DNA of 64,000 nucleotides from an uncultured Chloroflexia bacterium (GTDB taxonomy: Bacteria; Chloroflexota; Limnocylindria; Limnocylindrales; CSP1-4). This document shows, in pieces, positions 1 through 64,000 of the stretch. Location of the stretch: contig CAWGVH010000004.1 of NCBI GenBank assembly GCA_963825995.1, positions 182,483 through 246,482 of the forward strand, in the 5' to 3' direction. Numbering within the stretch: position 1 is the first letter of the stretch; each line of letters opens with the position of its first letter. Under the pieces are notes generated by a model. That model searched no databases. It had not been told where the DNA came from and saw nothing but the letters and a program-made list of their open reading frames with translations. A program made the translations under genes and the position numbers.

Positions 1-713
1 AGGCCCTGGTCGATGCCGGCCTGGCCGTCGCGGATGCCGCCATCTCAGTCATCACCGTCCTGACGCTGGTCTACTTCTGGCTCACCGGCCACCAGCGTCT
101 ACAGCGCTTCGCCCTGGCGCTGCTGCCGGCCGAGCATCGGCACGGGGTGCGTAGTGGCTGGAACGAAGTCGAGACGCGCCTGGGTCTCTGGGTGCGCGGC
201 CAGCTCATCCTCATGGCCGCCATCTTCAGCATGACGACCGTCGCCTATTTCGTGCTCGGCCTGCCCAATGCCCTGCTCCTGGGTCTGATCGCCGGCCTGG
301 CGGAGATCATCCCCATCGTCGGCCCGCTCCTCGGCGCCTTGCCGGCCCTCCTTGTGGCAGCCGTCACAGGACAGATCGAGCTGGTCCTGTTGGTGGGCAT
401 CGTGTACGTCGTCATCCAGGTCGTGGAAGGCAACGTCCTGGTGCCGATGGTCATGAAGAGCACCATCGGTGTCCCGCCATTCCTGGTGGTCGTCAGCCTC
501 GTGGTCGGCGCAGCCACCGCCGGCCTCGTTGGGGCTCTCCTCGCGGTGCCGCTCGTGGCGGCACTCGTGGTCATCCTCGAACGGGCCCAGGCACGCCAAG
601 TCGTGGTCTCCCTTGAGGGTCACAGTGGGGGTGAGACCCCCAGCGCGGTGGAGCGCGAGGAGATGGGGCGGGTGGGCTCCGGCCAGCCAGCCAAGGGAAC
701 GTCCGCGGGCTGA
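1..713 (+). CDS. AI-2E family transporter (PerM/UPF0118-type permease), N-terminus outside window
   Basis: Frame 3 is open from the window edge to the TGA at 711-713. The translation is multi-TM and carries the family-typical segment GLIAGLAEIIPIVGP...VVEGNVLVPMVM. Confidence 0.75.
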   Translation, partial: ALVDAGLAVADAAISVITVLTLVYFWLTGHQRLQRFALALLPAEHRHGVRSGWNEVETRLGLWVRGQLILMAAIFSMTTVAYFVLGLPNALLLGLIAGLAEIIPIVGPLLGALPALLVAAVTGQIELVLLVGIVYVVIQVVEGNVLVPMVMKSTIGVPPFLVVVSLVVGAATAGLVGALLAVPLVAALVVILERAQARQVVVSLEGHSGGETPSAVEREEMGRVGSGQPAKGTSAG

Positions 714-845
714 CGGAGGACGCTTGCGTACCGCCATGCGACTGCGATGTGGCACGGGCCCAGGTCGTCGCGGCCGAAAGGTGATGACCTCCATGATCGA
801 GGTGGTGGCGCGACCGCGCTGGCCTGAACACACGACGGAGGGATC

Positions 846-1349
846 ATGTCGGAAGCCAAGTACGGCGAGGGGTTCATCAAGCATGAGTTCGATGAGGCCA
901 TCGCCATCCAGGAGGCCATCGTGGAGGGCGAACGGGAGCTGGCCACGCGTCACCCGGTCGCTGACGTCAAGCGGACGCTCAAGGGCCTGCTGAAGGAGGA
1001 CGATCGGTTCCTCAAGGACCTCAGGCGTCTCGGCCAGGAGCACGATGCCAGCGGCGTGGCCGAGGAGGTCGCCGAACCTCTCGTCACCCTCATGCGGGAG
1101 ACAGCCTCGTCAGCTGGCGAGGCGGAGAGCGAGGCCTATGAAGCGCACGCTGTGCTACTTGCCCTGAAACGGAAGCAGCAGGATTCGGCTGCGGCCATGC
1201 TCATGATCGCCCGTGAGCAGGGTGATGCTGACCTGCGGGACCTGGCGCGCGCCTTCGAGCGCGGCCAGAAGGCGAGCGCCGACACTCTCAGTGAATCCCT
1301 GGGCACGCTGGCGGTCCACATCGCACAGGCGGACAGCGCCGCGGCCTGA
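846..1349 (+). CDS. hypothetical helical cytoplasmic protein
   Basis: 167-aa ORF with an SD-like GGAGGG just upstream of the ATG. Protein-like acidic/helical composition. No family recognised by eye. Confidence 0.55.
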   Translation: MSEAKYGEGFIKHEFDEAIAIQEAIVEGERELATRHPVADVKRTLKGLLKEDDRFLKDLRRLGQEHDASGVAEEVAEPLVTLMRETASSAGEAESEAYEAHAVLLALKRKQQDSAAAMLMIAREQGDADLRDLARAFERGQKASADTLSESLGTLAVHIAQADSAAA

Positions 1350-1417
1350 TCCGCAGATCGCCATGGGAACGCACTGGTGCGTCGGTCAACGAGGGATGAC
1401 TCGGCGACCGGCGCATC

Positions 1418-2110
1418 TCAGCGGATGAGCATAGCCAGCGCGGCCAGCCAGGGACGGCGGCCGACCCGGCGGCGACCCGCCAGCACGCCCCGCAGCAGGC
1501 CGCGCGCATCGGGCGGATGGAGCGTGGCGCTGTGACCGCTCCGATCTGCCACGAAGCGCTGGGTCGCGGACGCGGTGCGGGGCGGGATGACGATCGTCAG
1601 GGTGACGCCATCGCCGACCCGCGCCAGCTCAGCACGCTTCGCCTCGCACCAGGTCCAGAGGGCCGCCTGTGGGGCCGCAACGTCGGCCAGCCCGGCCAGC
1701 CCAAGCCGGGCGTTCTGCGGGACAAGCACGCCGATGCGGCCAGAGCCCCGATCGAGCATGGCCTTCGAGACCTTATCGACCAGTCCGGCCGGGGCCAGGT
1801 AGTCGGTCTGAGCGAGCGTCGCGCGGTCGCCATCGGTTGACACTGCCGCATGGATCAGGATATCCGGCGCACCTCGAAGCAGCCCCGGTGCCGCCGCCTC
1901 GATGGTGATTCGGAGGTCGGCGAGGGACACCGGCACGGAGAGGTCCAGCTCCACGAACCCCCAGGTCCTTCCGAGCTGGCCGGCCCGCGCAGCCAGATCC
2001 GGGGCATCGCGCCGTCCCAGGGCGAGCACGTCGTAGCCAGCCTCCAGCAGCGCCCGGGCGAAGGCACCGCCCCAGGCGCCGGTCGCGCCGGTCAACCACG
2101 CCGTGCTCAT
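1418..2110 (-). CDS. SDR-family NAD(P)-dependent oxidoreductase
   Basis: N-terminal glycine-rich dinucleotide motif LTGATGAWGGAFARAL. The ATG overlaps the stop of the upstream gene (ATGA at 2107-2110). Confidence 0.75.
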   Translation of the reverse strand: MSTAWLTGATGAWGGAFARALLEAGYDVLALGRRDAPDLAARAGQLGRTWGFVELDLSVPVSLADLRITIEAAAPGLLRGAPDILIHAAVSTDGDRATLAQTDYLAPAGLVDKVSKAMLDRGSGRIGVLVPQNARLGLAGLADVAAPQAALWTWCEAKRAELARVGDGVTLTIVIPPRTASATQRFVADRSGHSATLHPPDARGLLRGVLAGRRRVGRRPWLAALAMLIR

Positions 2111-2925
2111 GACGCAGCCCCGGGCCGCTCAGCGGCAGCCCTCGGGGGCGCGCCTGCAGCCACTCGTTCGAGCGTCACCACGCCGAAGAGCCCCTGCGGC
2201 TCGTGCTCGACCCTGACCGCCCGCCACCCCAGCGGCTCGGCCTCCGCGATGACCTCGTCGGCGCTGCGGACGACGGCCGTCCACGGCTTACGGTCCCAGT
2301 CGACCAGCACGTCGTGCAGCAGCTTCAGGTCGGTGTGGCCCTCCATGACGGAGAGCACCCAGTGGGCACCTGGCTCCGTCGCGGACGCTCCGGCGGCCAG
2401 GAGCCGCCGCACGTCGGCGACATCGACGAGCAGGTCGAAGAAGCCGGATGCCACGAGGATGTCGAAGCCAGGGTGCGGCCACGTCGCCGGATCGAAGGCG
2501 TCGGCGGCCACGAACGAGATGTCGTCCCGGCCCTCGGCCGCCACACGGGCCTGCCCGCGAGCGCGCTCGTCGGCGTCGATGTCGCCGGCGCAGTACTCTG
2601 CGGCACCCTTGGGCAGCTCGAACAGATACGAGCCCGGCCCTGCGGCCACGTCCAGCAGCCGCTGGCCGGGACGCTGCCCGATGACCTCGCGGAGCTGGCC
2701 GATGAGCAGCTCGCGCCGAGCGCGCACGCCGCGCCACACGGGGTGGTCGAGCATGACCCGGTCGACATACCTGCCGAGCGGGCTGATGCCGTGGGCCTCG
2801 TTGGCGTACACGTAGTCCACCATCGTCCCGGAGTTGAAGCCTTCGCGGTACCCGAGGCGGATGCCGTCGGAGAGCCGTCCGCCGGTCCGCATCAGGATCC
2901 GCAGGGTGGGGTGGTAGAGATCCAT
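2107..2925 (-). CDS. class I SAM-dependent methyltransferase
   Basis: Track ORF 2107..3372 trimmed to the ATG at 2925 (MDLYHPTL...). The upstream part is Arg/Gly/Pro junk overlapping gene 2943..3563. SAM motif I is LLDVAAGPGSY. Confidence 0.75.
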   Translation of the reverse strand: MDLYHPTLRILMRTGGRLSDGIRLGYREGFNSGTMVDYVYANEAHGISPLGRYVDRVMLDHPVWRGVRARRELLIGQLREVIGQRPGQRLLDVAAGPGSYLFELPKGAAEYCAGDIDADERARGQARVAAEGRDDISFVAADAFDPATWPHPGFDILVASGFFDLLVDVADVRRLLAAGASATEPGAHWVLSVMEGHTDLKLLHDVLVDWDRKPWTAVVRSADEVIAEAEPLGWRAVRVEHEPQGLFGVVTLERVAAGAPPRAAAERPGAAS

Positions 2926-2942
2926 GGCAAACGCCTCCCTGT

Positions 2943-3563
2943 TCAGGCCGGTCCCAGCTCGCGGATGGTGCGCGAGACGCGCAGCACCAGCGTGGGGATG
3001 GAAAGGACGACGATGAGGACGCAGACCCACGTCCAATCGAAGGCGACGAAGGTCTGGAGGGCCGCGGCGACCAGGACGATGGCGATGCGGTCCGGCTGGC
3101 CGGCCGGCCCGACCGGCTGTGGTGAGCCACCGGCGACCGCCGGCAGCACCGCACTGATGTTGACCAGCCAGGCCGCGCCCAGGAGCAGCGCCACCCAGCG
3201 CATGTCCGCCCAGGGCGACAGGGCCAGGATGAGCGCGACGTCGCCGATCTCCTGGGGCAGGCGGTTGAGGTAGGGTCCGATCCGAGTCTTCTTGCCGTAT
3301 GCCTCGGCCAGCAGCCCGTCCAGCACGGTCAGGGCCATCCGTCCCAGGATGCCCACGACCACCAGCGGCCACCAGCCGAGCCAGAGGCTGACCGCCGCCA
3401 ACGCTGAGGGCAACAGCGAGGCGAGCGAGACGTGGTTGGGCTGAAGCCGCTTGATACCCGGGATGCGGTCGAGCCAGCGCCGCAGCGCGTACTTGGTCTG
3501 GTAGAGGCCGACGTCAGGGCTCACGTGGCACCTCGGTCGGCCGGCCGTCGAACGCCTCGGCAC
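2943..3563 (-). CDS. CDP-alcohol phosphatidyltransferase-like membrane protein (divergent motif)
   Basis: About 200-aa polytopic protein with LDGLLAEAYGKKTRIGPYLN..EIGD. This resembles, but does not fully match, DGxxARx8Gx3Dx3D. An alternative GTG start at 3524 would give an 11-nt overlap with the upstream stop. Confidence 0.5.
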   Translation of the reverse strand: MPRRSTAGRPRCHVSPDVGLYQTKYALRRWLDRIPGIKRLQPNHVSLASLLPSALAAVSLWLGWWPLVVVGILGRMALTVLDGLLAEAYGKKTRIGPYLNRLPQEIGDVALILALSPWADMRWVALLLGAAWLVNISAVLPAVAGGSPQPVGPAGQPDRIAIVLVAAALQTFVAFDWTWVCVLIVVLSIPTLVLRVSRTIRELGPA

Positions 3564-4251
3564 CGATCAGATGACCGTGCTGAGCCCAGAAGGCCAGCAG
3601 TTCGCCGGGCAGGTCGTGCTCCTCGGCGTCGATGATGGGCTCGCCGAACGTGACGCGGACCGTGCGGAAGGGCCGCCAGAGGGCATGACCGATGGGCCAC
3701 GCCTCGGCCGTCCCGGCCAGGGCCGTCGGCAGCACGGTCCACCCGCTCCGCGCCAGGACGCCGGCCAGCCCGGCCTGCGGCACGAGGCGCTTGCGGCTGC
3801 CGCTCGGGTAGATGAGGAACCAGCCGGGCTCGATGGTCAGCAGCAGCCGCGCCCAGCGGTGCAGCTCGGCCAGCTCGGAGCTCCGGTCGAAGGCAACGGC
3901 CTGGCCGAGGAGGTTGGCCAGGAGGGCCGGCGCCGTGCGCTCGAAGAAGTAGTCGCGTGCGGCCAACACGGTCACGCGGCGGCGGTCGCGCTCGGGCAGG
4001 GCCGCCAGGATGGCCAGCGTGTCGAGGTGGCTCTGGTGGTTGGCCATGATGGCCACGCGCGGCAGGTCAGGCACCGTGCCCACGACCTCGAAGCGGAACT
4101 GCAGGCGAAGGGCCGTGGCCGCCAGGCGGCGGCCGAGCGCGCGGGCCGTGTCCAGGAGCAGGTCCGGCTGGCGTGGGTATTGGCCGAGCCGGGCCACCAA
4201 CGGCAGGTCGAGATCCGGGAAGGGCTCGTACTCGAAGTGCGGCTCGCTCAT
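3514..4251 (-). CDS. lysophospholipid (1-acyl-glycerol-3-phosphate type) acyltransferase
   Basis: HX4D acyltransferase motif ANHQSHLDT and downstream YPSGSR block. ATGA overlap with the cdsA stop (4248-4251). Confidence 0.75.
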   Translation of the reverse strand: MSEPHFEYEPFPDLDLPLVARLGQYPRQPDLLLDTARALGRRLAATALRLQFRFEVVGTVPDLPRVAIMANHQSHLDTLAILAALPERDRRRVTVLAARDYFFERTAPALLANLLGQAVAFDRSSELAELHRWARLLLTIEPGWFLIYPSGSRKRLVPQAGLAGVLARSGWTVLPTALAGTAEAWPIGHALWRPFRTVRVTFGEPIIDAEEHDLPGELLAFWAQHGHLIGAEAFDGRPTEVPREP

Positions 4252-5174
4252 GACGGGAAGCCCCCGAACAGGTAGCCCATGATGTGAGCGAAGGCCGGTG
4301 CCGTGACCATCAGGGAGTTGAGCCGGTCGGTCAGACCGCCGTGACCGGGCAGGACGGCGCCGAAGTCCTTGACGCCGGCGTTGCGCTTGACGTTGGCCAT
4401 CGTCAGGTCGCCGACCTGGCCGCCGATGGTGATGATGAGCCCGGCCACCAGAACGCCCCAGGTCGGCACGCCGGGGAAGATGATGGGGGCCTGGAGGAAC
4501 GTCAGCCCGACGATGGTGACGCCCGCCAGGAGTGAGCCCTCGACCGTCTTGTTGGGGCTGATAGGGGTCCAGTGGTGGTGGCCCACTGCCCTTCCGTAGA
4601 TGAACTGGAGGGCGTCATTGAGCTGCGTCATGAGCAGCACGAAGAGCAGGTAGCCGAGACCGGTCGACGAGCCGTAGAGGTAGCTCAGGTGGGCCAGGAA
4701 GTAGCCGTAGAAGATGGCGCCCACGATCGCCAGCGCGAACCACTGCAGCATGCCTTCGGTGCGGCGCAGGACGATGGGCACGAGGGCCATGGCCAGCACT
4801 GCCCAGGTCGGGATGGCCATGAAGACGTCGTAGCGGCCCAGGTACGCGAAGAGGTTCTCGGTGATGATGGCGCCGTAGACGAGCAGCACGAAGAGCGTCT
4901 GACGGTAGAGGCCCGTGACCCGCGCGTACTCCTTGAAGGCGAGGATGGAGACGACCGCCACGAGCAGGGTCCAGGCGCCCTGCCCCAGCCATATCGCGCC
5001 GAGCGCCACGGGCAGGATGGCGAACCAGGTGCGCAGGGGGACCCAGGCGCCGGGCAAGCGTAGGAGCGCCAGGAGCCCTGCCGTGACGATGACCGTCACG
5101 ACGGTGGCCAGCGTGTAGAGACGCAGCGGATCGCTGCTCAGGGCCCCCGATCCCAGGATGGCGTCGATGTCCAT
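4248..5174 (-). CDS. cdsA: phosphatidate cytidylyltransferase
   Basis: Polytopic 308-aa protein with the C-terminal CdsA signature KRNAGVKDFGAVLPGHGGLTDRLNSL. Confidence 0.85.
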   Translation of the reverse strand: MDIDAILGSGALSSDPLRLYTLATVVTVIVTAGLLALLRLPGAWVPLRTWFAILPVALGAIWLGQGAWTLLVAVVSILAFKEYARVTGLYRQTLFVLLVYGAIITENLFAYLGRYDVFMAIPTWAVLAMALVPIVLRRTEGMLQWFALAIVGAIFYGYFLAHLSYLYGSSTGLGYLLFVLLMTQLNDALQFIYGRAVGHHHWTPISPNKTVEGSLLAGVTIVGLTFLQAPIIFPGVPTWGVLVAGLIITIGGQVGDLTMANVKRNAGVKDFGAVLPGHGGLTDRLNSLMVTAPAFAHIMGYLFGGFPS

Positions 5175-5264
5175 GGCCGGAGCATCGAGCTAAGCCGCCG
5201 CCATGCCATCAGGCATCGCCTTAGTGTCCGACTCATTCACGCGGCCGACTTCGGTGGCGGTACC

Positions 5265-6539
5265 GTGGCGAACATGGACCCTCGCCCCGCCACGCATGAC
5301 ATGGCCCTGCTCTTCGCTGCGCGCAGCGTGCGCATGTTCGGCTACGGCCTGCTGGCAGTGGTGCTCGTGCTGTACCTCGATGCCATCGGCCTGTCCGGCG
5401 GGCAGATCGGGCTGCTGCTGGCGCTCACGCTCCTGGGCGACGCAGTCATCTCGCTGTGGCTGACGACCCACGCTGACCGGCTGGGGCGGCGGCGGGTCCT
5501 CGTGGTGGGCGCCATGCTGCTGCTGGCGGCTGGCCTGGTGTTCTCTGCCACGCCGGTCTTCGTGGTGCTCCTCGTGGCCGCCACCATCGGCGTCATCAGC
5601 CCAAGCGGCAACGAGGTCGGCCCTTTCCTGGCCGTGGAGCAGGCGTCCCTGGCCCAGCTGGCACCGCCAGCCCGGCGCACCCTCCTCTTCGCCCGCTACC
5701 AGATCGCCGGGTCGGTGGCCACGGCGTTCGGCGCCCTGGCCGCGGGGCTCATCGTGGAGACCGTCGCGCGGCGCCTCTCCGACCCGACCGACGCCTACCG
5801 CGCTGTCATCGTGGGCTACGCCCTCGTGGGCATCATCCTGGCCGGGCTCGTCTGGCGCATCTCACCGGCCGTCGAGGTGCCGCCGGCCGAGGCCCACGAC
5901 GAGACCATCCGCTCGCGCCTCGGGCTGCACCGCTCCCAGCGCGTCGTGCTCCACCTCTCCGCGCTCTTCGCCCTCGATGCCTTCGCCGGCGGCTTCGTCA
6001 TGAGCAGCTTCATCGCCTTCTGGTTCAGCCAACGCTTCGGCGTCGATCCAGCCCTCCTGGGGGCCATCCTTTTCGGCGCCAACATCCTGGCTGCCACATC
6101 GGCGCTGGCGGCTGCACCGTTGGCGGCACGCTTCGGGCTGGTGCGGACGATGGTCTTCACGCACCTGCCCTCCAACGTGCTGCTGATGCTCGTGCCCTTC
6201 ATGCCGACCTTGCCGCTGGCGGCCTTGGTGCTGCTCGTTCGCTTCAGCATCAGCCAGATGGACGTGCCGACGCGGCAGTCCTACACCATGGCCATCGTGG
6301 CCCCGAACGAGCGCTCGGCCGCGGCCGGAGTGACGGGCATCGCGCGCAGTCTGGGCGTGGCGGCTTCCCCACTCATCGCCGCGCCGCTACTGGTGGGCTC
6401 AGCCGTCACCGGCGCCCCCTTCGTCATCGGCGGGGCGCTCAAGATCGTCTACGACCTGCTGCTCTACCGCAGCTTCCGGACACTTCGTCCACCGGAGGAG
6501 CGGAGGGAGGCCCAAGAGGCCCTGGAGCGGGCGCCATGA
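5265..6539 (+). CDS. MFS transporter
   Basis: 424 aa, about 12 hydrophobic segments, loop 2-3 motif ADRLGRRRV. Divergent from the cdsA operon. Confidence 0.8.
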   Translation: MANMDPRPATHDMALLFAARSVRMFGYGLLAVVLVLYLDAIGLSGGQIGLLLALTLLGDAVISLWLTTHADRLGRRRVLVVGAMLLLAAGLVFSATPVFVVLLVAATIGVISPSGNEVGPFLAVEQASLAQLAPPARRTLLFARYQIAGSVATAFGALAAGLIVETVARRLSDPTDAYRAVIVGYALVGIILAGLVWRISPAVEVPPAEAHDETIRSRLGLHRSQRVVLHLSALFALDAFAGGFVMSSFIAFWFSQRFGVDPALLGAILFGANILAATSALAAAPLAARFGLVRTMVFTHLPSNVLLMLVPFMPTLPLAALVLLVRFSISQMDVPTRQSYTMAIVAPNERSAAAGVTGIARSLGVAASPLIAAPLLVGSAVTGAPFVIGGALKIVYDLLLYRSFRTLRPPEERREAQEALERAP

Positions 6540-6692
6540 GCGTAGGCGTTTGACAAGGCCGGCCATGTCAGGCACCGTGGAGGACAGCAGCGGCGGTCAA
6601 GCTTCGCTGGGTCAGATCGATCCGGGACGCGCACAAGCGGCCGCTCTGCACAGCGCCGGTCGCCGTTCCGCGCGATCGCGCCAGTCACCGGT

Positions 6693-7949
6693 ATGGCGAC
6701 TGACCTGATTGACGAAGCATCGGTCACTCGTCGGCCCCGACCCCGCGCGGTGCGCGGGACGCTAGCAGGGCCACCCGTGGCACACATCGCATTCGTCTCT
6801 ACGTATCCGCCGCGACGTTGCGGCATCGCCACCTTCACGGCCGACCTGGGGCGGGCCGTCGGCGGACGGGAGATCGTAGCCCTTCGTCGCCCCGGGGAGG
6901 TGGGAGGCCAAGGCCACCTCGTCCACCACGTCATCCACACGGAAGTACGCGCCGACTTTGCGCGGGTGGCCCGGGCCCTGGGCGGGTGCGGCGTCCGGAT
7001 GGTCTCCATCCAGCACGAGTACGGCATCTGGGGTCCCGATGATGGTGAGGGCGTCCTGGACTTCCTGGCTGCGCTCACCATGCCGGCCGTGGTCACGCTG
7101 CACACCGTGCTCCGCCATCCCTCGCCCGCCCAATATCGCATCATGCGGGGCATGCTGGAGGCCGCGGCCGCCGTGGTCGTGATGTCCAAGGCTGCCGCCA
7201 CCATCCTCGGCGAACGCTATGGGGCGGATTTGACCAAGGTGGAGATCATCCCGCACGGCGTGCCCGACCTGCCCTTCGTGGAGCCCAACAGCGTCAAGCC
7301 GTCGCTCGGACTGCTCGGGCGCCAGGTCCTGCTCAGCTTCGGGCTCGTGGGACCCAGCAAGGGCTACGAGGCCGTCATCGAGGCCCTGCCCGCCGTGGTC
7401 CGCGAGGTGCCTGACACACGCTACGTCATCCTCGGCGCCACCCATCCCGAGCTGCTCCGCACCGAGGGCGAACGCTACCGCGAGCGACTCGCGGCTCTGG
7501 CGGCCGACCTGGGCATGACCGGTCACGTGGTCTTCATCGATCGCTTCGTGGAGCAGTCGGAGCTGAGCCGATGGCTCGAGGCGGCCGACGTCTTCGTGAC
7601 GCCCTACCCGAACCTCGGACAGATCGTCTCGGGCACGCTCTCCTACGCGATGGCGGCCGGCAAGGCGTCGGTCTCCACCCCCTACCTGTACGCCTCTGAG
7701 ATCCTGGCCGATGGACGCGGCAGGCTGGTGCCGGCTGGGGATCCGGCTGCCATGAGCACCGCCCTTGTCGAGCTGCTGCTGGACCGAGGACTGCGGACCG
7801 CCATGGCGAAGCGCGCCTACAGCCACGGGCGGGGCATGATCTGGTCACGCGTCGCGGCCGATTACGAGCGCCTCTTCATGAAGCTCCGCATGGTGCCCCG
7901 CAGCGTGGCCATGCCGATCATGCCGGCCATCGCGGTGCCCAGTGCCTGA
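6693..7949 (+). CDS. glycosyltransferase family 4
   Basis: N-terminal IAFVSTYPPRRCGIATF and a C-terminal GT-B fold block (ADVFVTPY...GTLSYAMAAGKASVST). No signal peptide. Confidence 0.8.
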   Translation: MATDLIDEASVTRRPRPRAVRGTLAGPPVAHIAFVSTYPPRRCGIATFTADLGRAVGGREIVALRRPGEVGGQGHLVHHVIHTEVRADFARVARALGGCGVRMVSIQHEYGIWGPDDGEGVLDFLAALTMPAVVTLHTVLRHPSPAQYRIMRGMLEAAAAVVVMSKAAATILGERYGADLTKVEIIPHGVPDLPFVEPNSVKPSLGLLGRQVLLSFGLVGPSKGYEAVIEALPAVVREVPDTRYVILGATHPELLRTEGERYRERLAALAADLGMTGHVVFIDRFVEQSELSRWLEAADVFVTPYPNLGQIVSGTLSYAMAAGKASVSTPYLYASEILADGRGRLVPAGDPAAMSTALVELLLDRGLRTAMAKRAYSHGRGMIWSRVAADYERLFMKLRMVPRSVAMPIMPAIAVPSA

Positions 7950-9090
7950 GCTCGCGCCGCTGTTCCCGGTCAGCCGTCGGCACCTTGATGCCCTCAGCAC
8001 CGAGATCGGGATCATGCAGCACGCGCAGCTGGCGCAGCCCGATCCGGATCATGGCTACTGCACCGACGACGTGGCGCGGGCGCTGCTGGTCGACCTGCTC
8101 CATCAGCTCGAGCTCGGCTGGAGGGCCGTGGAAGCCAGCGCCGCACGCAATGTCCGGTTCCTGGTTGAGGCCTATGACCCGGCCTCCGGCCGATTCCGCA
8201 ACCTGAGGCGCGACGACGGCGCCTGGCTGGACGCGCCGGGCTCGGAAGACGCCGACGCGCGGGCCCTGCATGCGCTAGCCGAGACCATCGCATCGGCGCC
8301 GCCGGGTACAGTCCGCGAGACCGCCCTGGCCCTCTTCACGCGCGCCCTCCCGGGTGCCAGCCAGGTTCCCCACCTGCGACCGCTGGCCACGCTGGTGCTG
8401 GCCTGCGACGCAGCCGTCGGAGCCGGTCTGAAGGGCGATGTGGTGGCGATCGGCCAGCAGGCCGGCCACGACCTGTGGCAGCTGTTCGAGCCCAGCGCTG
8501 CAGCCGAGGACCGCGAGGATGGGCCCTGGAAGGCCGCTGTGTGGCCCTGGCCCGAGGACGTGGTCACCTACGAGAACGAGCTGCCTGCGCGAGCCCTCAT
8601 CGTCGGGGGTCTCAGGCTCGGGCGACCGCGCATGGTCCGAGAGGGCCTGCGGGTCCTTGACTGGCTCATCGGCGCGCAGACAGCGCCAGGTGGTCACCTG
8701 CGGACCGTGGGCAATGACGGTTGGTGGCCGCGCGGGGGCCTCAAGGCCGACTTCGACCAGCAGGCCATTTCGACGACATCGCTGCTGCTCGCGGCCGACA
8801 CCGCCTTCGAGGCGACCGGGCTGGCCCGCTATGGGGACGCCATGGAGATGGCCTACGGCTGGTTCGTAGGCCGCAACGACGCCCACGCTTGGGTCGCCGA
8901 GCCATCGTCCGGCGCCTGTGGCGACGGCATCGGCCCGGCGGGGGTGAGCCACAACCAGGGCGCGGAGTCGACCCTGATGTGGCTCATGGCGCTCGAGCAC
9001 ATGCGTGCCGCGCGGAGGCGTGCATCACGCCCGCCGCCGGTGCCGCGCACGACGCAGGCTGCGCGCGAGGCCCTGGCAGCGGTCTCGTGA
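7942..9090 (+). CDS. hypothetical protein co-translated between two GT4 genes
   Basis: 382-aa ORF with an 8-nt overlap with the upstream GT4 and a 4-nt overlap with the downstream GT4. Protein-like composition (HGYCTDDVARALLVDLL...). No family assigned by eye. Confidence 0.6.
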   Translation: MPELAPLFPVSRRHLDALSTEIGIMQHAQLAQPDPDHGYCTDDVARALLVDLLHQLELGWRAVEASAARNVRFLVEAYDPASGRFRNLRRDDGAWLDAPGSEDADARALHALAETIASAPPGTVRETALALFTRALPGASQVPHLRPLATLVLACDAAVGAGLKGDVVAIGQQAGHDLWQLFEPSAAAEDREDGPWKAAVWPWPEDVVTYENELPARALIVGGLRLGRPRMVREGLRVLDWLIGAQTAPGGHLRTVGNDGWWPRGGLKADFDQQAISTTSLLLAADTAFEATGLARYGDAMEMAYGWFVGRNDAHAWVAEPSSGACGDGIGPAGVSHNQGAESTLMWLMALEHMRAARRRASRPPPVPRTTQAAREALAAVS

Positions 9091-10163
9091 CGTCATCGCC
9101 GCTGCGTGTGGCGCTGCTGGCCCCCATCTCGTGGCGCGTGCCGCCGCGCCACTACGGCCCCTGGGAGCAGTTCGTGTCGCTGCTGGCCGAGGGCCTGGTC
9201 CGCCGCGGCATCGACGTCACCCTCTTCGCCACGGCCGACTCGCTGACGAGCGCGCGCCTCGTGGCGACCGCACCGCACGGCTACTCGGAGGACGCGGCCC
9301 TGGATCCCAAGGTCTGGGAGAGCCTGCACATCGCGACGCTCTTCGAGCGGGCGGACGAGTTCGACATCATCCACAACAGCTTCGACTTCCTGCCCCTCAC
9401 GTACAGCGCACTCGTCCGGACGCCCGTCGTCACGACCATCCATGGTTTCTCGTCCGAGCGCATCCTGCCGGCCTACCTGGCCTACGACGGACGGACCTCC
9501 TACGTGGCCATCAGCGAGGCAGACCGGCACCCGGGCCTGCACTACGTGGCGACCATCCACCATGGCATCGACATGCGGGCCTTCCAGGTCCGCAGGACGC
9601 CGGGTGAGTACCTGCTCTTCTTCGGCCGGATCCACCCTGACAAGGGCACGGTGGGTGCCATCGAGGTAGCGGAGCGGGCCGGCCTGCCGCTGGTCATGGC
9701 CGGCATCGTCCAGGATGAGGCGTACTTCGAGGATCTCGTGAAGCCGCGAGTGGACGGAGTGTGGGTGCGCTATGTCGGTCCCGTGGGCCCGGAGGCGCGC
9801 GGCGCTCTGCTCGGCGGTGCCAGGGCACTGCTGCACCTCATCGAGTTCGAGGAGCCCTTCGGCTTCAGCGTCGTGGAGGCCATGGCCTGCGGCACGCCGG
9901 TCATCGCCCACGCCCGAGGATCGATGCCCGAGATCGTTCAAGAGGGAGTCGGCGGCTACCTGGTGCGCAGCGTGGATGACGCCGTGGCCGCGGTCGGGGC
10001 TTGCGCCAACCTGGATCGCCCTGCCGTGCGCGCCTCGGTGGAAGGGCGCTTCGACGTCGAGCGCATGGTCGATGAGTACGTGGTGGTCTACCAGCGCATC
10101 GTGGCGGACCATCGGGCGGAGACGACCGGCAGGCCTGATGTGGGCCGGCCTGATGTCGGCTGA
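9087..10163 (+). CDS. glycosyltransferase family 4
   Basis: Track ORF 8721..10163 trimmed to the GTG at 9087 (GTGA overlap with the previous stop). N-terminus RVALLAPISWRVPPRHYGPWEQFVSLLAEGLVRRGIDVTLFAT, C-terminal EPFGFSVVEAMACGTPVIA. Confidence 0.8.
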   Translation: MTSSPLRVALLAPISWRVPPRHYGPWEQFVSLLAEGLVRRGIDVTLFATADSLTSARLVATAPHGYSEDAALDPKVWESLHIATLFERADEFDIIHNSFDFLPLTYSALVRTPVVTTIHGFSSERILPAYLAYDGRTSYVAISEADRHPGLHYVATIHHGIDMRAFQVRRTPGEYLLFFGRIHPDKGTVGAIEVAERAGLPLVMAGIVQDEAYFEDLVKPRVDGVWVRYVGPVGPEARGALLGGARALLHLIEFEEPFGFSVVEAMACGTPVIAHARGSMPEIVQEGVGGYLVRSVDDAVAAVGACANLDRPAVRASVEGRFDVERMVDEYVVVYQRIVADHRAETTGRPDVGRPDVG

Positions 10164-11397
10164 CCCCGAAGCGCCCGGGCCGGGCCGCGAGCCCTTCCGG
10201 CTGGGCATCAACTACTGGCCATCTCGCACGGCCATGGGCTGGTGGCAGGACTTCGACGCGGCAGAGACGGCCCGGGACCTGGGGCTGATGGCCGGCCGGG
10301 GCTTGGATTCGGTCAGGCTCTTCCTGACCTGGGACGTCTACCAGCCGGCGCCAGACCATGTGGACGCGGCCATGCTCGATCGGCTCGTGGTGGTCGCGGA
10401 CCTGGCGGAGCGGGCGGGGATGGCCATCATGCCCACGCTCTTCACCGGCCACATGAGCGGGGTGAACCTGGTTCCCGACTGGGCGCTGGGCGGTACAGAC
10501 CGGGACCCTCGCTTCCGGGTGCTCGCCGGCGGGCGGCTCAGCGGGGAGCGGCTGCGCAACTGGTACACGGACCCCGTGGTGCGCGAAGCGCAGGCGTGGC
10601 TCGCCGGCCAGGCCGCTGCCGCGCTGGCAGGCCATCCAGCGCTATGGGCGTGGGACCTGGGCAACGAGAACTCCAACTGCGTACGCCCTCCGGACCGCTC
10701 GGCCGCCAGCGACTGGCTGAAGCGCACGTCGGCGGCCATCCGGTCCGCCGACCCCACGGCCCGGGTGACCATCGGACTGCACATGGAGGACCTGGAGGAA
10801 GACCGCCGGCTGGGCCCCGCCGAAGCCGCCGCCGAGTGTGACTTCCTCACCATGCACGGCTATCCCATCTACGCGTCCTGGGCCGAGGGGCCGACCGACG
10901 AGCACCTGCTGCCATTCCTGGCCCACCTGACATCGTGGCTGGGGGGCGGCGCCGACGTGCTCTTCTCGGAATTCGGTGCGCCGACCTACCGGGCCGCGGA
11001 CCCGAGGCAGAAGCCGGCTCGCCGCGAGGGCGCCATCCCGCTCCTCGAAGAGCAGGCTGCCGCGGACTACACCCGGCGAGCGCTGGCCGCCCTCCGTGGG
11101 GCCGGCTGTCTCGGCGCCATGCTGTGGTGCTTCGCCGACTACGCACCCGCCACCTGGCACGTCCCGCCGCTCGACGAGGCCGGCCACGAGCGGTCCTTCG
11201 GGCTGTGGCGGTCGGATGGCTCGTCCAAACCCGCGCTGGACGAGGTGGAGGCCTTCGCCGGCGCTCCTCGACAGGGAGACCTGCGAGACCATGACTGGAT
11301 CGATGTCGAGCCGGACGAGTACTACCGGAGCCCCGGCGAACACATCCGCCGCCTGTACCGCCGCTTTCGAGACTGGGAGATGGCGACGCTCAGGTGA
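10138..11397 (+). CDS. clan GH-A (GH5/cellulase-like, possibly mannosidase-type) glycoside hydrolase
   Basis: Track ORF 9772..11397 trimmed to the ATG at 10138 (alternative ATG at 10153). TIM-barrel hallmarks: WDLGNENS (acid/base NE) and LFSEFGAP (nucleophile E). No signal peptide. Confidence 0.65.
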   Translation: MWAGLMSADPEAPGPGREPFRLGINYWPSRTAMGWWQDFDAAETARDLGLMAGRGLDSVRLFLTWDVYQPAPDHVDAAMLDRLVVVADLAERAGMAIMPTLFTGHMSGVNLVPDWALGGTDRDPRFRVLAGGRLSGERLRNWYTDPVVREAQAWLAGQAAAALAGHPALWAWDLGNENSNCVRPPDRSAASDWLKRTSAAIRSADPTARVTIGLHMEDLEEDRRLGPAEAAAECDFLTMHGYPIYASWAEGPTDEHLLPFLAHLTSWLGGGADVLFSEFGAPTYRAADPRQKPARREGAIPLLEEQAAADYTRRALAALRGAGCLGAMLWCFADYAPATWHVPPLDEAGHERSFGLWRSDGSSKPALDEVEAFAGAPRQGDLRDHDWIDVEPDEYYRSPGEHIRRLYRRFRDWEMATLR

Positions 11398-12850
11398 GCC
11401 GGCCGAGGACGTCCTCGAGCGAGATGGCGGCGATGCCGCTGCCCAGGTCGGAGAAGCCATAGGGGATGACGAGGTCCCGACCGTGGATGAGGCTGCCGCA
11501 CGAGTACACGACGTTGGGTACGTAGCCGTCGCGCTCATCCTCGGTAGGGACCAGCAGCGGTTCGTCGAGATGGCCGATGACCCGGCGCGGATCCTCGAGG
11601 TCCAGGAGGATGGCTCCCAGGGCGTAGCGGCGCATCGGACCGACCCCATGGGTGAGGACCAGCCAACCGGCCTCGGTCTCGAGGGGCGATCCGCAGTTGC
11701 CCAGCTGCACCAGCTCCCAGGGCCGCTCCGGCCGCTGGATCAGGCAGGGATCCTGCCAGTACCGCACATCGTCGGAGAACATCAGGTAGTTGCTCTCGTT
11801 GTCCTGCCGCGAGAGGGCCGCAAAGCGCCCGCCGATCAGCCGCGGGAAGATGGCCATGCCCTTGTTGCGCGCCGCGTCGCCGTTGAGCGTGGCGATGTCG
11901 AAGGTGCGGAAGTCTGACGTCTCGATGAGCTGCGGCAGGATCTGGCGGCCGTCGAACGCCGTGTACGTCGCGTAGTACAGCAGGGAGCCATCGTCGTGGC
12001 GGAACCTGACGAAGCGGGCGTCCTCCATGCCCTGGCTCTCCGTCGGCCCGGACGGGAAGATGACCCGTTCGGAGAGCTGCGTTTCAGCGGCGAACTCGAT
12101 GGTGTAGTCCGAGGCCGCCAGCCAGTGGATGATGCGGACCGCTTCGTGGGCGGCAGCCTGATCCGCGGCGCGATCATCGAGATCGCTGATGGCAACCTCG
12201 AACTGCTCGAGCGTGAAGCGCCGAGGCAGCGGATCGAGCACGAGGCCGGCCATCTCGTCGTGGACGCCCAATGCGCGCAGCTTCAGGCGGAAGGCGTCCT
12301 GTGGGTAGAGCGGGTCGCGGCGCTGTCCGGTGGACGTGAAACGGCTCGGCTCGTCGACGTGGACGTTGCCCTTCGAATCGATGATCCCTGACCGGAACTC
12401 GATCGACGACAGATGCCCCTCGCCGATCGCCCGCAGGCTCACGATGAAGCGCAACTCCCCAGCGGAGAGCCCGGACTGGTCGGGGCCCGGCACGATGGAC
12501 GGGTTGGAGAGCGCGGCGGCCTCGATGGAGTACTCGTGGGTGAAGTACGCGCCGATGAGGAGCCGCTGCTCCCGGTCGAGGCGGCCGGGGTCATCGATGA
12601 GACCGGCAACGGCCTCATAGTTGCGTTCCAGTGCCACATCCAGGTCGGGGTGACGACCGCTGAACTGATCGCGCGTCGCCGCCAGCGTGGATATCATGTC
12701 GGCCTCAGACAGGGCCAGGATCCGCTCGATCACCTGCCGGGCCCGGGCGCGCCCGTCCGTGGAGCTGGGCTGTGTGGGCAGGAAGGGCCTCATGACCACC
12801 CGCCGGGGGTCGGGACGCATGCGCACCTGCGTGCGGGTGATAGGGATCAC
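11390..12850 (-). CDS. GH130-family beta-mannoside phosphorylase/hydrolase with long N-terminal extension
   Basis: The C-terminal ~310 aa show GH130 propeller blocks (MEDARFVRF, YYATYTAFDG, NKGMAIFPR, GNCGSPLETEAGWLVLTHGVG, VPNVVYSCG). The first ~170 aa are an extra domain. The stop overlaps the convergent gene by 8 nt. Confidence 0.8.
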   Translation of the reverse strand: MIPITRTQVRMRPDPRRVVMRPFLPTQPSSTDGRARARQVIERILALSEADMISTLAATRDQFSGRHPDLDVALERNYEAVAGLIDDPGRLDREQRLLIGAYFTHEYSIEAAALSNPSIVPGPDQSGLSAGELRFIVSLRAIGEGHLSSIEFRSGIIDSKGNVHVDEPSRFTSTGQRRDPLYPQDAFRLKLRALGVHDEMAGLVLDPLPRRFTLEQFEVAISDLDDRAADQAAAHEAVRIIHWLAASDYTIEFAAETQLSERVIFPSGPTESQGMEDARFVRFRHDDGSLLYYATYTAFDGRQILPQLIETSDFRTFDIATLNGDAARNKGMAIFPRLIGGRFAALSRQDNESNYLMFSDDVRYWQDPCLIQRPERPWELVQLGNCGSPLETEAGWLVLTHGVGPMRRYALGAILLDLEDPRRVIGHLDEPLLVPTEDERDGYVPNVVYSCGSLIHGRDLVIPYGFSDLGSGIAAISLEDVLGRLT

Positions 12851-12970
12851 GCCAGGGCCTGGGGCCAGCGGCCCCGAGCACTCACGCTGACCCGAGCACG
12901 CGTCTCACGCAACCAGAGTAGGCCATCCGTGGTTCGATGCGCGCCCCGGTCAGTCGGCCGCTGCTCCAGG

Positions 12971-14568
12971 CTAGGCACCTGCGCCGGCAGCCGCGTCTTC
13001 CTCGTGGAACACGAGCCGAAGCCTCTCTTCTGCCTCCTTCCCAGGGAAGAAGAAGTATGTGAGCGCGCCGCCGAAGACGACAGCCGCCAGTCCCGCGATG
13101 TAGGCCAGCTGGTCGCCCTCGAGGAACGAGGACTCGGCTGCGGCCATGATCTCGTCCGCGTACTGCGGGTTGGCGGCCGCGAGATCCGCCGCGCTCGCAT
13201 AGGAAAGCTGCAGCTGACTCTGCGTCGTGGCGCTCACGTCCTGGCCTGAATCGGCGATAGCCGTGCCCATGGCTGCCGCGTAGCCGGCCGTCAGGAGTGC
13301 ACCGAAGATCGAGGTCATGATCGCGCCGCCGAGGTCGCGCTGCAGGTCCGCAGTGCCGGAGGCCATGCCCACGCGCCTCACCGGCACCGATCCGGTGAGC
13401 GAGTTGGACGAGGGCGTCCCGGCGAGGCCCACGCCGATGCCCATGAGCCCCAAGGGGATGGCGACGATCCAGTAGGGCGTGCTCTCTCCCCAAAGGAAGA
13501 ACATGGCGATGAAGGCCAGGCCCAGGATGGACTGGCCCAACAGGAGGGTCGCCCGCGAGCCGCGCTCCTGCACGAGCCTGGCCGACCGGGGCGCCACGAG
13601 CACCATGAAGATGACGGCCGGCAGGATGGCCGCGCCGGCTTGAAGCGTGTCGTAGCCGAGCACGTTCTGGAGATACTGCTGGTTGATGAACGCGATACCC
13701 ATCAACGAGCCGAACACGATGATGCCCGCCACGGCCGCGACCCAGAAGGTCGCTCGCGAAGCCACCTTCAGGTCATAGAGCGGATCGGCTGCCCGCCGCT
13801 GGCGGACGACGAAGAGGACGAGGACCAGGGCCGCGGCCGCCAGCAGACCCAGGGCCAGGGCCTGCATGTTGGGCACCGTGATGAAGTTGAGTGCGATGAT
13901 CAACGCGCCGATCATGACCGCCGAGAGGACGCCGCCGATGTTGTCGACCGGTGCGGTGGCCTCGTTGACGTGCGCGGGGACGTGGCGCCAGGCCATGTAG
14001 AGCGCCACGAGCGCCAGCGGGATGGTGACCAGGAAGACAGAGCCCCACGCGAAGTGCTCGAGCAGGAAGCCGGCGATGAGCGGGCCGAGCATGGCCGTGC
14101 CGCCACCCAGGGCGGACCAGGCGGCGATGGCCCGCGTGCGTGCGGGACCCGCTGCCCAGAGCGCCGTGATGAGCGCCAGTGTCGTGGGATAGGCAAGGCC
14201 GGCCGACAGGCCGCCCACGACACGCGCGCCGAAGAGCACCGTGTCCGATGGTGCGAAACCGGCCACCAGCGACGCCGGCACTGCCAACAGCATGCCCAGG
14301 ACGATCATCATCTTGCGGCCGTAGCGGTCGCCGAGGGCCCCGAACCACAGGACGGATGCGGCCAGGCCGAGCGAGTAGCCCACGGCGATGAGGTCGAGCA
14401 TCGTTGGGACGAGTCGAACGACTTGCCGATCGAAGGCAGCGCCACGTTGGCGACCGAGAGGTTCAGATTCGCAACGGCCGCCACCAGGATGAGCGAACCC
14501 AGGACGATCTTGGCGTGAGGCGGGGCGCCACTGGCGGCGTCCGCCGGGCCGGTCTTCGCAGCTGCCAA
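12971..14568 (-). pseudogene. DHA2 (EmrB/QacA-type) MFS transporter with a frame break near the N-terminus (pseudogene or sequencing indel)
   Basis: Main ORF 12971..14401 starts inside TM2 (MLDLIAVGYSLGLAAS..GDRYGRK). The missing TM1 (KIVLGSLILVAAVANLNLSVANVALPSIGKSFDSSQ) is encoded in another frame at 14404-14568, behind GGAGAG-N5-TTG. One base appears to be missing around 14400-14408. Confidence 0.7.
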
Positions 14569-14627
14569 CTCATCTCTCCATCGGTCATGGGCAGGCCGGC
14601 CCCTGCCGGCGTACCGTCCGTCGTGGG

Positions 14628-17537
14628 TCAGCCGGCGGCGCCGCCTCCCACGGCCTGGACGCCCTGGTGCTGGTGCAACGCGGTCTCCTCTTCGACGGTG
14701 CCCGGCTGGAGGTCGAAGATGACCTGCTTGACGGTGCCGTTGAAGGCGTAGGGCGCCTTGTCCTCGTACTCGCGGTCCACCACGAGGCCGTTGTCGCGGC
14801 TGATGTCCATCCCTGCGTAGCTGGTGAAGGTGACGGGGACCGTCCTGGGCATGTCGCCCTCGCCGACCGGGTGGCCATCGATGAAGAGGGTCACGTGACC
14901 GCCGCTGCCGGGCTTGGTCTCGGTTGACTCGAACAGCATCTTGACGTTGACGTTCCCACTCGGGAGCGGCTCGTCTGACGCCTGCCGGTAGGTATCCACG
15001 CCGAGGAGCGAGTAGGTGTGACGGAGCTTGCCCTGCCCGTCCACCCAGAGCCCGAAGCCACCGATGAAGTCCGCCATGGCCACGATGACGCCCTCGGCAC
15101 CGCGCTCCGGAACGACCAGGTCGGCCTCGATGGCGTACGAACGGCCGTAGATCCGCGGGATCATGCCCCACTGGATGTTGTCGACGTCCCCCTTGAAGGT
15201 GAAACGGGTCTGGGTGGGGAGCGGCGGCAGGATGCCGTACAGGACCGAGAAGCCGGCCATGAGCGGCAGGACGCGGTTGCGTTCGGCCTCCTTCCACCAC
15301 AGCTCCTGGAGCTCCCTGACCTTCTCCGGGTGCGCTGCCGCCACGTCGTGCGCCTGCGTGAAGTCCCTGGTCAGGTCGTAGAGCTCCCAGCCCACGTCGC
15401 GGTCCGCGTCCCAGTCTGCGCCGGGACCGAACGGCCGGAGCGTGGTCGGCGAGAGGTCCCAGGGCAGGCGGTCCGGCCGAGAGGCTGCCCACCAGCCGTC
15501 CTTGTACATGCCGCGGCTGGCGAACATCTCGAAGTACTGCTGCGTGTGCTGCTCGGGCGCCGCCGCGTCGTCGACGGAGTACAGGAAGCTGGTGCCGTCC
15601 ATAGGCTCCTGCTCGATGCCGTCGACCATCTTCGGTTCCGGGACGCCGGCCGCCTCCAGGATCGTCGGGCCGACGTCGATGACATGCGTGAACTGCGCGC
15701 GTGGTGTGGCATCGGGCTGGACCCGCCTGGGCCAGGCCATGACCATCGGGTCGCGGGTGCCACCGAGATGGCTGGCGGTCTGCTTGCCCCACTTGAACGG
15801 GGCGTTGAAGGCGTGTGCCCAGGCAGCCGCGATGTGCGGGGCCGTGTGGTCGCCGCCCAATGCCTCGAGGCCGCCGTACTGCTCGATGAGCTGCAGTTGC
15901 TTCGCCGGGTCGAGCAGGATGCCGTTGAGGAACGTCAGCTCGTTGAACGACCCGGTGATGGTGCCCTCCAGGCTGGCTCCGTTGTCGCCCCAGATGTAGA
16001 TGATCAGGGTGTCGTCCAGGTCACCCAGGTCATCGATGGCATCGACGAGCCGCCCGACGTTCCAGTCGGCGTTCTCCTGGTAGCCGGCGTAGACCTCCGC
16101 CTGGCGGACGTAGAGCCTCTTGGCGTCGTCATCGAGGGCATCCCAGGCCGGGAAGGCATCCGGGCGTTCGGTGAGCTCCGCATCCGGCGGGATGATGCCA
16201 AGCTCCTTCTGGCGCTGGAACGTGCGCTCGCGCAGCTTGTCCCAGCCGTCGTCGAAGACACCCTTGTAGCGGTCCGCCCACTCGGGCGCGACGTGGTGCG
16301 GGGCGTGGGCGCAGCCGGTCGAGTAGAACATGAACCATGGCTTGTCCGGGTCCTGCGCCCGGACGCGATGCAGCCACTCGATGGACTTGTCCGTGATGTC
16401 GTCCGGGAAGTAGTACCCATTGCCGTCCTTGCCCTCGGGCACCCCCTGGACCCAGTCATCCTGCGTGATGACGGGGTCGTACTGGCCGGCCGCGCCGGAG
16501 AGGAAGCCCCACCAGTGGTCGAAGCCCCAGGACTTGGGCCACAGGTCGAAGGGGCCGGCAGCGCCCTGGACGTTGTTCGGCGTGAGGTGCCACTTGCCGA
16601 AGCCGCCGGTGACGTAGCCGTTCTCCTTGAGGATGCGTGGCACGCCGGCGCAGCTCCTCGGCTTGTTGGCGGTGTAGCCGGGGAACGGGCCGGGGTACTC
16701 GGCGATGGAGCCGAAGCCGACGCGGTGCTGGTTGCGGCCGGTAAGGAGTGCCGCGCGCGTCGGCGAGCAGACGGCCGTGACGTGGAAGCGGTTGTACGTG
16801 AGGCCCATCTGCTGGACCCGGGTGAAGGCCGGCGTCCTGACCGGGCCGCCGAACGTCTCCGGCGCGCCGTAGCCGGCGTCGTCGATGATGACCAGGAGGA
16901 CATTCGGAGCGCTCTCCGGTGCCTTGGGACCCGGGATCATGAGCCAGTCGGCGACCGAATCCTTGAGCGTGCGGCCGGCGACGCCCCCAAAGGTGCGGTT
17001 GGGGATGGGCAGGGCTGAGCGATCCTGGACGAACTTGCCCATGGCCTCGGCGAGCGAGTCCGTGAGAGCCTTGGTGCCCTTCGCCTCCGTCTCCACGAGG
17101 GACTTGGCCGGCGAGCCGGGCAGGGCCTGCTCGACGGCGAGACGCTGGTCCGCCTCGAACATGGCGATGATGGCCGCGGTGCCGGGCTTCAAAGCTGCGC
17201 CGAGCTTGTCGTGGAGTCCCTGCTCCACCTTGTGGTCGGCCAGCTTGCCCAGGACCGCGCCGCCGGCTGCGCCGACGACGGTTGCCGCCAGCAGCGGGGG
17301 CGCTGCCAGGCCGACCAGGAAGCCGACCCCGCCGCCCCACTTGGCGCCCGTGCGGCCGATGCTGTCGCCCGTCTTCTGGACGGTCACGTTGCCGGCCTCG
17401 TCATGCGCCACGACGATGACGGCCTCGACACGCACCTGCTTCGCCTTGACCTGTTCGATGAGGGCTTCGAAATCCTCGTTCGCGGTGTCGACGCTCTGGT
17501 ACCCGGCGACCAGGACGTTGGTCAGCTGGTTGGTCAT
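14628..17537 (-). CDS. arylsulfatase (Cys-type, formylglycine-dependent) with N-terminal DUF1269-like membrane domain
   Basis: 969 aa. Residues ~1-175 resemble the neighbouring DUF1269 protein (Gly-rich TM pair GAKWGGGVGFLVGLAAPPLLAATVVGAAGGAVLG). It continues with the sulfatase core LLVIIDDAGYG and VTAVCSPTRAALLTGRN (CxPxR). Confidence 0.85.
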   Translation of the reverse strand: MTNQLTNVLVAGYQSVDTANEDFEALIEQVKAKQVRVEAVIVVAHDEAGNVTVQKTGDSIGRTGAKWGGGVGFLVGLAAPPLLAATVVGAAGGAVLGKLADHKVEQGLHDKLGAALKPGTAAIIAMFEADQRLAVEQALPGSPAKSLVETEAKGTKALTDSLAEAMGKFVQDRSALPIPNRTFGGVAGRTLKDSVADWLMIPGPKAPESAPNVLLVIIDDAGYGAPETFGGPVRTPAFTRVQQMGLTYNRFHVTAVCSPTRAALLTGRNQHRVGFGSIAEYPGPFPGYTANKPRSCAGVPRILKENGYVTGGFGKWHLTPNNVQGAAGPFDLWPKSWGFDHWWGFLSGAAGQYDPVITQDDWVQGVPEGKDGNGYYFPDDITDKSIEWLHRVRAQDPDKPWFMFYSTGCAHAPHHVAPEWADRYKGVFDDGWDKLRERTFQRQKELGIIPPDAELTERPDAFPAWDALDDDAKRLYVRQAEVYAGYQENADWNVGRLVDAIDDLGDLDDTLIIYIWGDNGASLEGTITGSFNELTFLNGILLDPAKQLQLIEQYGGLEALGGDHTAPHIAAAWAHAFNAPFKWGKQTASHLGGTRDPMVMAWPRRVQPDATPRAQFTHVIDVGPTILEAAGVPEPKMVDGIEQEPMDGTSFLYSVDDAAAPEQHTQQYFEMFASRGMYKDGWWAASRPDRLPWDLSPTTLRPFGPGADWDADRDVGWELYDLTRDFTQAHDVAAAHPEKVRELQELWWKEAERNRVLPLMAGFSVLYGILPPLPTQTRFTFKGDVDNIQWGMIPRIYGRSYAIEADLVVPERGAEGVIVAMADFIGGFGLWVDGQGKLRHTYSLLGVDTYRQASDEPLPSGNVNVKMLFESTETKPGSGGHVTLFIDGHPVGEGDMPRTVPVTFTSYAGMDISRDNGLVVDREYEDKAPYAFNGTVKQVIFDLQPGTVEEETALHQHQGVQAVGGGAAG

Positions 17538-17744
17538 GTCGTTCCCTCCTGCGTCGCATGCATGGAGCGCCTGTCGATCGAGTCGGACCCGAGTCGGTCA
17601 CCCGGGTAGAGCGTCATGTCGGCGATGGTCACGGCCCGCGGCATCATCCAACCGCACGATGGTGACACACGCAGCTCAGGGCCGGCCAGGGGGAACCCCA
17701 GCTTCCACCAAGTCGACATGGCCTGCCCGTGTCGGGAACGACGG

Positions 17745-17782
17745 AGCGCCGCCCGGCCGTCTTGCACGACCCGGGCGGCGCT
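17745..17782 (-). terminator. 12-bp perfect GC-rich hairpin between the DUF1269 gene and the sulfatase gene (terminator/attenuator candidate, no U-tract)
   Basis: AGCGCCGCCCGG-N14-CCGGGCGGCGCT, located 31 nt after the DUF1269 stop and ~208 nt before the sulfatase start. Confidence 0.35.
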
Positions 17783-17812
17783 ACGCAACCTGGCAGCCCC
17801 CTGGGGCCACCG

Positions 17813-18352
17813 CTAGCTGGTGGCGATGGCGTCCTTGGCGGCGGCCGCCTCGCGGTCGATCTCCTGCGCGAGCTGCTTGTCGACGGCCTGGGAGACGATC
17901 TTGTCCGCCTTGGCGAGGGCCTTCTCGACCTCGACGACGGCGGTGTCCTCGGCGAAGACGATGAGGGCGGTCGTGCCGGGAGCCACGATGCCGGCCAGCT
18001 CATCGGAGAGCTTGGAGCGGTGCGACAGGTTGCGCACCTTGCCCATGACCGAGCCGATGACACCGACCCCGACGGCGCCCGCCAGGATGCTGGGCGGGAA
18101 GATGACACCCAGCACCACGCCACCGACGATGCCCCACTTGAGACCCGTCTTGGTGCTGTGGTCGGTGACCTTGCCGAGATGGATCTTGCCGTCCGGGTCA
18201 GCGCTGGCGATGACGACGGCGTCGATGCGCAGGCTGGTGGCCGCCTCGAGCTGCTCGATCTCGACGTAGGTGGCCTCGGCCGCCTCGGCCGTGGCGAACT
18301 GCCCGGCGATGAGGTAGTAGGCGCCATCGGTCACCAGGCCGATGCCCTCCAC
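17813..18352 (-). CDS. DUF1269-family membrane protein
   Basis: 179 aa from the GTG at 18352. Central Gly-rich TM pair GLKWGIVGGVVLGVIFPPSILAGAVGVGVIGSVMG flanked by soluble halves. Paralogous to the N-terminus of the downstream sulfatase. Confidence 0.7.
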   Translation of the reverse strand: MEGIGLVTDGAYYLIAGQFATAEAAEATYVEIEQLEAATSLRIDAVVIASADPDGKIHLGKVTDHSTKTGLKWGIVGGVVLGVIFPPSILAGAVGVGVIGSVMGKVRNLSHRSKLSDELAGIVAPGTTALIVFAEDTAVVEVEKALAKADKIVSQAVDKQLAQEIDREAAAAKDAIATS

Positions 18353-18356
18353 CGGC

Positions 18357-18425
18357 TCACTCGGCGGGCGTGCTGACGACTTCAGCGGACGGTGTCTCGG
18401 CCGGAACGTTGGTCGGTTCGGTCAT
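18357..18425 (-). other. 22-codon upstream ORF with strong SD, ending 4 nt before the DUF1269 GTG (coupled leader ORF or frameshifted true N-terminus)
   Basis: AAGGAG-N9-ATG, then MTEPTNVPAETPSAEVVSTPAE-TGA. Deleting one base near the TGA would fuse it in frame to VEGIGLV... Confidence 0.3.
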
Positions 18426-18612
18426 GTCGGGGTGCTCCTTCTTGGGAAGTGGTGGTGGTTGACAGGCCGCCATGGCTGACGTGCGGCGGCGGCAGACGGG
18501 TCGGGCGAGTAACTCAGCCCTCCGGTCGGCAACCCTAGTGTCCTACATGTCGGCCGTGAGGGCATGGGGGCGATGCGTCACCGCTCGAGAGCCCGCCTGA
18601 TATGGTCGGCGC

Positions 18613-20041
18613 ATGGGCAGGCCACTGCGACTCGATGGCGACGAGCGGCGCGCCATCGCGGCTGGCGCACTCGACGCGCTCGAGCGATTGGCCGGCGTGC
18701 GAGCCTCCGGGGACGTCCACGCGCCCGCTGACGCGTCGCTCCTGGAGCTGGCCCGCACGACGCCTCCGCAGGAGCCGGCCGACCCGGCCGACATCCTCGA
18801 TCGCTTCGTCCGCTTCGCCGCGGCCGGCTGGGACAAGTCCGCGGACGGCATCTTCGCCTACATCCCCAACGGTGCGCTCGACGCCGGGCCCATCGCCGCC
18901 CTGCTGGCGGCCGGCGCCCACACGTTCACCGGCACCTCCTTCGAGGCGCCCGCCATGGTGGCCATGGAGGAGGGCGTGTTGCGCTGGATGGCCGACATGC
19001 TGGGGCTCCCGCCGACGGCCGGCGGCCTGCTGCTCTCCGGCGGCTCGCTGGCCAACCAGACGGCCATCGTGACGGCTCGCGCACGGGCGAGGGCCCGCGA
19101 TGGGCAGCAGGCCGACGACGTCCTCACGATGTACGTCTCCGAGCACGTCCATCACTCGGTGACCAAGGCCGCCTCGCTGGTCGGTCTCGCGAGCCGAGCG
19201 GTCCGCACCGTTGCCACCGACGACAGCGGCCGCGTCGACGCCGAGGCACTGCGCCAGATCGTCGAGGCGGACGTGCAGGCGGGACGACGGCCATTCCTGG
19301 TGGTGGGCGTGGCCGGCACCACGGACACCGGCAGCATCGATCCGCTGGAGGACCTGGCGGACGTGGCCCAGGGTACCGGCGCCTGGTTCCACGTCGACGC
19401 CGCCTACGGCGGCTTCTTCGCCCTCACGGAGCGTGGCCGGCGGCGGCTGCACGGCATCCAACGAGCCGACTCGGTGACCGTCGACGCTCACAAGGGCCTC
19501 TTCCTGCCCTACGGCGTGGGCGCCGTCCTGGTGCGCGACCCGCAGCGATCTGGTCGCCGCTCACGAGGGCGCAGGCGCCTACTTCCGGGCCATCCCGACG
19601 ATCGAGGAGCTCCCCCACTACTGCCAGCGCGGCCCGGAGCTGACACGGCCGACACGCGGGCCCCTCCTCTGGTTCCCGCTGCACTTGCACGGCACGGCAG
19701 CCTTCGCCGCTGAGCTCGATCGCATGCTCGACCTGGCCGCCCTGGCCCACCGGCGGCTGACCGCCATGCCGGGCATCGTGGTGGGGCCGGCACCCGAGCT
19801 CTCCATCGTGGCCTTCCGGGCAGCGGCGGGCGATGAGGCCACGGACGACATGGTGACCGCCCTCCACGCCACCGGACGCTTCCAGGTCTCGACCACGACG
19901 CTCGACGGGCGGGCCACCATCCGCTTCGCGTTCCTCAGCCCGCGGACGACGGAGGCACGGGTCGCGGAAGCGCTGGACGTCGTCGAGGAGGTGGCCGTTC
20001 GCGCCCCGCCATGGATCGCCAGGCGCCAGACCACTCGATGA
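18613..20041 (+). pseudogene. group II PLP-dependent amino-acid decarboxylase with a frame break (pseudogene or sequencing indel)
   Basis: ORF 18613..19713 carries SGGSLANQTAI and the PLP-lysine block SVTVDAHKGLFLPYG, then degenerates after VLVRDPQ. The C-terminal domain continues in another frame (LVAAHEGAGAYFRAIP..ELTRPTRGPLLWFPLHLHG..., ending at 20041). The break is at about 19546-19552. Confidence 0.75.
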
Positions 20042-20051
20042 TGTGCCATGA

Positions 20052-20363
20052 CGACCCGGATTCTCCGAATCCCGGCTCATCGGCGCGCCGTTGCAGGAGC
20101 GTCCCGACCTCGTGGCCCGGGCCGACCCGTGCCGCCGGGCGACCGCTGAGGCACCCCCGTTCTTGATCATGCACGGTACGCGCGATCGTTGGGTGCCCTT
20201 CGGCCAGAGTGAGGCGCTGGCGACGCGGCTGCGGGAACTGGGCGTGGCCGTGGTCCGGCCCATCGAGGGCGCCGACCATGTCTTCCTCGACGATCGGCGA
20301 GGACCGCAGCTCGTCGACGAGGTGGTGGCTTTCCTGGTCCGCACGCTGCATCCCGGCAGCTGA
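20052..20363 (+). pseudogene. 5'-truncated alpha/beta-hydrolase (S9/esterase-like) remnant
   Basis: Only the last ~100 codons are present (LIGAPLQERPDLVARADP..PPFLIMHGTRDRWVP..GADHVF). The catalytic Asp and His regions are there but the GxSxG nucleophile part is absent. An in-frame stop lies at 20049-20051, directly after the decarboxylase gene end. Confidence 0.6.
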
Positions 20364-20376
20364 CCCAGCCGCGCCG

Positions 20377-21345
20377 ATGACGGACGACCAGCGTGGAGGG
20401 GACCGCGGCGGCGTGGCCCTGGTCTTCGGGGCGGCGGCGGCGCTGGGCACACTCGGCGTCATCTCGACCTTGGCCTACCAGGAGGGCGTGCCGGCGGCGG
20501 TCTTCACGGCCCTGCGCGCGGCGCTTGGTGCCCTCATCCTCGGCGTCCTCGTGATGGCGCGCTGGCAGCCGAGTGTCAGCCTGCGAGGCCTCGCCCAGCG
20601 TGAGCGGCGGATGCTGGCCATCGCCATCGTGGCCAACGGGTCGATGAACCTGCTGCTGTTCGCGGCCTTCTCAGTGATGGCCGTGGCCATCGTCATGACG
20701 CTCTTCTACATGTACCCCGTGCTGGTCATGGTCGCGATGGCCGCCATGGGCCTGGAGCGGGTCACGGCACTGCGGCTGGGTGCCCTGGTCCTGGCCATGG
20801 CCGGGCTCCTCCTCGTCGTGGGCAGCCAGGTCGGCCCGGAAGCTCACGTGACGCTGGCCGGCGTGGGGCTGGCCCTCGCGGCAGCCGTCTGCCAGGCCGC
20901 CTACCTCGTCGTCTCGCGGGACGGCTACACATCCGTGCCGGCCGTCCAGGCCACCTCGCTCATCCTGCTGGGCGGGATGTTCATCTCCGGCACCACGGCT
21001 CTGCTCACGGGCGGCTTCGCGTCGCTGGACAGCTGGGGCGTCGATCCGGTCGTCTGGATCGCAGTCCTGCTGGCAGGGACCGTCGGCGCTGCCCTCCCCA
21101 AGGTCATGGTGCTCATGGGCGTGCGCCGCATCGGCGGCACACGCACGGCCATGGTCATGCTCGCCGAGCCCGTCGTGGCGGTCGTCTCGGCAGCCATCGT
21201 GCTGGGACAACCGCTGACGCTGCCAGAGGTGCTGGGTGGTGGCGCCATCCTGCTGGCGGCCGCGCTCGTGCAGCGACCGCCGCTCGCCGACTCGCGGTCC
21301 ACGGCACGTCCCGAGCCGACCGCGGTGATCGGGTCGCACGAGTAG
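20377..21345 (+). CDS. EamA/DMT-family transporter
   Basis: Track ORF 20209..21345 trimmed to the ATG at 20377. About 10 TM segments in two EamA-like halves. Confidence 0.8.
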   Translation: MTDDQRGGDRGGVALVFGAAAALGTLGVISTLAYQEGVPAAVFTALRAALGALILGVLVMARWQPSVSLRGLAQRERRMLAIAIVANGSMNLLLFAAFSVMAVAIVMTLFYMYPVLVMVAMAAMGLERVTALRLGALVLAMAGLLLVVGSQVGPEAHVTLAGVGLALAAAVCQAAYLVVSRDGYTSVPAVQATSLILLGGMFISGTTALLTGGFASLDSWGVDPVVWIAVLLAGTVGAALPKVMVLMGVRRIGGTRTAMVMLAEPVVAVVSAAIVLGQPLTLPEVLGGGAILLAAALVQRPPLADSRSTARPEPTAVIGSHE

Positions 21346-21453
21346 CGCCGTCCGACTCGACATCTGCCCGGCCGCTGGTGAGGACACCCATTGGTGGGCG
21401 GGCCCGCGATGGTAGGCTGCACGCTCTGAGCGCACGGAGGACGGTGCTGAGCC

Positions 21454-22431
21454 ATGACCACTGAAGCCATCCAGACCGCGAGCCTGCCGGCGGGGTTCGT
21501 GGACGCCTACACGTCGATGCTCCGCATCCGGCTCACCGAGGAGGAGATCATGCGCCTCCGCCTGGCGGGCACCGTCGTGGGGTCGGTTCACCTCGAGATC
21601 GGCCAGGAGGCCATCCCCGTGGGGGTGATCGGCGCCCGACGCGCCGGCGATGCCGTCTTCTGCACCTACCGCGGGCATGGCTGGGGGCTGGCCTGCGGCC
21701 TGCCCGTCCTTTCGCTGCTGGCGGAAGTGGCGGGTCGCGTGGGTGGCCCCAGCGACGGGCGGGGTGGATCGGCCTACTTCTCCGCGCCGGAGGTGGGCTT
21801 CTACGGCGAGAACTCGATCGTCGGTGCCGGTGCGCCCATCGCCGTGGGTGCCGCGCTGGCGAGCCGGTTCGACGGCTCCGGCCGCGTCGCCATCACCGCG
21901 TTCGGCGACGGCGCCATGAACCAGGGCGCCGTCCACGAGTCCATGAACATGGCCTCGGCCATGAAGCTGCCGGTCGTCTTCGTCTGCGAGAACAACGGCT
22001 ACTCGGAACTGACGCGCATCGCCATCATGGTCGCCGACCCGGTCCTCAGCCACCGCGCCGCGGCCTACGGGATGCCCGGGGTCCGGGTGGACGGCAACGA
22101 TCCCTTCGCGGTGCAGGCCGTGGCCCGGGAGGCCGTCGAGCGCGCGCGTGCCGGCCATGGGCCGACCCTCATCGAGGCCATGACGCAGCGCATCGTGGGC
22201 CACTACATCGGCGACGCGGAGACGTATCGACAGCCGGGCGAACTCGAGGCCGCCCGGGCAGACGAGCCGCTCGAGCGCATGCGCAGGCAGATGGCCGAGC
22301 ACGGTCTCGACGAGGCCGCCATCGCCGCCCTCGAGGCGTCGGTCCGCCACGAGGTGGAGCAGGCCGCCCAACAGCTCGAGACACTGCCGCCGGTCGACCC
22401 GGCCACGGTCCGGGAGCATCTCTATGCCTGA
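21454..22431 (+). CDS. TPP-dependent 2-oxoacid/acetoin dehydrogenase E1 component, alpha subunit
   Basis: TPP-binding block ITAFGDGAMNQGAVHESMNMASAMKLPVVFVCENNGY and YRGHGW. Confidence 0.85.
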   Translation: MTTEAIQTASLPAGFVDAYTSMLRIRLTEEEIMRLRLAGTVVGSVHLEIGQEAIPVGVIGARRAGDAVFCTYRGHGWGLACGLPVLSLLAEVAGRVGGPSDGRGGSAYFSAPEVGFYGENSIVGAGAPIAVGAALASRFDGSGRVAITAFGDGAMNQGAVHESMNMASAMKLPVVFVCENNGYSELTRIAIMVADPVLSHRAAAYGMPGVRVDGNDPFAVQAVAREAVERARAGHGPTLIEAMTQRIVGHYIGDAETYRQPGELEAARADEPLERMRRQMAEHGLDEAAIAALEASVRHEVEQAAQQLETLPPVDPATVREHLYA

Positions 22432-23422
22432 GACCGCCGTCACCGTCACCTCGCTCACCTACGCCAAGGCCGTCAACGCGGCCCTCGACCGGGCTCTCGA
22501 GGAGTTCCCGGAGACCATCCTCTACGGCGAGGACCTGGCCCTCCCCGGCGGCATCTTCGGCTGCACCAAGGGCCTCCGCGACAAGCACGGCGAGCGGGTC
22601 TTCGACACACCCATCAGCGAGACGGCCATGCTCGGCGCGGCCGTCGGCGCGGCCATGATGGGCCGCCGTCCCATCGTCGAGATCATGTGGGTGGACTTCA
22701 GCCTGGTGGCCCTCGACCAGCTCATCAACCAGGCCGCCAACGTGCGCTACGTCTCGGCCGGACGCCTCACGGCACCGCTGACCGTGCGCACCCAGCAGGG
22801 CATCCTGCCCGGCTCGTGCGCCCAGCACTCTCAGAGCCTGGAGGCCTTCTTCGCCCACGTGCCGGGCCTGCGCGTGGCCATGCCGGCAGACCCCCAACAG
22901 GCCTACACGCTGCTCCTCGCGGCCATCGCCTGTGACGACCCGACCATCGTCATCGAGCACCGCGCCTTCTACCACACGCTCTTGGGCGACGTGTCGCTGG
23001 GCGGGCCTATCGAGCCCATCGGCGGCGCGCGCCTCGTGCGCTCTGGGGATGCCGCCACCATCGTCGCGCTGGGACCGATGCTCCACGTCGCGCTGGAGGC
23101 CGCTGCCAAGCTCGCCGAGGAGGGCATCGAGACCGACGTCATCGATCCGCGCTGGATCGCGCCGTTCGACACGGACGCGTTGCTGGCCAGCCTGGAGCGT
23201 ACGGGTCGGCTGACGGTGGTCCACCAGGCCAACGTCACGGGGGGCTTCGGGGCGGAGATCGCAGCGCGCGCCGCCAAGGACGGTTTCTGGTTCCTGGAGG
23301 CGCCCATCGAGCGGGTCGGCGTGCCCGACTCGCGCATCCCGGCCGCCCCTGTGCTGCAGCAGGCCCTGCTGCCGGGTGCCGAGGACATCGTGGCCGCGGT
23401 GCGCCGCACCATCGAGGCCTGA
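22424..23422 (+). CDS. 2-oxoacid/acetoin dehydrogenase E1 component, beta subunit
   Basis: Typical E1-beta N-terminus LTYAKAVNAALDRALEEFPETILYGEDL...FDTPISE and a transketolase-C-like end. 8-nt overlap with the alpha gene. Confidence 0.85.
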   Translation: MPETAVTVTSLTYAKAVNAALDRALEEFPETILYGEDLALPGGIFGCTKGLRDKHGERVFDTPISETAMLGAAVGAAMMGRRPIVEIMWVDFSLVALDQLINQAANVRYVSAGRLTAPLTVRTQQGILPGSCAQHSQSLEAFFAHVPGLRVAMPADPQQAYTLLLAAIACDDPTIVIEHRAFYHTLLGDVSLGGPIEPIGGARLVRSGDAATIVALGPMLHVALEAAAKLAEEGIETDVIDPRWIAPFDTDALLASLERTGRLTVVHQANVTGGFGAEIAARAAKDGFWFLEAPIERVGVPDSRIPAAPVLQQALLPGAEDIVAAVRRTIEA

Positions 23423-23434
23423 GGCCGGCGACGC

Positions 23435-24736
23435 ATGCTGCATGACCCAAGCCACTACGAGCCGCCGCCGATCGCGCACGAGATCGAGATCAGCCCTCGG
23501 GACACGGAGACCCTGCGCCGGCTGGCCTCCGAGCTGGCCGGCTACGCGGCGCTGCCCGTCCACGAGGAGAAGGCTCGACTCTGGCAGGAGCTGAACGACC
23601 TGCGTTCCTCCCGACCGATGGTCTGGATCAACGAGATCCCCTGGCACGAGATGAACGTCGACGGCGAGCTGACCCTGCAGACCACTGACCCGTGGGCGCA
23701 GGACCAGGAACGCGAGCTGCGCCGCACGCTCTACCAGTGGCGTCACCTGCCCGGCGACATGATCCTCTCCGACCACCTGGCCTGCCCGCTGGCCATCCAC
23801 AGCACGGACTTCGGCATCGTCGAGGACGTCGAGGTCGCCCGCACGGACGACGCCAACGACATCGTCTCGCGCGAGTTCCACATCCAGATCCACGACTTCG
23901 ATGATCTCGAGAAGATCAGGATGCCGCAGGTCACGCACAACGAGGCGGCCACGGAGTTCCGCTATCGCGCCATGTGCGAGGTGTACGCGGGCATCCTGCC
24001 GGTGCGCAAGACCGGCCAGACCCACATCTGGTACACGCCCTGGGACTATCTCATCCGCTGGTGGGGCGTCGAGGAGGCCATGCTGGACCTCGTCCAACGC
24101 CCGGACCTGGTCCATGCCGGCGTCGAGCGGATGGTCGATGCCTGGATGGTGGAGCTGGACCAGTTCGAGGCCCTGGACCTGCTCTCGCTGGACGCCAACA
24201 ACACGCGCATCGGCTCAGGCGGCTATGGCTACACGGAGGCGCTGCCCGCCGAGCCCTTCCATCCGGACCACGTGCGAGCACACAACATGTGGGGCTGCTC
24301 CAATGCGCAGATCTTCTCCGAGGTTTCGCCGCAGATGCGCTGGGAGTTCGCGGTCGAGCACGATATGCGCTGGCTCACGCGCTGGGGCATGACCTACTAC
24401 GGCTGCTGCGAGCCCCTGGACAAGTCCATCGACGTCATCCGGCGCATCCCCAACCTGCGCAAGGTCTCGACCACGCCGTGGGCCGATACCGCGAGGATGG
24501 TCGACCAGGTCGGCACCGACTACGTGCTCAGCCGCAAGCCCAACCCAGCTGTCTTCGCCACCGACGAATGGCATCCGGACCGGGCCCGGCAGGAGTTGCG
24601 AAGCTTCCTCGAGCAGGCCCGGGGCTGCCACACCGAGCTGATCATGAAGGACATCTCGACCGTCCGCTACCAGCCGCAGCGACTCTGGGAGTGGGCCGCC
24701 ATGGCCATGGAGGAGGCCCAGGACTTCGGCGTCTGA
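23435..24736 (+). CDS. uncharacterised ~430-aa protein, YYGCCEP-motif family (possible URO-D/MetE-like barrel), paralog of 42357..43643
   Basis: 433-aa ORF starting 12 nt after E1-beta. Shares blocks with the paralog: LPV.EEK.R.W..LNDLR..RPM, YYGCCEP, PNLR.VS..PWAD, DYV.SRKP.P. The function is not recognisable by eye. Confidence 0.6.
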   Translation: MLHDPSHYEPPPIAHEIEISPRDTETLRRLASELAGYAALPVHEEKARLWQELNDLRSSRPMVWINEIPWHEMNVDGELTLQTTDPWAQDQERELRRTLYQWRHLPGDMILSDHLACPLAIHSTDFGIVEDVEVARTDDANDIVSREFHIQIHDFDDLEKIRMPQVTHNEAATEFRYRAMCEVYAGILPVRKTGQTHIWYTPWDYLIRWWGVEEAMLDLVQRPDLVHAGVERMVDAWMVELDQFEALDLLSLDANNTRIGSGGYGYTEALPAEPFHPDHVRAHNMWGCSNAQIFSEVSPQMRWEFAVEHDMRWLTRWGMTYYGCCEPLDKSIDVIRRIPNLRKVSTTPWADTARMVDQVGTDYVLSRKPNPAVFATDEWHPDRARQELRSFLEQARGCHTELIMKDISTVRYQPQRLWEWAAMAMEEAQDFGV

Positions 24737-24814
24737 GCCGTTCGTGCGCCTCTCCGGCGCCTAGCCAGCTGCGTCGGGCCCTCGGCGCCTGAGCGCCGCA
24801 CCCACCCCTGCAAT

Positions 24815-25849
24815 TCAGCCCGCAAGTTCGCTCCGGATGGCGCGGGCCGCCTCCGCGAGGGAGCGCATCTTGGCCACGGCCAGGGGTCGGGCCGTCTGGC
24901 TGTAGCCGCAGTCGGCGGAAAGCCACAGCTTCTCCGGCGCGACCGAGCGGAGGGCGGTGCGAACGCGCTCGGCGACGATGGCCGGGCTCTCGGCATCCCT
25001 GCCCTTCACGTCGATGACGCCGGCCACCAGTGTCTTGTCGCCACCGTGTTCGGCCCAGAGTCCCACTTCCCACATCGAGCGGTTGGCGAACTCCAGGCTG
25101 AGGGCATCGTAGGCAAGGTCCTTGAAGTACGGGGCGAACGCCGCGTACGAACGGTAGGCCGTGGCCGGACGCCCACGGAAGTTGCCGAAGCAGAGGTGCA
25201 GCGAGGTCATGGCCCGCACCCCGTCGATGCAGGCGTTGGCGATCTCGACCATCTCGGGCAGGCCGCCCGGCATGATCCAGAAGGCCGGCTCGTCGACCTG
25301 GATGAGATGGGCGCCGGCGTCCACGGCCGCCCTGAGCTCGCGGTTGATGTCCGGCACCAGCGCCCAGGCGACCTTGCCCTTGTCACCGTACACGTCGCCC
25401 GGATGGATGCGGAAGGCCTGCGTGACGGGACCCTGGAGAGCCGTCACGAAGGGTCGGTCGGTGAGAGCAAGGAGGTGCCGCGTCTCCTCGACGAGACCAT
25501 AGCCGTCGGGCGCGGAGACCTCGGCCACGACCCGAAAGGCATCCACCTGGTCGGGGCCCGGGTAGCCCAGCCGCCGCTCGGACTCGATGGGCTCGAGCCC
25601 CCGGATGCTGGCGTGGAAGGTGCGCGTGAAGTCGGCCCGCAGCATCTCGCCGTCGGAGACGACGTCGTAGCCAGCCTCGACCTGGTCGAGCAGCGCGATC
25701 CGCGCGGCGTCCCGCAGCGACTCGGAGATGTCAGAGGGGCCCAGCCGACCCTCTGCGACGGCATCCCGGATGAGCCACACCCAGGGTGGTGCCCCGGCAC
25801 TTCCGAGGGACTGGATGGGCAGGAGCGGCAGCCCGGCGAGTCTGGACAT
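24815..25849 (-). CDS. short MetE-like (cobalamin-independent methionine synthase C-terminal domain family) Zn alkyltransferase
   Basis: 344 aa. Meth_synt_2-type blocks DGEMLRADF and HLIQVDEPAF. Zn ligands SLHLCFGNF (HxC) and LSADCGYS (C). Confidence 0.75.
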   Translation of the reverse strand: MSRLAGLPLLPIQSLGSAGAPPWVWLIRDAVAEGRLGPSDISESLRDAARIALLDQVEAGYDVVSDGEMLRADFTRTFHASIRGLEPIESERRLGYPGPDQVDAFRVVAEVSAPDGYGLVEETRHLLALTDRPFVTALQGPVTQAFRIHPGDVYGDKGKVAWALVPDINRELRAAVDAGAHLIQVDEPAFWIMPGGLPEMVEIANACIDGVRAMTSLHLCFGNFRGRPATAYRSYAAFAPYFKDLAYDALSLEFANRSMWEVGLWAEHGGDKTLVAGVIDVKGRDAESPAIVAERVRTALRSVAPEKLWLSADCGYSQTARPLAVAKMRSLAEAARAIRSELAG

Positions 25850-25897
25850 CGATCGACCTCCGTAACGTGTAGTGGCTGGATCCCGGGCGCCAGCGTC

Positions 25898-26905
25898 TCA
25901 GGCGGGGGCTTCCGAGGGTGCCGCGAAGCCCTGGCGCTCGTAATGCACGCGTCGCGGCCTGGTGGTGTCCTTGTAGATGAACCAGCGGCAGGGACGGTCA
26001 GGCAGGTCGCAATCCTCGAGCGGGCGCAAGGGCGGCTGGCCCTCGACCATCTGGAGATACTCCAGAGCGATCATCGAGTGGATGCTGTACCAGCTCATGC
26101 CAGTGCGGCCCTGGGTCCAGGGATGGGGCTCCCGGTTGGTGGCTGAGGGGTGCGGCGGGCGCCCGCTGTCGGGATCGCCACGGCGCAGGACGCCGCAGCT
26201 GCCGCAGGGGTCCAGGGACATCACAAATCGATCGCCCTCGTCGCTGACCCCCACGTCGCCGCGCTTGCGAGGGCCGGACAGGTGCCCGCCGCGCATGCCT
26301 TCCACGCTGAGCTGCAGGCGCAGCTCAGGGGTCATGGCCCCCCAGAGCGCGTAGCGCGGCTTCCAGATGTGCTCGTAGGCGAGGGTCACCGACTCCAGGA
26401 TGGCGTCCTCGCCGAAGGCCTGCGCGATCTCAGCCTGCACCTCGCAGATCCAGACCACGAGGCCGTCGTGCTGGGCCGCCCAGCGCACGCGCATGAGCTC
26501 CATGGCGGCGACAGCAGCGGGGCCGTCACCGGCCGCCAGGGCCTGCCTGGCCCGCTCCAGGTCGCCTGCCCCGGGCTGGAAGCGACGGTACCCGGAGAGC
26601 AGCTTGTCGCCAAGGCCGTCCTCCGTGGCACCTGCCCGCCCCAGGCGGTAGTCGAGGATGTCAGTGAGCCACACGAAGAGGACGTCGTTCATGATCGCGA
26701 TCTCGCGGCTGAAGTACTCGACGAGCTCGAGCGCCAGGTTCCAGCGACCCTCCTCGATGGCGACCTCGGCCCACGTCTGCGTGCTCGTCCCGAGCGTCTC
26801 CAGGCCGTCCTGGCGGAGCGGCCGTCCAAGGATGTCGCTGTGGCGGATGGGGCTGACCGGCCAGCCATCCGGCCGGATGTCCGGGATGCTCATCGAGGCC
26901 CTCAT
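25898..26905 (-). CDS. hypothetical protein with Cys4 cluster, co-transcribed with the MetE-like gene
   Basis: 335-aa ORF ending 48 nt upstream of the MetE-like start. Motifs LDPCGSCG and EDCDLPDRPCRW. No family recognised. Confidence 0.6.
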   Translation of the reverse strand: MRASMSIPDIRPDGWPVSPIRHSDILGRPLRQDGLETLGTSTQTWAEVAIEEGRWNLALELVEYFSREIAIMNDVLFVWLTDILDYRLGRAGATEDGLGDKLLSGYRRFQPGAGDLERARQALAAGDGPAAVAAMELMRVRWAAQHDGLVVWICEVQAEIAQAFGEDAILESVTLAYEHIWKPRYALWGAMTPELRLQLSVEGMRGGHLSGPRKRGDVGVSDEGDRFVMSLDPCGSCGVLRRGDPDSGRPPHPSATNREPHPWTQGRTGMSWYSIHSMIALEYLQMVEGQPPLRPLEDCDLPDRPCRWFIYKDTTRPRRVHYERQGFAAPSEAPA

Positions 26906-26965
26906 GCGGCGGGTAGGCTAGGCGCGAACGGGCCGTGAGGCCCCGGCGATGGGAGAGGTGCAGGC

Positions 26966-27729
26966 ATGGACGGTGGCCGCAGCGGATGGGGTCTCGAAGG
27001 CCATGGCGTCATCGTCACGGGTGCAGCCCAGGGCATCGGCGAGGCCACCGCGCGGGCCTTCGCGGACGTGGGTGCCCGCGTCTGCGCGGTCGACCTGCGG
27101 GAGGGACCCGTGCGCGCTGTGGTGGAGTCGCTGCCCGGCGGGCCACACCAGGCGGTGGCCATGGACCTCAACGACCTGGCCGCACATGACGGCCTGGTGC
27201 GTGGCGCCGCCGACGCCCTGGGGGACCTGCGGGCCATCGTCCTCGCCGCGGGCGTCCTGCGGCGCGAGCCGTTCGCCGACGTGACCGAGGAGGCCTGGGA
27301 CTGGCAGCTTGACACCAACCTCAAGGCCACGTTCTTCCTGTCGCGCAGCGTCGGCGAGCACATGCGCCAGGCGGCACGAAGGGCAGCATCTGCACCTTCA
27401 CGTCCATCTCCGCGACGATGGGCGGCGTGAGCTCGGCCCCGGCGTACGCGGCCTCCAAGGGCGGCGTCATCGCGCTCACCTACGCCATGGCGCGGCACTA
27501 CGGCCCCGCCGGCATCCGCGTCAACAGCATCGCGCCCGGCTTCATCGACACGCCCATGCAGCGCGAGGGGTTCTCCACCGCGGCCCAGGCCTACATCGAG
27601 AGCACGCCGCTGGCACGTCAGGCCGATCCGTCCGAGGTCGCCGCGGTGGCGGTCTTCCTGGCCTCCGACCACGCCAGCTTCGTGACGGGCGCCATCATGA
27701 ACGTCAGCGGCGGCGGCTGGATGGGCTGA
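26966..27729 (+). pseudogene. SDR (FabG-like) oxidoreductase with a frame break (pseudogene or sequencing indel)
   Basis: N-terminal ORF 26966..27430 has VIVTGAAQGIGEA. After EHMRQA the frame is lost. The continuation GTKGSICTFTSISATMGGVSSAPAYAASKGG... (YxxxK) runs in the frame of ORF 27418..27729. One base appears to be missing at about 27368-27375. Confidence 0.75.
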
Positions 27730-27737
27730 GGGCACGT

Positions 27738-29093
27738 TCACGCGCCCGATCCGCGCCGCCAGTCATCCACGGCACGCCGAGCCTCCTGCGACGCCTGTCC
27801 GGTGTAGTCGGCAGGCTCGATCTCGGCGGTCCCGTCCAGTCCGGCGGCGACCTCTTCGAGTGCCTCGCGGAGCCCGATGCCACGAGCCTTCGAGGTCGTG
27901 GCCGCCAGGTAGACGAGGTCGTGGGCGCCCTCGCGGCCAAGCTCAGGGGCCAGCTGGAACATGTAGGCCTCAGACAGCGTTCGGCCCTGCTCCATCGCCA
28001 GGTTGGCGGCCATGCGCTCGGGATACACGACGGCTTCGCGCACGACGCGCTCCGCGACCCGCAGGCAGCCGGCGCTGAGCACCGCCACCTGCGGCAGGGC
28101 GTGCCACTCGATCTGCCACTCTCCGGCCGAGCGCTCGTGGCCGGCCTCCATGGCCCGATAGAGGCTGCCCGACATGGCAGCCGCGCTGACGGCCATGCCC
28201 ACGATGACCTCGGAATCGATCGGGTTGGCCTTCTGGGGCATGGTCGACGAGGCTCCCCGGTGATGGCCCTCGGACTCGCTCATCTCCCGGATCTCCGTGC
28301 GCGAGAGGTCGATGACCTCACGCGCCAGCCGCGCACACGTGGACGCGGCACGAGCACACACCGCACCAAGGGCGGCAAGACCGTCGCGAGTGACGTGCCA
28401 GGGACCGTTCGGCACCGCCAGTCCCAGCTGGCGCGCCATCTCGACCCGCACCTCGTCGGCACGCGGACCAAGCCCGGCCGACGTCCCCGCCGCGCCGTGC
28501 AGGCTGACCAGGCAGCAGCCGGCCCTGACCGCGGCAAGGTCAGCGCGCAGCCGGTCGCACTGGCGCAGGAACGTGGCCAGCTTGGCGCCGAATGTCGTGG
28601 GCACCGCCTGCTGGCCATGCGTTCGAGCGGCCATCACGGTGTCGGCATGCCCCTCGACCTGGGCCGCCAGCGCATCGCCGAGCGCTACGGTGAGCTCCAT
28701 GAGGCGGTCGATGGCCGCGTCCAACTGCAGGCTCAGGCCGGTGTCCATGATGTCCTGTGTGGTGGCTCCGTAGTGCAGCGAGCCGCGCTCCGACGCCGGC
28801 AGCCGCTCGGTGATCTGCCGCACGAGCGGCAGGATGGGGTAGCCGACGTTGGCCATGTCAGCCCAGAGCACCGGCAGGTCGACGTTCGCCAGCGTGCAGG
28901 CGGTCGCGATGGCCTCAGCGCGCTCGGGGGAGAGCTCGCCGATCTGGGCCTGCGCTCGCGCCAGCGCAGCCTCCGTCCGCAGCCACGACTCGACGGTGGC
29001 CGACTCCGAGAAGACGGCCTCCATCAGCGGGTCACCGAAGGCCCGGTGGAGGAGCGAGAAGATGGCCCCGGGCGGGGCGTCCGAGCTGTTCAC
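27738..29093 (-). CDS. fumarate-lyase superfamily enzyme, 3-carboxy-cis,cis-muconate cycloisomerase/adenylosuccinate-lyase-like
   Basis: Signature GASSTMPQKANPIDSE, plus HYGATTQDIMDT and TFGAK. GTGA overlap with the upstream Gfo/Idh/MocA stop. Confidence 0.8.
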   Translation of the reverse strand: MNSSDAPPGAIFSLLHRAFGDPLMEAVFSESATVESWLRTEAALARAQAQIGELSPERAEAIATACTLANVDLPVLWADMANVGYPILPLVRQITERLPASERGSLHYGATTQDIMDTGLSLQLDAAIDRLMELTVALGDALAAQVEGHADTVMAARTHGQQAVPTTFGAKLATFLRQCDRLRADLAAVRAGCCLVSLHGAAGTSAGLGPRADEVRVEMARQLGLAVPNGPWHVTRDGLAALGAVCARAASTCARLAREVIDLSRTEIREMSESEGHHRGASSTMPQKANPIDSEVIVGMAVSAAAMSGSLYRAMEAGHERSAGEWQIEWHALPQVAVLSAGCLRVAERVVREAVVYPERMAANLAMEQGRTLSEAYMFQLAPELGREGAHDLVYLAATTSKARGIGLREALEEVAAGLDGTAEIEPADYTGQASQEARRAVDDWRRGSGA

Positions 29094-30175
29094 GTGTCGG
29101 AGCCGAGGATCTCGCTCAGGCGCACGCTCCGCCGCTCCTCGGCCGACCGGTAGGCGGCCTCGCCGATGGCGAGCGTGGGCAGCATCTGGCGACCCGCGGT
29201 GACTGGCTGCCGATCGGTGGCGATGGCGTCCATGAGGTCGCTCATGGGCCCCAGGAAGGCATCCGGCAGCCAGCGCGTGTCGAAGTCGAAGGCCTGCACC
29301 TCGACCCCCTCACGGTAGAGCGATAGCGTGTCGGGTCGGCCGTTGGGGTAGTCGTACATGAGGCCGATGGTCCCCGCCAGCATGCCCGCTGTGCCCAGGA
29401 TGCGGAACTCCGCGTAGGGCGGGCCGTGCTGGTTGTAGTGGTTGGTGGCCACCAGGCCCTGCACGCCGTCGGGATACTCCAGGACCGTCTTGGTGACCGT
29501 CTCGCCGATGACCGGTGCCTGCTCCGGGTAGCGCCCGTGCACGCTCGTGACCCACACCGGATCGCCCAGGATCGAGCGCAGCGCGTCGAGGTAGTGCGTG
29601 CTGTGGATCTTGATGTCCAGGTGGGGCGATTCCGCGATCCAGGCCCAGAGGTGCAGCGGCGTGGAGACGGACACCTGGACCTGCGCCTCGGTCACTGTGC
29701 CCAGCGCCCCCTGGCCCACGAGGTCGCGGGACGCGGCGATGCCGGCATCCCAGCGCATCTGGTGGTTCACCGCGAGCAGGACGCCGGCCGCTTCGGCAGC
29801 CTCGACCTCTGCCACGCCCGTGGCGTAGTCCATGGCCAGCGGCTTCTGGCAGAGCATGTGCTTGCCGGCGCCCGCCACGATGGACACGATCTCCGGCTGC
29901 ACCCATGGCAACACGGCGATGTCGACGATGTCCACGTCTGACCGGCCGGCGAGCTCCTCCGCGGTGCGGGCCACGACCGGGATGGAGAAGTCCACGGCGA
30001 CGGCCCGGGCCTTGGTCTCGTCGATGTCGTACACCGCCGCGACGTGCAGTCCGGCGGCCTGGTAGGCAGGCAGGTGGGCGCCCGTCACGATGCCCCCGCA
30101 ACCGATGATGCCGATGCGCAGGTCGCGCCCGGTGCCGGGCTCGATGCGCCACCGCGGCTCGTAGCGGCTCGCCAT
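29090..30175 (-). CDS. Gfo/Idh/MocA-family NAD(P) sugar/inositol-type dehydrogenase
   Basis: LRIGIIGCGGIVTGAHLPAY Rossmann start, MLCQKPLA motif. Paralog of 37133..38236. Confidence 0.85.
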   Translation of the reverse strand: MASRYEPRWRIEPGTGRDLRIGIIGCGGIVTGAHLPAYQAAGLHVAAVYDIDETKARAVAVDFSIPVVARTAEELAGRSDVDIVDIAVLPWVQPEIVSIVAGAGKHMLCQKPLAMDYATGVAEVEAAEAAGVLLAVNHQMRWDAGIAASRDLVGQGALGTVTEAQVQVSVSTPLHLWAWIAESPHLDIKIHSTHYLDALRSILGDPVWVTSVHGRYPEQAPVIGETVTKTVLEYPDGVQGLVATNHYNQHGPPYAEFRILGTAGMLAGTIGLMYDYPNGRPDTLSLYREGVEVQAFDFDTRWLPDAFLGPMSDLMDAIATDRQPVTAGRQMLPTLAIGEAAYRSAEERRSVRLSEILGSDT

Positions 30176-30178
30176 CGG

Positions 30179-31093
30179 CTAGCCCTTCACGGCCCCGAAG
30201 GTGAGGCCCTTGGTCAGGCTGCGCTGCATGGCCAGCACGAACAGGATGGCCGGGATCATCATCAGCACCGACATCGCCGCCATGCCGCGCCAGTCCACCG
30301 TGAACTGCGTGGTGAAGTCGGCGAGGCCCACCGGGAAGGTCTTGGAGGCCGGGGTCTTGGTGAGGACCGAGGCGATCTGATACTCGTTCCAGGCCGCCAG
30401 GAAGGCGAACACGGCAGCTGCGCCGAGGCCTGGCAGCGCCAGCGGCAGGTCGATCTTCCAGAAGGTCTGCCAGTGGCTGGCGCCGTCCACGTAGGCCGCG
30501 TCGTCCAGCTCGCGCGGGATGCGCCGGAAGAAGCCGTCCATGAGCCAGGCCGTGAAGGGGATGTTCATGGCCATGTAGACGAAGGCCAGCCCGTGGACGG
30601 TGTCGACGAGACCGATGTTGCGCATGAGCAGGAAGAGCGGAAGGCTGAGGGCGACACCGGGCACCGCGCGGGTCAGCAGCAGCAGAAGCAGGAGCATGCG
30701 GCTGCCCACGAAGTCGAAGCGCGAGAAGGCGTAGCCGGCGGCCGTCCCGATGGGCACGGAGAGCGCCGTCGCCAGCAGCGCGATGGCCAGCGAGTTGGTC
30801 AGGTAGCTCATGACGGGCACCCCGGAGGCGGTCTCAGGGTTGAGCCCGAAGAGCGACTCGAAGGCATCGAGCGTGATGGTCTGCGGGATCCAGATGGGCG
30901 GGGAGGCATTGACCTCCAGGTTGGGTCGGAAGGCCGTCAGGACGATCCAGACGGCCGGCAGGGCCAGGAGGGCGATGACCGTGAAGGCCAGCCAGTTGGC
31001 ACCGATGTCACGCCAGTGGATGCGGCGGCGCGTCGTCGGTCGGGGTGCGGCAGCCTCGGCGGGAGCCGGCTGGGCCTGCGTGGAGCTCGTCAT
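30179..31093 (-). CDS. carbohydrate ABC transporter permease (MalG/CUT1 type)
   Basis: 6 TM segments. EAA-loop-like DDAAYVDGASHWQTFWKIDLPLALPG. ATGA overlap with the upstream permease. Confidence 0.85.
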   Translation of the reverse strand: MTSSTQAQPAPAEAAAPRPTTRRRIHWRDIGANWLAFTVIALLALPAVWIVLTAFRPNLEVNASPPIWIPQTITLDAFESLFGLNPETASGVPVMSYLTNSLAIALLATALSVPIGTAAGYAFSRFDFVGSRMLLLLLLLTRAVPGVALSLPLFLLMRNIGLVDTVHGLAFVYMAMNIPFTAWLMDGFFRRIPRELDDAAYVDGASHWQTFWKIDLPLALPGLGAAAVFAFLAAWNEYQIASVLTKTPASKTFPVGLADFTTQFTVDWRGMAAMSVLMMIPAILFVLAMQRSLTKGLTFGAVKG

Positions 31094-32052
31094 CCCATGT
31101 CCTTGCGGAGCTGCATCATCTGGCGGAAGAGATAGAAGGTGAAGCCCACCCCGAGCACGACACCGGCCATCGACATGGCGGAGGCCATGCCGAACTGCGA
31201 TCCGCGGATGGCCAGCTGTCCCGCGTAGGTCCAGATGAGCTCGGTGCGGTGTGCCGGTCCGCCGTCGGTCATGATGCGCACGATGTCGTAGGCGCGCGCG
31301 ATGTCCAGCGAGAGCAGGACCATGACGATGATGAAGAAGGGCCGCATCTGCGGGATCGTGATGTGGCGCATGCGCTGGTAGACCGATGCCCCATCCACCG
31401 ACGCTGCGTCATAGAGTTCCTCAGAGAGCGACAGGCGTCCGGCCAGCAGGACGATGGTGACGACCGGGACCGTCATCCAGATCGTGGCCATCATCAGCGA
31501 GATCATCCCGTTGGGCTCCTCGACGAGCCAGGCGAGGGGCTGCGAGATGAGCCCGAGGGTGAGCAGGGCGTTGTTCACCAGGCCGACCGTGGCGTTGAAG
31601 AACCAGGCGAACTGGAAGCCGATGAGCACGGGCGCGAACATCATGGGGATCATCAGCAGGACCCGCACGGGCCCCATGGCGAAGGTCATGCGCGCCAGCA
31701 GCATGGCCAGGCCGAAGCCGATGACGAGCGATGCGTTCACGGTCACGACCATGAACAGGATGGTGTTCCAGAGCGCCCGCCAGAAGACGTCGTCCCGGGC
31801 CAGGCGCGCGTAGTTGTCGAACATCTCGGCCGGCACGAGCTGTGACGTCGTGTCCGGCCGCAGGAGGTGGAAGGGCGTGAACGAGACGAACAGCGAGTAC
31901 GCCATGGGGTAGATGACGACCAGCACCACGACGATGACGGCCGGGACCGTCATGAGATACGGGAACCAGTTGCGTCGTCGCAGGCGCGCAACGAGCGACC
32001 CTTCCTCCGGGGCTCCCGGTGGAGCGGTCAGGCTCCCTGCATCCATCGTCAT
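31090..32052 (-). CDS. carbohydrate ABC transporter permease (MalF/CUT1 type)
   Basis: 6 TM segments. EAA-loop-like YDAASVDGASVYQRMRHITIPQMRP. Confidence 0.85.
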   Translation of the reverse strand: MTMDAGSLTAPPGAPEEGSLVARLRRRNWFPYLMTVPAVIVVVLVVIYPMAYSLFVSFTPFHLLRPDTTSQLVPAEMFDNYARLARDDVFWRALWNTILFMVVTVNASLVIGFGLAMLLARMTFAMGPVRVLLMIPMMFAPVLIGFQFAWFFNATVGLVNNALLTLGLISQPLAWLVEEPNGMISLMMATIWMTVPVVTIVLLAGRLSLSEELYDAASVDGASVYQRMRHITIPQMRPFFIIVMVLLSLDIARAYDIVRIMTDGGPAHRTELIWTYAGQLAIRGSQFGMASAMSMAGVVLGVGFTFYLFRQMMQLRKDMG

Positions 32053-32138
32053 GGTTCGACTGCCCCCAGGTGGACGGTAGCGTCAGAGACGTCGAGAGGG
32101 GCCGCACCTGGCGGCACGGCCCCTCTCGTTACGGCCGG

Positions 32139-33516
32139 TTAGTAGCCGAGGCTGTCGAGGAGCTCGTTGGTGTCCGCGACGCCCTTGGCCAGGCCATCCT
32201 CGACGGTCATGTCGCCGAGGATGATCGACTGCAAGGTGGGATACCACTCGTTCGTGAAGCTGATCCAGTCCGCGAACAGCGGCGGGGTGCGGAAGTCCTC
32301 GCTCACCTGGAGGTTGGCCAGCTCCCAGCGCTCGGCGTCGAGCGGGTTGCCGGTGTCCGCGTTGGCGGCCGTGACGCGCGCCGAGACATCGGAGCGGACC
32401 GGCAGGAAGCCGAACGTGTTGGACTCCTCGAAGGCGACCGCCTCGGAGGTCAGGAACTTGATGAGCTGGACCGCGGCCTCCTTGTTCTGGGAGTCCTTGG
32501 CCACGCTGAAAGGCGTGCGCGCCGGCCCAGCCGGTGTGCACGTCGGCCGTGCCCACCGGACCGCGCGCCATGCCGAACTTGCCGGCCACGTTGGGGCAGG
32601 ACGCGGGATCCTGGAAGTAGCCGTACCAGCCGTACCACTCGAGGTAGAAGGCCACGTCGCCGTTGCAGAAGTTGGCCGCGACGCCATCCCAGAGCAGGTT
32701 CGTCGTGTCAGGCGGCACGAGGCCGTTGGCGAAGAGGTCCTGCATCCACTTCGCTGATGCGACGCCCGCTTCAGAGTCGAAGATGGGCTTAAGGTCGGCG
32801 TCGAAGTAGTCGCCGCCGTTGGCGAAGAGGAGCTCGTAGAAGCGACCCGCGAGAGCCTCTTCCTTGCCCGCGAACTCGGTGCCGTACTTGATGACGCCCT
32901 CGCCGACGAAGAACTCGGCCATGTCGTACATCTGGTCGAGCGTCGTCGGGCGGTGCCAGCGGGTAGCCGTAGGCCTCCTCGAACTTGGCCTGCAGGTCCG
33001 CGTCACCGAAGAGGTCCGTGCGGTAGTACAGCGCGCTGATGTCCGCGTGGCGCGGGATGAGCTGCAGGTTGCCGTCGATGGTGGCGGCCTCGATGATGCT
33101 GGGCGAGAAGGCTGCCAGCTCCTCAGGCGTGAAGTAGTCCTGGAGCGGCTCCACGAAGTTGGTGTACTGCGACATGAAGCTGGTGTGGTTCCAGGCCACG
33201 TCGAAGTCGACGGTGCCGGCGCCGTAGTTCGTCTTCAGGTAGCGGTCGATCTCGAAGCCGTCGCCCAGGAAGACGATCTCGACGGTCGCGCCGGTCTCCT
33301 CCTCGAACTTGCTGATCGAGTCGTACATGGCCTCGTACGTTGCCGCCACCGATGGCCGCCATCTTGATGGTCGATGCCGGTGAGGTCCTTGTCGAGCCCG
33401 GCGTAGGCCGGCTCGTCCTGGGCGACGGCGACGCTCGCGCCCAGCGCGCTCGCCACGAAGGCCGCCGCCAGCGGGATGACGATCCGCCGGCTCGTGTTGG
33501 TCATGCTGTCTCGCAC
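32139..33516 (-). pseudogene. CUT1-type sugar ABC substrate-binding protein, multiply frameshifted
   Basis: The protein is split over three or more frames. Signal peptide MRDSMTNTSRRIVIPLAAAFVASALGASVAVAQ (33516 downward). Middle part ATYEAMYDSISKFEEETG...YGYPLAPP. Then TTLDQMYDMAEFF...GWAGAHAF. Then SVAKDSQNKEAAVQLIKFLTS...LLDSLGY-stop (32139). Breaks lie near 33350-33385, 32947-32953 and the AAA run at 32509-32511. Confidence 0.75.
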
Positions 33517-33605
33517 GGTTACCCACTCCTCCTTGTCGGATCAGATGCGCGTGCCGCTCCCTACGGCCCGTCGCTGGACATCAGATCGTTCCGATCATCT
33601 CATCG

Positions 33606-34781
33606 TCAGTCCGTATGGAACACCTCCTCCATGGCAGCCCACCACTCCCCTTCGGCTCGATCGGCCAGGGGCTCCTGCAGCGGCATCATCCAGTCCCACC
33701 AGCGCTGTGTCTCGGGGTCGTCGGCCATGCGCTGCATGTCTGCTGCGAAGTCGTCACCGACGTACTCGAAATACGCGAACAGCTGTCCCCGGCGATGGAA
33801 GATCGAGTAGTTGCGGATGTTGCACTCGCGGATCTTGGCCAGCACGCCGGGCCACACCTCGGCGTGGGCCGTGACGTACTCATCGAGATGCTCGGGCTTG
33901 AGGCCGATGAGCTGTCCGTATCGCTTCACGCAACTGCTCCGATCGAGTACAGCGGAGGCTGCGGTGTCGCCAAGGATGGCAGACCGGTCGGCGCCCCGGA
34001 GGCCCAGGCGGTCAAGGACGGCCAGCGTCTCCGCCCAGACCCTGGCGTAGTCGCCGGCCAGGATGGCCACCGGCCAGTCGCTCCCGAACATGAGCCGGCC
34101 CGCACCGAAGACCTCCAGCGCGAAGCCCACCGGCTCTTCAAGATCCGCCGCCGACCACGACTGCCAGTCGGCGGCCGTGTTGAGGCCGGAGACCTTGGCG
34201 TAGACGTTGGGATGCTCCGCGGCGGCCTGCAGGTCCGCCTTCCAGGCGTCGTAGGTGCCGCTCACGATGGGTGGCTTGGCGAGGTGATCCACGACGATGG
34301 CGAGTCTCGGGCAGGCGCGAGCGAGCGTCGGCACGTGGCCCAGGTGCAGGGGGTGGACAGCCACGACCTCATACACGAGGCCGCGCTCCTCCAGGACCTT
34401 GAGCCCGTCGATGACGGCCGGGCGGACGAGCCAGTCGGGGTCGGCCTCCTCGTGGTTCAGGTGGCGCACGCCCTTGAACCAGGGGTTCGACAGGTACTGC
34501 GAGTCGAGCACCCTGGCCGCCTGCGAGGCATCCCCCAGGGGCACCCAGCCCACGACGGCGCCGATCCAGGTCTGCTCGGCGGCGTGCGCCAGCATCGAGT
34601 CGGTGTCCGCGTATGAGTTGGCCGCCTGGACCAGGACGGTGCGGTCGATGCCTGCCGCCGCCAGCTGCGGTTCGAGCTCGGACGGTGTGAACGTCCGATA
34701 GAGGGCCCCGTACTCGGGCACCAGCCAGGGATACTCGACCTTCTCGAGGTCCCACAGGTGCTGGTGGCTATCGACGATCAT
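33606..34781 (-). CDS. amidohydrolase_2 (L-fucono/rhamnono-lactonase-like) read through into L-rhamnose mutarotase (RhaM) domain
   Basis: N-terminal ~287 aa: DSHQHLW, VDHLAKPP, MFGSDWPV. C-terminal 104 aa: VKRYGQLIGLKPEHLDEYVTAHAEVWPGV...NYSIF. An alternative frame gives a native-looking lactonase end ...LYSIGAVA-TGA overlapping the GTG of the RhaM part, so the fusion may be created by an indel near 33935-33945. Confidence 0.75.
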   Translation of the reverse strand: MIVDSHQHLWDLEKVEYPWLVPEYGALYRTFTPSELEPQLAAAGIDRTVLVQAANSYADTDSMLAHAAEQTWIGAVVGWVPLGDASQAARVLDSQYLSNPWFKGVRHLNHEEADPDWLVRPAVIDGLKVLEERGLVYEVVAVHPLHLGHVPTLARACPRLAIVVDHLAKPPIVSGTYDAWKADLQAAAEHPNVYAKVSGLNTAADWQSWSAADLEEPVGFALEVFGAGRLMFGSDWPVAILAGDYARVWAETLAVLDRLGLRGADRSAILGDTAASAVLDRSSCVKRYGQLIGLKPEHLDEYVTAHAEVWPGVLAKIRECNIRNYSIFHRRGQLFAYFEYVGDDFAADMQRMADDPETQRWWDWMMPLQEPLADRAEGEWWAAMEEVFHTD

Positions 34782-34859
34782 CTCCGACCCCCATCGGTCC
34801 TGCCTGGCGTCGCAGGCGGCCTCGGCTGCGCCGCACGGTAGTCGGTCGCGGCCCCCTAA

Positions 34860-34873
34860 GTCAAGCGGTTGAC
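34860..34873. promoter_or_regulatory. LacI-type operator copy 1 (13/14 match): GTCAAGCGGTTGAC
   Basis: 79 nt upstream of the 33606..34781 start. One mismatch to the perfect palindrome found at 35900 and 37045. Confidence 0.5.
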
Positions 34874-34955
34874 CTCGCGAGCGCGAGTCACAGCCGGCTC
34901 ATATCCAGGCGGCTTCCACGTCGCCCAGCGCGTCCCCGAAGAGAAGGGTCACGAG

Positions 34956-35813
34956 TCAGTGGACCTCGATGCCGAGCGCAGCGGCCCGTTCCGTCAAGTG
35001 GCCCTTGGCCTGGCCGATCTGGCCCAGCGGGAGATGCTCGACGATGGCGTAACTGTCCGGCCCCAGGGCGGCCGTCCGCCGCAGCACCGTATCGAGGTCC
35101 ATCATGCCGGTGCCGGGGATGGCCTCATCGATGTGGACGATGAAGCGGTCCTCGAGAGCGTAATCCTTGACGTGGACGGTTGCGCAGTGCTCCCCGAGCA
35201 CGTCGAAGAGCTCGTTGACCATGGGCGTCGGGTCGAAGGCCGTGGCCAGGTCGGCCACGAAGTTCGCAGGGTCGATGTTGACGCGCACGTGGCGCGGGTC
35301 GGTGCGCTCGATGACGCGCTTGACCCGCTGCGCCGAGTCCAGCGTGGATGTGGCGTGCTTCTCGAGGACGATCCCAACGCCCAGTGGAACAGCGACCTCG
35401 AGGACCTCGTCGATGGAGCGGACGAGTCGGTCTTCGGACGCCTGGCTGTGGTTCTCCGGGTGCGGCCACCAGTCCCCGCGCGGGTTGTGGCTGGTGGGTC
35501 GGATGCCGGAGCCCGGGACCCCCAGGCCGGCCGCCAGGCGCACGATGTCACTCGCTCCCTCCACGCCGCGCCGGCGCACTTCCTCGTCCGCGCTGATGAT
35601 GCACGGGTAGGGACCCCAGACCTGGAGGAACTCGAGGCCGTTCCCGTCGATGCTGGCGCGCACGTTGGCCGCGACCTCGTGGCTGACGGTCGAGGCGGGC
35701 ACAGTGAGGTGCGCGCCGATGCCTTTGAAGCCGAGTTCCCGGGCGAAGGCGACCGTCTCGTGCGTCACGTCGGTCCAGTCGCTCCAGATGACGCCGAGAA
35801 CACCGAACCGCAT
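34956..35813 (-). CDS. sugar phosphate isomerase/epimerase (xylose-isomerase-like TIM barrel; IolE/IolI-like family)
   Basis: 285 aa, MRFGVLGVIW...GFKGIGAHL...VLEKHATS...VHVKDY blocks typical of the AP_endonuc_2 TIM-barrel family. Confidence 0.8.
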   Translation of the reverse strand: MRFGVLGVIWSDWTDVTHETVAFARELGFKGIGAHLTVPASTVSHEVAANVRASIDGNGLEFLQVWGPYPCIISADEEVRRRGVEGASDIVRLAAGLGVPGSGIRPTSHNPRGDWWPHPENHSQASEDRLVRSIDEVLEVAVPLGVGIVLEKHATSTLDSAQRVKRVIERTDPRHVRVNIDPANFVADLATAFDPTPMVNELFDVLGEHCATVHVKDYALEDRFIVHIDEAIPGTGMMDLDTVLRRTAALGPDSYAIVEHLPLGQIGQAKGHLTERAAALGIEVH

Positions 35814-35899
35814 GTCCCGCTCCTTACTCCTCCAGGCCGGATGGAAGCCAGGCGGGGTGCCGCTCCCGAGGGCGAAGGTAGTCCCTGCGGGCTGCTCGC

Positions 35900-35913
35900 G
35901 TCAACCGGTTGAC
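35900..35913. promoter_or_regulatory. LacI-type operator copy 2: perfect 14-bp palindrome GTCAACCGGTTGAC
   Basis: Lies in the divergent region between the TIM-barrel gene start (35813) and the LacI gene start (35974). The core AACCGGTT fits the LacI-family AANCGNTT consensus. Confidence 0.6.
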
Positions 35914-35973
35914 CAGACAGGGCCGGGGCGCGCATCCTGTGGACCTGGGCAGCACGGGGGACGGGGTGCCGCG

Positions 35974-37005
35974 ATGAAAGGGACGGGTCGCTCGACCATC
36001 GCCGACGTGGCCCAACGGGCCGGCGTGGACCGTGCTGTCGTCTCCAAGGTCCTCAGTGATGACCCCTCGCTGCGTGTGCGCGAAGAGACACGCCAGCGCG
36101 TCCTCGAGGCTGCCACCGCGCTGCACTATCGGCCCAACTTCCACGCTCGCGGGCTGGCCCGAGCGCAGGCCGGCGCGATCGGCCTGCTGGTCCCGGCCGG
36201 CAACCCGCTCATGGTGCCCATCATCGCCGGTGCCGAGGAAGTCGCCTCGGAGCGCGGCCTCCTGCTGTGGACCGCCTCCCACGAGGGCAGATTGACCGAG
36301 CGCTACCTGCGGCTGCTACGCAGCGGCGCGGTGGATGCTGCGCTCCTGGCCGGCCTGCGCGCAGGCCACGACGCTGACGAGTTGTTCCACGACCCACGTC
36401 TCCCCACGCTGCTGGTGAACCGGCGATCGGTGGGCGCTGAACGCTGGGTCATCCTCGATGATGAGCGCGCAGCCAGGCTGGCCACCGAGTACCTCATCGC
36501 TCACGGTCATCGGAGGATCGGCTGGGCGGGCGGACCGGCGGGCGTCGACACGGCCGAGCGCCGCCAGGACGGCTTCCGGGACGCCATGGCCGCCGCGGGC
36601 CTCGAGCTCGACCCGGCCTGGATCGTGCGAGCCGAGTACACGGCCGGTGGCGGCTCAGAGGCGGCGGCGGCCATCCTGCGGAGCACGGTCCACCCGACCG
36701 CCATCGTGGCCGCCGATGCCAACGAGGGCCTCGGCGTGTGGCATGCCCTGCACGCGCGCGGCCTGTCGGTGCCTGACGACGTGTCGCTCATCGCGATCCA
36801 CAAGCTGCCCGCAGAGGACTACCGCATCCCTTCGATGACCTGTGTCGAGATGCCCCTCAGACAGCTCGGGCGGCGCGCCGCCGAGCTGGTGCTGGACCTG
36901 CCCTGGGATGCCCCCGTCAAGGAGACCCTGCAGACCGACCTCACCATCTCCGACGGCACGACGGTGGCACCACCATCCCAGGCGGGTCGCGGGGGACGAC
37001 CATGA
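35974..37005 (+). CDS. LacI-family transcriptional regulator
   Basis: Track ORF 35650..37005 trimmed to the ATG at 35974. HTH STIADVAQRAGVDRAVVSKVLS, followed by a periplasmic-binding-fold sugar sensor domain. Confidence 0.85.
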   Translation: MKGTGRSTIADVAQRAGVDRAVVSKVLSDDPSLRVREETRQRVLEAATALHYRPNFHARGLARAQAGAIGLLVPAGNPLMVPIIAGAEEVASERGLLLWTASHEGRLTERYLRLLRSGAVDAALLAGLRAGHDADELFHDPRLPTLLVNRRSVGAERWVILDDERAARLATEYLIAHGHRRIGWAGGPAGVDTAERRQDGFRDAMAAAGLELDPAWIVRAEYTAGGGSEAAAAILRSTVHPTAIVAADANEGLGVWHALHARGLSVPDDVSLIAIHKLPAEDYRIPSMTCVEMPLRQLGRRAAELVLDLPWDAPVKETLQTDLTISDGTTVAPPSQAGRGGRP

Positions 37006-37044
37006 TGCGGGCGCCGGGTGGCGGTCAACCGCGGCAGGGCTGCG

Positions 37045-37058
37045 GTCAACCGGTTGAC
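37045..37058. promoter_or_regulatory. LacI-type operator copy 3: perfect palindrome GTCAACCGGTTGAC, plus upstream half-site GGTCAACCG at 37023-37031
   Basis: Between the LacI stop (37005) and the Gfo/Idh/MocA-corrinoid-methyltransferase operon. Followed by the -10-like TATACA at 37077-37082. Confidence 0.6.
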
Positions 37059-37132
37059 TCGGTGTCGGCCGAGCGGTATACATGGGGGCACGATGTCGGG
37101 GAGGTGCGAATGGCCACGGGGGACCTGACCAC

Positions 37133-38236
37133 GTGATCGGTCTGTTCGCCGAGATCGCTGACGCCTGCGACCTGTCCCTCCCCGAGCGCTACCTGCGACC
37201 CATCGGGCTCGTCGGCTCGGGTGCCATCCTCGACGTCGGACATCTCCCCGTGTACCGGGCCGCGGGCATCCCCGTGCCCGCCATCTGGGCCCGCCATCGC
37301 AGCCACGCCGAGCGGCTGGCGCAGAGCCACGGCATCCCGCGCGTCTACGAGAGCCTCGACGGACTGCTGGCCGATCCCGACGTGGCCGTGGTCGACATCG
37401 CGGTCGTGCCGGAGGCGCAGGTGGAGATCGCGCTGCAGGCCCTGGACGCCGGCAAGGACGTGATGTGCCAGAAGCCCCTGGCCCTGACCGCGGACGAGGC
37501 CGCGCGGATCGTGGAGCGGGCGGAGGCGCGCGGCCGCAAGGTGGCCGTCCAGCAGCAGATGCGCTACGAGGAGGGCATGCTGGCCGCCCGCGCCATGATC
37601 GCGCGGGGCTGGATCGGTGAGGTCACGGCCATCTCCTTCGAGGTCAACATCGACACGAACCTGGCCGGCTGGGGCTGGCTGGGCACGGTGCCCAAGCTGG
37701 AGATCTACTTCCACTCGATCCACTACATCGACACGCTGCGGGCGTTCCTCGGAGAGCCCTCGGCGGTGTTCGGGACGCAGTGGCGTCTGCCCGGTCAGAA
37801 GCCTGTGGGCGAGACGCGGACGGTCAGCGTCCTGCTCTACCCCGGCGATGTCCGTGGCATCGTCCACTCCAACCAGGAGAACGTCGCCGGCGACAATGAG
37901 GCCCGCTTCCGCATCGATGGGTCGGAGGGCTCGATGAGGGGCACCCTGGGACTGCTATCGGACTACCCGCGGGGTCGGCCGGACACCCTGGAGCTGTGGA
38001 GCAGGGTCCTGCCGACGGACGGCTGGCTGCCGTACCCGGTCACCCGACGCTGGGTCCCCGATGCCTTCCTGGGCCCGGTCGGCTCGCTGCTGCGCGCCAT
38101 GAAGGACGGCGGCGAGCCCGAGTCGAGCGCCCGCGACAACCTGCGGACCCTGCGACTCGTGGAGGCACTCTACCGGTCAGGTGAGACCGGACAGGTCATC
38201 AGGATCGAGCCGGACGGCACTGATGAGCGGGTCTGA
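37133..38236 (+). CDS. Gfo/Idh/MocA-family dehydrogenase
   Basis: LRPIGLVGSGAILDVGHLPVY, VMCQKPLALT. GTG at 37133 preceded by GGGGA. The track start at ATG 37082 overlaps the -10-like TATACA and adds an Arg/Gly-rich leader, so it is less likely. Confidence 0.8.
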   Translation: MIGLFAEIADACDLSLPERYLRPIGLVGSGAILDVGHLPVYRAAGIPVPAIWARHRSHAERLAQSHGIPRVYESLDGLLADPDVAVVDIAVVPEAQVEIALQALDAGKDVMCQKPLALTADEAARIVERAEARGRKVAVQQQMRYEEGMLAARAMIARGWIGEVTAISFEVNIDTNLAGWGWLGTVPKLEIYFHSIHYIDTLRAFLGEPSAVFGTQWRLPGQKPVGETRTVSVLLYPGDVRGIVHSNQENVAGDNEARFRIDGSEGSMRGTLGLLSDYPRGRPDTLELWSRVLPTDGWLPYPVTRRWVPDAFLGPVGSLLRAMKDGGEPESSARDNLRTLRLVEALYRSGETGQVIRIEPDGTDERV

Positions 38237-38244
38237 GCCGCTCG

Positions 38245-38931
38245 ATGCTCCGGCGAACAGCGACGAACGGGGAGGTCCAGGACGTGGCGGACGTGCACCC
38301 ACTGACGAAGGCCATCATCGATGGCGACAAGGTCCAGGCGGACGCCCTGACCCGGCAGTGCCTGGCCGATGGCGAGGAGCCGGGCTGGATCATCGAGAAC
38401 CGCCTGGTGCCGGGCATGGCCGTCGTTGGCGAGCGTTTCAAGTGCGACGAGATCTTCGTGCCGGAGATGCTCATCTCGGCCAACGCCATGAAGGCCGCCC
38501 TGGCCATCCTGGAGCCGCTGCTGGCCGCCAGCGGGGCCAAGCCGGCCCACACCGCCATCATCGGCACGGTGGAGGGGGACCTCCACGACATCGGCAAGAA
38601 CCTCGTGGCCATGATGTGGAAGGGCGCCAACATCGAGGTCATCGACCTGGGCGTCAACGTCAGTCCGGCGGCCTTCGTGAGCGCCGTTGAGACCCACAAG
38701 CCGCAGATCGTCGGCATGTCCGCCCTGCTCACCACGACCATGCCGCGCATGCGCAACGCGGTCGCTGCCGTCAAGGCCAGCGGCATCCCCACCAAGGTCG
38801 TCATCGGCGGCGCCCCGGTCACGGCGGAGTTCGCAGCCGAGGTGGAGGCTGACGGCTTCGCGCCTGACGCCGCCACTGCCGTGGACATCGTGCGAGACCT
38901 CCTCGCCGCCGCCCCCTCGCACTTGGAGTGA
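38245..38931 (+). CDS. corrinoid (cobalamin-binding) methyl-carrier protein, MtaC/MtbC/MttC type
   Basis: Cap domain (LTKAIIDGD...FVPEMLISANAMKAAL) plus B12 Rossmann domain with DxHxxG (GDLHDIGKN), SALLTTT and VVIGGAP. The likelier start is the GTG at 38284 behind GGGGAGG-N8. Confidence 0.85.
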   Translation: MLRRTATNGEVQDVADVHPLTKAIIDGDKVQADALTRQCLADGEEPGWIIENRLVPGMAVVGERFKCDEIFVPEMLISANAMKAALAILEPLLAASGAKPAHTAIIGTVEGDLHDIGKNLVAMMWKGANIEVIDLGVNVSPAAFVSAVETHKPQIVGMSALLTTTMPRMRNAVAAVKASGIPTKVVIGGAPVTAEFAAEVEADGFAPDAATAVDIVRDLLAAAPSHLE

Positions 38932-39014
38932 CCACCCCATGAGCATGTTCAGCACCTACGGGACATCGGCGCTCCAGCGAGCGTAAGCCCGGCACTCTGG
39001 CGAAGCTTGAGCGG

Positions 39015-40127
39015 ATGCGCAAGACCTTCCGGCACGAGGAGGCCGACCGGGTCCCCATCAGCGACTTCTTCTGGGGCCAGTTCCGAGATCGCTGGCGCAG
39101 GGAGCTGGGCCTGCCCGCCGACGCCGACCCCTACTACCACTACGACCTCGACTTCATCGTCACGGTCCCCAACATGGACCCCCACATCCGGGCCTTCGAG
39201 ACGATCCGCGAGGACGATGAGGAGGTGGTCGTCAAGACCGGCTTCGAGACGACCATCCGCAAGCGCTTCGACCTGCCCATGCCTGAGCAGGTCAGCTGGG
39301 AGACGGACAGCATCGAGAAGATGGAGGCCTTCGAGTTCGACGACCCGGCAGATCGGCGCCGCTACTTCGAGGCGGGCGACAACCAGATCGCCGGGGTCGG
39401 TGACGGCTTCGAGCGCAACAGCCCGCCGTGGGTCGAGACGGTCAGATCGCTGCACCCTGACTTCCCGGTCTACGGCAGCATCACCGAGACGGGCGAGATC
39501 ACCACCCGCCTGCTGGGCCAGCTCAACACGCTGACCTGGATCGGCGAGTACCCGGAGCGCTTCGGGGAGCAGCTGCTGCGCATCGGCGAGTTCAGCTACC
39601 AGGTCGCCAAGGCCCAGATCGAGGCCGCCGACGGCCTGCTGGACGGCATGGTCATCTGGGGTGACGTGGCCTACCGCAAGGGCCTCTTCATGGGCCCGAC
39701 CTACTGGCGCAAGTACTTCAAGCCGACCGTGGCGCGCATCATCGAGCTCAGCCACTCGCATGGCCTGCCCGTCATCTACCACGGCTGCGGCAACGCCAAC
39801 AGCTACTTCGAGGACATGATCGAGATCGGCCTCGACGGCTACAACCCGCTGGAGGCGAAGGCTGACCTGGACGTCGTGGAGCTACGCCAGCGGCTGGGCC
39901 ACCGGCTCACCTTCTGCGGCAACAGCGACATCCGCGTCTGGGAGCGTGGGGACCCCGACGAGGTGCGCCGGGAGGTCCTCCATCGGCTCCGGGCCGCCGA
40001 GGGCGGCGGCTACATCTTCATGTCCGACCACTCGGTCGCCAGCGACGTCTCAGGCCAGACCTACGACGACATCGTCAAGCTCGTCCGCGAGTACGGCCAG
40101 TACCCGTTGGCGCTGCCTGCGGAGTAG
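39015..40127 (+). CDS. URO-D-family (MtaA/CmuA-like) methyltransferase
   Basis: 370 aa. N-terminal EEADRVPISDFFW, HxC motif VIYHGCGN, later LTFCGNSD and GGGYIFMSDHSV. Confidence 0.75.
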   Translation: MRKTFRHEEADRVPISDFFWGQFRDRWRRELGLPADADPYYHYDLDFIVTVPNMDPHIRAFETIREDDEEVVVKTGFETTIRKRFDLPMPEQVSWETDSIEKMEAFEFDDPADRRRYFEAGDNQIAGVGDGFERNSPPWVETVRSLHPDFPVYGSITETGEITTRLLGQLNTLTWIGEYPERFGEQLLRIGEFSYQVAKAQIEAADGLLDGMVIWGDVAYRKGLFMGPTYWRKYFKPTVARIIELSHSHGLPVIYHGCGNANSYFEDMIEIGLDGYNPLEAKADLDVVELRQRLGHRLTFCGNSDIRVWERGDPDEVRREVLHRLRAAEGGGYIFMSDHSVASDVSGQTYDDIVKLVREYGQYPLALPAE

Positions 40128-40132
40128 GCCTC

Positions 40133-41386
40133 ATGTCCAGCGCGTCCATGAGCGCCCGTGAGCGGGTGCTGGCTTCGGTCGAGCACCGCGAACCGGATCG
40201 CCTGGCGGTCGACCTGGGCTCAACGCCCAGCTCCGGCATCTCCGCGGGCGCGCACGCCAACCTCGTGCGGCACCTGGGCCTGCACGATCAACGGACCCGC
40301 GTCTACGACGTCGTCCAGCAGCTGGCACAGCCCTCGGACGAGCTGCTCGACCGGCTGCGCATCGATGCCGTGGACATCGGCCGCACCTTCAACGCCGCAG
40401 ACGCGGACTGGCATCCCATGACGCTGCCCAGCGGCGTGGAGGTCGAGGTGCCGGCCTGGTTCCGACCCGTCCAGCAACCGGACGGCACCTGGGATGCCTT
40501 CACCGCTGACGGGCTGCGCATCGCCAGCATGCCGCTGGGAGCCGCCTTCTTCGACCAGACCTACTTCCCCTACCTGGACGGCTACCCGGACGACTTCGGG
40601 GCGCTCGCCTCGGTCATGCCCACGGTCCTCTGGTCCGGCCTCGTGCACAGTCCCTGGGACCACGCAGGTGAGGCCGATTTCTGGGCGCAGCTGCGCGAGC
40701 GGACGTCGGCGCTGCGAGCCTCGACCGACCGGGCGCTCATGGTCGTGGTCGGCTGCAATCTCTTCGAGTGGGGCACCTTCCTGCGGCGCATCGACAACTT
40801 CCTCATGGACCTGGCCCTCGACCCCGCCAACGTCGAGCGCCTGCTCGACGCCCTCATGGAGATCCACCTGGCGACCCTGGACAAGGTGCTGGCCAGCGTG
40901 GGCGACCTCGTCGATGTCATCCGCTTCGGCGACGACCTGGGCATGGACGCAGGACCCCTCATGTCGCCCGACACATACCGACACTTCTTCAAGCCGCGCC
41001 ACGCGGCGCTCAACGCCTACGTCCACGAGCGCAGCCATCTCAAGACGTTCCTGCACTCCTGCGGCTCGGTCTACGAGCTCCTGCCCGACCTCATCGAGGC
41101 CGGAGTCGACATCCTCAACCCCGTCCAGATCTCCGCGAAGGACATGGAGCCCGAACGGCTCAAGCGCGACTTCGGCGCAGACATCACCTTCTGGGGCGGC
41201 GGCGCAGACACGCGCCAGGTCCTGCCCCGGGGGACGCCGGAGGAGGTCAAGGATCACGTGAAGCGCAACATCGAGACGTTCGCGCCAGGGGGCGGCTTCG
41301 TCTTCGTGCCTGCTCACAACATGCTCCCCGACGTGCCCCCGGAGAACATCGTGGCCATGTTCGAGGCCGTGGACGAGTACCGCTGA
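40133..41386 (+). CDS. URO-D-family (MtaA/CmuA-like) methyltransferase, second copy
   Basis: 417 aa, starts 5 nt after the previous gene. SARERVLASVEHREPDRLAVDLG, HxC motif FLHSCGS, C-terminal GGFVFVPAHNMLPDVPPENIVAMFEAV. Confidence 0.75.
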   Translation: MSSASMSARERVLASVEHREPDRLAVDLGSTPSSGISAGAHANLVRHLGLHDQRTRVYDVVQQLAQPSDELLDRLRIDAVDIGRTFNAADADWHPMTLPSGVEVEVPAWFRPVQQPDGTWDAFTADGLRIASMPLGAAFFDQTYFPYLDGYPDDFGALASVMPTVLWSGLVHSPWDHAGEADFWAQLRERTSALRASTDRALMVVVGCNLFEWGTFLRRIDNFLMDLALDPANVERLLDALMEIHLATLDKVLASVGDLVDVIRFGDDLGMDAGPLMSPDTYRHFFKPRHAALNAYVHERSHLKTFLHSCGSVYELLPDLIEAGVDILNPVQISAKDMEPERLKRDFGADITFWGGGADTRQVLPRGTPEEVKDHVKRNIETFAPGGGFVFVPAHNMLPDVPPENIVAMFEAVDEYR

Positions 41387-41599
41387 CAGCGGACCCGCAG
41401 GGCCAGGTTGGACCTTCGACTACCTCACCGCCTGGCGGGGCATGGACTGGTCCCTCGACGGCACCCTGGTGCGCGACAACAGCGCCCAGCCCCTCTGGTT
41501 CCTGCGCCACGGAGAGACCGTCCGGATCGAGCGCGGACAGGCGATGAGATTGGACAGCCAGTGAAGTGCATCCACGACGCGACCGTCGGCGGAGCCAGG

Positions 41600-42031
41600 T
41601 CAGCGCCGGGGCGGTCTGCTCCAGTCCAGGCCTTCGAAGCGTGCGAAGTCCGTGTCGAATGAGACGAGCGTGGCAGCGTGCTCCACGGCGAGCGCTGCCA
41701 GGTGGGCATCGTTCACGAGGTTGCCGGCTGTGCCTGCCGTCGCCAGCAGCCCGCCGAGCACACTCAGGTGGCGTGAGGTCGGCTCGACGACCGCGGCCGT
41801 CGGCTGCGCCAGCCAGGAGCGCACGACCGCCAGCGCCGCGTCCGGCGCGAGCGGCTGACCGAAGACCGCAGGGTGCGTGCTCACGCGGAGGAAGGCGAGC
41901 AGCACCGCCCAGGCGAAGCCGATCGTCTCGGGACCAGCCAGGGCCGCGTCCAGCCAGGTCCGGGCTGGGCGGTGCTCAGGCGAGTCGCGGTTGACGGCGT
42001 GGAGCAGGACGTTGGCGTCCACGATGAACAT
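41600..42031 (-). CDS. vapC: type II toxin, PIN-domain VapC
   Basis: MFIVDANVLL..., NDAHLAALAV, SFDTDF acidic PIN residues. Starts 9 nt after the antitoxin gene. Confidence 0.8.
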   Translation of the reverse strand: MFIVDANVLLHAVNRDSPEHRPARTWLDAALAGPETIGFAWAVLLAFLRVSTHPAVFGQPLAPDAALAVVRSWLAQPTAAVVEPTSRHLSVLGGLLATAGTAGNLVNDAHLAALAVEHAATLVSFDTDFARFEGLDWSRPPRR

Positions 42032-42040
42032 GGCAGTGGC

Positions 42041-42295
42041 CTACTTCCGCACGGCCAGCTTGCGGATGATCTCCTCGTCCTCGAGCTCGGCGGCGAGGCG
42101 CAGGGCCTTGTCGATGGGGGTCCTCGGCGGGCCCATCGAGAACGTCGTCGTGCGGAAGGCGGGACCGCTGGACCTGGCCGTGAGGCCCTGGCGGAGGGCC
42201 TCGTTGACCGCCTGCTTGAAGGTCAGCCCACGCTCGCGCATGAGTCTCCGGACGGCGGCGTCATTGTCCGGGTCCAGGGTGACGGTCGTCCGCAT
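42041..42295 (-). CDS. vapB: type II antitoxin (VapB-like, RHH-type)
   Basis: 84 aa, MRTTVTLDPDNDAAVRRLMRERGLTFKQAVNEALRQGL. Immediately upstream of vapC. Confidence 0.7.
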   Translation of the reverse strand: MRTTVTLDPDNDAAVRRLMRERGLTFKQAVNEALRQGLTARSSGPAFRTTTFSMGPPRTPIDKALRLAAELEDEEIIRKLAVRK

Positions 42296-42356
42296 GCCTG
42301 CATCGTATCATCGCGTCACGCTGCATCAGGGCATCATCTCAGAACGCCGCCGGACA

Positions 42357-43643
42357 TCACATGTCGAAGACGGACCTCGCGAGTTCGACCCAGCGGGCGA
42401 GCCTGGTGCGGTCGCCGCCGACGTCGTAGACGTCCCGGAAGAGCAGCTCGACGTTGCCGTCGCGAGTGGCCTCGTTGGTGCGTCGCAGGTCCGCCTCGGC
42501 GCGCTCCCAGTGCGGGGTCGGGCCGCTGATGGGCACCGGGTCGGGCTTGCGCGAGTAGACGTAGTCGCGGCCGAGCATCTCCGCCACGCGCTCGAAGTCG
42601 GCCCAGGGCGAGACCGAGACGGAACGCAGGTTGGGCATGGCCGCCATGATCATCTCGAGCCGGTCATGGACGGGCTCACAGCAGCCGTAGTAGACGAGGC
42701 CGAAGGGGCGGGTGGCCCTGGCGAGGTAGGGCAGGAAGAAGTCACGGAACATGGCCGGCGACATCATGGTCGTCTCCTGCGACTCGGCCCAGCACCACAG
42801 GTCCGTGAGCCGCGCCGGGCCAGCCGTATCCGGGTCGGGCAGGTCTGACACGTAGCCGTAGGCACGCGGACCAGCCAGCTGGTTGTCGGTGTTGGGCGCG
42901 ATCAGACCCTCCGACTCGACGAAGTCGAACATGCGCTCGCGGTCGCTGACCATGTACTCCATGAGGGCGTGGATGGTCTCCGGCGACTCGTAGACCCAGG
43001 ACAGCAGCCCGTCGTTGCCGATGAAGCGGTAGATCTGCCAGGTCAGGCCGATGAAGTAGTTGCCGGCCCAGCTCTCCGCGCCCGACTCGACCATGAAGTG
43101 GTCGTAGTTGCCGACGCGGAGAGGCAGCAGGTCGCCGAAGGCGTCCTCGAGCAGGTGCTGGCGGGCCAGCGTGCCCTCGCGGTCGACCGAGAAGGTGCGC
43201 GGCTGCAGCAGGCCCACGTCCTCCGGCCGCTTGATGGGAAAGTCGAACGTATAGCCCAGCGGGATCTCGTCGTCGCCGACTTCGGCCGGCACCTGCACGA
43301 CGTTCACGCCCCAGGTGGAGGTCAACAGGTCCCAGCCGATGCGGTAGTAGGGCTCCAAGACGATGTCGTCGCCCACCTCGTCGACGTGGCGGATATGCTC
43401 GCGCATGGTGGCTTCCACGGCGCGCAGGACGGGATGCTCACAGCGCAGCTCTTGGGGGGCCACGTACTCGTGAACGGTGGCCGGCTCGACGAGGATCATG
43501 GGTCGCTCGGGCCGCAGGTCGTGGAGCGCGCGCCACTGGCGCTTGCGCTCGGCCATGACGGGCAGGGCGGCGACCTCCGCCCATCGCGCCGCCAGCCCGC
43601 GGATGGCCTCTCGGTCGGCGGCGGTCGGGGTGGTGTGGGTCAT
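42357..43643 (-). CDS. uncharacterised ~430-aa protein, YYGCCEP-motif family, paralog of 23435..24736
   Basis: 428 aa. Shared blocks LPVMAERKRQWRALHDLRPERPM, YYGCCEP, PNLRSVSVSPWAD, DYVYSRKPDP. Confidence 0.6.
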   Translation of the reverse strand: MTHTTPTAADREAIRGLAARWAEVAALPVMAERKRQWRALHDLRPERPMILVEPATVHEYVAPQELRCEHPVLRAVEATMREHIRHVDEVGDDIVLEPYYRIGWDLLTSTWGVNVVQVPAEVGDDEIPLGYTFDFPIKRPEDVGLLQPRTFSVDREGTLARQHLLEDAFGDLLPLRVGNYDHFMVESGAESWAGNYFIGLTWQIYRFIGNDGLLSWVYESPETIHALMEYMVSDRERMFDFVESEGLIAPNTDNQLAGPRAYGYVSDLPDPDTAGPARLTDLWCWAESQETTMMSPAMFRDFFLPYLARATRPFGLVYYGCCEPVHDRLEMIMAAMPNLRSVSVSPWADFERVAEMLGRDYVYSRKPDPVPISGPTPHWERAEADLRRTNEATRDGNVELLFRDVYDVGGDRTRLARWVELARSVFDM

Positions 43644-43671
43644 GGATCGATGCTACGCCCACCCGATCGGC

Positions 43672-43740
43672 CGGGAGGCGTTCCCTCCACATGATGGCCG
43701 AGAGGCAGTCCCTCCACCTGGTGGCCGCGAGGCTCGACAT
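43672..43740. repeat. 27-bp tandem direct repeat (2 full units plus a partial third) in a divergent intergenic region
   Basis: Unit 1 is CGGGAGGCGTTCCCTCCACATGATGGC and unit 2 is CGAGAGGCAGTCCCTCCACCTGGTGGC (22/27 identical). A partial CGCGAGGCTCGACAT follows. Each unit contains GGAGG..CCTCC self-complementarity. Confidence 0.5.
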
Positions 43741-43757
43741 GCTACGTTCGGGCCGAC

Positions 43758-44735
43758 ATGCGAGCCCAGCGACCAGCCATCGCCGCTGGCCCAGACACCT
43801 CCGACGCGGCCCAGCCAGTCAGCCGCACCGTCGTCGTGCGCGCCGGGGAGCATCTGGCGCTGAACGTCGTGGCGTGGGCGCCGGTCTCGAGGGAGATCCC
43901 CGTGGCACCGGCTTTCGTGCTGGTGCACGGACTGGCCTCCAACGCCCGCACCTGGGACGGGGTCGCAGCCGAGCTCGCCCGCCGCGGCCATGCCGCCTAT
44001 GCGGTCGACCTGCGGGGTCACGGGCGCTCGGACAAGCCGTCCGGCGGGTACGACGTGGCCACGGTGGCGGAGGATGTCTGCCGCCTTCTGGACGGCCTCG
44101 TGCAGTCCTTCGGGATCGGGCGCCCGGTGCTGGCCGGGCAGTCATGGGGCGGCAACGTCGTGCTGGAGGCGGCGACCCGCTGCCCGGATGGCGTCCTGGC
44201 CGTGGTCGGCGTCGATGGCGGGACCATCCACCTGGCAGAGGAGTTCCCCGAGTGGTCGCAGTGCGCGGCCGTACTCGCGCCGCCGCCCATCGCGGGGATG
44301 TCTGCCGCCGACTTCGAACGCTGGCTGCGGAGCGCCCACCCTGACTGGCCGGAGTCGGGTATCCGGGGGACCCTGGCCAACATGGAGCTGCGGCCTGACG
44401 GAACCGTCGCGCCATGGCTGACGCGCGACCGCCACATGGCCATCCTGCGAGGGCTGTGGGAACACGACCCAGGCGCGACCTACGGGCGGCTCTCGGTCCC
44501 CGTGCTGCTCGTCTCTGCGCGCAACGACCGCGACGACCACGCTCGTGCGGTGACCCGTGAGCACCGCGTGACAGCTGCCGTCGCGGAGATGCGGCACGGC
44601 GCAGCCCGCTGGTTCGACGGCGCCGACCACGACATCCACGCGCAGCGCCCAGTCGAGCTCGCGTCGAGCCTGCTGGACCTCGCGGCCAGCCTGCCCCCGG
44701 CCGCTTCGGCCGCCACGTCCGGGGCGGAGGCGTGA
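43758..44735 (+). CDS. alpha/beta-fold hydrolase
   Basis: FVLVHGLASN oxyanion region, nucleophile elbow GQSWGG, C-terminal DHDIH. Confidence 0.8.
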   Translation: MRAQRPAIAAGPDTSDAAQPVSRTVVVRAGEHLALNVVAWAPVSREIPVAPAFVLVHGLASNARTWDGVAAELARRGHAAYAVDLRGHGRSDKPSGGYDVATVAEDVCRLLDGLVQSFGIGRPVLAGQSWGGNVVLEAATRCPDGVLAVVGVDGGTIHLAEEFPEWSQCAAVLAPPPIAGMSAADFERWLRSAHPDWPESGIRGTLANMELRPDGTVAPWLTRDRHMAILRGLWEHDPGATYGRLSVPVLLVSARNDRDDHARAVTREHRVTAAVAEMRHGAARWFDGADHDIHAQRPVELASSLLDLAASLPPAASAATSGAEA

Positions 44736-44763
44736 TCACCACGACCGATCACGACGACCATAT

Positions 44764-44773
44764 CAATCGATTG
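44764..44773. promoter_or_regulatory. AT-rich perfect palindrome CAATCGATTG upstream of cysE-cysK (operator candidate)
   Basis: Sits in the most AT-rich patch of this intergenic region (ccatatCAATCGATTGgac), ~170 nt upstream of cysE. The core AATCGATT fits the AANCGNTT type. Confidence 0.3.
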
Positions 44774-44903
44774 GACAGGCAGCCCTGGCTCGCGTAGCGT
44801 CAAACCTGCGGGGAGCCGGTCGCCCTGGTCCGGCGTGGCCAGGCCGGATGCGTTCGGCAGGGTCAGGCGGCCCGAAGACCGGACCGAAGGCAGGGAGGAC
44901 CCG

Positions 44904-44948
44904 ATGCTGACCGAGGGGGCACGACCCACCAGGGCCGACGCACCGTGA
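44904..44948 (+). other. 14-codon upstream ORF with strong SD whose TGA overlaps the cysE GTG start (GTGA)
   Basis: GGGAGGA-N4-ATG, then MLTEGARPTRADAP-TGA. The stop at 44946-44948 overlaps the GTG at 44945-44947. Either translational coupling or a frameshifted N-terminus. Confidence 0.3.
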
Positions 44949-45853
44949 ACGCCTCCGCACGATCGGAGGCCTCGACCGCCCCTGCCCCGTGGCGCGAGGA
45001 AGCCGCTCGCCTGGCGGAACGCATCAGCCTCGTGGGCCACGGTTTCCCGGTCAAGCGGGACGTCGCCGCGTTCACGGACGAGCTCATCGGTGTCCTCTTC
45101 CCACAACTCTCCAGCGAGCCGCCCTTGAGCGCACGCGACGCGGCGACGCGCCTGCTGCGCGCCAGGGACGAGCTCGGCCGCATCGCCTGGCCGATCCTCG
45201 CGGGCACCGAGACGCCGGGCCCCTCTGCGATGGTCGTCGAGGCGGACGTCGAGTGCGTCATGGACGGTTTCGTGGCCGCCTTGCCGGACGTGCACGAGCG
45301 CAGCCTGGAGGATGCCGCGGCCATCCTGGGCGGTGATCCTGCTGCCGAGTCGCTCGACGAAGTCATCGCCGCTTATCCGGGCTTCCTGGCCATCGCCACG
45401 CACCGCATCGCCCATGCCATCCACGCTCTCGGCGTGCCGCTCGTGCCGCGCCTCATGGCCGAAGTCGCCCATTCCCGGTCGGGCATCGACATCCATCCCG
45501 GAGCCACCATCGGCCGACGCTTCTGCATCGACCACGGGACCGGCGTGGTGGTCGGCGAGACGGCCGTCATCGGTGACGACGTGAAGCTCTACCAGGGCGT
45601 CACGCTGGGCGCGCTGTCGGTCGCCAAGACGTTCGCGGGCACCAAGCGCCATCCCACCATCGGCGACAGGGTCGTCATCTATGCCAACGCCACCGTGCTG
45701 GGTGGTGACACCGTCATCGGCGCCGACAGCGTCATCGGCGGCAACGTCTTCCTGACCACGAGCGTGGCGCCCGGCTCGCTGGTCTACCAGACCAGCAGCC
45801 ATCGGGTCCGTCGCCAGAAGGACGATTTTGACGGCGCCGACTTCGTGATCTAG
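44945..45853 (+). CDS. cysE: serine O-acetyltransferase (long form)
   Basis: Left-handed beta-helix hexapeptide block DIHPGATIGRRFCIDHGTGVVVGETAVIGDDVKLYQGVTLG..RHPTIGDRVVIYANATVLG. Confidence 0.85.
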   Translation: MNASARSEASTAPAPWREEAARLAERISLVGHGFPVKRDVAAFTDELIGVLFPQLSSEPPLSARDAATRLLRARDELGRIAWPILAGTETPGPSAMVVEADVECVMDGFVAALPDVHERSLEDAAAILGGDPAAESLDEVIAAYPGFLAIATHRIAHAIHALGVPLVPRLMAEVAHSRSGIDIHPGATIGRRFCIDHGTGVVVGETAVIGDDVKLYQGVTLGALSVAKTFAGTKRHPTIGDRVVIYANATVLGGDTVIGADSVIGGNVFLTTSVAPGSLVYQTSSHRVRRQKDDFDGADFVI

Positions 45854-45898
45854 AGCACCCGGTCGTCCATCGGCCCCCACGACAGCTCAGGAGCCCCC

Positions 45899-46819
45899 AT
45901 GCCCTTCGATAGCATCCTCGAGACCATCGGCCGCACCCCGCATGTCCGCATCCGGCATCTCTATGACCCCGCCATCAGCGTCTGGTCCAAGCTCGAGCGC
46001 GCCAACCCTGGCGGCTCCATCAAGGACCGCATCGCCCTGTCGATGGTGGAGGACGCCGAGGCCCGCGGCGTGCTGGGACCGGATTCGGTCATCGTCGAAC
46101 CGACCTCCGGCAACACCGGCATCGGCCTCGCCATGGTGGCCGCCGTCAAGGGCTACCGCCTCATCCTGGTCATGCCCGAGTCGTTCTCCATCGAGCGACG
46201 CAAGCTCATGGCTGCCTACGGTGCGGAGTTCGACCTGACCCCGCGCGAGCTGGGCATGAAGGGCGCCATGGCTCGCGCCGCGGAGATCGCCGCGGAGACG
46301 CCGGGCGCCTGGATCGCCTCGCAGTTCGCCAACCCGGCCAACCCGGCCGTGCACCGTAGCACGACGGCCCAGGAGATCCTGGACGACTTCCCGGAGCAGC
46401 TCGACTTCCTCGTCACCGGTGTCGGCACCGGCGGCCACATCACCGGCTGCGCCGAGGTGCTCAAGGAGCGGTGGCCGACACTGAGGGTCTACGCCGTCGA
46501 GCCGACGCTCTCGCCAGTGCTCTCCGGCGGCACCCACAGCCCGCACCCCATCCAGGGCATCGGCGCCGGCTTCATCCCGGACGTCATGCGGCCGGAGCTG
46601 CTGGATGGCATCGTGCAGGTGGCGCCGGATGATGCCATGGCCTATGCGCGCCGCTCAGCACGGGAGGAAGGCGTCCTTATCGGCGTCTCATCGGGCGCCT
46701 CGCTGGCGGCCGTGGCCCAGCTGCGCCCCCAGATCCCCGATGGCTCGCGGGTGCTGACCTTCGACTACGACAGCGGCGAGCGCTACCTCTCGGTCGACGC
46801 CCTCTGGGGCGCCGCCTGA
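45899..46819 (+). CDS. cysK: cysteine synthase A (O-acetylserine sulfhydrylase)
   Basis: [16 protein letters not shown] (PLP lysine), [26 protein letters not shown]. Confidence 0.9.
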
Positions 46820-46858
46820 GCGACGCCGTCCCGGAACCTGAACGGCGCCGGTTACCCT

Positions 46859-47866
46859 GTGTCGGAGATGGAAAGCAGCGCCGCTGAGACAGCCCACCCC
46901 CGGCCTGAACGGTCGGTCGGTGGATGGGGCAGCCTGGTCATCATCAACCCAAACGCCTCTCAGGTGCGCGACGCGGCGACACGGTCGGCCGTCATCGCCG
47001 ATGTCGAGCGAGCGCTGGCCCGCCGGGATGGCGTCACTCCACGCATCGTGGTCACGAACGCCGAGGCTGACACACGCCCCGCGGTGGAGGCTGCCCTCGC
47101 CCAGGGGGTCGCGTCCGTGGTCGGCGTGGGAGGCGACGGCACGCTGCGGGACATCGCCGAGTTGCTGCTCCGTTCGGGCGTACCACTGGGCATCGTCGCA
47201 GCCGGGACCGGCAACCAGCTGGCGGCGGTGCTGGGCCTGCCGCTGGCGGCCCGGTCGGCTGCCGCCGTCCTGGTGGAGGCGCAGCCACGGACCATCGACC
47301 TGGGCGAGGTCACGCTCCGTCTCGTGGATGCCCCTGAACGGCAGGGCGTCTTCACCATCGGCTGCGGCGCCGGCTTCGATGCTCGCCTCATGGCCACGAC
47401 GCCAAGTGACTGGAAGCAGCGCATCGGCAAGGCCGCCTACTTCGTCCAGGCCATCAAGCTGGCAGCGACCATCGGAGTCGTGCCCTACCGCTTCACGGTC
47501 GATGGCGAGGTCTTCGAGACCGACGCCTCCGTCGCCATGGTGGGCAACATGGGCCAGCTCGTGCCGGGGGTCCTGGATCTGCGCATGCCGCTCCAGCCTG
47601 ACGATGGCCTGCTAGACCTCATCGTCGTCGGCGCACGTGGGCCCATCCACGGCATGAAGGGCCTCGTGGACCAGCTGCGGCGCACCTCGCTGGGTGGCGG
47701 AGCCGGCTCGGACAGCCTGCGGATCCGCGGGCGCCAGATCGTCGTCGAGGCGGATCGCCCCGAGCCCCTGCAGGTGGATGGTGACTACGTCGGCGAGGGC
47801 AGCCTGGCAGCCAAGGTGTTGCCGGACGGTCTCCGGGTGCTGGTGCCGACCCTCGCGCCGGTCTAG
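46859..47866 (+). CDS. diacylglycerol-kinase-family lipid kinase (YegS/BmrU-like)
   Basis: VIINPNAS..., VVGVGGDGTLRD, GIVAAGTGNQLA motifs. Alternative ATG at 46868. Confidence 0.8.
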   Translation: MSEMESSAAETAHPRPERSVGGWGSLVIINPNASQVRDAATRSAVIADVERALARRDGVTPRIVVTNAEADTRPAVEAALAQGVASVVGVGGDGTLRDIAELLLRSGVPLGIVAAGTGNQLAAVLGLPLAARSAAAVLVEAQPRTIDLGEVTLRLVDAPERQGVFTIGCGAGFDARLMATTPSDWKQRIGKAAYFVQAIKLAATIGVVPYRFTVDGEVFETDASVAMVGNMGQLVPGVLDLRMPLQPDDGLLDLIVVGARGPIHGMKGLVDQLRRTSLGGGAGSDSLRIRGRQIVVEADRPEPLQVDGDYVGEGSLAAKVLPDGLRVLVPTLAPV

Positions 47867-49680
47867 CGCCCCGACACCTCGCGGACGTTGTCGGCCACCA
47901 CGAGGAGCGCCAGGCCGGCCACGGCGGCCAGGATGAGCTCGAGCCGGAAGTCGAAGACGAGGATGACCGCAGCGACGATGGCCAGCACCAGCACGAGGCG
48001 CAGCAGCAGCAGGGTCAGGCGGCGGCGCAGGGCTGACTCGATGAGGATGTAGCCCACGACGCCCACCATGAGCGCGCCCCACCAGGGCACCAGGTGGAAG
48101 AAGACGAGCCCGGCGACGAGCAGGAGCAGGACCCCCACGCTGATGGCCGACCAGACCTCGACGATGACGTTGTAACGGGTCTCCTCTGGCGGTACCGGGC
48201 GGTGCGGATGCTGGAGATGGCGCTGTGGATCACCCAGCTCGCCGGCCACGATGGCGGCCCGTTCGCGGCGCAGCGATGCCACGGTGTCCCGGATGGCCGC
48301 CTGCCTCGCCTTGAACCGGGCCAGCTCCCTCTCACCGGCCGCCAGCTCCAGGGCCCGAGCCTCGAGCAACGCCGCGGTGGAACCCGACTCCGACAGGGCC
48401 TGCACCTCCAACGTCAGCCCGGGCAGCTCGGAGGTGAGGCGGTCCACGTCGGCCGCGACCGCCGAGGCTTCCGCCTCCAGGGCAACGATGCGCTCGCCGA
48501 TCTCCTCGGGCTGTCGGGAGGGCGGAGCCATCTTGCCCAGGCCGGCGAAGCCGAGCGGATCGTTCCAGGACTGGCGCACCGTGCCGGAGCGGTTGTACTT
48601 GGGCCCGGCCGGTGCGCGCTCGCCGGCGAACCGGTCATACGTGTCGAGGCCGAACAGCCCGCGGTAGCCATCGACCCAGTCGGTCGCGTCATCGATGGGC
48701 ACCGCCGACCAGCCCTCCGCCTGGTCCGGCCCGATGGCCTTGCCGTCGCCGCGTGCGTAGTCGACGAAGGGCACGGAGAGGGCGCTCGAGAGCTTCGCTC
48801 GCAGGTCACCCGGGTCGGGCTGCCGCAGCGTGTCGCGCCAGAACTCGCGCAGCACGTCGAGGAAGCTGCCCAGTCCCCGGAGCGCCGGGATGGGCACCTG
48901 CGTGAGGTACTCGCCGCGCTCGAAGTACGAGGCGTGCGAGCCGGCTCCGGCGTTGATGACGACGTGGTCGCCGATCTTCGCGAGCGTCGGGTCGTCCCAG
49001 CGTCGGCGCAGTTCGTCGCCGCTGTAGTCGTGCGCGGCGGCCGCGATCCAGACCGGCACCGGTCCCTCCGGTGTCTCCTCGAGGTAGATGAAGACCTGCT
49101 CCCAGTCGGCCTCGTGGTCGTTGACGCCGTTGAACGTGGAGCGGTAGTCGTTCATGAAGTAGAAGTAGAGGTAGTGCAGGCACGTCCAGCCGTTCTCTCG
49201 GACGACGCGGCCGTGGTAGACGTAGCGAGGATCGGACTCGCGTGCACCGGCGTACTTGATCTGCGCTGCTGCGGCCGTGCCGCCGGGCACCGAGCCGCGC
49301 AGCAGAAGCGAAGCCGTGAAGCCGGCGTCCAGGAGCCGAGCGAAGAGCCCGACGCGGGCCAGGCGCCCAGGCGCACTGAAGGTGACCCTGTCCGGCCGGC
49401 TGCGCCAGCGACGCAGCTCGAGGCCGTTGAGCGGCTTCTGGACGAGCCGCAGGTAGAGGCTCTCGCCGGGCGGCGCGATGAAGGTGGCCAGCGATGCTGG
49501 CGTCAGCTCGCCCTGCGGGACGAGGACGCGCCGCTCACGCTCCGAGGGGCCCACGAGCAGGTCACACTCGGCCAGGTAATGCTCCACGCCGGTGGGGAAG
49601 AAGAGCTCACCATTCGTGTAGCGAACGACAGGCTCGAAGGCCCGCAGCAGGTCGACATCGGAGAACGGCTCGGCCATCAC
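47863..49680 (-). CDS. large hypothetical protein: Vps62/DUF946-like N-terminal region, coiled-coil, C-terminal TM bundle
   Basis: 605 aa. The YLYFYFMNDY...NDHEADWEQVFIYL block resembles the Vps62-type HxxDWE motif. Ala/Glu/Leu-rich coiled-coil around residues 440-500. About 4 hydrophobic helices at the C-terminus. Stop codons overlap with the convergent lipid kinase gene (CTAG). Confidence 0.65.
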   Translation of the reverse strand: MMAEPFSDVDLLRAFEPVVRYTNGELFFPTGVEHYLAECDLLVGPSERERRVLVPQGELTPASLATFIAPPGESLYLRLVQKPLNGLELRRWRSRPDRVTFSAPGRLARVGLFARLLDAGFTASLLLRGSVPGGTAAAAQIKYAGARESDPRYVYHGRVVRENGWTCLHYLYFYFMNDYRSTFNGVNDHEADWEQVFIYLEETPEGPVPVWIAAAAHDYSGDELRRRWDDPTLAKIGDHVVINAGAGSHASYFERGEYLTQVPIPALRGLGSFLDVLREFWRDTLRQPDPGDLRAKLSSALSVPFVDYARGDGKAIGPDQAEGWSAVPIDDATDWVDGYRGLFGLDTYDRFAGERAPAGPKYNRSGTVRQSWNDPLGFAGLGKMAPPSRQPEEIGERIVALEAEASAVAADVDRLTSELPGLTLEVQALSESGSTAALLEARALELAAGERELARFKARQAAIRDTVASLRRERAAIVAGELGDPQRHLQHPHRPVPPEETRYNVIVEVWSAISVGVLLLLVAGLVFFHLVPWWGALMVGVVGYILIESALRRRLTLLLLRLVLVLAIVAAVILVFDFRLELILAAVAGLALLVVADNVREVSGR

Positions 49681-50159
49681 GAACGCGTCCCGGCGTCGTC
49701 GCTCTCATCTGGGTTCTGGTCATGGGACCGCAGCGCACCAGGCAGACCTGGGTCGACCGAGGCCAGTCCTGGTCGACCCTCGAAGTAGTCGCGGACGATG
49801 CCCTGGTTCAGGTAGAAGGCGATGACGATGTCGATGGCCAGTCGAGCATACGGAGGGTCTCCGAGAGCGTAGAGGTACAGGGAGAAGAGCAGGCCGGTGC
49901 CCACCAGGAGCATCGTGAGCGGCCACGCTCGTCGCCAACCCAGCCAGAGACCGACGGCAGCGATCAGGCGCAGGACAGCCACCGCGAAGACGACGGCCGG
50001 CATCGCCTCGTTGATCTCGAGCAGGGTGTTGGTTCGCGTCATGAGCGGGGAGTCCGCGATGAGCGTGGCGAATGCCACGACGGCATCGAGCACCAGGAAG
50101 ACAGCGATGACCGCGACACCCAGGGGTCGCTGGCGGCGTCTTCTCGGCATCCTGACCAT
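49677..50159 (-). CDS. small polytopic membrane protein
   Basis: 160 aa, ~4 TM segments after an Arg-rich N-terminus. 4-nt overlap with the downstream 605-aa gene. Confidence 0.6.
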   Translation of the reverse strand: MVRMPRRRRQRPLGVAVIAVFLVLDAVVAFATLIADSPLMTRTNTLLEINEAMPAVVFAVAVLRLIAAVGLWLGWRRAWPLTMLLVGTGLLFSLYLYALGDPPYARLAIDIVIAFYLNQGIVRDYFEGRPGLASVDPGLPGALRSHDQNPDESDDAGTRS

Positions 50160-50178
50160 GTCGGCTGAGCCTAGTGCA

Positions 50179-50895
50179 TCACTGGACCGCCTCGTCGGCC
50201 GGATCGATCGGGCGGCCCACCGAGCGGCGCGCGTCCCAGGCCACCCGGAGGAAGTTGGTGACGTGGGCGAGCGGACGGATGTGGCTGCCCTGATCCGCGT
50301 AGATGGTGGGGATGGGCACCCAGTCGATGGCCAGGCCCGCCCGGATGGCCAGCGTGATCATCTCGACCTCGAACTCGAAGCCGGCCTCCTGGCTCTCGAG
50401 GAGCCGTGGCAGGAGCGGGCAGGCGATGAGGCGGTAGCCCGACTGGTTGTCAGGGATGCGGCGGCCCACGGCCCAGGAGAACGTCCACGTGCCCAGGTTG
50501 TTGGCCAGGCGCCGGCTCAGGGGCATCTGGCTGAAGTCCCGCTGCCCGATGATGAGCGGCGCTTGGCGGCGGCGCCAGGCTTCCAGGAAGGCCGGGATGC
50601 GGGTCGGGTCGTGCTGACCGTCGGCATCGAGCGTGACCACCGCCGTCGAGCCGGCCTCCAACGCTCGCTGGAAGCCGGCGCGCAGCGCGGCACCCTTGCC
50701 CTGGTTGGGCAGCTGGCGCAGGACGTCCGCGCCGGCCGCCTCGGCCACGGCTGCCGTCTCGTCCGTCGAACCATCGTCGACGACGAGCACCGGCAGGTGG
50801 CGGGCGGTCGCCTCCACCACCGCGGTGAGCGTCCGAGCCGCCTGGAAGGCGGGGATGACGGCGACGATGTCGTGCGTGGAGCCAGACACGAGCAC
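50179..50895 (-). CDS. glycosyltransferase family 2 (polyprenyl-phosphate glycosyltransferase-like)
   Basis: VAVIPAF...VLVVDDGSTDET...TLDADGQHDP...NQSGYRL motifs. GTG start 3 nt after the upstream stop. Confidence 0.8.
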   Translation of the reverse strand: MLVSGSTHDIVAVIPAFQAARTLTAVVEATARHLPVLVVDDGSTDETAAVAEAAGADVLRQLPNQGKGAALRAGFQRALEAGSTAVVTLDADGQHDPTRIPAFLEAWRRRQAPLIIGQRDFSQMPLSRRLANNLGTWTFSWAVGRRIPDNQSGYRLIACPLLPRLLESQEAGFEFEVEMITLAIRAGLAIDWVPIPTIYADQGSHIRPLAHVTNFLRVAWDARRSVGRPIDPADEAVQ

Positions 50896-50898
50896 AGC

Positions 50899-52221
50899 CT
50901 ACGTGGCCGCAGCACCCGCCGCGGGCAATGCGGCGAAGCCGCCGACCCGCCAGCGGTCCAGCCAGTCGTCGCCCTCGTCGACGGCCGTGATGACCGCCGC
51001 CGCCTCGGCGGCATCCACCTCGTCCTGCCAGCAGTCCCAGAGCAGCGCGGCGGTCTCCCGCCCTGCGGCGTCCCTGCGGGTGGCGTCCAGCTCTCGACGC
51101 AGGATCTCCAAGCCAGCGGCCACGCCCATGGCGTAGCGCGGCGTCGGTACGCCCTCGGCCAGCCCGAGCCGGATGAGGCCCACGAGCCGGTCATCCCAGC
51201 CAAGCTTGCGACGTGGGTCGCGAGATGCCCGCTCGATGGTGTCGGCGAGGTGCGGGTTGACCATGCGGGCAAGGAGGTCGTCGGCGAAGGCCGCGTAGCC
51301 GTCGGCTGTGAAGAGCGGGTCGCTCCCGGTGAACCGCGCCTGGAGCGTCCGCCCCGACTCCTCCAGGAACGCCGCGCGCAGGAAGGCCATCGCGCCCGGT
51401 ACCTGCTCGAGGTCCGCCACCCGGTCCAGGTCCAGCAGCGTGCCGAGAAAGCCGGCCAGGGCATGGGTGGCGTTGTGTCCCAGCAGCTTGGCGGCCTCGA
51501 AGGGGGCCAGGTCATCCACCTCGCGCAGCACAGGGATGAACGGGTGGAGTGCCCCGCGACCGCCACCCGGATCGACGCGTGAGACGAGGATGCGGTCGAA
51601 GGCCTCGACGAGGAAGGCCTGCGGGAGTCTCGGCGTGATCGTCGTCAGGCCCAGCGCCGCGATCTCGGCGGGGTCATCGATGACTCCGCTCATCTTGCCG
51701 ATGACCGTGTCCACGAAGCACGCACGAGCGATGACGGTGACGCGCTCGGCCGGGTCCAGCACCTCGAGCACGGTCTCCTTGAGTCGGGCCGCCGCCTCGC
51801 GGTGGTTCTCAGCACAGAACACGATGAGGGGGTGCTCAGCGGTACGGCGGCGCAACGCGTCGGCGATGAGTCGGTGCGGGCTCCAGGGCGCGGCGGTGCG
51901 ATAGAGAGCGATGCTGGGCAGGGCCGTGGCCAGCTCGTCGGCGGCAGCGACAGCGCTGACGACGGCGGCCCGTTCCTCCTCCACGGTCGAGTCGGCGATG
52001 GACACCGGACCGATCGCGGCGACCTCGATGCCGTCAGCATGGGCGATGTTGACGACGAAGCGGCCGGCTCCGGCGCGCAGGCCGGCCACCAGGTCGGCCC
52101 GCACGTCCACGACGAGCGGCGGGGCATAGGCACCAGTCCGCTGCGCCTCATAGACGAAGAGGCCGGCCTGGATGGGCCCGAAGCCCAGGCCGACGAAGCG
52201 CCGCGGCCCGCTGAAGGTCAT
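50899..52221 (-). CDS. mannitol-1-phosphate/mannitol dehydrogenase-family oxidoreductase-like protein
   Basis: Trimmed to the ATG at 52221 (4 nt after the upstream stop). FVGLGFGPIQAGLF Rossmann-like start, CAENH, VDTVIGKM, AKLLGHNATHALAGFLG, laid out as in MtlD-type enzymes. Confidence 0.65.
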   Translation of the reverse strand: MTFSGPRRFVGLGFGPIQAGLFVYEAQRTGAYAPPLVVDVRADLVAGLRAGAGRFVVNIAHADGIEVAAIGPVSIADSTVEEERAAVVSAVAAADELATALPSIALYRTAAPWSPHRLIADALRRRTAEHPLIVFCAENHREAAARLKETVLEVLDPAERVTVIARACFVDTVIGKMSGVIDDPAEIAALGLTTITPRLPQAFLVEAFDRILVSRVDPGGGRGALHPFIPVLREVDDLAPFEAAKLLGHNATHALAGFLGTLLDLDRVADLEQVPGAMAFLRAAFLEESGRTLQARFTGSDPLFTADGYAAFADDLLARMVNPHLADTIERASRDPRRKLGWDDRLVGLIRLGLAEGVPTPRYAMGVAAGLEILRRELDATRRDAAGRETAALLWDCWQDEVDAAEAAAVITAVDEGDDWLDRWRVGGFAALPAAGAAAT

Positions 52222-52225
52222 GACC

Positions 52226-53503
52226 TCATCCGGCAGCGAGGTAGCGCCGCTCGTCCTCGCCATCCCAGCGTGGGACCGTGGCGATGGCCTGGCTGCGCCG
52301 ATGGGGGTACACCACGGCCTTGCCGGCTACCTCGTGCTGCCGAGCCATGCGCAGCAGCACGGGGGCATGCTCGAGATCGCCGATGTGTGCGATGTGGGCG
52401 CCCGCGTCGATCTGGGCCTCGGTCATGAGCCGCAGCGTCTCGAGGATGTCCCAGGGACCGCCACCTGACGAGCCCGTGATGTTGACCTCCTGGTAGTGCA
52501 CGAACCGCGCGTCGATGGCGACGTACTCGCTGCCGGGCGCCAGGCCCGCGAAGAGGTCCAGCACGCCGTAGCGCGCCAGGTAGTGCTGTGCGGCTTCGAC
52601 GACCTCGCGGTCGGCGGCGGTGACGATGATGTCGTCGGCGCCATGCCCCATGCTAAGGCGCTCCACGACGGCGGCCAGGTCGGCCTGTGACGTGTCGACG
52701 AGCTCCAGGTGGACGCCCAGCTGCCGGGCGCGCTCGCCGAATGTGCGGCGCAGCCAGTCGAGCCGGTCGTCGCGTCGGGCCGTGGCGATGATGACCCGCG
52801 GTCGGGCAGCGAGGGCGAGGTCGACGTGGATGCGACCCATGGGTCCGGCGCCGATGACGACCGTGATCCCGCCCGTCAGCAGGCCGCTGCTCGCGACGCG
52901 CGGCTGCGTGCGGTCGGGCTGGGTCAGGTGCACGTGATGGGCGTGCGAAGAGATGATGCAGGAGATGGGCTCGGCGATGGCGGCGTGCGCGGCCGGCACG
53001 TCGTCGTCCGGGAGCGGCAGGAGACAGCCGGCAGCCAGCACCTCCTCTCCGATGAGCATGTACTCGGCAAGGAGGCCCGGCAGCGTGTAGCCGACCGCGA
53101 TCTTGGCCACTCCGCGACCATGGTCGCGATAGCGCTCGCGGTGCTGGATGGGGGCGATGTCCACGGCCGGCTGGACCGCCATGCGCATGCCCGGCTCGAA
53201 CTGGCCGCGAAGGCCCGCACCCACCTCCACGAGGGTGACGACACCCTCGTCACCGACGATGACGGGGTGTACGGCCGGGTCCCAGCCGTGCATGAGCGGA
53301 TGCTCAGGGCCCTGATCGAGGAGCTTGTTGACCGACGTGCAGATGCCCGCCGCGTCCACCCGGCAGAGGAGCTGGCCGGGACCCGGTCGCGGCACCGGGA
53401 CCGCGCGCACGACCAAGTGGCCGACGCCCGTGCCATCCAGCACGGCTGCCCGCATCGTGTCCGGGATGGGCTGGCCGGCATCCCCGGGTGAGATCGTGGT
53501 CAT
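52226..53503 (-). CDS. Zn-dependent alcohol/polyol dehydrogenase family (MDR) protein, long form
   Basis: Trimmed to the ATG at 53503 (ATGA overlap with the pfkB stop). MRAAVL..., CRVDAAGICTSV, VIGAGPMG. Confidence 0.75.
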   Translation of the reverse strand: MTTISPGDAGQPIPDTMRAAVLDGTGVGHLVVRAVPVPRPGPGQLLCRVDAAGICTSVNKLLDQGPEHPLMHGWDPAVHPVIVGDEGVVTLVEVGAGLRGQFEPGMRMAVQPAVDIAPIQHRERYRDHGRGVAKIAVGYTLPGLLAEYMLIGEEVLAAGCLLPLPDDDVPAAHAAIAEPISCIISSHAHHVHLTQPDRTQPRVASSGLLTGGITVVIGAGPMGRIHVDLALAARPRVIIATARRDDRLDWLRRTFGERARQLGVHLELVDTSQADLAAVVERLSMGHGADDIIVTAADREVVEAAQHYLARYGVLDLFAGLAPGSEYVAIDARFVHYQEVNITGSSGGGPWDILETLRLMTEAQIDAGAHIAHIGDLEHAPVLLRMARQHEVAGKAVVYPHRRSQAIATVPRWDGEDERRYLAAG

Positions 53504-54501
53504 CGGTCGGGGGCCTCGGAGCCCCGCGCCGCCGGACTGGATGCCTCGGGGGCCCGTCCAACCGGAGCGGCCGACCCGAGGCCGGCCATGCGCCAAGGCA
53601 GCCCCTTGTCTTCGGGTCCCGCGAAGGTCCCGATGGTCGTCGTGGCCAGGGCTCCGATGGCCGCCCCGAGCTTCGCAGCGTCCTCCGCCCCCAGCCCATG
53701 GATGAGCCCCACGAGCACGCCGCCCGTGAAGGCGTCACCGGCGCCGGTCGTGTCGATGGTGTCCACGTGGAAGGCCGGGATGTGGCCCACGAAGTCATCG
53801 TGGTCCACCCACGCGCCCCGCGGACCGTCGGTCACGATGGCGAAGCGCACGCCGCGCTCCCGCAGCGCGGCCGCCGCAGCCGCCGGATCGCCGACCCCGG
53901 TGATCTCGGCCGCCTCGATGCGACTGGGGATGAAGAGGTCGAGATGCGGCAACGACGGCAGGACGCGCTGCCAGCGCGCCGTGGAGTCGTGCACCACGTC
54001 CAAGCTGGTGTGGATGCCCTGCGCCCGTGCCCGCCGGAAGAGCCCGGCCATCGGGGCGCCGTCCGGATCGTCCAGCCCGGGCAGCACGAGGGCACCGCCG
54101 ACGTGCAGGAAGGGACCCTCCATGCGCGCCTCGATGGCCTCGGCCGTGACCGACGCATCGGCCCCGATGTTGTGCAGCATCGTGCGCTCCCCCGCACGAT
54201 CGACGAGGACCATCGAGGTGGACGTGGGGTGCGGTGAGTCGATCCAGTCCACGCGCAAGTGCGGCGCCGGTACCGTCCGGCGGAACGACTGCCCGAAGAT
54301 GTCGTCACCGGCCGGGATGATGAGCCTCGACTCGACGCCCATGCCGGCCAACACCCGGCCCGTGCGCAGGGCCGGACCACCCTCCGCGGTCGAGAACGAG
54401 TCGACCAGGCCCAGCACACCGATGGGCAGGCTGTCCGCCGAGGTCTTGGCCAGGATGTCGAAGACCGCGCTGCCCGCGCACGTGACCTGGATCGTCGTCA
54501 T
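53500..54501 (-). CDS. PfkB-family carbohydrate kinase
   Basis: N-terminal GSAVFDIL...GGPALRTG and the C-terminal signature DTTGAGDAFTGGVLVGL. Confidence 0.85.
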   Translation of the reverse strand: MTTIQVTCAGSAVFDILAKTSADSLPIGVLGLVDSFSTAEGGPALRTGRVLAGMGVESRLIIPAGDDIFGQSFRRTVPAPHLRVDWIDSPHPTSTSMVLVDRAGERTMLHNIGADASVTAEAIEARMEGPFLHVGGALVLPGLDDPDGAPMAGLFRRARAQGIHTSLDVVHDSTARWQRVLPSLPHLDLFIPSRIEAAEITGVGDPAAAAAALRERGVRFAIVTDGPRGAWVDHDDFVGHIPAFHVDTIDTTGAGDAFTGGVLVGLIHGLGAEDAAKLGAAIGALATTTIGTFAGPEDKGLPWRMAGLGSAAPVGRAPEASSPAARGSEAPDR

Positions 54502-54597
54502 GCGCCCAATGGTAGTCAGGTCGCGAGGTCGCAGGTCGTGGTCGTGCCCGAGATCGGCATGAGCATCCCTGAGGCGCCTGCCCGCCTGTCGACCAGG

Positions 54598-56331
54598 TCA
54601 GTCGATCATGATGGCGTCCGGGGCGGGCAGGCCGGTAGCCGTGGCCAGGATGGCTGGGGGCCGCCTGTTCAGCGCGAAATCGCGCATGGCCACCGCGCCA
54701 GAGAGGTTGTAGACCTCCCGGAAGCCGTGCTGGGCCAGGATGCGGGTGCCCAGGTAGGAACGCATCCCGGAGCGACACGCGACGACGGTCGGCTGGTCAG
54801 GGTCCAGCTCGCCGAGCCGCTCACGCAGCGCGTTGAGCGGGATGTTCACCGCCTGCGACGCGCCGGCGATGGGCAGCGTCCGCACCTCGCGCGCCTCGCG
54901 CACGTCGACGACCTGGTAGGCGGACAGGTCGGCATCCGGGGCGATGACCGGCGCCAGGCCGTCGAGGTCGTTCTGAGCCGTGAAGGCGGCCATGTGCAGG
55001 GGATCCTTAGCCGAGCCGAAGGGTGGCGCATAGGCCAGGTCGAGCTCGGCGAGGTCGTGGATCGTGCCTCGGAAGTGGAGCAGCGTGGCCGCCACGTCGA
55101 GGCGTTTGTCCACGCCCGCGCCACCCACGGCCTGGACCCCCAGCACGCGTCCGCTGCCAGCCTCGTAGACGAGCTTCAGGACCAACGTCTGCGCCCCGGG
55201 GTAGTAGCTGGCGTGGTGGTTCGCGACCACGTGCACGGCCCGCGCCTCGAAGCCGAGAGCCAGCGCGGACCGCAGGGAGAGGCCCGTGAGGCCGGCTGAG
55301 CAACCGAAGCAGCGCATCACGGACGTGCCCCACGCCGCCGGCGCCCGTCGCGACGTGCCGGTCGCGGCATGCTCGCCGGCCAGGCGGCCCGTGCGGTTGG
55401 CGGGACCGGCCAGTGGCAGCCGCATGCGTGTCCCGCTCACCCCGAAGGCATACTCGGCGGCGTCGCCGACGGCGTAGATGTCCGGGTCGGAGGTGCGCAT
55501 CCAATCGTCCGTGGCGATGCCGCCGCTGGCCCCGATGGCCAATCCGGCGTCCCGGGCCAGGCCGATGTTGGGTCGCACGCCCACACCCAGCAGGACGAGG
55601 TCGGCCGGCAGGTGCGTGCCGTCGGAGAGGCTGACGCCGGCGACTGTTCCGTCCTGCTCTTCGATGGCCGCCAGGCCGCGTCCCAGCTCCAGGCGCAAGC
55701 CGTGATACTCGAGCTGGCGGTGCAGCGGCTCAGCCATCTCGCGGTCCAACAGTGGCATGACCTGCGACTGCATCTCCACCAGCGCCACCTCGAGCCCGCG
55801 GCGATGGAACTGCTCGGCGGTCTCCAGGCCCACGTAGCCGCCGCCTATGACGACGGCGCGTCGCACGCGGGGCATGGCCTCCGCGATGCGGTCGGCATCG
55901 TCCAGCGTGCGCAGCGTGAAGACGCCCCGGGCCGCGGTGCCTGGGATGGACGGCACGAGCGGGCTGGCGCCAGGGGCGAGGATGAGCTTGTCGTAATGCT
56001 CCTCGTAGCGGCGGCCGGCCTCGAGGTCCTGCACGCTGATGGTGCGGGCGGCACGGTCGATGGACATGACCTCGTGGCGAGTGCGCACTTCGATCCGGAA
56101 GCGACGCTCGAAGAGCGCCGGTTTGGCGATGAGGAGGCGCTCGCGGTCGGTGATCTCGCCACCCAGGTAATAGGGCAAGCCGCAGTTGGCGAAGGACACG
56201 TAGGCGTCCTTCTCGAGGATGACGATGCGGGCCCGCTCGTTCATGCGGCGGGCGCGCGTGGCCGCTGAGGCGCCACCTGCCACACCGCCGACGATGAGGA
56301 TGGTCGGGGCGTTCACGGTGGCTGGGACCAT
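54598..56331 (-). CDS. CoA-disulfide reductase/NADH-oxidase-family flavoprotein fused to C-terminal rhodanese domain
   Basis: ILIVGGVAGGASAATRARR (FAD), redox Cys in SFANCGLPYY, second GG motif VVIGGGYVGLE, rhodanese active-site loop VVACRSGMRS. Confidence 0.85.
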   Translation of the reverse strand: MVPATVNAPTILIVGGVAGGASAATRARRMNERARIVILEKDAYVSFANCGLPYYLGGEITDRERLLIAKPALFERRFRIEVRTRHEVMSIDRAARTISVQDLEAGRRYEEHYDKLILAPGASPLVPSIPGTAARGVFTLRTLDDADRIAEAMPRVRRAVVIGGGYVGLETAEQFHRRGLEVALVEMQSQVMPLLDREMAEPLHRQLEYHGLRLELGRGLAAIEEQDGTVAGVSLSDGTHLPADLVLLGVGVRPNIGLARDAGLAIGASGGIATDDWMRTSDPDIYAVGDAAEYAFGVSGTRMRLPLAGPANRTGRLAGEHAATGTSRRAPAAWGTSVMRCFGCSAGLTGLSLRSALALGFEARAVHVVANHHASYYPGAQTLVLKLVYEAGSGRVLGVQAVGGAGVDKRLDVAATLLHFRGTIHDLAELDLAYAPPFGSAKDPLHMAAFTAQNDLDGLAPVIAPDADLSAYQVVDVREAREVRTLPIAGASQAVNIPLNALRERLGELDPDQPTVVACRSGMRSYLGTRILAQHGFREVYNLSGAVAMRDFALNRRPPAILATATGLPAPDAIMID

Positions 56332-56475
56332 GCGTCGGACTCCTCGTGCTGCCAGTTCTCAGGTCGAGCTCGGCGCCGAGGACCGGGAGAGGTGCGCGGC
56401 CCCACGAGGGTACCCTTGCACGACGGCGTCGAACGGTTTCGAACGGCATCGAGTGGTCAGTACGGGGAGACGAGC

Positions 56476-57345
56476 ATGCTGGTGTACGGCGATTTCACCC
56501 AGGACGAGCAAGTCCTGCTGCGTCGCAGCCTCCTGGCGGCCGCGGTCGCCGTCTCGGCGGCGAGCCCGGGTCGGGAGGAGGAGACGGTCAGCGAAGGCTT
56601 CGCGGCCGCCTCGTTCATCCTCGACCGGCGCGACGACTACGTGCGATTCCCGCTCATCACGTCGGTCATCGCGTGGCTGCAGGAACAAGCCAACGCGGAG
56701 CAGGCCTTCCCTGACTTCGTCAAGGTGGCCAAGGCACCGGATGCGCTTGCCCAAGCCATGGAGACCCTGCGAGGCGTCACCGCCCTACTGGACGTCCGCG
56801 TGGATCCCGCGGAAGCTGCCGCCTACAAGGGCTGGCTGATGAGCATCGCCGTCGAGGTCGCAGGGGCCGGCAAGGAGGATCAGGGCTTCCTGGGCAGGGG
56901 CGGCGTGGCCGTCAACGACAAGGAGCGCCAGGCGCTTGCCGCCATCGCCGGCGCGCTGGGAATGGCATCCGACCCCGACGTGAAGACGGACGCTAGTCCT
57001 CCGGGGCCGCCGGCACCGGTCAGGCTGGAGGTCGCGACGGACTCGCGCCGCGACCTCCGAGATGCTCAGGGCTTGTACTGCCACTCCACGAGCAGGAAGC
57101 AGCCTTCGTCGTCGGTGGCTGTCCTGGCCGCTCCACCGATCGCCGAGCGGCGGGTCGAACTGCAGGGTGTGATCGCCGCCGCTCCCGCAGCGCAGGGCCC
57201 CGGTCTGCTGGGCCCGGATGGCGATGCGGTCACCCTTGTCGACGCTGAAGTTGGTGCCGATCGATTCGACCTGGTAGACGAAGTCGTCCTCGTCTCCGCA
57301 GCCCTGCGGATCGCCCTGGTAGTTGATGACCGGCCCGTTGCGTGA
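56476..57345 (+). CDS. hypothetical protein; 3' end uncertain
   Basis: Protein-like from the ATG at 56476 (MLVYGDFTQDEQVLLRRSLL...) to about AGALGM (~56965). The remaining open frame is low-complexity and overlaps the minus-strand gene 57066..57686 by ~280 nt, so the real stop may be earlier (possible indel). Confidence 0.4.
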   Translation: MLVYGDFTQDEQVLLRRSLLAAAVAVSAASPGREEETVSEGFAAASFILDRRDDYVRFPLITSVIAWLQEQANAEQAFPDFVKVAKAPDALAQAMETLRGVTALLDVRVDPAEAAAYKGWLMSIAVEVAGAGKEDQGFLGRGGVAVNDKERQALAAIAGALGMASDPDVKTDASPPGPPAPVRLEVATDSRRDLRDAQGLYCHSTSRKQPSSSVAVLAAPPIAERRVELQGVIAAAPAAQGPGLLGPDGDAVTLVDAEVGADRFDLVDEVVLVSAALRIALVVDDRPVA

Positions 57346-57686
57346 CGGCGCGGAAGGTGTCCGTGCCGGGCACCTGGCGGACGACCTGCACGCGGAACGT
57401 GCCCGGGGTGCAGGAGATGATGCGCACCTTGCCGATGGTGCCCGCCTTGGGGGCCTTGTGACCACCGGCCGGCCGGCCGTAGGCCTCGTTCATGACCCAC
57501 GTGCAGGTGGGATGCGGGGTCGACGTCGTTGGGTTCGTCACACCACAGCGCCGGCTGCGGCTGTGTGTCGGTGGTGAGCTTGGCTCCGAACCTCACCGGT
57601 GCCGCGCTGGCAGTCAGCGCCAGTGACAGCGCCAGCCAGGCTCCGATGATCGTGGCCAGGACTCCGATCCGAACGCCTCTGAGCAT
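57066..57686 (-). pseudogene. secreted hypothetical protein, three frame breaks
   Basis: Signal peptide MLRGVRIGVLATIIGAWLALSLALTASA plus ..LWCDEPNDVDP in frame 1. TCTWVMNEAYGRPAGGHKAPKAGTIGKVRIISCTPGTFRVQVV..TFRAV in frame 2. RNGPVINYQGDPQGCGDEDDFVYQVESIGTNFSVDKGDRIAIRAQQTGALRCG..FDPPLGDRW in frame 3. The end DDEGCFLLVEWQYKP-stop is back in frame 1. The first break is at the GGGG run at 57516-57519. Confidence 0.6.
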
Positions 57687-57811
57687 CCTTCACACCTTTC
57701 GCCCCCCATGGGCCGACCAGGTGGCCGGACACGACGGCATCATGAATGGCAACTGGGGTGGTATGCAATACCCAGCGAACGGCTCCGCCGAGCGGCCCAC
57801 GGGCCCGTGCC

Positions 57812-58567
57812 TCAAGCCCCGACTACCCAGCCGACCAGCTGCGACCACATGACGGCGTAGCCCTCCCACTCCATGAACGGTGGCGGGCACCAGTGCGGCC
57901 CACAGTCCGATGTGAAGGCGACGGCCCGGCCTTGCCCGTGCATGCCGGCCACGATGAGGGGGTCCTCGCCCACGCCGACCACGAGATCCGCTCCATCGCG
58001 CGGCCTGACGCGGTTGTAGCCGAGCAGCTTCGGCCACCGCGCGCCCAGTCCCGCCACGATCGGGTGGTCCGGCAGGTGCACCACCGGCTCGACGCCGGAC
58101 GGCACCTCCACGCGGTCGTCGGTGAGCTGCATGGTCACAGGCAAGGCTGCCTCCACGGGCGAACGTGCCCAGCGAGCCCGCCCGTCGATGCCCTGGAACG
58201 TGAGGTAGCCACCGATCATGATCAGGCCGCCGCCGCGCTCCACGTAGTCACGGATGGCGGCAGGTCGGTCCGGCATGGGCACCGACCGGTCGAAGGTGTC
58301 CGGGTGGAGCAGAAGCGTGTTGGCGCCGATGTCGCTGAGGATGACCGCGGCATACTCGGCCAGCTCACCGGGCGTGCCCGGGAACTCGCCGGCGGCCAGG
58401 TGATTGGGCAGGTGATCGACCTCGAAGCCAGCCCCTTGGAGTGCCGTCCGCAGCGGCCCCACGCCCTCGTGGTACGAGGTCGTCGTGAAGGAGTCGAAGC
58501 CCTTCTGGTGGATGCTGTGGGTGACCCACGACTCACCCGCGATGAGCACTCGGCGGGAACGCCCCAT
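57812..58567 (-). CDS. class-I glutamine-amidotransferase-like protein (GATase1_like/DUF1355 type)
   Basis: VLIAGESWVTHSIHQKGFDSFTT..YHEG, ILSDIGANTLLLHP, GGGLIMIGGYLTFQGIDGRARW blocks typical of this family. Confidence 0.7.
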   Translation of the reverse strand: MGRSRRVLIAGESWVTHSIHQKGFDSFTTTSYHEGVGPLRTALQGAGFEVDHLPNHLAAGEFPGTPGELAEYAAVILSDIGANTLLLHPDTFDRSVPMPDRPAAIRDYVERGGGLIMIGGYLTFQGIDGRARWARSPVEAALPVTMQLTDDRVEVPSGVEPVVHLPDHPIVAGLGARWPKLLGYNRVRPRDGADLVVGVGEDPLIVAGMHGQGRAVAFTSDCGPHWCPPPFMEWEGYAVMWSQLVGWVVGA

Positions 58568-58580
58568 GTCCTTCCTCCCT

Positions 58581-58988
58581 TCAGCCAGACGCTGCCAGCA
58601 GCAGACCCAACACCGCCGTGACCGCGGCGCCCCCGGCCAGCCAGCCGTAGCGGGCCGGACTGCGGCCGGCGCCGTGCTCGCGCCACAGACCGACGCCCAC
58701 CGCCGCGGGCATGGCCGCCAGGGCCGCGACGGCGAGAAGGATGTGCGCCGGCGACATCGGCCGCAAGCCCGTGATGAGCAGCAGTCCGCCGATGAACAAC
58801 GCGGCCAAGACCAGCACGCTGACGACAGCGGCCAGGATGTCCGTGAGTCGGGCCAAGGCTTGACCCCAGCCCCGTTCGAGGCCGATCGACGTGGCGTCGG
58901 CCGCGACGGCGACGATGACGGCCGCGACAGCGACGACGACGGCCGCGACGACCGTCAGGTAGCCGAGCGTCCCATGCAGCCCGCTCAT
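58581..58988 (-). CDS. small membrane protein
   Basis: 135 aa, 4 hydrophobic segments. Ends 13 nt upstream of the GATase-like gene. Confidence 0.55.
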   Translation of the reverse strand: MSGLHGTLGYLTVVAAVVVAVAAVIVAVAADATSIGLERGWGQALARLTDILAAVVSVLVLAALFIGGLLLITGLRPMSPAHILLAVAALAAMPAAVGVGLWREHGAGRSPARYGWLAGGAAVTAVLGLLLAASG

Positions 58989-59339
58989 CGACTCACCTCC
59001 CCCTCAACAGGCGACCGTGCCGCGAGGCCGGCCGCGCCACACCTGATGATGACGGGCTCCCGGATGCCTGTCCCGAGCCCGCCGGAAGGGCCTGCGGGCG
59101 CGAGCGGGCTCGCCACTTCGGAGGTGCTCGCGCAGCGGGGCGGCGTATCGGGACCTGGTCAAGGTCATGCCGGATGGCTCCCGGACAAGCGCCCCCGATG
59201 GCCCTTGGGCCATGACCACGTCGGGCGGAGTCTGGCGCTACAAGAGAGGCCCCGAGGGCGTGCTCCGGGCTCACTGGCCGCTCGGACCGCAGCAGGCCCC
59301 GCACTGGCAGGCCAGCGCACGAGCCACGGGAGGCTGACC

Positions 59340-59879
59340 ATGCGAAGGTTGCTCCACCCCCTGATCGGGTTGTCCGTCCTCATGCTCCTTGGCGGGGCGA
59401 GCGTTGCCACCGCCCAGGAGACGGAGGACACCACGGCGGCCGCAGAACCAGTCGTCGTGTCAGGTACGCTCGAGTGCCTCGGGGAGGTGCCGGCCGACCA
59501 GGCAGCCGGCGCGGACGCGTCCCTGGGGACGGATGTCGTGAACGTCCATCGCTGGCAGGCCAGCGATGCGCGCCTCGGTGGCGAGGCGACGTACACCGGC
59601 CAGTGGCAGCTCTACGAGCCCCCGGCCGAGGACAGCAGCTCCGGTGGTGACGCGGTCCTCTACGAGATCGTCAACGACGGCGGCCACTGGCTTTGCGAGA
59701 CCTCCCGAGCGGTGGCACCCGGCGACGCGCCCGGCGCCCACACCCTCGTGTTCAACGGCGAAGGCGACTACGAAGGCATGACCGCCTACCTCAACGTCGA
59801 CTGGAGCCAGACCCCCTTTGCCTTCACCGGGGTGATCCTGCCAGGCGAAGCACAGCCATACGCGGAGCCGCAGGGCTAG
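59340..59879 (+). CDS. secreted hypothetical protein
   Basis: Only the last 180 codons of track ORF 58485..59879 look real. GGGAGG-N6-ATG at 59340, signal peptide MRRLLHPLIGLSVLMLLGGASVATAQE. Confidence 0.6.
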   Translation: MRRLLHPLIGLSVLMLLGGASVATAQETEDTTAAAEPVVVSGTLECLGEVPADQAAGADASLGTDVVNVHRWQASDARLGGEATYTGQWQLYEPPAEDSSSGGDAVLYEIVNDGGHWLCETSRAVAPGDAPGAHTLVFNGEGDYEGMTAYLNVDWSQTPFAFTGVILPGEAQPYAEPQG

Positions 59880-60026
59880 CGCGAGGTCGACACCGCTCCT
59901 ATCTCCCCATCCGCCGTCCAGCCCGACAGCAGCGGCGGTGCGATGGCACCGCCTGCGTGCCGTCGGCGCACCATGAGCCGATGAGGCCACTCATCCCGAA
60001 TCGACGTGACGACTGGACTGCGCCGT

Positions 60027-60060
60027 CAACTAACAGAGAGTCATAATGCCTTAGATTATC
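60027..60060 (+). promoter_or_regulatory. local low-GC patch with -10-like hexamers (promoter candidate for 60102 gene)
   Basis: caactaacagagagtCATAATgcctTAGATTatc stands out against the GC-rich background, 40-75 nt upstream of the ATG at 60102. No convincing -35. Confidence 0.2.
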
Positions 60061-60101
60061 GGGCTCCCCCGAGCGACGGACAGACCAGGGAAGGGACACA
60101 C

Positions 60102-60847
60102 ATGGCATCACGACTACGGATCACCGGAGTCGCGCTCATCATCGTCGGCATCGTGGCATTGGTCGCCGCCGGCTACGCCTACATGCAGGTCCAGGGCGGG
60201 CAGGATGCCCTCAAGGGCTTCAGCGCCGCACAGAACGTCGCCCTGACGTACAACGAGGACGGCGACCTCATCGACCGCGGCTCGCCGGAGGAAGCAGCGG
60301 CCATCCTGGCCCTCCTGGAGGACACCTGGCAGTGGCCGGTCAACGAGGGTGACCTGAACCCGAATGACCCGGTCACCAACACCGCGACCGAGTACATGTA
60401 CCAGATGGCCACCATCGCCCACCATACGCTGACCGGAACGCAGACCGTGGTGTTGACCGAGCCTGTCGAGTGGGACGGCGACGGTGACGGCACCGTGGCC
60501 GCCGACGCGCCGACCGTGGCGCCCGGTGAGTGGGATCCTCGACCTCAGGTCAGGACGCCATCTTCCAGGCCGGCGTCTACCAGGTCCCCGTCGCTAACCG
60601 CTACTGGACGGGTTTCAACCGGACGCACCCGCTCGACGGGCCGGCCCGCGAGCAGGCCTGGAACGGCACCGTCCATGGCCTCTTCGCGGAGCTCGGCGTG
60701 GGCGCCACCACGCACTCCAGCCTGCAGCTCGCGCTCGGCGTGGCGGCCGTCACGGCCCTGCTGGGCCTCGGCTTCCTCATCGGCGGGGCCGGCCTCCTCT
60801 GGACCGGCATGGCCAAGAAGCGCGAGGAGACCGCGACCGTCGCCTGA
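60102..60847 (+). pseudogene. bitopic membrane protein (N- and C-terminal TM anchors) with frame break
   Basis: N-part MASRLRITGVALIIVGIVALVAAGYAY...TVAPGEW is in frame 0. After ~60530 that frame becomes Arg/Ser/Pro junk. The continuation SGQDAIFQAGVYQVPVANRYWTGFNRTHPLDGP...LGLGFLIGGAGLLWTGMAKKREE runs in the frame of ORF 60530..60847. Confidence 0.6.
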
Positions 60848-61087
60848 CCCCGCGGGTCGACGACTATCGACCTGAGCAGACCGACCCAGACCGCCCGGGC
60901 GACCCCATCGTCTGGGCGTTCTGCTACCCGACGAGGGCCGGACCAGCCTCTATCGGACAGACAGGCATACTGTGGGACGCCGGAGCCTGAGCGTGGGCCA
61001 CCCACGTCGACCGCCGGCCAGCATCGTCGCACGACCCCCGTTCGATCCGGACCATCACCCCGGGTCACCGAAGGAGATCTGAGTCCC

Positions 61088-62755
61088 GTGGAGTCCCGCG
61101 CCCCTGAAGCCTCCCTAGCCGAGCTCGATCCAGCCCTCGGGCTGCCCCAGCAACGCAAGCTCGAGATCCTGCTCGGCGTCCTGCTGGTGGTCTTCCTCTC
61201 AGCCCTCGACCAGACCATCGTGGGCGTGGCCCTGCCGCGCATCGTGGGCGAGCTGCGTGGGACCAACGAGCTCTACACGTGGGTCATCACCAGCTACCTC
61301 CTGACGGCCACCATCACGGGGGTCTTCTACGGCAAGCTCTCGGACATCTACGGGCGCCGGCTCATGCTGCTCTTCGGTGTCAGCGTCTTCCTGCTGGGCT
61401 CGTTCCTGTGTGCCCTCTCCTGGTCCATGGAGAGCCTCATCCTCTTCCGAGGCATCCAGGGCGTGGGCGCCGGGGCCATCTTCCCGATCTCGCTGGCCAT
61501 CATCGGCGACCTCTACACGCCGCGTGAGCGGGGCCGCTACCAGGGCCTCTTCGGCGCCGTCTTCGGCGCGGCTGCGATCATCGGCCCGCTCCTCGGTGGC
61601 TGGCTCACGGACAACCTGAGCTGGCACTGGATCTTCCTCGTCAACCTGCCCATCGGCGCGGTCACGCTCTACATCATCGGGCGGTACCTGCCCTCGGTCC
61701 ACGGCGAGCCAGCGACCCGCGACCTCGACTACCTGGGCGGGGTGGTGTTCGCGGTCGCCGTCGTCTTCCTGCTGCTGGGTCTCACGAACAAGCAGACGGC
61801 CGAATGGGCCGATGTCTCCGTCGGCGGCTTTCTGCTCGTGGCCGCGCTGCTGACACCGGTCTTCCTGTTCATCGAGTCCAGAGCTGCGGAGCCGATCGTG
61901 CCGCTGGAGCTCTTCCGGAACCGCAACTACTCCGTGACCATCATGGCCACGTTCCTGGCCTCCATCGGCTTCTTCGGGGCGGTCATCTTCCTGCCCCGCT
62001 GGTTCCAGTTCGTGGAGGGCGCCAGTCCGACGGAGTCGGGGCTCCGGATCCTGCCGCTGCTTGCCGGCGTCATCCTCAGCTCCATCGTCTCCGGTGCCCT
62101 CGTCAGTCGCACGGGCAGGTTCAAGTGGGTCGTCACGGGCGCGTTGGCCATCATGTCCGTGGGCATCCTGCTGTTCACGGGCCTGGGTGCGCGCACCGAC
62201 CTGCCCGTGCTGTGGGGCTGGATGTTCGTCGCGGGCCTGGGGGTAGGCCCCACGCTGTCCGTCTTCACCATCGTCATCCAGGCGTCAGTGCCTTTCAGCC
62301 GGCTGGGCGTGGCGACCGGCAATCTCGTGTTCTTTCGTCAGATCGGCGGATCGGTGGGGCTGGCGGTGGTGGGTACGATCTTCGCCGAGTCCTTCGCCTC
62401 CCGGCTGCAGCCCTCGCTCGTGGAGGCGGGCGTGCCGGCTCAGCAGGCGGCTGCCGTGGCGGCCATGTCCGCGTCGGGCGGCGACCTGACCCAGGTCGGA
62501 GGCGTGAGCCTGCCCGACCAGCTGGCGCAGGTGCCAGCCCTGCAGGGCATCGTCGACCAGGTCGTGGCCGGTATCTACCAGGCCTTCTCGTTGGCCATCG
62601 GTGACACCTTCTGGCTCGGCCTCGCGGCGACCCTGGTGGCGCTCGTGGTCGTGACCATCGGCCTTCGAGACGTGCCGCTCCTCGGCCGAGGCGAGGTCGG
62701 TGGACCGAGTGATGAGCTCGCGGGAGACGTCCTGCCCACGGCCTTCGCCGGCTAG
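61088..62755 (+). CDS. DHA2-family (EmrB/QacA, 14-TM) MFS efflux transporter
   Basis: LDQTIVGVALPRI, GKLSDIYGRRLML, LFRGIQGVGAGAIFP motifs. About 14 TM segments. Confidence 0.85.
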   Translation: MESRAPEASLAELDPALGLPQQRKLEILLGVLLVVFLSALDQTIVGVALPRIVGELRGTNELYTWVITSYLLTATITGVFYGKLSDIYGRRLMLLFGVSVFLLGSFLCALSWSMESLILFRGIQGVGAGAIFPISLAIIGDLYTPRERGRYQGLFGAVFGAAAIIGPLLGGWLTDNLSWHWIFLVNLPIGAVTLYIIGRYLPSVHGEPATRDLDYLGGVVFAVAVVFLLLGLTNKQTAEWADVSVGGFLLVAALLTPVFLFIESRAAEPIVPLELFRNRNYSVTIMATFLASIGFFGAVIFLPRWFQFVEGASPTESGLRILPLLAGVILSSIVSGALVSRTGRFKWVVTGALAIMSVGILLFTGLGARTDLPVLWGWMFVAGLGVGPTLSVFTIVIQASVPFSRLGVATGNLVFFRQIGGSVGLAVVGTIFAESFASRLQPSLVEAGVPAQQAAAVAAMSASGGDLTQVGGVSLPDQLAQVPALQGIVDQVVAGIYQAFSLAIGDTFWLGLAATLVALVVVTIGLRDVPLLGRGEVGGPSDELAGDVLPTAFAG

Positions 62756-62893
62756 CGAACCTCGCCTTCGTGCCGAACGCCCGTTCCACGGCAGGGTCGG
62801 ATGGCGCGACGGCGTCGCGCGCATGCGGCATGATGCGCGGATGCTGTCGTCCTTCTGCGCCGCGACCGTGACGGCCCGAAGCCCGGGATCCTG

Positions 62894-63460
62894 ATGGACG
62901 TCTCCACGGTCACCCTGCTCTATGGCGTGGCTGCCATCGTCGGCATCGTCACGCTCATCTGGCTGGCCATCATGTTCGTGGTCTCGCGCGTCTCCGAGCC
63001 AGTGCGCTTCGGCTTCGAGGGCATGCGCGAGCGCTTCACCCCCTCTGCCCTCGTGGCCGCCTGGATCCCGGCGCTGCTGGCCATGATCGGCAGCCTCTAC
63101 TTCTCGGAGTTCGCCCACTACCAGCCCTGCACGTTGTGCTGGTACCAACGCATCGCCATGTACCCCTTGGTGCTCATGCTGGGCATCGCCGCCTGGCGGC
63201 GGGACCTGGGCGTTCGCGTCTATGCCATCCCGCTGGCCGCCGTGGGCGCCGCCATCGCTGCCTACCACTACTTGCTCGAGTGGTTCCCGGCGCTGGACAC
63301 GGGCGCCTGCACCATCGGCATCCCCTGTACACAGGTCTGGTTCCGCCAGTTCGGCTTCGTGAGCATGCCGCTGCTGGCCCTCATCGCCTTCCTGCTCGTC
63401 ATCGCCCTCCTGTTGATGGCGGCGCCGCCCGACGCGACCGGGGACGACGAGCCGGGCTAG
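62894..63460 (+). CDS. DsbB/BdbC-family disulfide bond formation protein
   Basis: 4-TM protein with a CxxC in the first loop ([16 protein letters not shown]) and a second Cys pair ([11 protein letters not shown]). Confidence 0.75.
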
Positions 63461-63533
63461 AGGTCGCGGCGTCCTGGCACGAACGAGGCGAGCGCCAACG
63501 GCGATGCGCTCCGCCTTGCCGGTCATGGTGTGC

Positions 63534-64000
63534 TCAGGGCTCGAGCAGGACCTTGCCCCGGGCGGCTTCTGTGGGCGCTGCAAGGGCGTCGAGCGCGGCC
63601 TCGAACTGGTCGAGCCGGAACCGGTGGGTGACCACGGGCTGCAGGTCGAGGCGGCCGACGTTGAGGAGCGCCACGACCTGTGCCCAGGCGCCGGCTGTGT
63701 AGCCGAAGCTGCCGCGGAGCCGGAGGTCGTTGTTGACGATGTCGTCGGGGCTCAGCGGGACCGTCTTGCCGTGCCCGCAGATCCCGAGCAGCAGGACCTG
63801 GCCGCCACGTCGGGCCGCTTCGAGCGCGCTGCCGACGGCCGTGATGGTTCCAGCCGCCTCGATGGCCACATCGAAGGACCGAGGCTCGGGAGGGTCCACC
63901 GAGTACTCGTCCGCCCCCATCGCGTACGCCAGCTCACCCTGTGCGGCGCGGCGACCCGTCACCGTGACCCGCGCCGGCGACCACAGCCGGACGAGGTGCG
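63534..64000 (-). CDS. Zn-dependent alcohol dehydrogenase (MDR) family, C-terminal part; 5' end outside window
   Basis: The frame stays open past the track start at 63962 to the window edge. C-terminal domain blocks FDVAIEAAG, GGQVLLLG, VVTHRFRLDQFEAALDAL. The expected GxGxxG segment between VTVTG and MGADEY is not seen. Confidence 0.7.
   Translation of the reverse strand, partial: HLVRLWSPARVTVTGRRAAQGELAYAMGADEYSVDPPEPRSFDVAIEAAGTITAVGSALEAARRGGQVLLLGICGHGKTVPLSPDDIVNNDLRLRGSFGYTAGAWAQVVALLNVGRLDLQPVVTHRFRLDQFEAALDALAAPTEAARGKVLLEP

Follow-up and report, generated by a model that had tools for sequence, protein, structure and literature searches.

One-base frame breaks in a 64-kb window of a Limnocylindrales metagenome-assembled genome: very probable consensus errors of long-read assembly

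The window, that is, the whole stretch of 64 kb that was analysed, lies on contig C4 of a Chloroflexota (Ca. Limnocylindrales) metagenome-assembled genome (MAG) of 2.67 Mb in 7 contigs, with 70% G+C and a completeness score of 86%. Ten of its roughly 55 genes are interrupted by one-base indels. Breaks were called by alignment against up to eight genomes of the same genus, from frame switches of protein matches together with DNA alignments. The nearest relative to hand is approximately 88–92% identical, and the many-contig MAG G004 served as a reference at 87–95% identity. The broken genes, with the ambiguous sites and a gene at the window edge, are as follows.

12971–14565, minus strand: MFS_1 (DHA2-like) transporter (Pfam MFS_1 on the orthologue); one-base deletion between 14404 and 14405
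17813–18425, minus strand: DUF1269-family gene (Pfam DUF1269); one-base insertion at 18359
18613–20041, plus strand: PLP-dependent decarboxylase (Pfam Pyridoxal_deC); one-base insertion at ~19543–19545
19984–20363, plus strand: deletion junction (~19984–20008) and 5'-truncated hydrolase; one-base deletion after 20063
26966–27729, plus strand: short-chain dehydrogenase (SDR; Pfam adh_short_C2); one-base deletion between 27372 and 27373
32139–33540, minus strand: ABC substrate-binding protein (SBP_bac_1); four one-base insertions, at 32509–32511 (AAA), 32948–32950 (GGG), ~33342 and 33374
33606–34781, minus strand: Amidohydrolase_2 lactonase and L-rhamnose mutarotase; one-base insertion at 33953
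38941–40127, plus strand: URO-D-family gene (Pfam URO-D); one extra base at ~38965–38972
44904–44948, plus strand: ambiguous N-terminus; 10 nt fewer than in G038, within a short repeat
56392–57345, plus strand: gene with a variable tail; orthologues end near 57018; ambiguous
57066–57686, minus strand: secreted Cys-containing 205-aa protein; three one-base insertions, at 57145, 57340 and 57516–57519 (GGGG)
60045–60847, plus strand: membrane protein; one-base deletion between 60536 and 60537 (GGGAT-CCTC)
63537–64000, minus strand: C-terminal 154 codons of a Zn-dependent alcohol dehydrogenase; the gene continues to window coordinate 64580

The original prediction placed single breaks in the MFS transporter (14400–14408), the PLP decarboxylase (19546–19552) and the SDR gene (27368–27375), and each of them has one private one-base indel at or near that position. 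Five intact orthologues of the MFS transporter match in two frames, the N-terminal ~45–55 aa in frame −2 and the remainder in frame −1, and one base is missing in the DNA alignment. Three orthologues of the decarboxylase go from frame +1 to +2 at 19542–19547, in agreement with the DNA alignment. Three intact SDR orthologues (267–271 aa) go from frame +2 to +1, with a one-base gap in the DNA alignment, and the out-of-frame C-terminal piece retains 92–95% identity. For the membrane protein, in which a break had been expected within 60102–60847, five orthologues go from frame +3 to +2 at 60539 and the DNA alignment agrees.

The ABC substrate-binding protein was expected to have three or more breaks. 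Intact orthologues of 464–506 aa from G004, G005 and G001 match it in four frame segments, and the DNA alignments agree with the four insertions. The three breaks expected in the secreted protein correspond to three insertions relative to the single intact 205-aa ORF of G049 and G038; coverage by G004 is limited to the third site, where the extra G is absent. No Pfam family match was found for this protein. The break expected at the 3' end of the lactonase (~33935–33945) is an extra base in GTACAG[C]GG, absent from all five references. It fuses the lactonase with the rhamnose mutarotase into a false 391-aa ORF: the two are separate genes in G004, G001 and G009, and the reference sequences read as a GTGA stop/start overlap. 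In the DUF1269 gene, the first ~22 codons are out of frame through an extra A in CGGCTC[A]CTCGG, which is absent from both orthologues (G004 and G038); this accounts for the N-terminus at 18357–18425, previously regarded as ambiguous. The break in the URO-D-family gene had been missed. Its extra base leads to a stop 15 codons past the conserved ATG, and three references have MSMFSTYG... and one base fewer at this position.

Two other cases regarded as ambiguous remain so. At 44904–44948, the ATG at 44904 runs into a stop, and the GTG at 44945 is a possible alternative start; this site rests on one reference (G038) and was left out of the firm count. The ORF at 56392–57345 has an 18-nt in-frame insertion; beyond it the tail diverges, lacks a stop and aligns unreliably, and the ORF extends ~107 codons into the convergent gene. 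The Zn-dependent alcohol dehydrogenase, thought to lack its GxGxxG segment, is intact: it has 348 aa in a single frame with 94% identity to G047, and its GAGTLG motif is at ~64028, approximately 28 nt past the window end. Further candidates were rejected. Those at 2939, ~10150, ~26900, ~35900 and ~59900 were intergenic on inspection, those at 4967, 42916 and 52994 are shifts belonging to G038, and that at 59244 is a difference of G004 near the start codon. The same-frame ORFs at 50179–50895 and 50899–52263 might have been a nonsense-split gene; G038 also has two separate genes there.

The firm count in the 64 kb is 15 one-base indels (11 insertions, 4 deletions). Nearly all of them lie at positions given in the original prediction, which was right that the sequence contains many frame disruptions. 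Every one of them is private, with two to five same-genus references per site opposing this genome, and G004 sides against this genome at each firm site within its coverage. The frameshifts are not accompanied by nonsense mutations or small multi-base deletions, and the out-of-frame pieces still have 82–95% identity to orthologues. Approximately 15 kb of the window (41–56 kb) is clean, and the 969-aa sulfatase has no break.

Between indel-prone assembly and gene decay, decay of dispensable genes had been preferred, and it is this preference that the data do not support. Real recent pseudogenisation would mean that dispensable transport, secreted and catabolic functions were lost by frameshift. 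It might seem attractive, since most of the broken window genes are accessory (MFS transporter, substrate-binding protein, secreted protein, SDR, lactonase), three to four hits fall in each of two genes, and the genome, at 2.67 Mb, is below the 3–4 Mb of most members of its genus. However, frameshifts free of nonsense mutations and small multi-base deletions are not what this model predicts. Furthermore, no one-base break is common to any relative covering the site, although very recent events would escape at ~88–92% identity; conservation in sister strains, which would have spoken against assembly error, was thus not observed. In the substrate-binding protein, the one broken gene covered by a test of relaxed selection, dN/dS against G004 is 0.23 and dS is 0.36, not raised over the intact neighbours (dN/dS 0.09–0.30, dS 0.27–0.35), whereas a gene would have to be a pseudogene for long to gather four neutral indels independently.

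The same type of private one-base indel is found in single-copy genes on contig C3. This genome has one rpoC locus (1517 aa), with one extra G at C3:216964 (GAGATC[G]ACC) that none of the eight other genomes in the alignment has; one of these is G004, 94% identical over 800 nt. rpoB (1174 aa) is split by a private one-base indel at C3:213263–213274. The gcvPA gene and a fabF paralogue are likewise split, and gyrA, secA and ileS have no breaks, which means that the errors are patchy. The breaks in rpoB and rpoC strongly disfavour pseudogenisation, and that in gcvPA further indicates that the lesions are not confined to dispensable genes. Clustering in short genes, with the long genes intact, had been taken as a sign of decay; this does not hold, because rpoB and rpoC are long, and genes with three or four hits each are also found outside the window.

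A private one-base indel occurs approximately once per 6–10 kb of aligned coding DNA on every contig tested. This conservative estimate is based on chained tblastn hits against G038, polarised by coding potential: 11 shifts per 66 kb on C4, 16 per 155 kb on C3 and 6 per 39 kb on C6. It should be mentioned that the polarisation leans on one main reference, G038, which itself has errors (11 shifts per 254 kb). Contigs of G007 were left out because they had too few orthologues. A blastn count of non-3n gaps against G038 was dropped as too noisy at ~80% identity, with hundreds of compensated gap pairs, mostly intergenic. An unpolarised reciprocal search (MAG ORFs against G038) returned the same sites in mirror image and was not usable as it stood, because out-of-frame ORFs stay open at 70% G+C. 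The density in the window is far above that of a correct genome, yet usual for this genome; it had been called unusual, which the rates on C3 and C6 contradict. The genome-wide comparison suggested as a check on the two explanations thus gives similar rates on the three contigs, which argues against local decay.

Some real gene loss does seem to have occurred here, as the truncated hydrolase lies beside a large deletion. The remnant at 20008–20363, correctly recognised in the original prediction as 5'-truncated, comprises only residues ~199–317 of a 317-aa BD-FAE/alpha-beta hydrolase and has the one-base deletion in addition. In G038 the decarboxylase and hydrolase genes are 8.8 kb apart, with ~7 genes in between, among them those of a sugar ABC transporter; G004 is arranged like G038, and no match to the G038 segment was found anywhere in this genome. 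Compared with G038 and G004, this strain has probably undergone a real deletion, an assembly mis-join being the alternative. Such a deletion would have taken out the cluster for the sugar ABC transporter together with the 5' two thirds of the hydrolase gene. Decay would be expected to remove parts of genes, and this was found for the hydrolase remnant only. Taking the evidence on both sides, we consider pseudogenisation as the cause of the frame breaks very unlikely.

The frequency of such breaks in the genus follows the type of assembly. Of 29 MAGs with at most 60 contigs, 11 have an rpoC that is frame-broken within a contig; among the 14 MAGs with at least 120 contigs there is none (Fisher p = 0.008). 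Contig number is only a proxy for the sequencing platform. The rpoC breaks differ between MAGs where they were compared, G043 and G050 being broken at different nearby sites, and the relatives G009, G049 and G054 have their own, different frameshifts. Several few-contig relatives of 3–4 Mb have completeness values of only 57–70%. Among the few-contig genomes, G038, G049, G050, G009 and G008 are MAGs of Microflora Danica (names of the form MFD*.bin), which were assembled from Nanopore reads only, with Flye in nano-hq mode and one round of Medaka, and without short-read polishing (PMC12313526). Nanopore bins under ~40-fold coverage still require short-read polishing, and indels produce frameshifted gene calls (PMC9262707, Sereika et al. 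2022). From its 7 contigs and these relatives, the present MAG is most likely also a Nanopore-only assembly made with Flye and one Medaka round.

At each firm site, in the window and in rpoC, two to eight same-genus genomes agree against this genome. The indels are private, they affect essential genes, their density is similar on C3, C4 and C6, and their frequency follows assembly type. These comparisons make it very probable that the organism itself does not have these mutations and that the frame breaks arose as errors in the consensus of a long-read metagenome assembly. The affected genes should be treated as intact; what was found is ordinary and not a real biological feature.

The sequence context suggests how the errors might have arisen. 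Among 33 precisely placed events, there are 26 insertions and 7 deletions (p = 0.0013). Of the 17 non-homopolymer insertions, 15 touch the third codon position and 12 directly follow it (p = 0.002). The four further window sites follow the pattern without exception, three lying between positions 3 and 1 and one between 2 and 3. The insertion excess and the codon-phase bias also speak against pseudogenisation. Bacterial mutation is usually deletion-biased. Homopolymer runs (AAA, GGG, GGGG, CCC) account for approximately one quarter of the sites, and none is long. The coincidence of breaks with homopolymers, noted before as typical of sequencing indels, is therefore real at AAA (32509–32511) and GGGG (57516–57519), but homopolymers explain a minority of the sites.

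Most errors are insertions right after the third base of a codon, and two different bases often stand where relatives have one, as in the codons GAT GAC becoming GATCGAC. Allele doubling is therefore suggested: where strains differ, mostly at synonymous sites, the consensus or polisher might have written both alleles side by side. Such doubling at polymorphic sites would account for the clustering in a few genes, and a smaller share of errors would be short-homopolymer miscounts. This mechanism is proposed from codon phase and base pairs. The predominance of non-homopolymer insertions at third codon positions points to strain mixture, not to the classical homopolymer miscount.

A possible but less likely source, under which the indels would still be artefacts, is a basecalling or polishing error tied to a motif such as a methylated GATC/TCGA site. 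Of the 33 indels, 11 have a GATC no more than 4 nt away, compared with 3.2% of random positions (p = 4e-9), and TCGAT and ATCGA are enriched 13–19 times; methylation-induced Nanopore errors are documented (PMC11610573, PMC11610603). On the other hand, the inserted base itself often creates the GATC where relatives read GAT-GA, so that the motif may be a consequence and not the cause. A signal-level error would not be expected to produce the codon-phase bias, unless through codon-linked sequence context. In addition, a search of this genome (86% complete) for a Dam-type methylase gene, limited to the D12 class, found none.

Real breaks might also be bypassed by programmed ribosomal frameshifting or transcriptional slippage. 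The downstream pieces are well conserved, which is not specific to recoding, and the three +1 insertions in the secreted-protein gene bring back the original frame at its end. The contexts of the shift sites, however, are diverse, with no common slippery motif or long homopolymer among them; the orthologues, including the 94%-identical rpoC, are uninterrupted at the same place, and the sites differ in each few-contig MAG. This is the least probable explanation of all. We give scarcely more credence to a bolder idea, that the indels are real in the population DNA and hundreds of them, even in rpoB and rpoC, are tolerated by site-specific recoding at GATCGA-like sites, or, in a milder form, that artefactual insertions mark true strain polymorphisms and map microdiversity hot spots.

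If the frame breaks are consensus errors, this species-representative MAG would contain a few hundred false frameshifts, extrapolated from the sampled rate. These would inflate pseudogene counts, make false fusions such as lactonase-mutarotase, truncate transporters and enzymes in annotation, and depress completeness estimates. Claims of gene decay or genome reduction for this Limnocylindrales lineage from such assemblies would be wrong. The finding matters as a warning only; codon phase and insertion bias may nevertheless aid the read-free recognition of consensus errors from strain mixtures.

Reductive genome evolution with accumulation of pseudogenes is known from Mycobacterium leprae and recent insect symbionts. 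The present genome resembles these in its many frameshifted genes and in being smaller than its relatives. It differs from them in that the hits include essential single-copy genes, the lesions are found in one assembly only, nonsense mutations and a raised dN/dS are absent, and the bias is toward insertions instead of deletions. With methylation-induced Nanopore errors it shares a short palindromic motif (GATC/TCGA) enriched at the sites. Those errors are described as base errors and strand-specific mismatches (PMC11610573, PMC11610603), whereas indels are found here; moreover, the motif often stems from the inserted base and no Dam-type methylase was found. Indels of Nanopore-only assemblies and MAGs (PMC9262707, PMC12313526) are unlike the present ones in that only about one quarter of the sites here are homopolymeric and most are non-homopolymer insertions at third positions. 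In other respects the two are alike: one-base indels occur genome-wide, including in essential genes, marker-gene completeness is lowered (86% here), and the many-contig MAGs of the genus are free of breaks.

Frame breaks in the window were located with a codon-usage frame plot trained on the genome under study, G000; ORF lists were not relied on, because at 70% G+C long ORFs arise in many frames. The plot showed frame switches on the same strand at the places named in the original prediction. ORFs from orthologous loci of relatives were compared with the window by tblastn, followed by DNA alignment around each junction. The predicted breaks were thereby largely borne out: 15 one-base indels, all private to G000, were firmly placed, a count that leaves out 44904-44948 and the 3' end of 56392-57345, both graded ambiguous. 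Several further candidates were dropped, being either intergenic or due to a shift in G038, the few-contig main reference, itself.

Firm one-base indels in the window
14404/5, deletion, MFS transporter
18359, insertion, DUF1269 protein
about 19543, insertion, PLP decarboxylase
after 20063, deletion, hydrolase remnant
27372/3, deletion, SDR
32509-32511, insertion, ABC substrate-binding protein
32948-32950, insertion, ABC substrate-binding protein
about 33342, insertion, ABC substrate-binding protein
33374, insertion, ABC substrate-binding protein
33953, insertion, lactonase
about 38965-38972, insertion, URO-D-family gene (absent from the original prediction)
57145, insertion, secreted 205-aa protein
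57340, insertion, secreted 205-aa protein
57516-57519, insertion, secreted 205-aa protein
60536/7, deletion, membrane protein

The substrate-binding protein, for which three or more breaks had been predicted, shows four aligned insertions, and the secreted protein the expected three. The gene names proposed from the sequence agree with the Pfam matches of the intact orthologues. The Zn-ADH thought to lack its GxGxxG segment is intact: only its last 154 codons are in the window, and GAGTLG lies just past the edge. A 391-aa lactonase-mutarotase "fusion" ORF results from the insertion at 33953; in the aligned reference sequences the stop codon of the lactonase and the GTG start of the mutarotase overlap (GTGA), and the two genes form separate ORFs in the relatives G004, G001, and G009.

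Three of the broken genes (SDR, substrate-binding protein, lactonase) share one stretch (26900-34800) with a rhamnose mutarotase and two permeases, and together they look like a single deoxy-sugar (rhamnose/fucose-type) uptake and catabolism cluster. Its gene order is conserved in G004, G001, G005, G009, and G038. A perfect palindrome, GTCAACCGGTTGAC, occurs at 35900-35913 between divergent genes; it is conserved in both G038 and G001, and may be an operator of the adjoining sugar-catabolism genes. An intergenic stretch at 10120-10205 contains repeats of a unit some 25-32 nt long (CCTGATGTSGGCTGACCCCGAAGCG), whose copy number differs from that in G038.

The predicted 5'-truncation of the hydrolase was confirmed, since only residues 199-317 remain, with the junction at about 19984-20008. 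In G038, 8.8 kb with about seven genes, a sugar ABC transporter among them, separates the PLP decarboxylase from the hydrolase, and G004 has the same arrangement. A search of G000 with these 8.8 kb gave no match for any of this DNA. This is most simply an ordinary strain-level deletion and is probably real, although an assembly mis-join at the junction may have produced it instead.

Real pseudogenisation of dispensable functions had been the preferred reading of the breaks. We consider this very improbable. Projected onto the reading frame of G004, a many-contig MAG, the four-times-broken substrate-binding-protein gene gave a dN/dS of 0.23 (dS 0.36), comparable to that of five intact neighbours (0.09-0.30; dS 0.27-0.35). 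The out-of-frame pieces are still 82-95% identical to their orthologues. Furthermore, apart from the 8.8-kb deletion, the firm lesions in the window are one-base indels only; nonsense mutations and small multi-base deletions were not observed.

The rate across the genome also argues against decay. Against 565 kb of G038, counting a shift only if both flanking matches fall in a well-coding part of the reference ORF, G000 showed 11 shifts per 66 kb on its contig C4, where the window spans 182483-246482, 16 per 155 kb on C3, and 6 per 39 kb on C6; 11 per 254 kb belonged to G038 itself. The window is thus not special, and clusters of several shifts within about 1 kb also occur on C3 and C6. The broken genes include rpoB, rpoC, and gcvPA (names from NCBIfam). 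rpoB is split at C3:213263-213274, with one private inserted base at C3:213272 in GAGATCGATAG. The only rpoC locus, within the rpoB-rpoC stretch C3:212391-220495 outside the window, is interrupted after residue 322, where one additional G stands at C3:216964 (GAGATC[G]ACC, in GAGATCGACC). This G is absent from all eight other genomes aligned, including G004 (94% identical over 800 nt). One of three fabF paralogues, the third copy at C6:380015-381245, is split at about 380535-380539, and the two tandem copies (C6:128006-130594) are intact. The errors are patchy, as gyrA, secA, and ileS of G000 were clean when checked for breaks. With private indels on C3, C4, and C6, essential genes included, indel-prone assembly, originally the second choice, is upheld: the frame breaks are, with high confidence, a long-read assembly artefact, biologically ordinary apart from the deletion.

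Among 33 precisely placed events there were 26 insertions and 7 deletions (p = 0.0013), and about a quarter extended short homopolymers. Twelve of 17 non-homopolymer insertions directly follow the last base of a codon (p = 0.002 against an expectation of one third), 15 of the 17 adjoin a third position, and seven place a C after a third-position T. Four more window sites lie at the junction of codon positions 3 and 1 (three) or 2 and 3 (one), with none off the pattern. This codon phase fits strain variants: both variants of a strain difference might be written side by side in the consensus, which would account for the clustering as well as for the surplus of insertions. A basecalling bias tied to a particular motif is the alternative cause, and a rather unlikely one. 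Eleven of the 33 sites have a GATC within 4 nt, compared with 3.2% of random positions; often, however, it is the inserted base that makes the motif, because relatives read GAT-GA, and a D12 Dam methylase gene was looked for in G000 and not found.

Relatives carry frameshifts of their own. Four occur in about 20 kb of G009 (loci L007-L010) in genes intact in G000. The 555-aa gene matching window 61088-62755 is broken in G049 (L039) and the 969-aa sulfatase in G054 (L021), both being intact in G000, and G038 (contig C17) is shifted opposite window 4967, 42916, and 52994. In G043 and G050, rpoC is broken at other, nearby positions. Same-genus genomes are of two kinds, with hundreds of contigs or with 3-60; within-contig rpoC breaks, a count leaving out splits at contig ends, were found in 11 of 29 MAGs with at most 60 contigs and in 0 of 14 with at least 120 (Fisher p = 0.008). 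Completeness is only 57-70% for several 3-4 Mb MAGs of the genus with few contigs (10-30), which fits frameshift-broken marker genes rather than absent DNA. Nanopore consensus indels lead to frameshifted gene calls, and polishing with short reads is needed for bins with less than about 40-fold coverage (PMC9262707). G038, G049, G050, G009, and G008 are few-contig Microflora Danica MAGs, which were assembled from Nanopore reads only, by Flye (nano-hq) with one Medaka round and without short-read polishing (PMC12313526). For G000 (7 contigs, 2.67 Mb, completeness score 86.5%), we infer a platform of the same Nanopore type.
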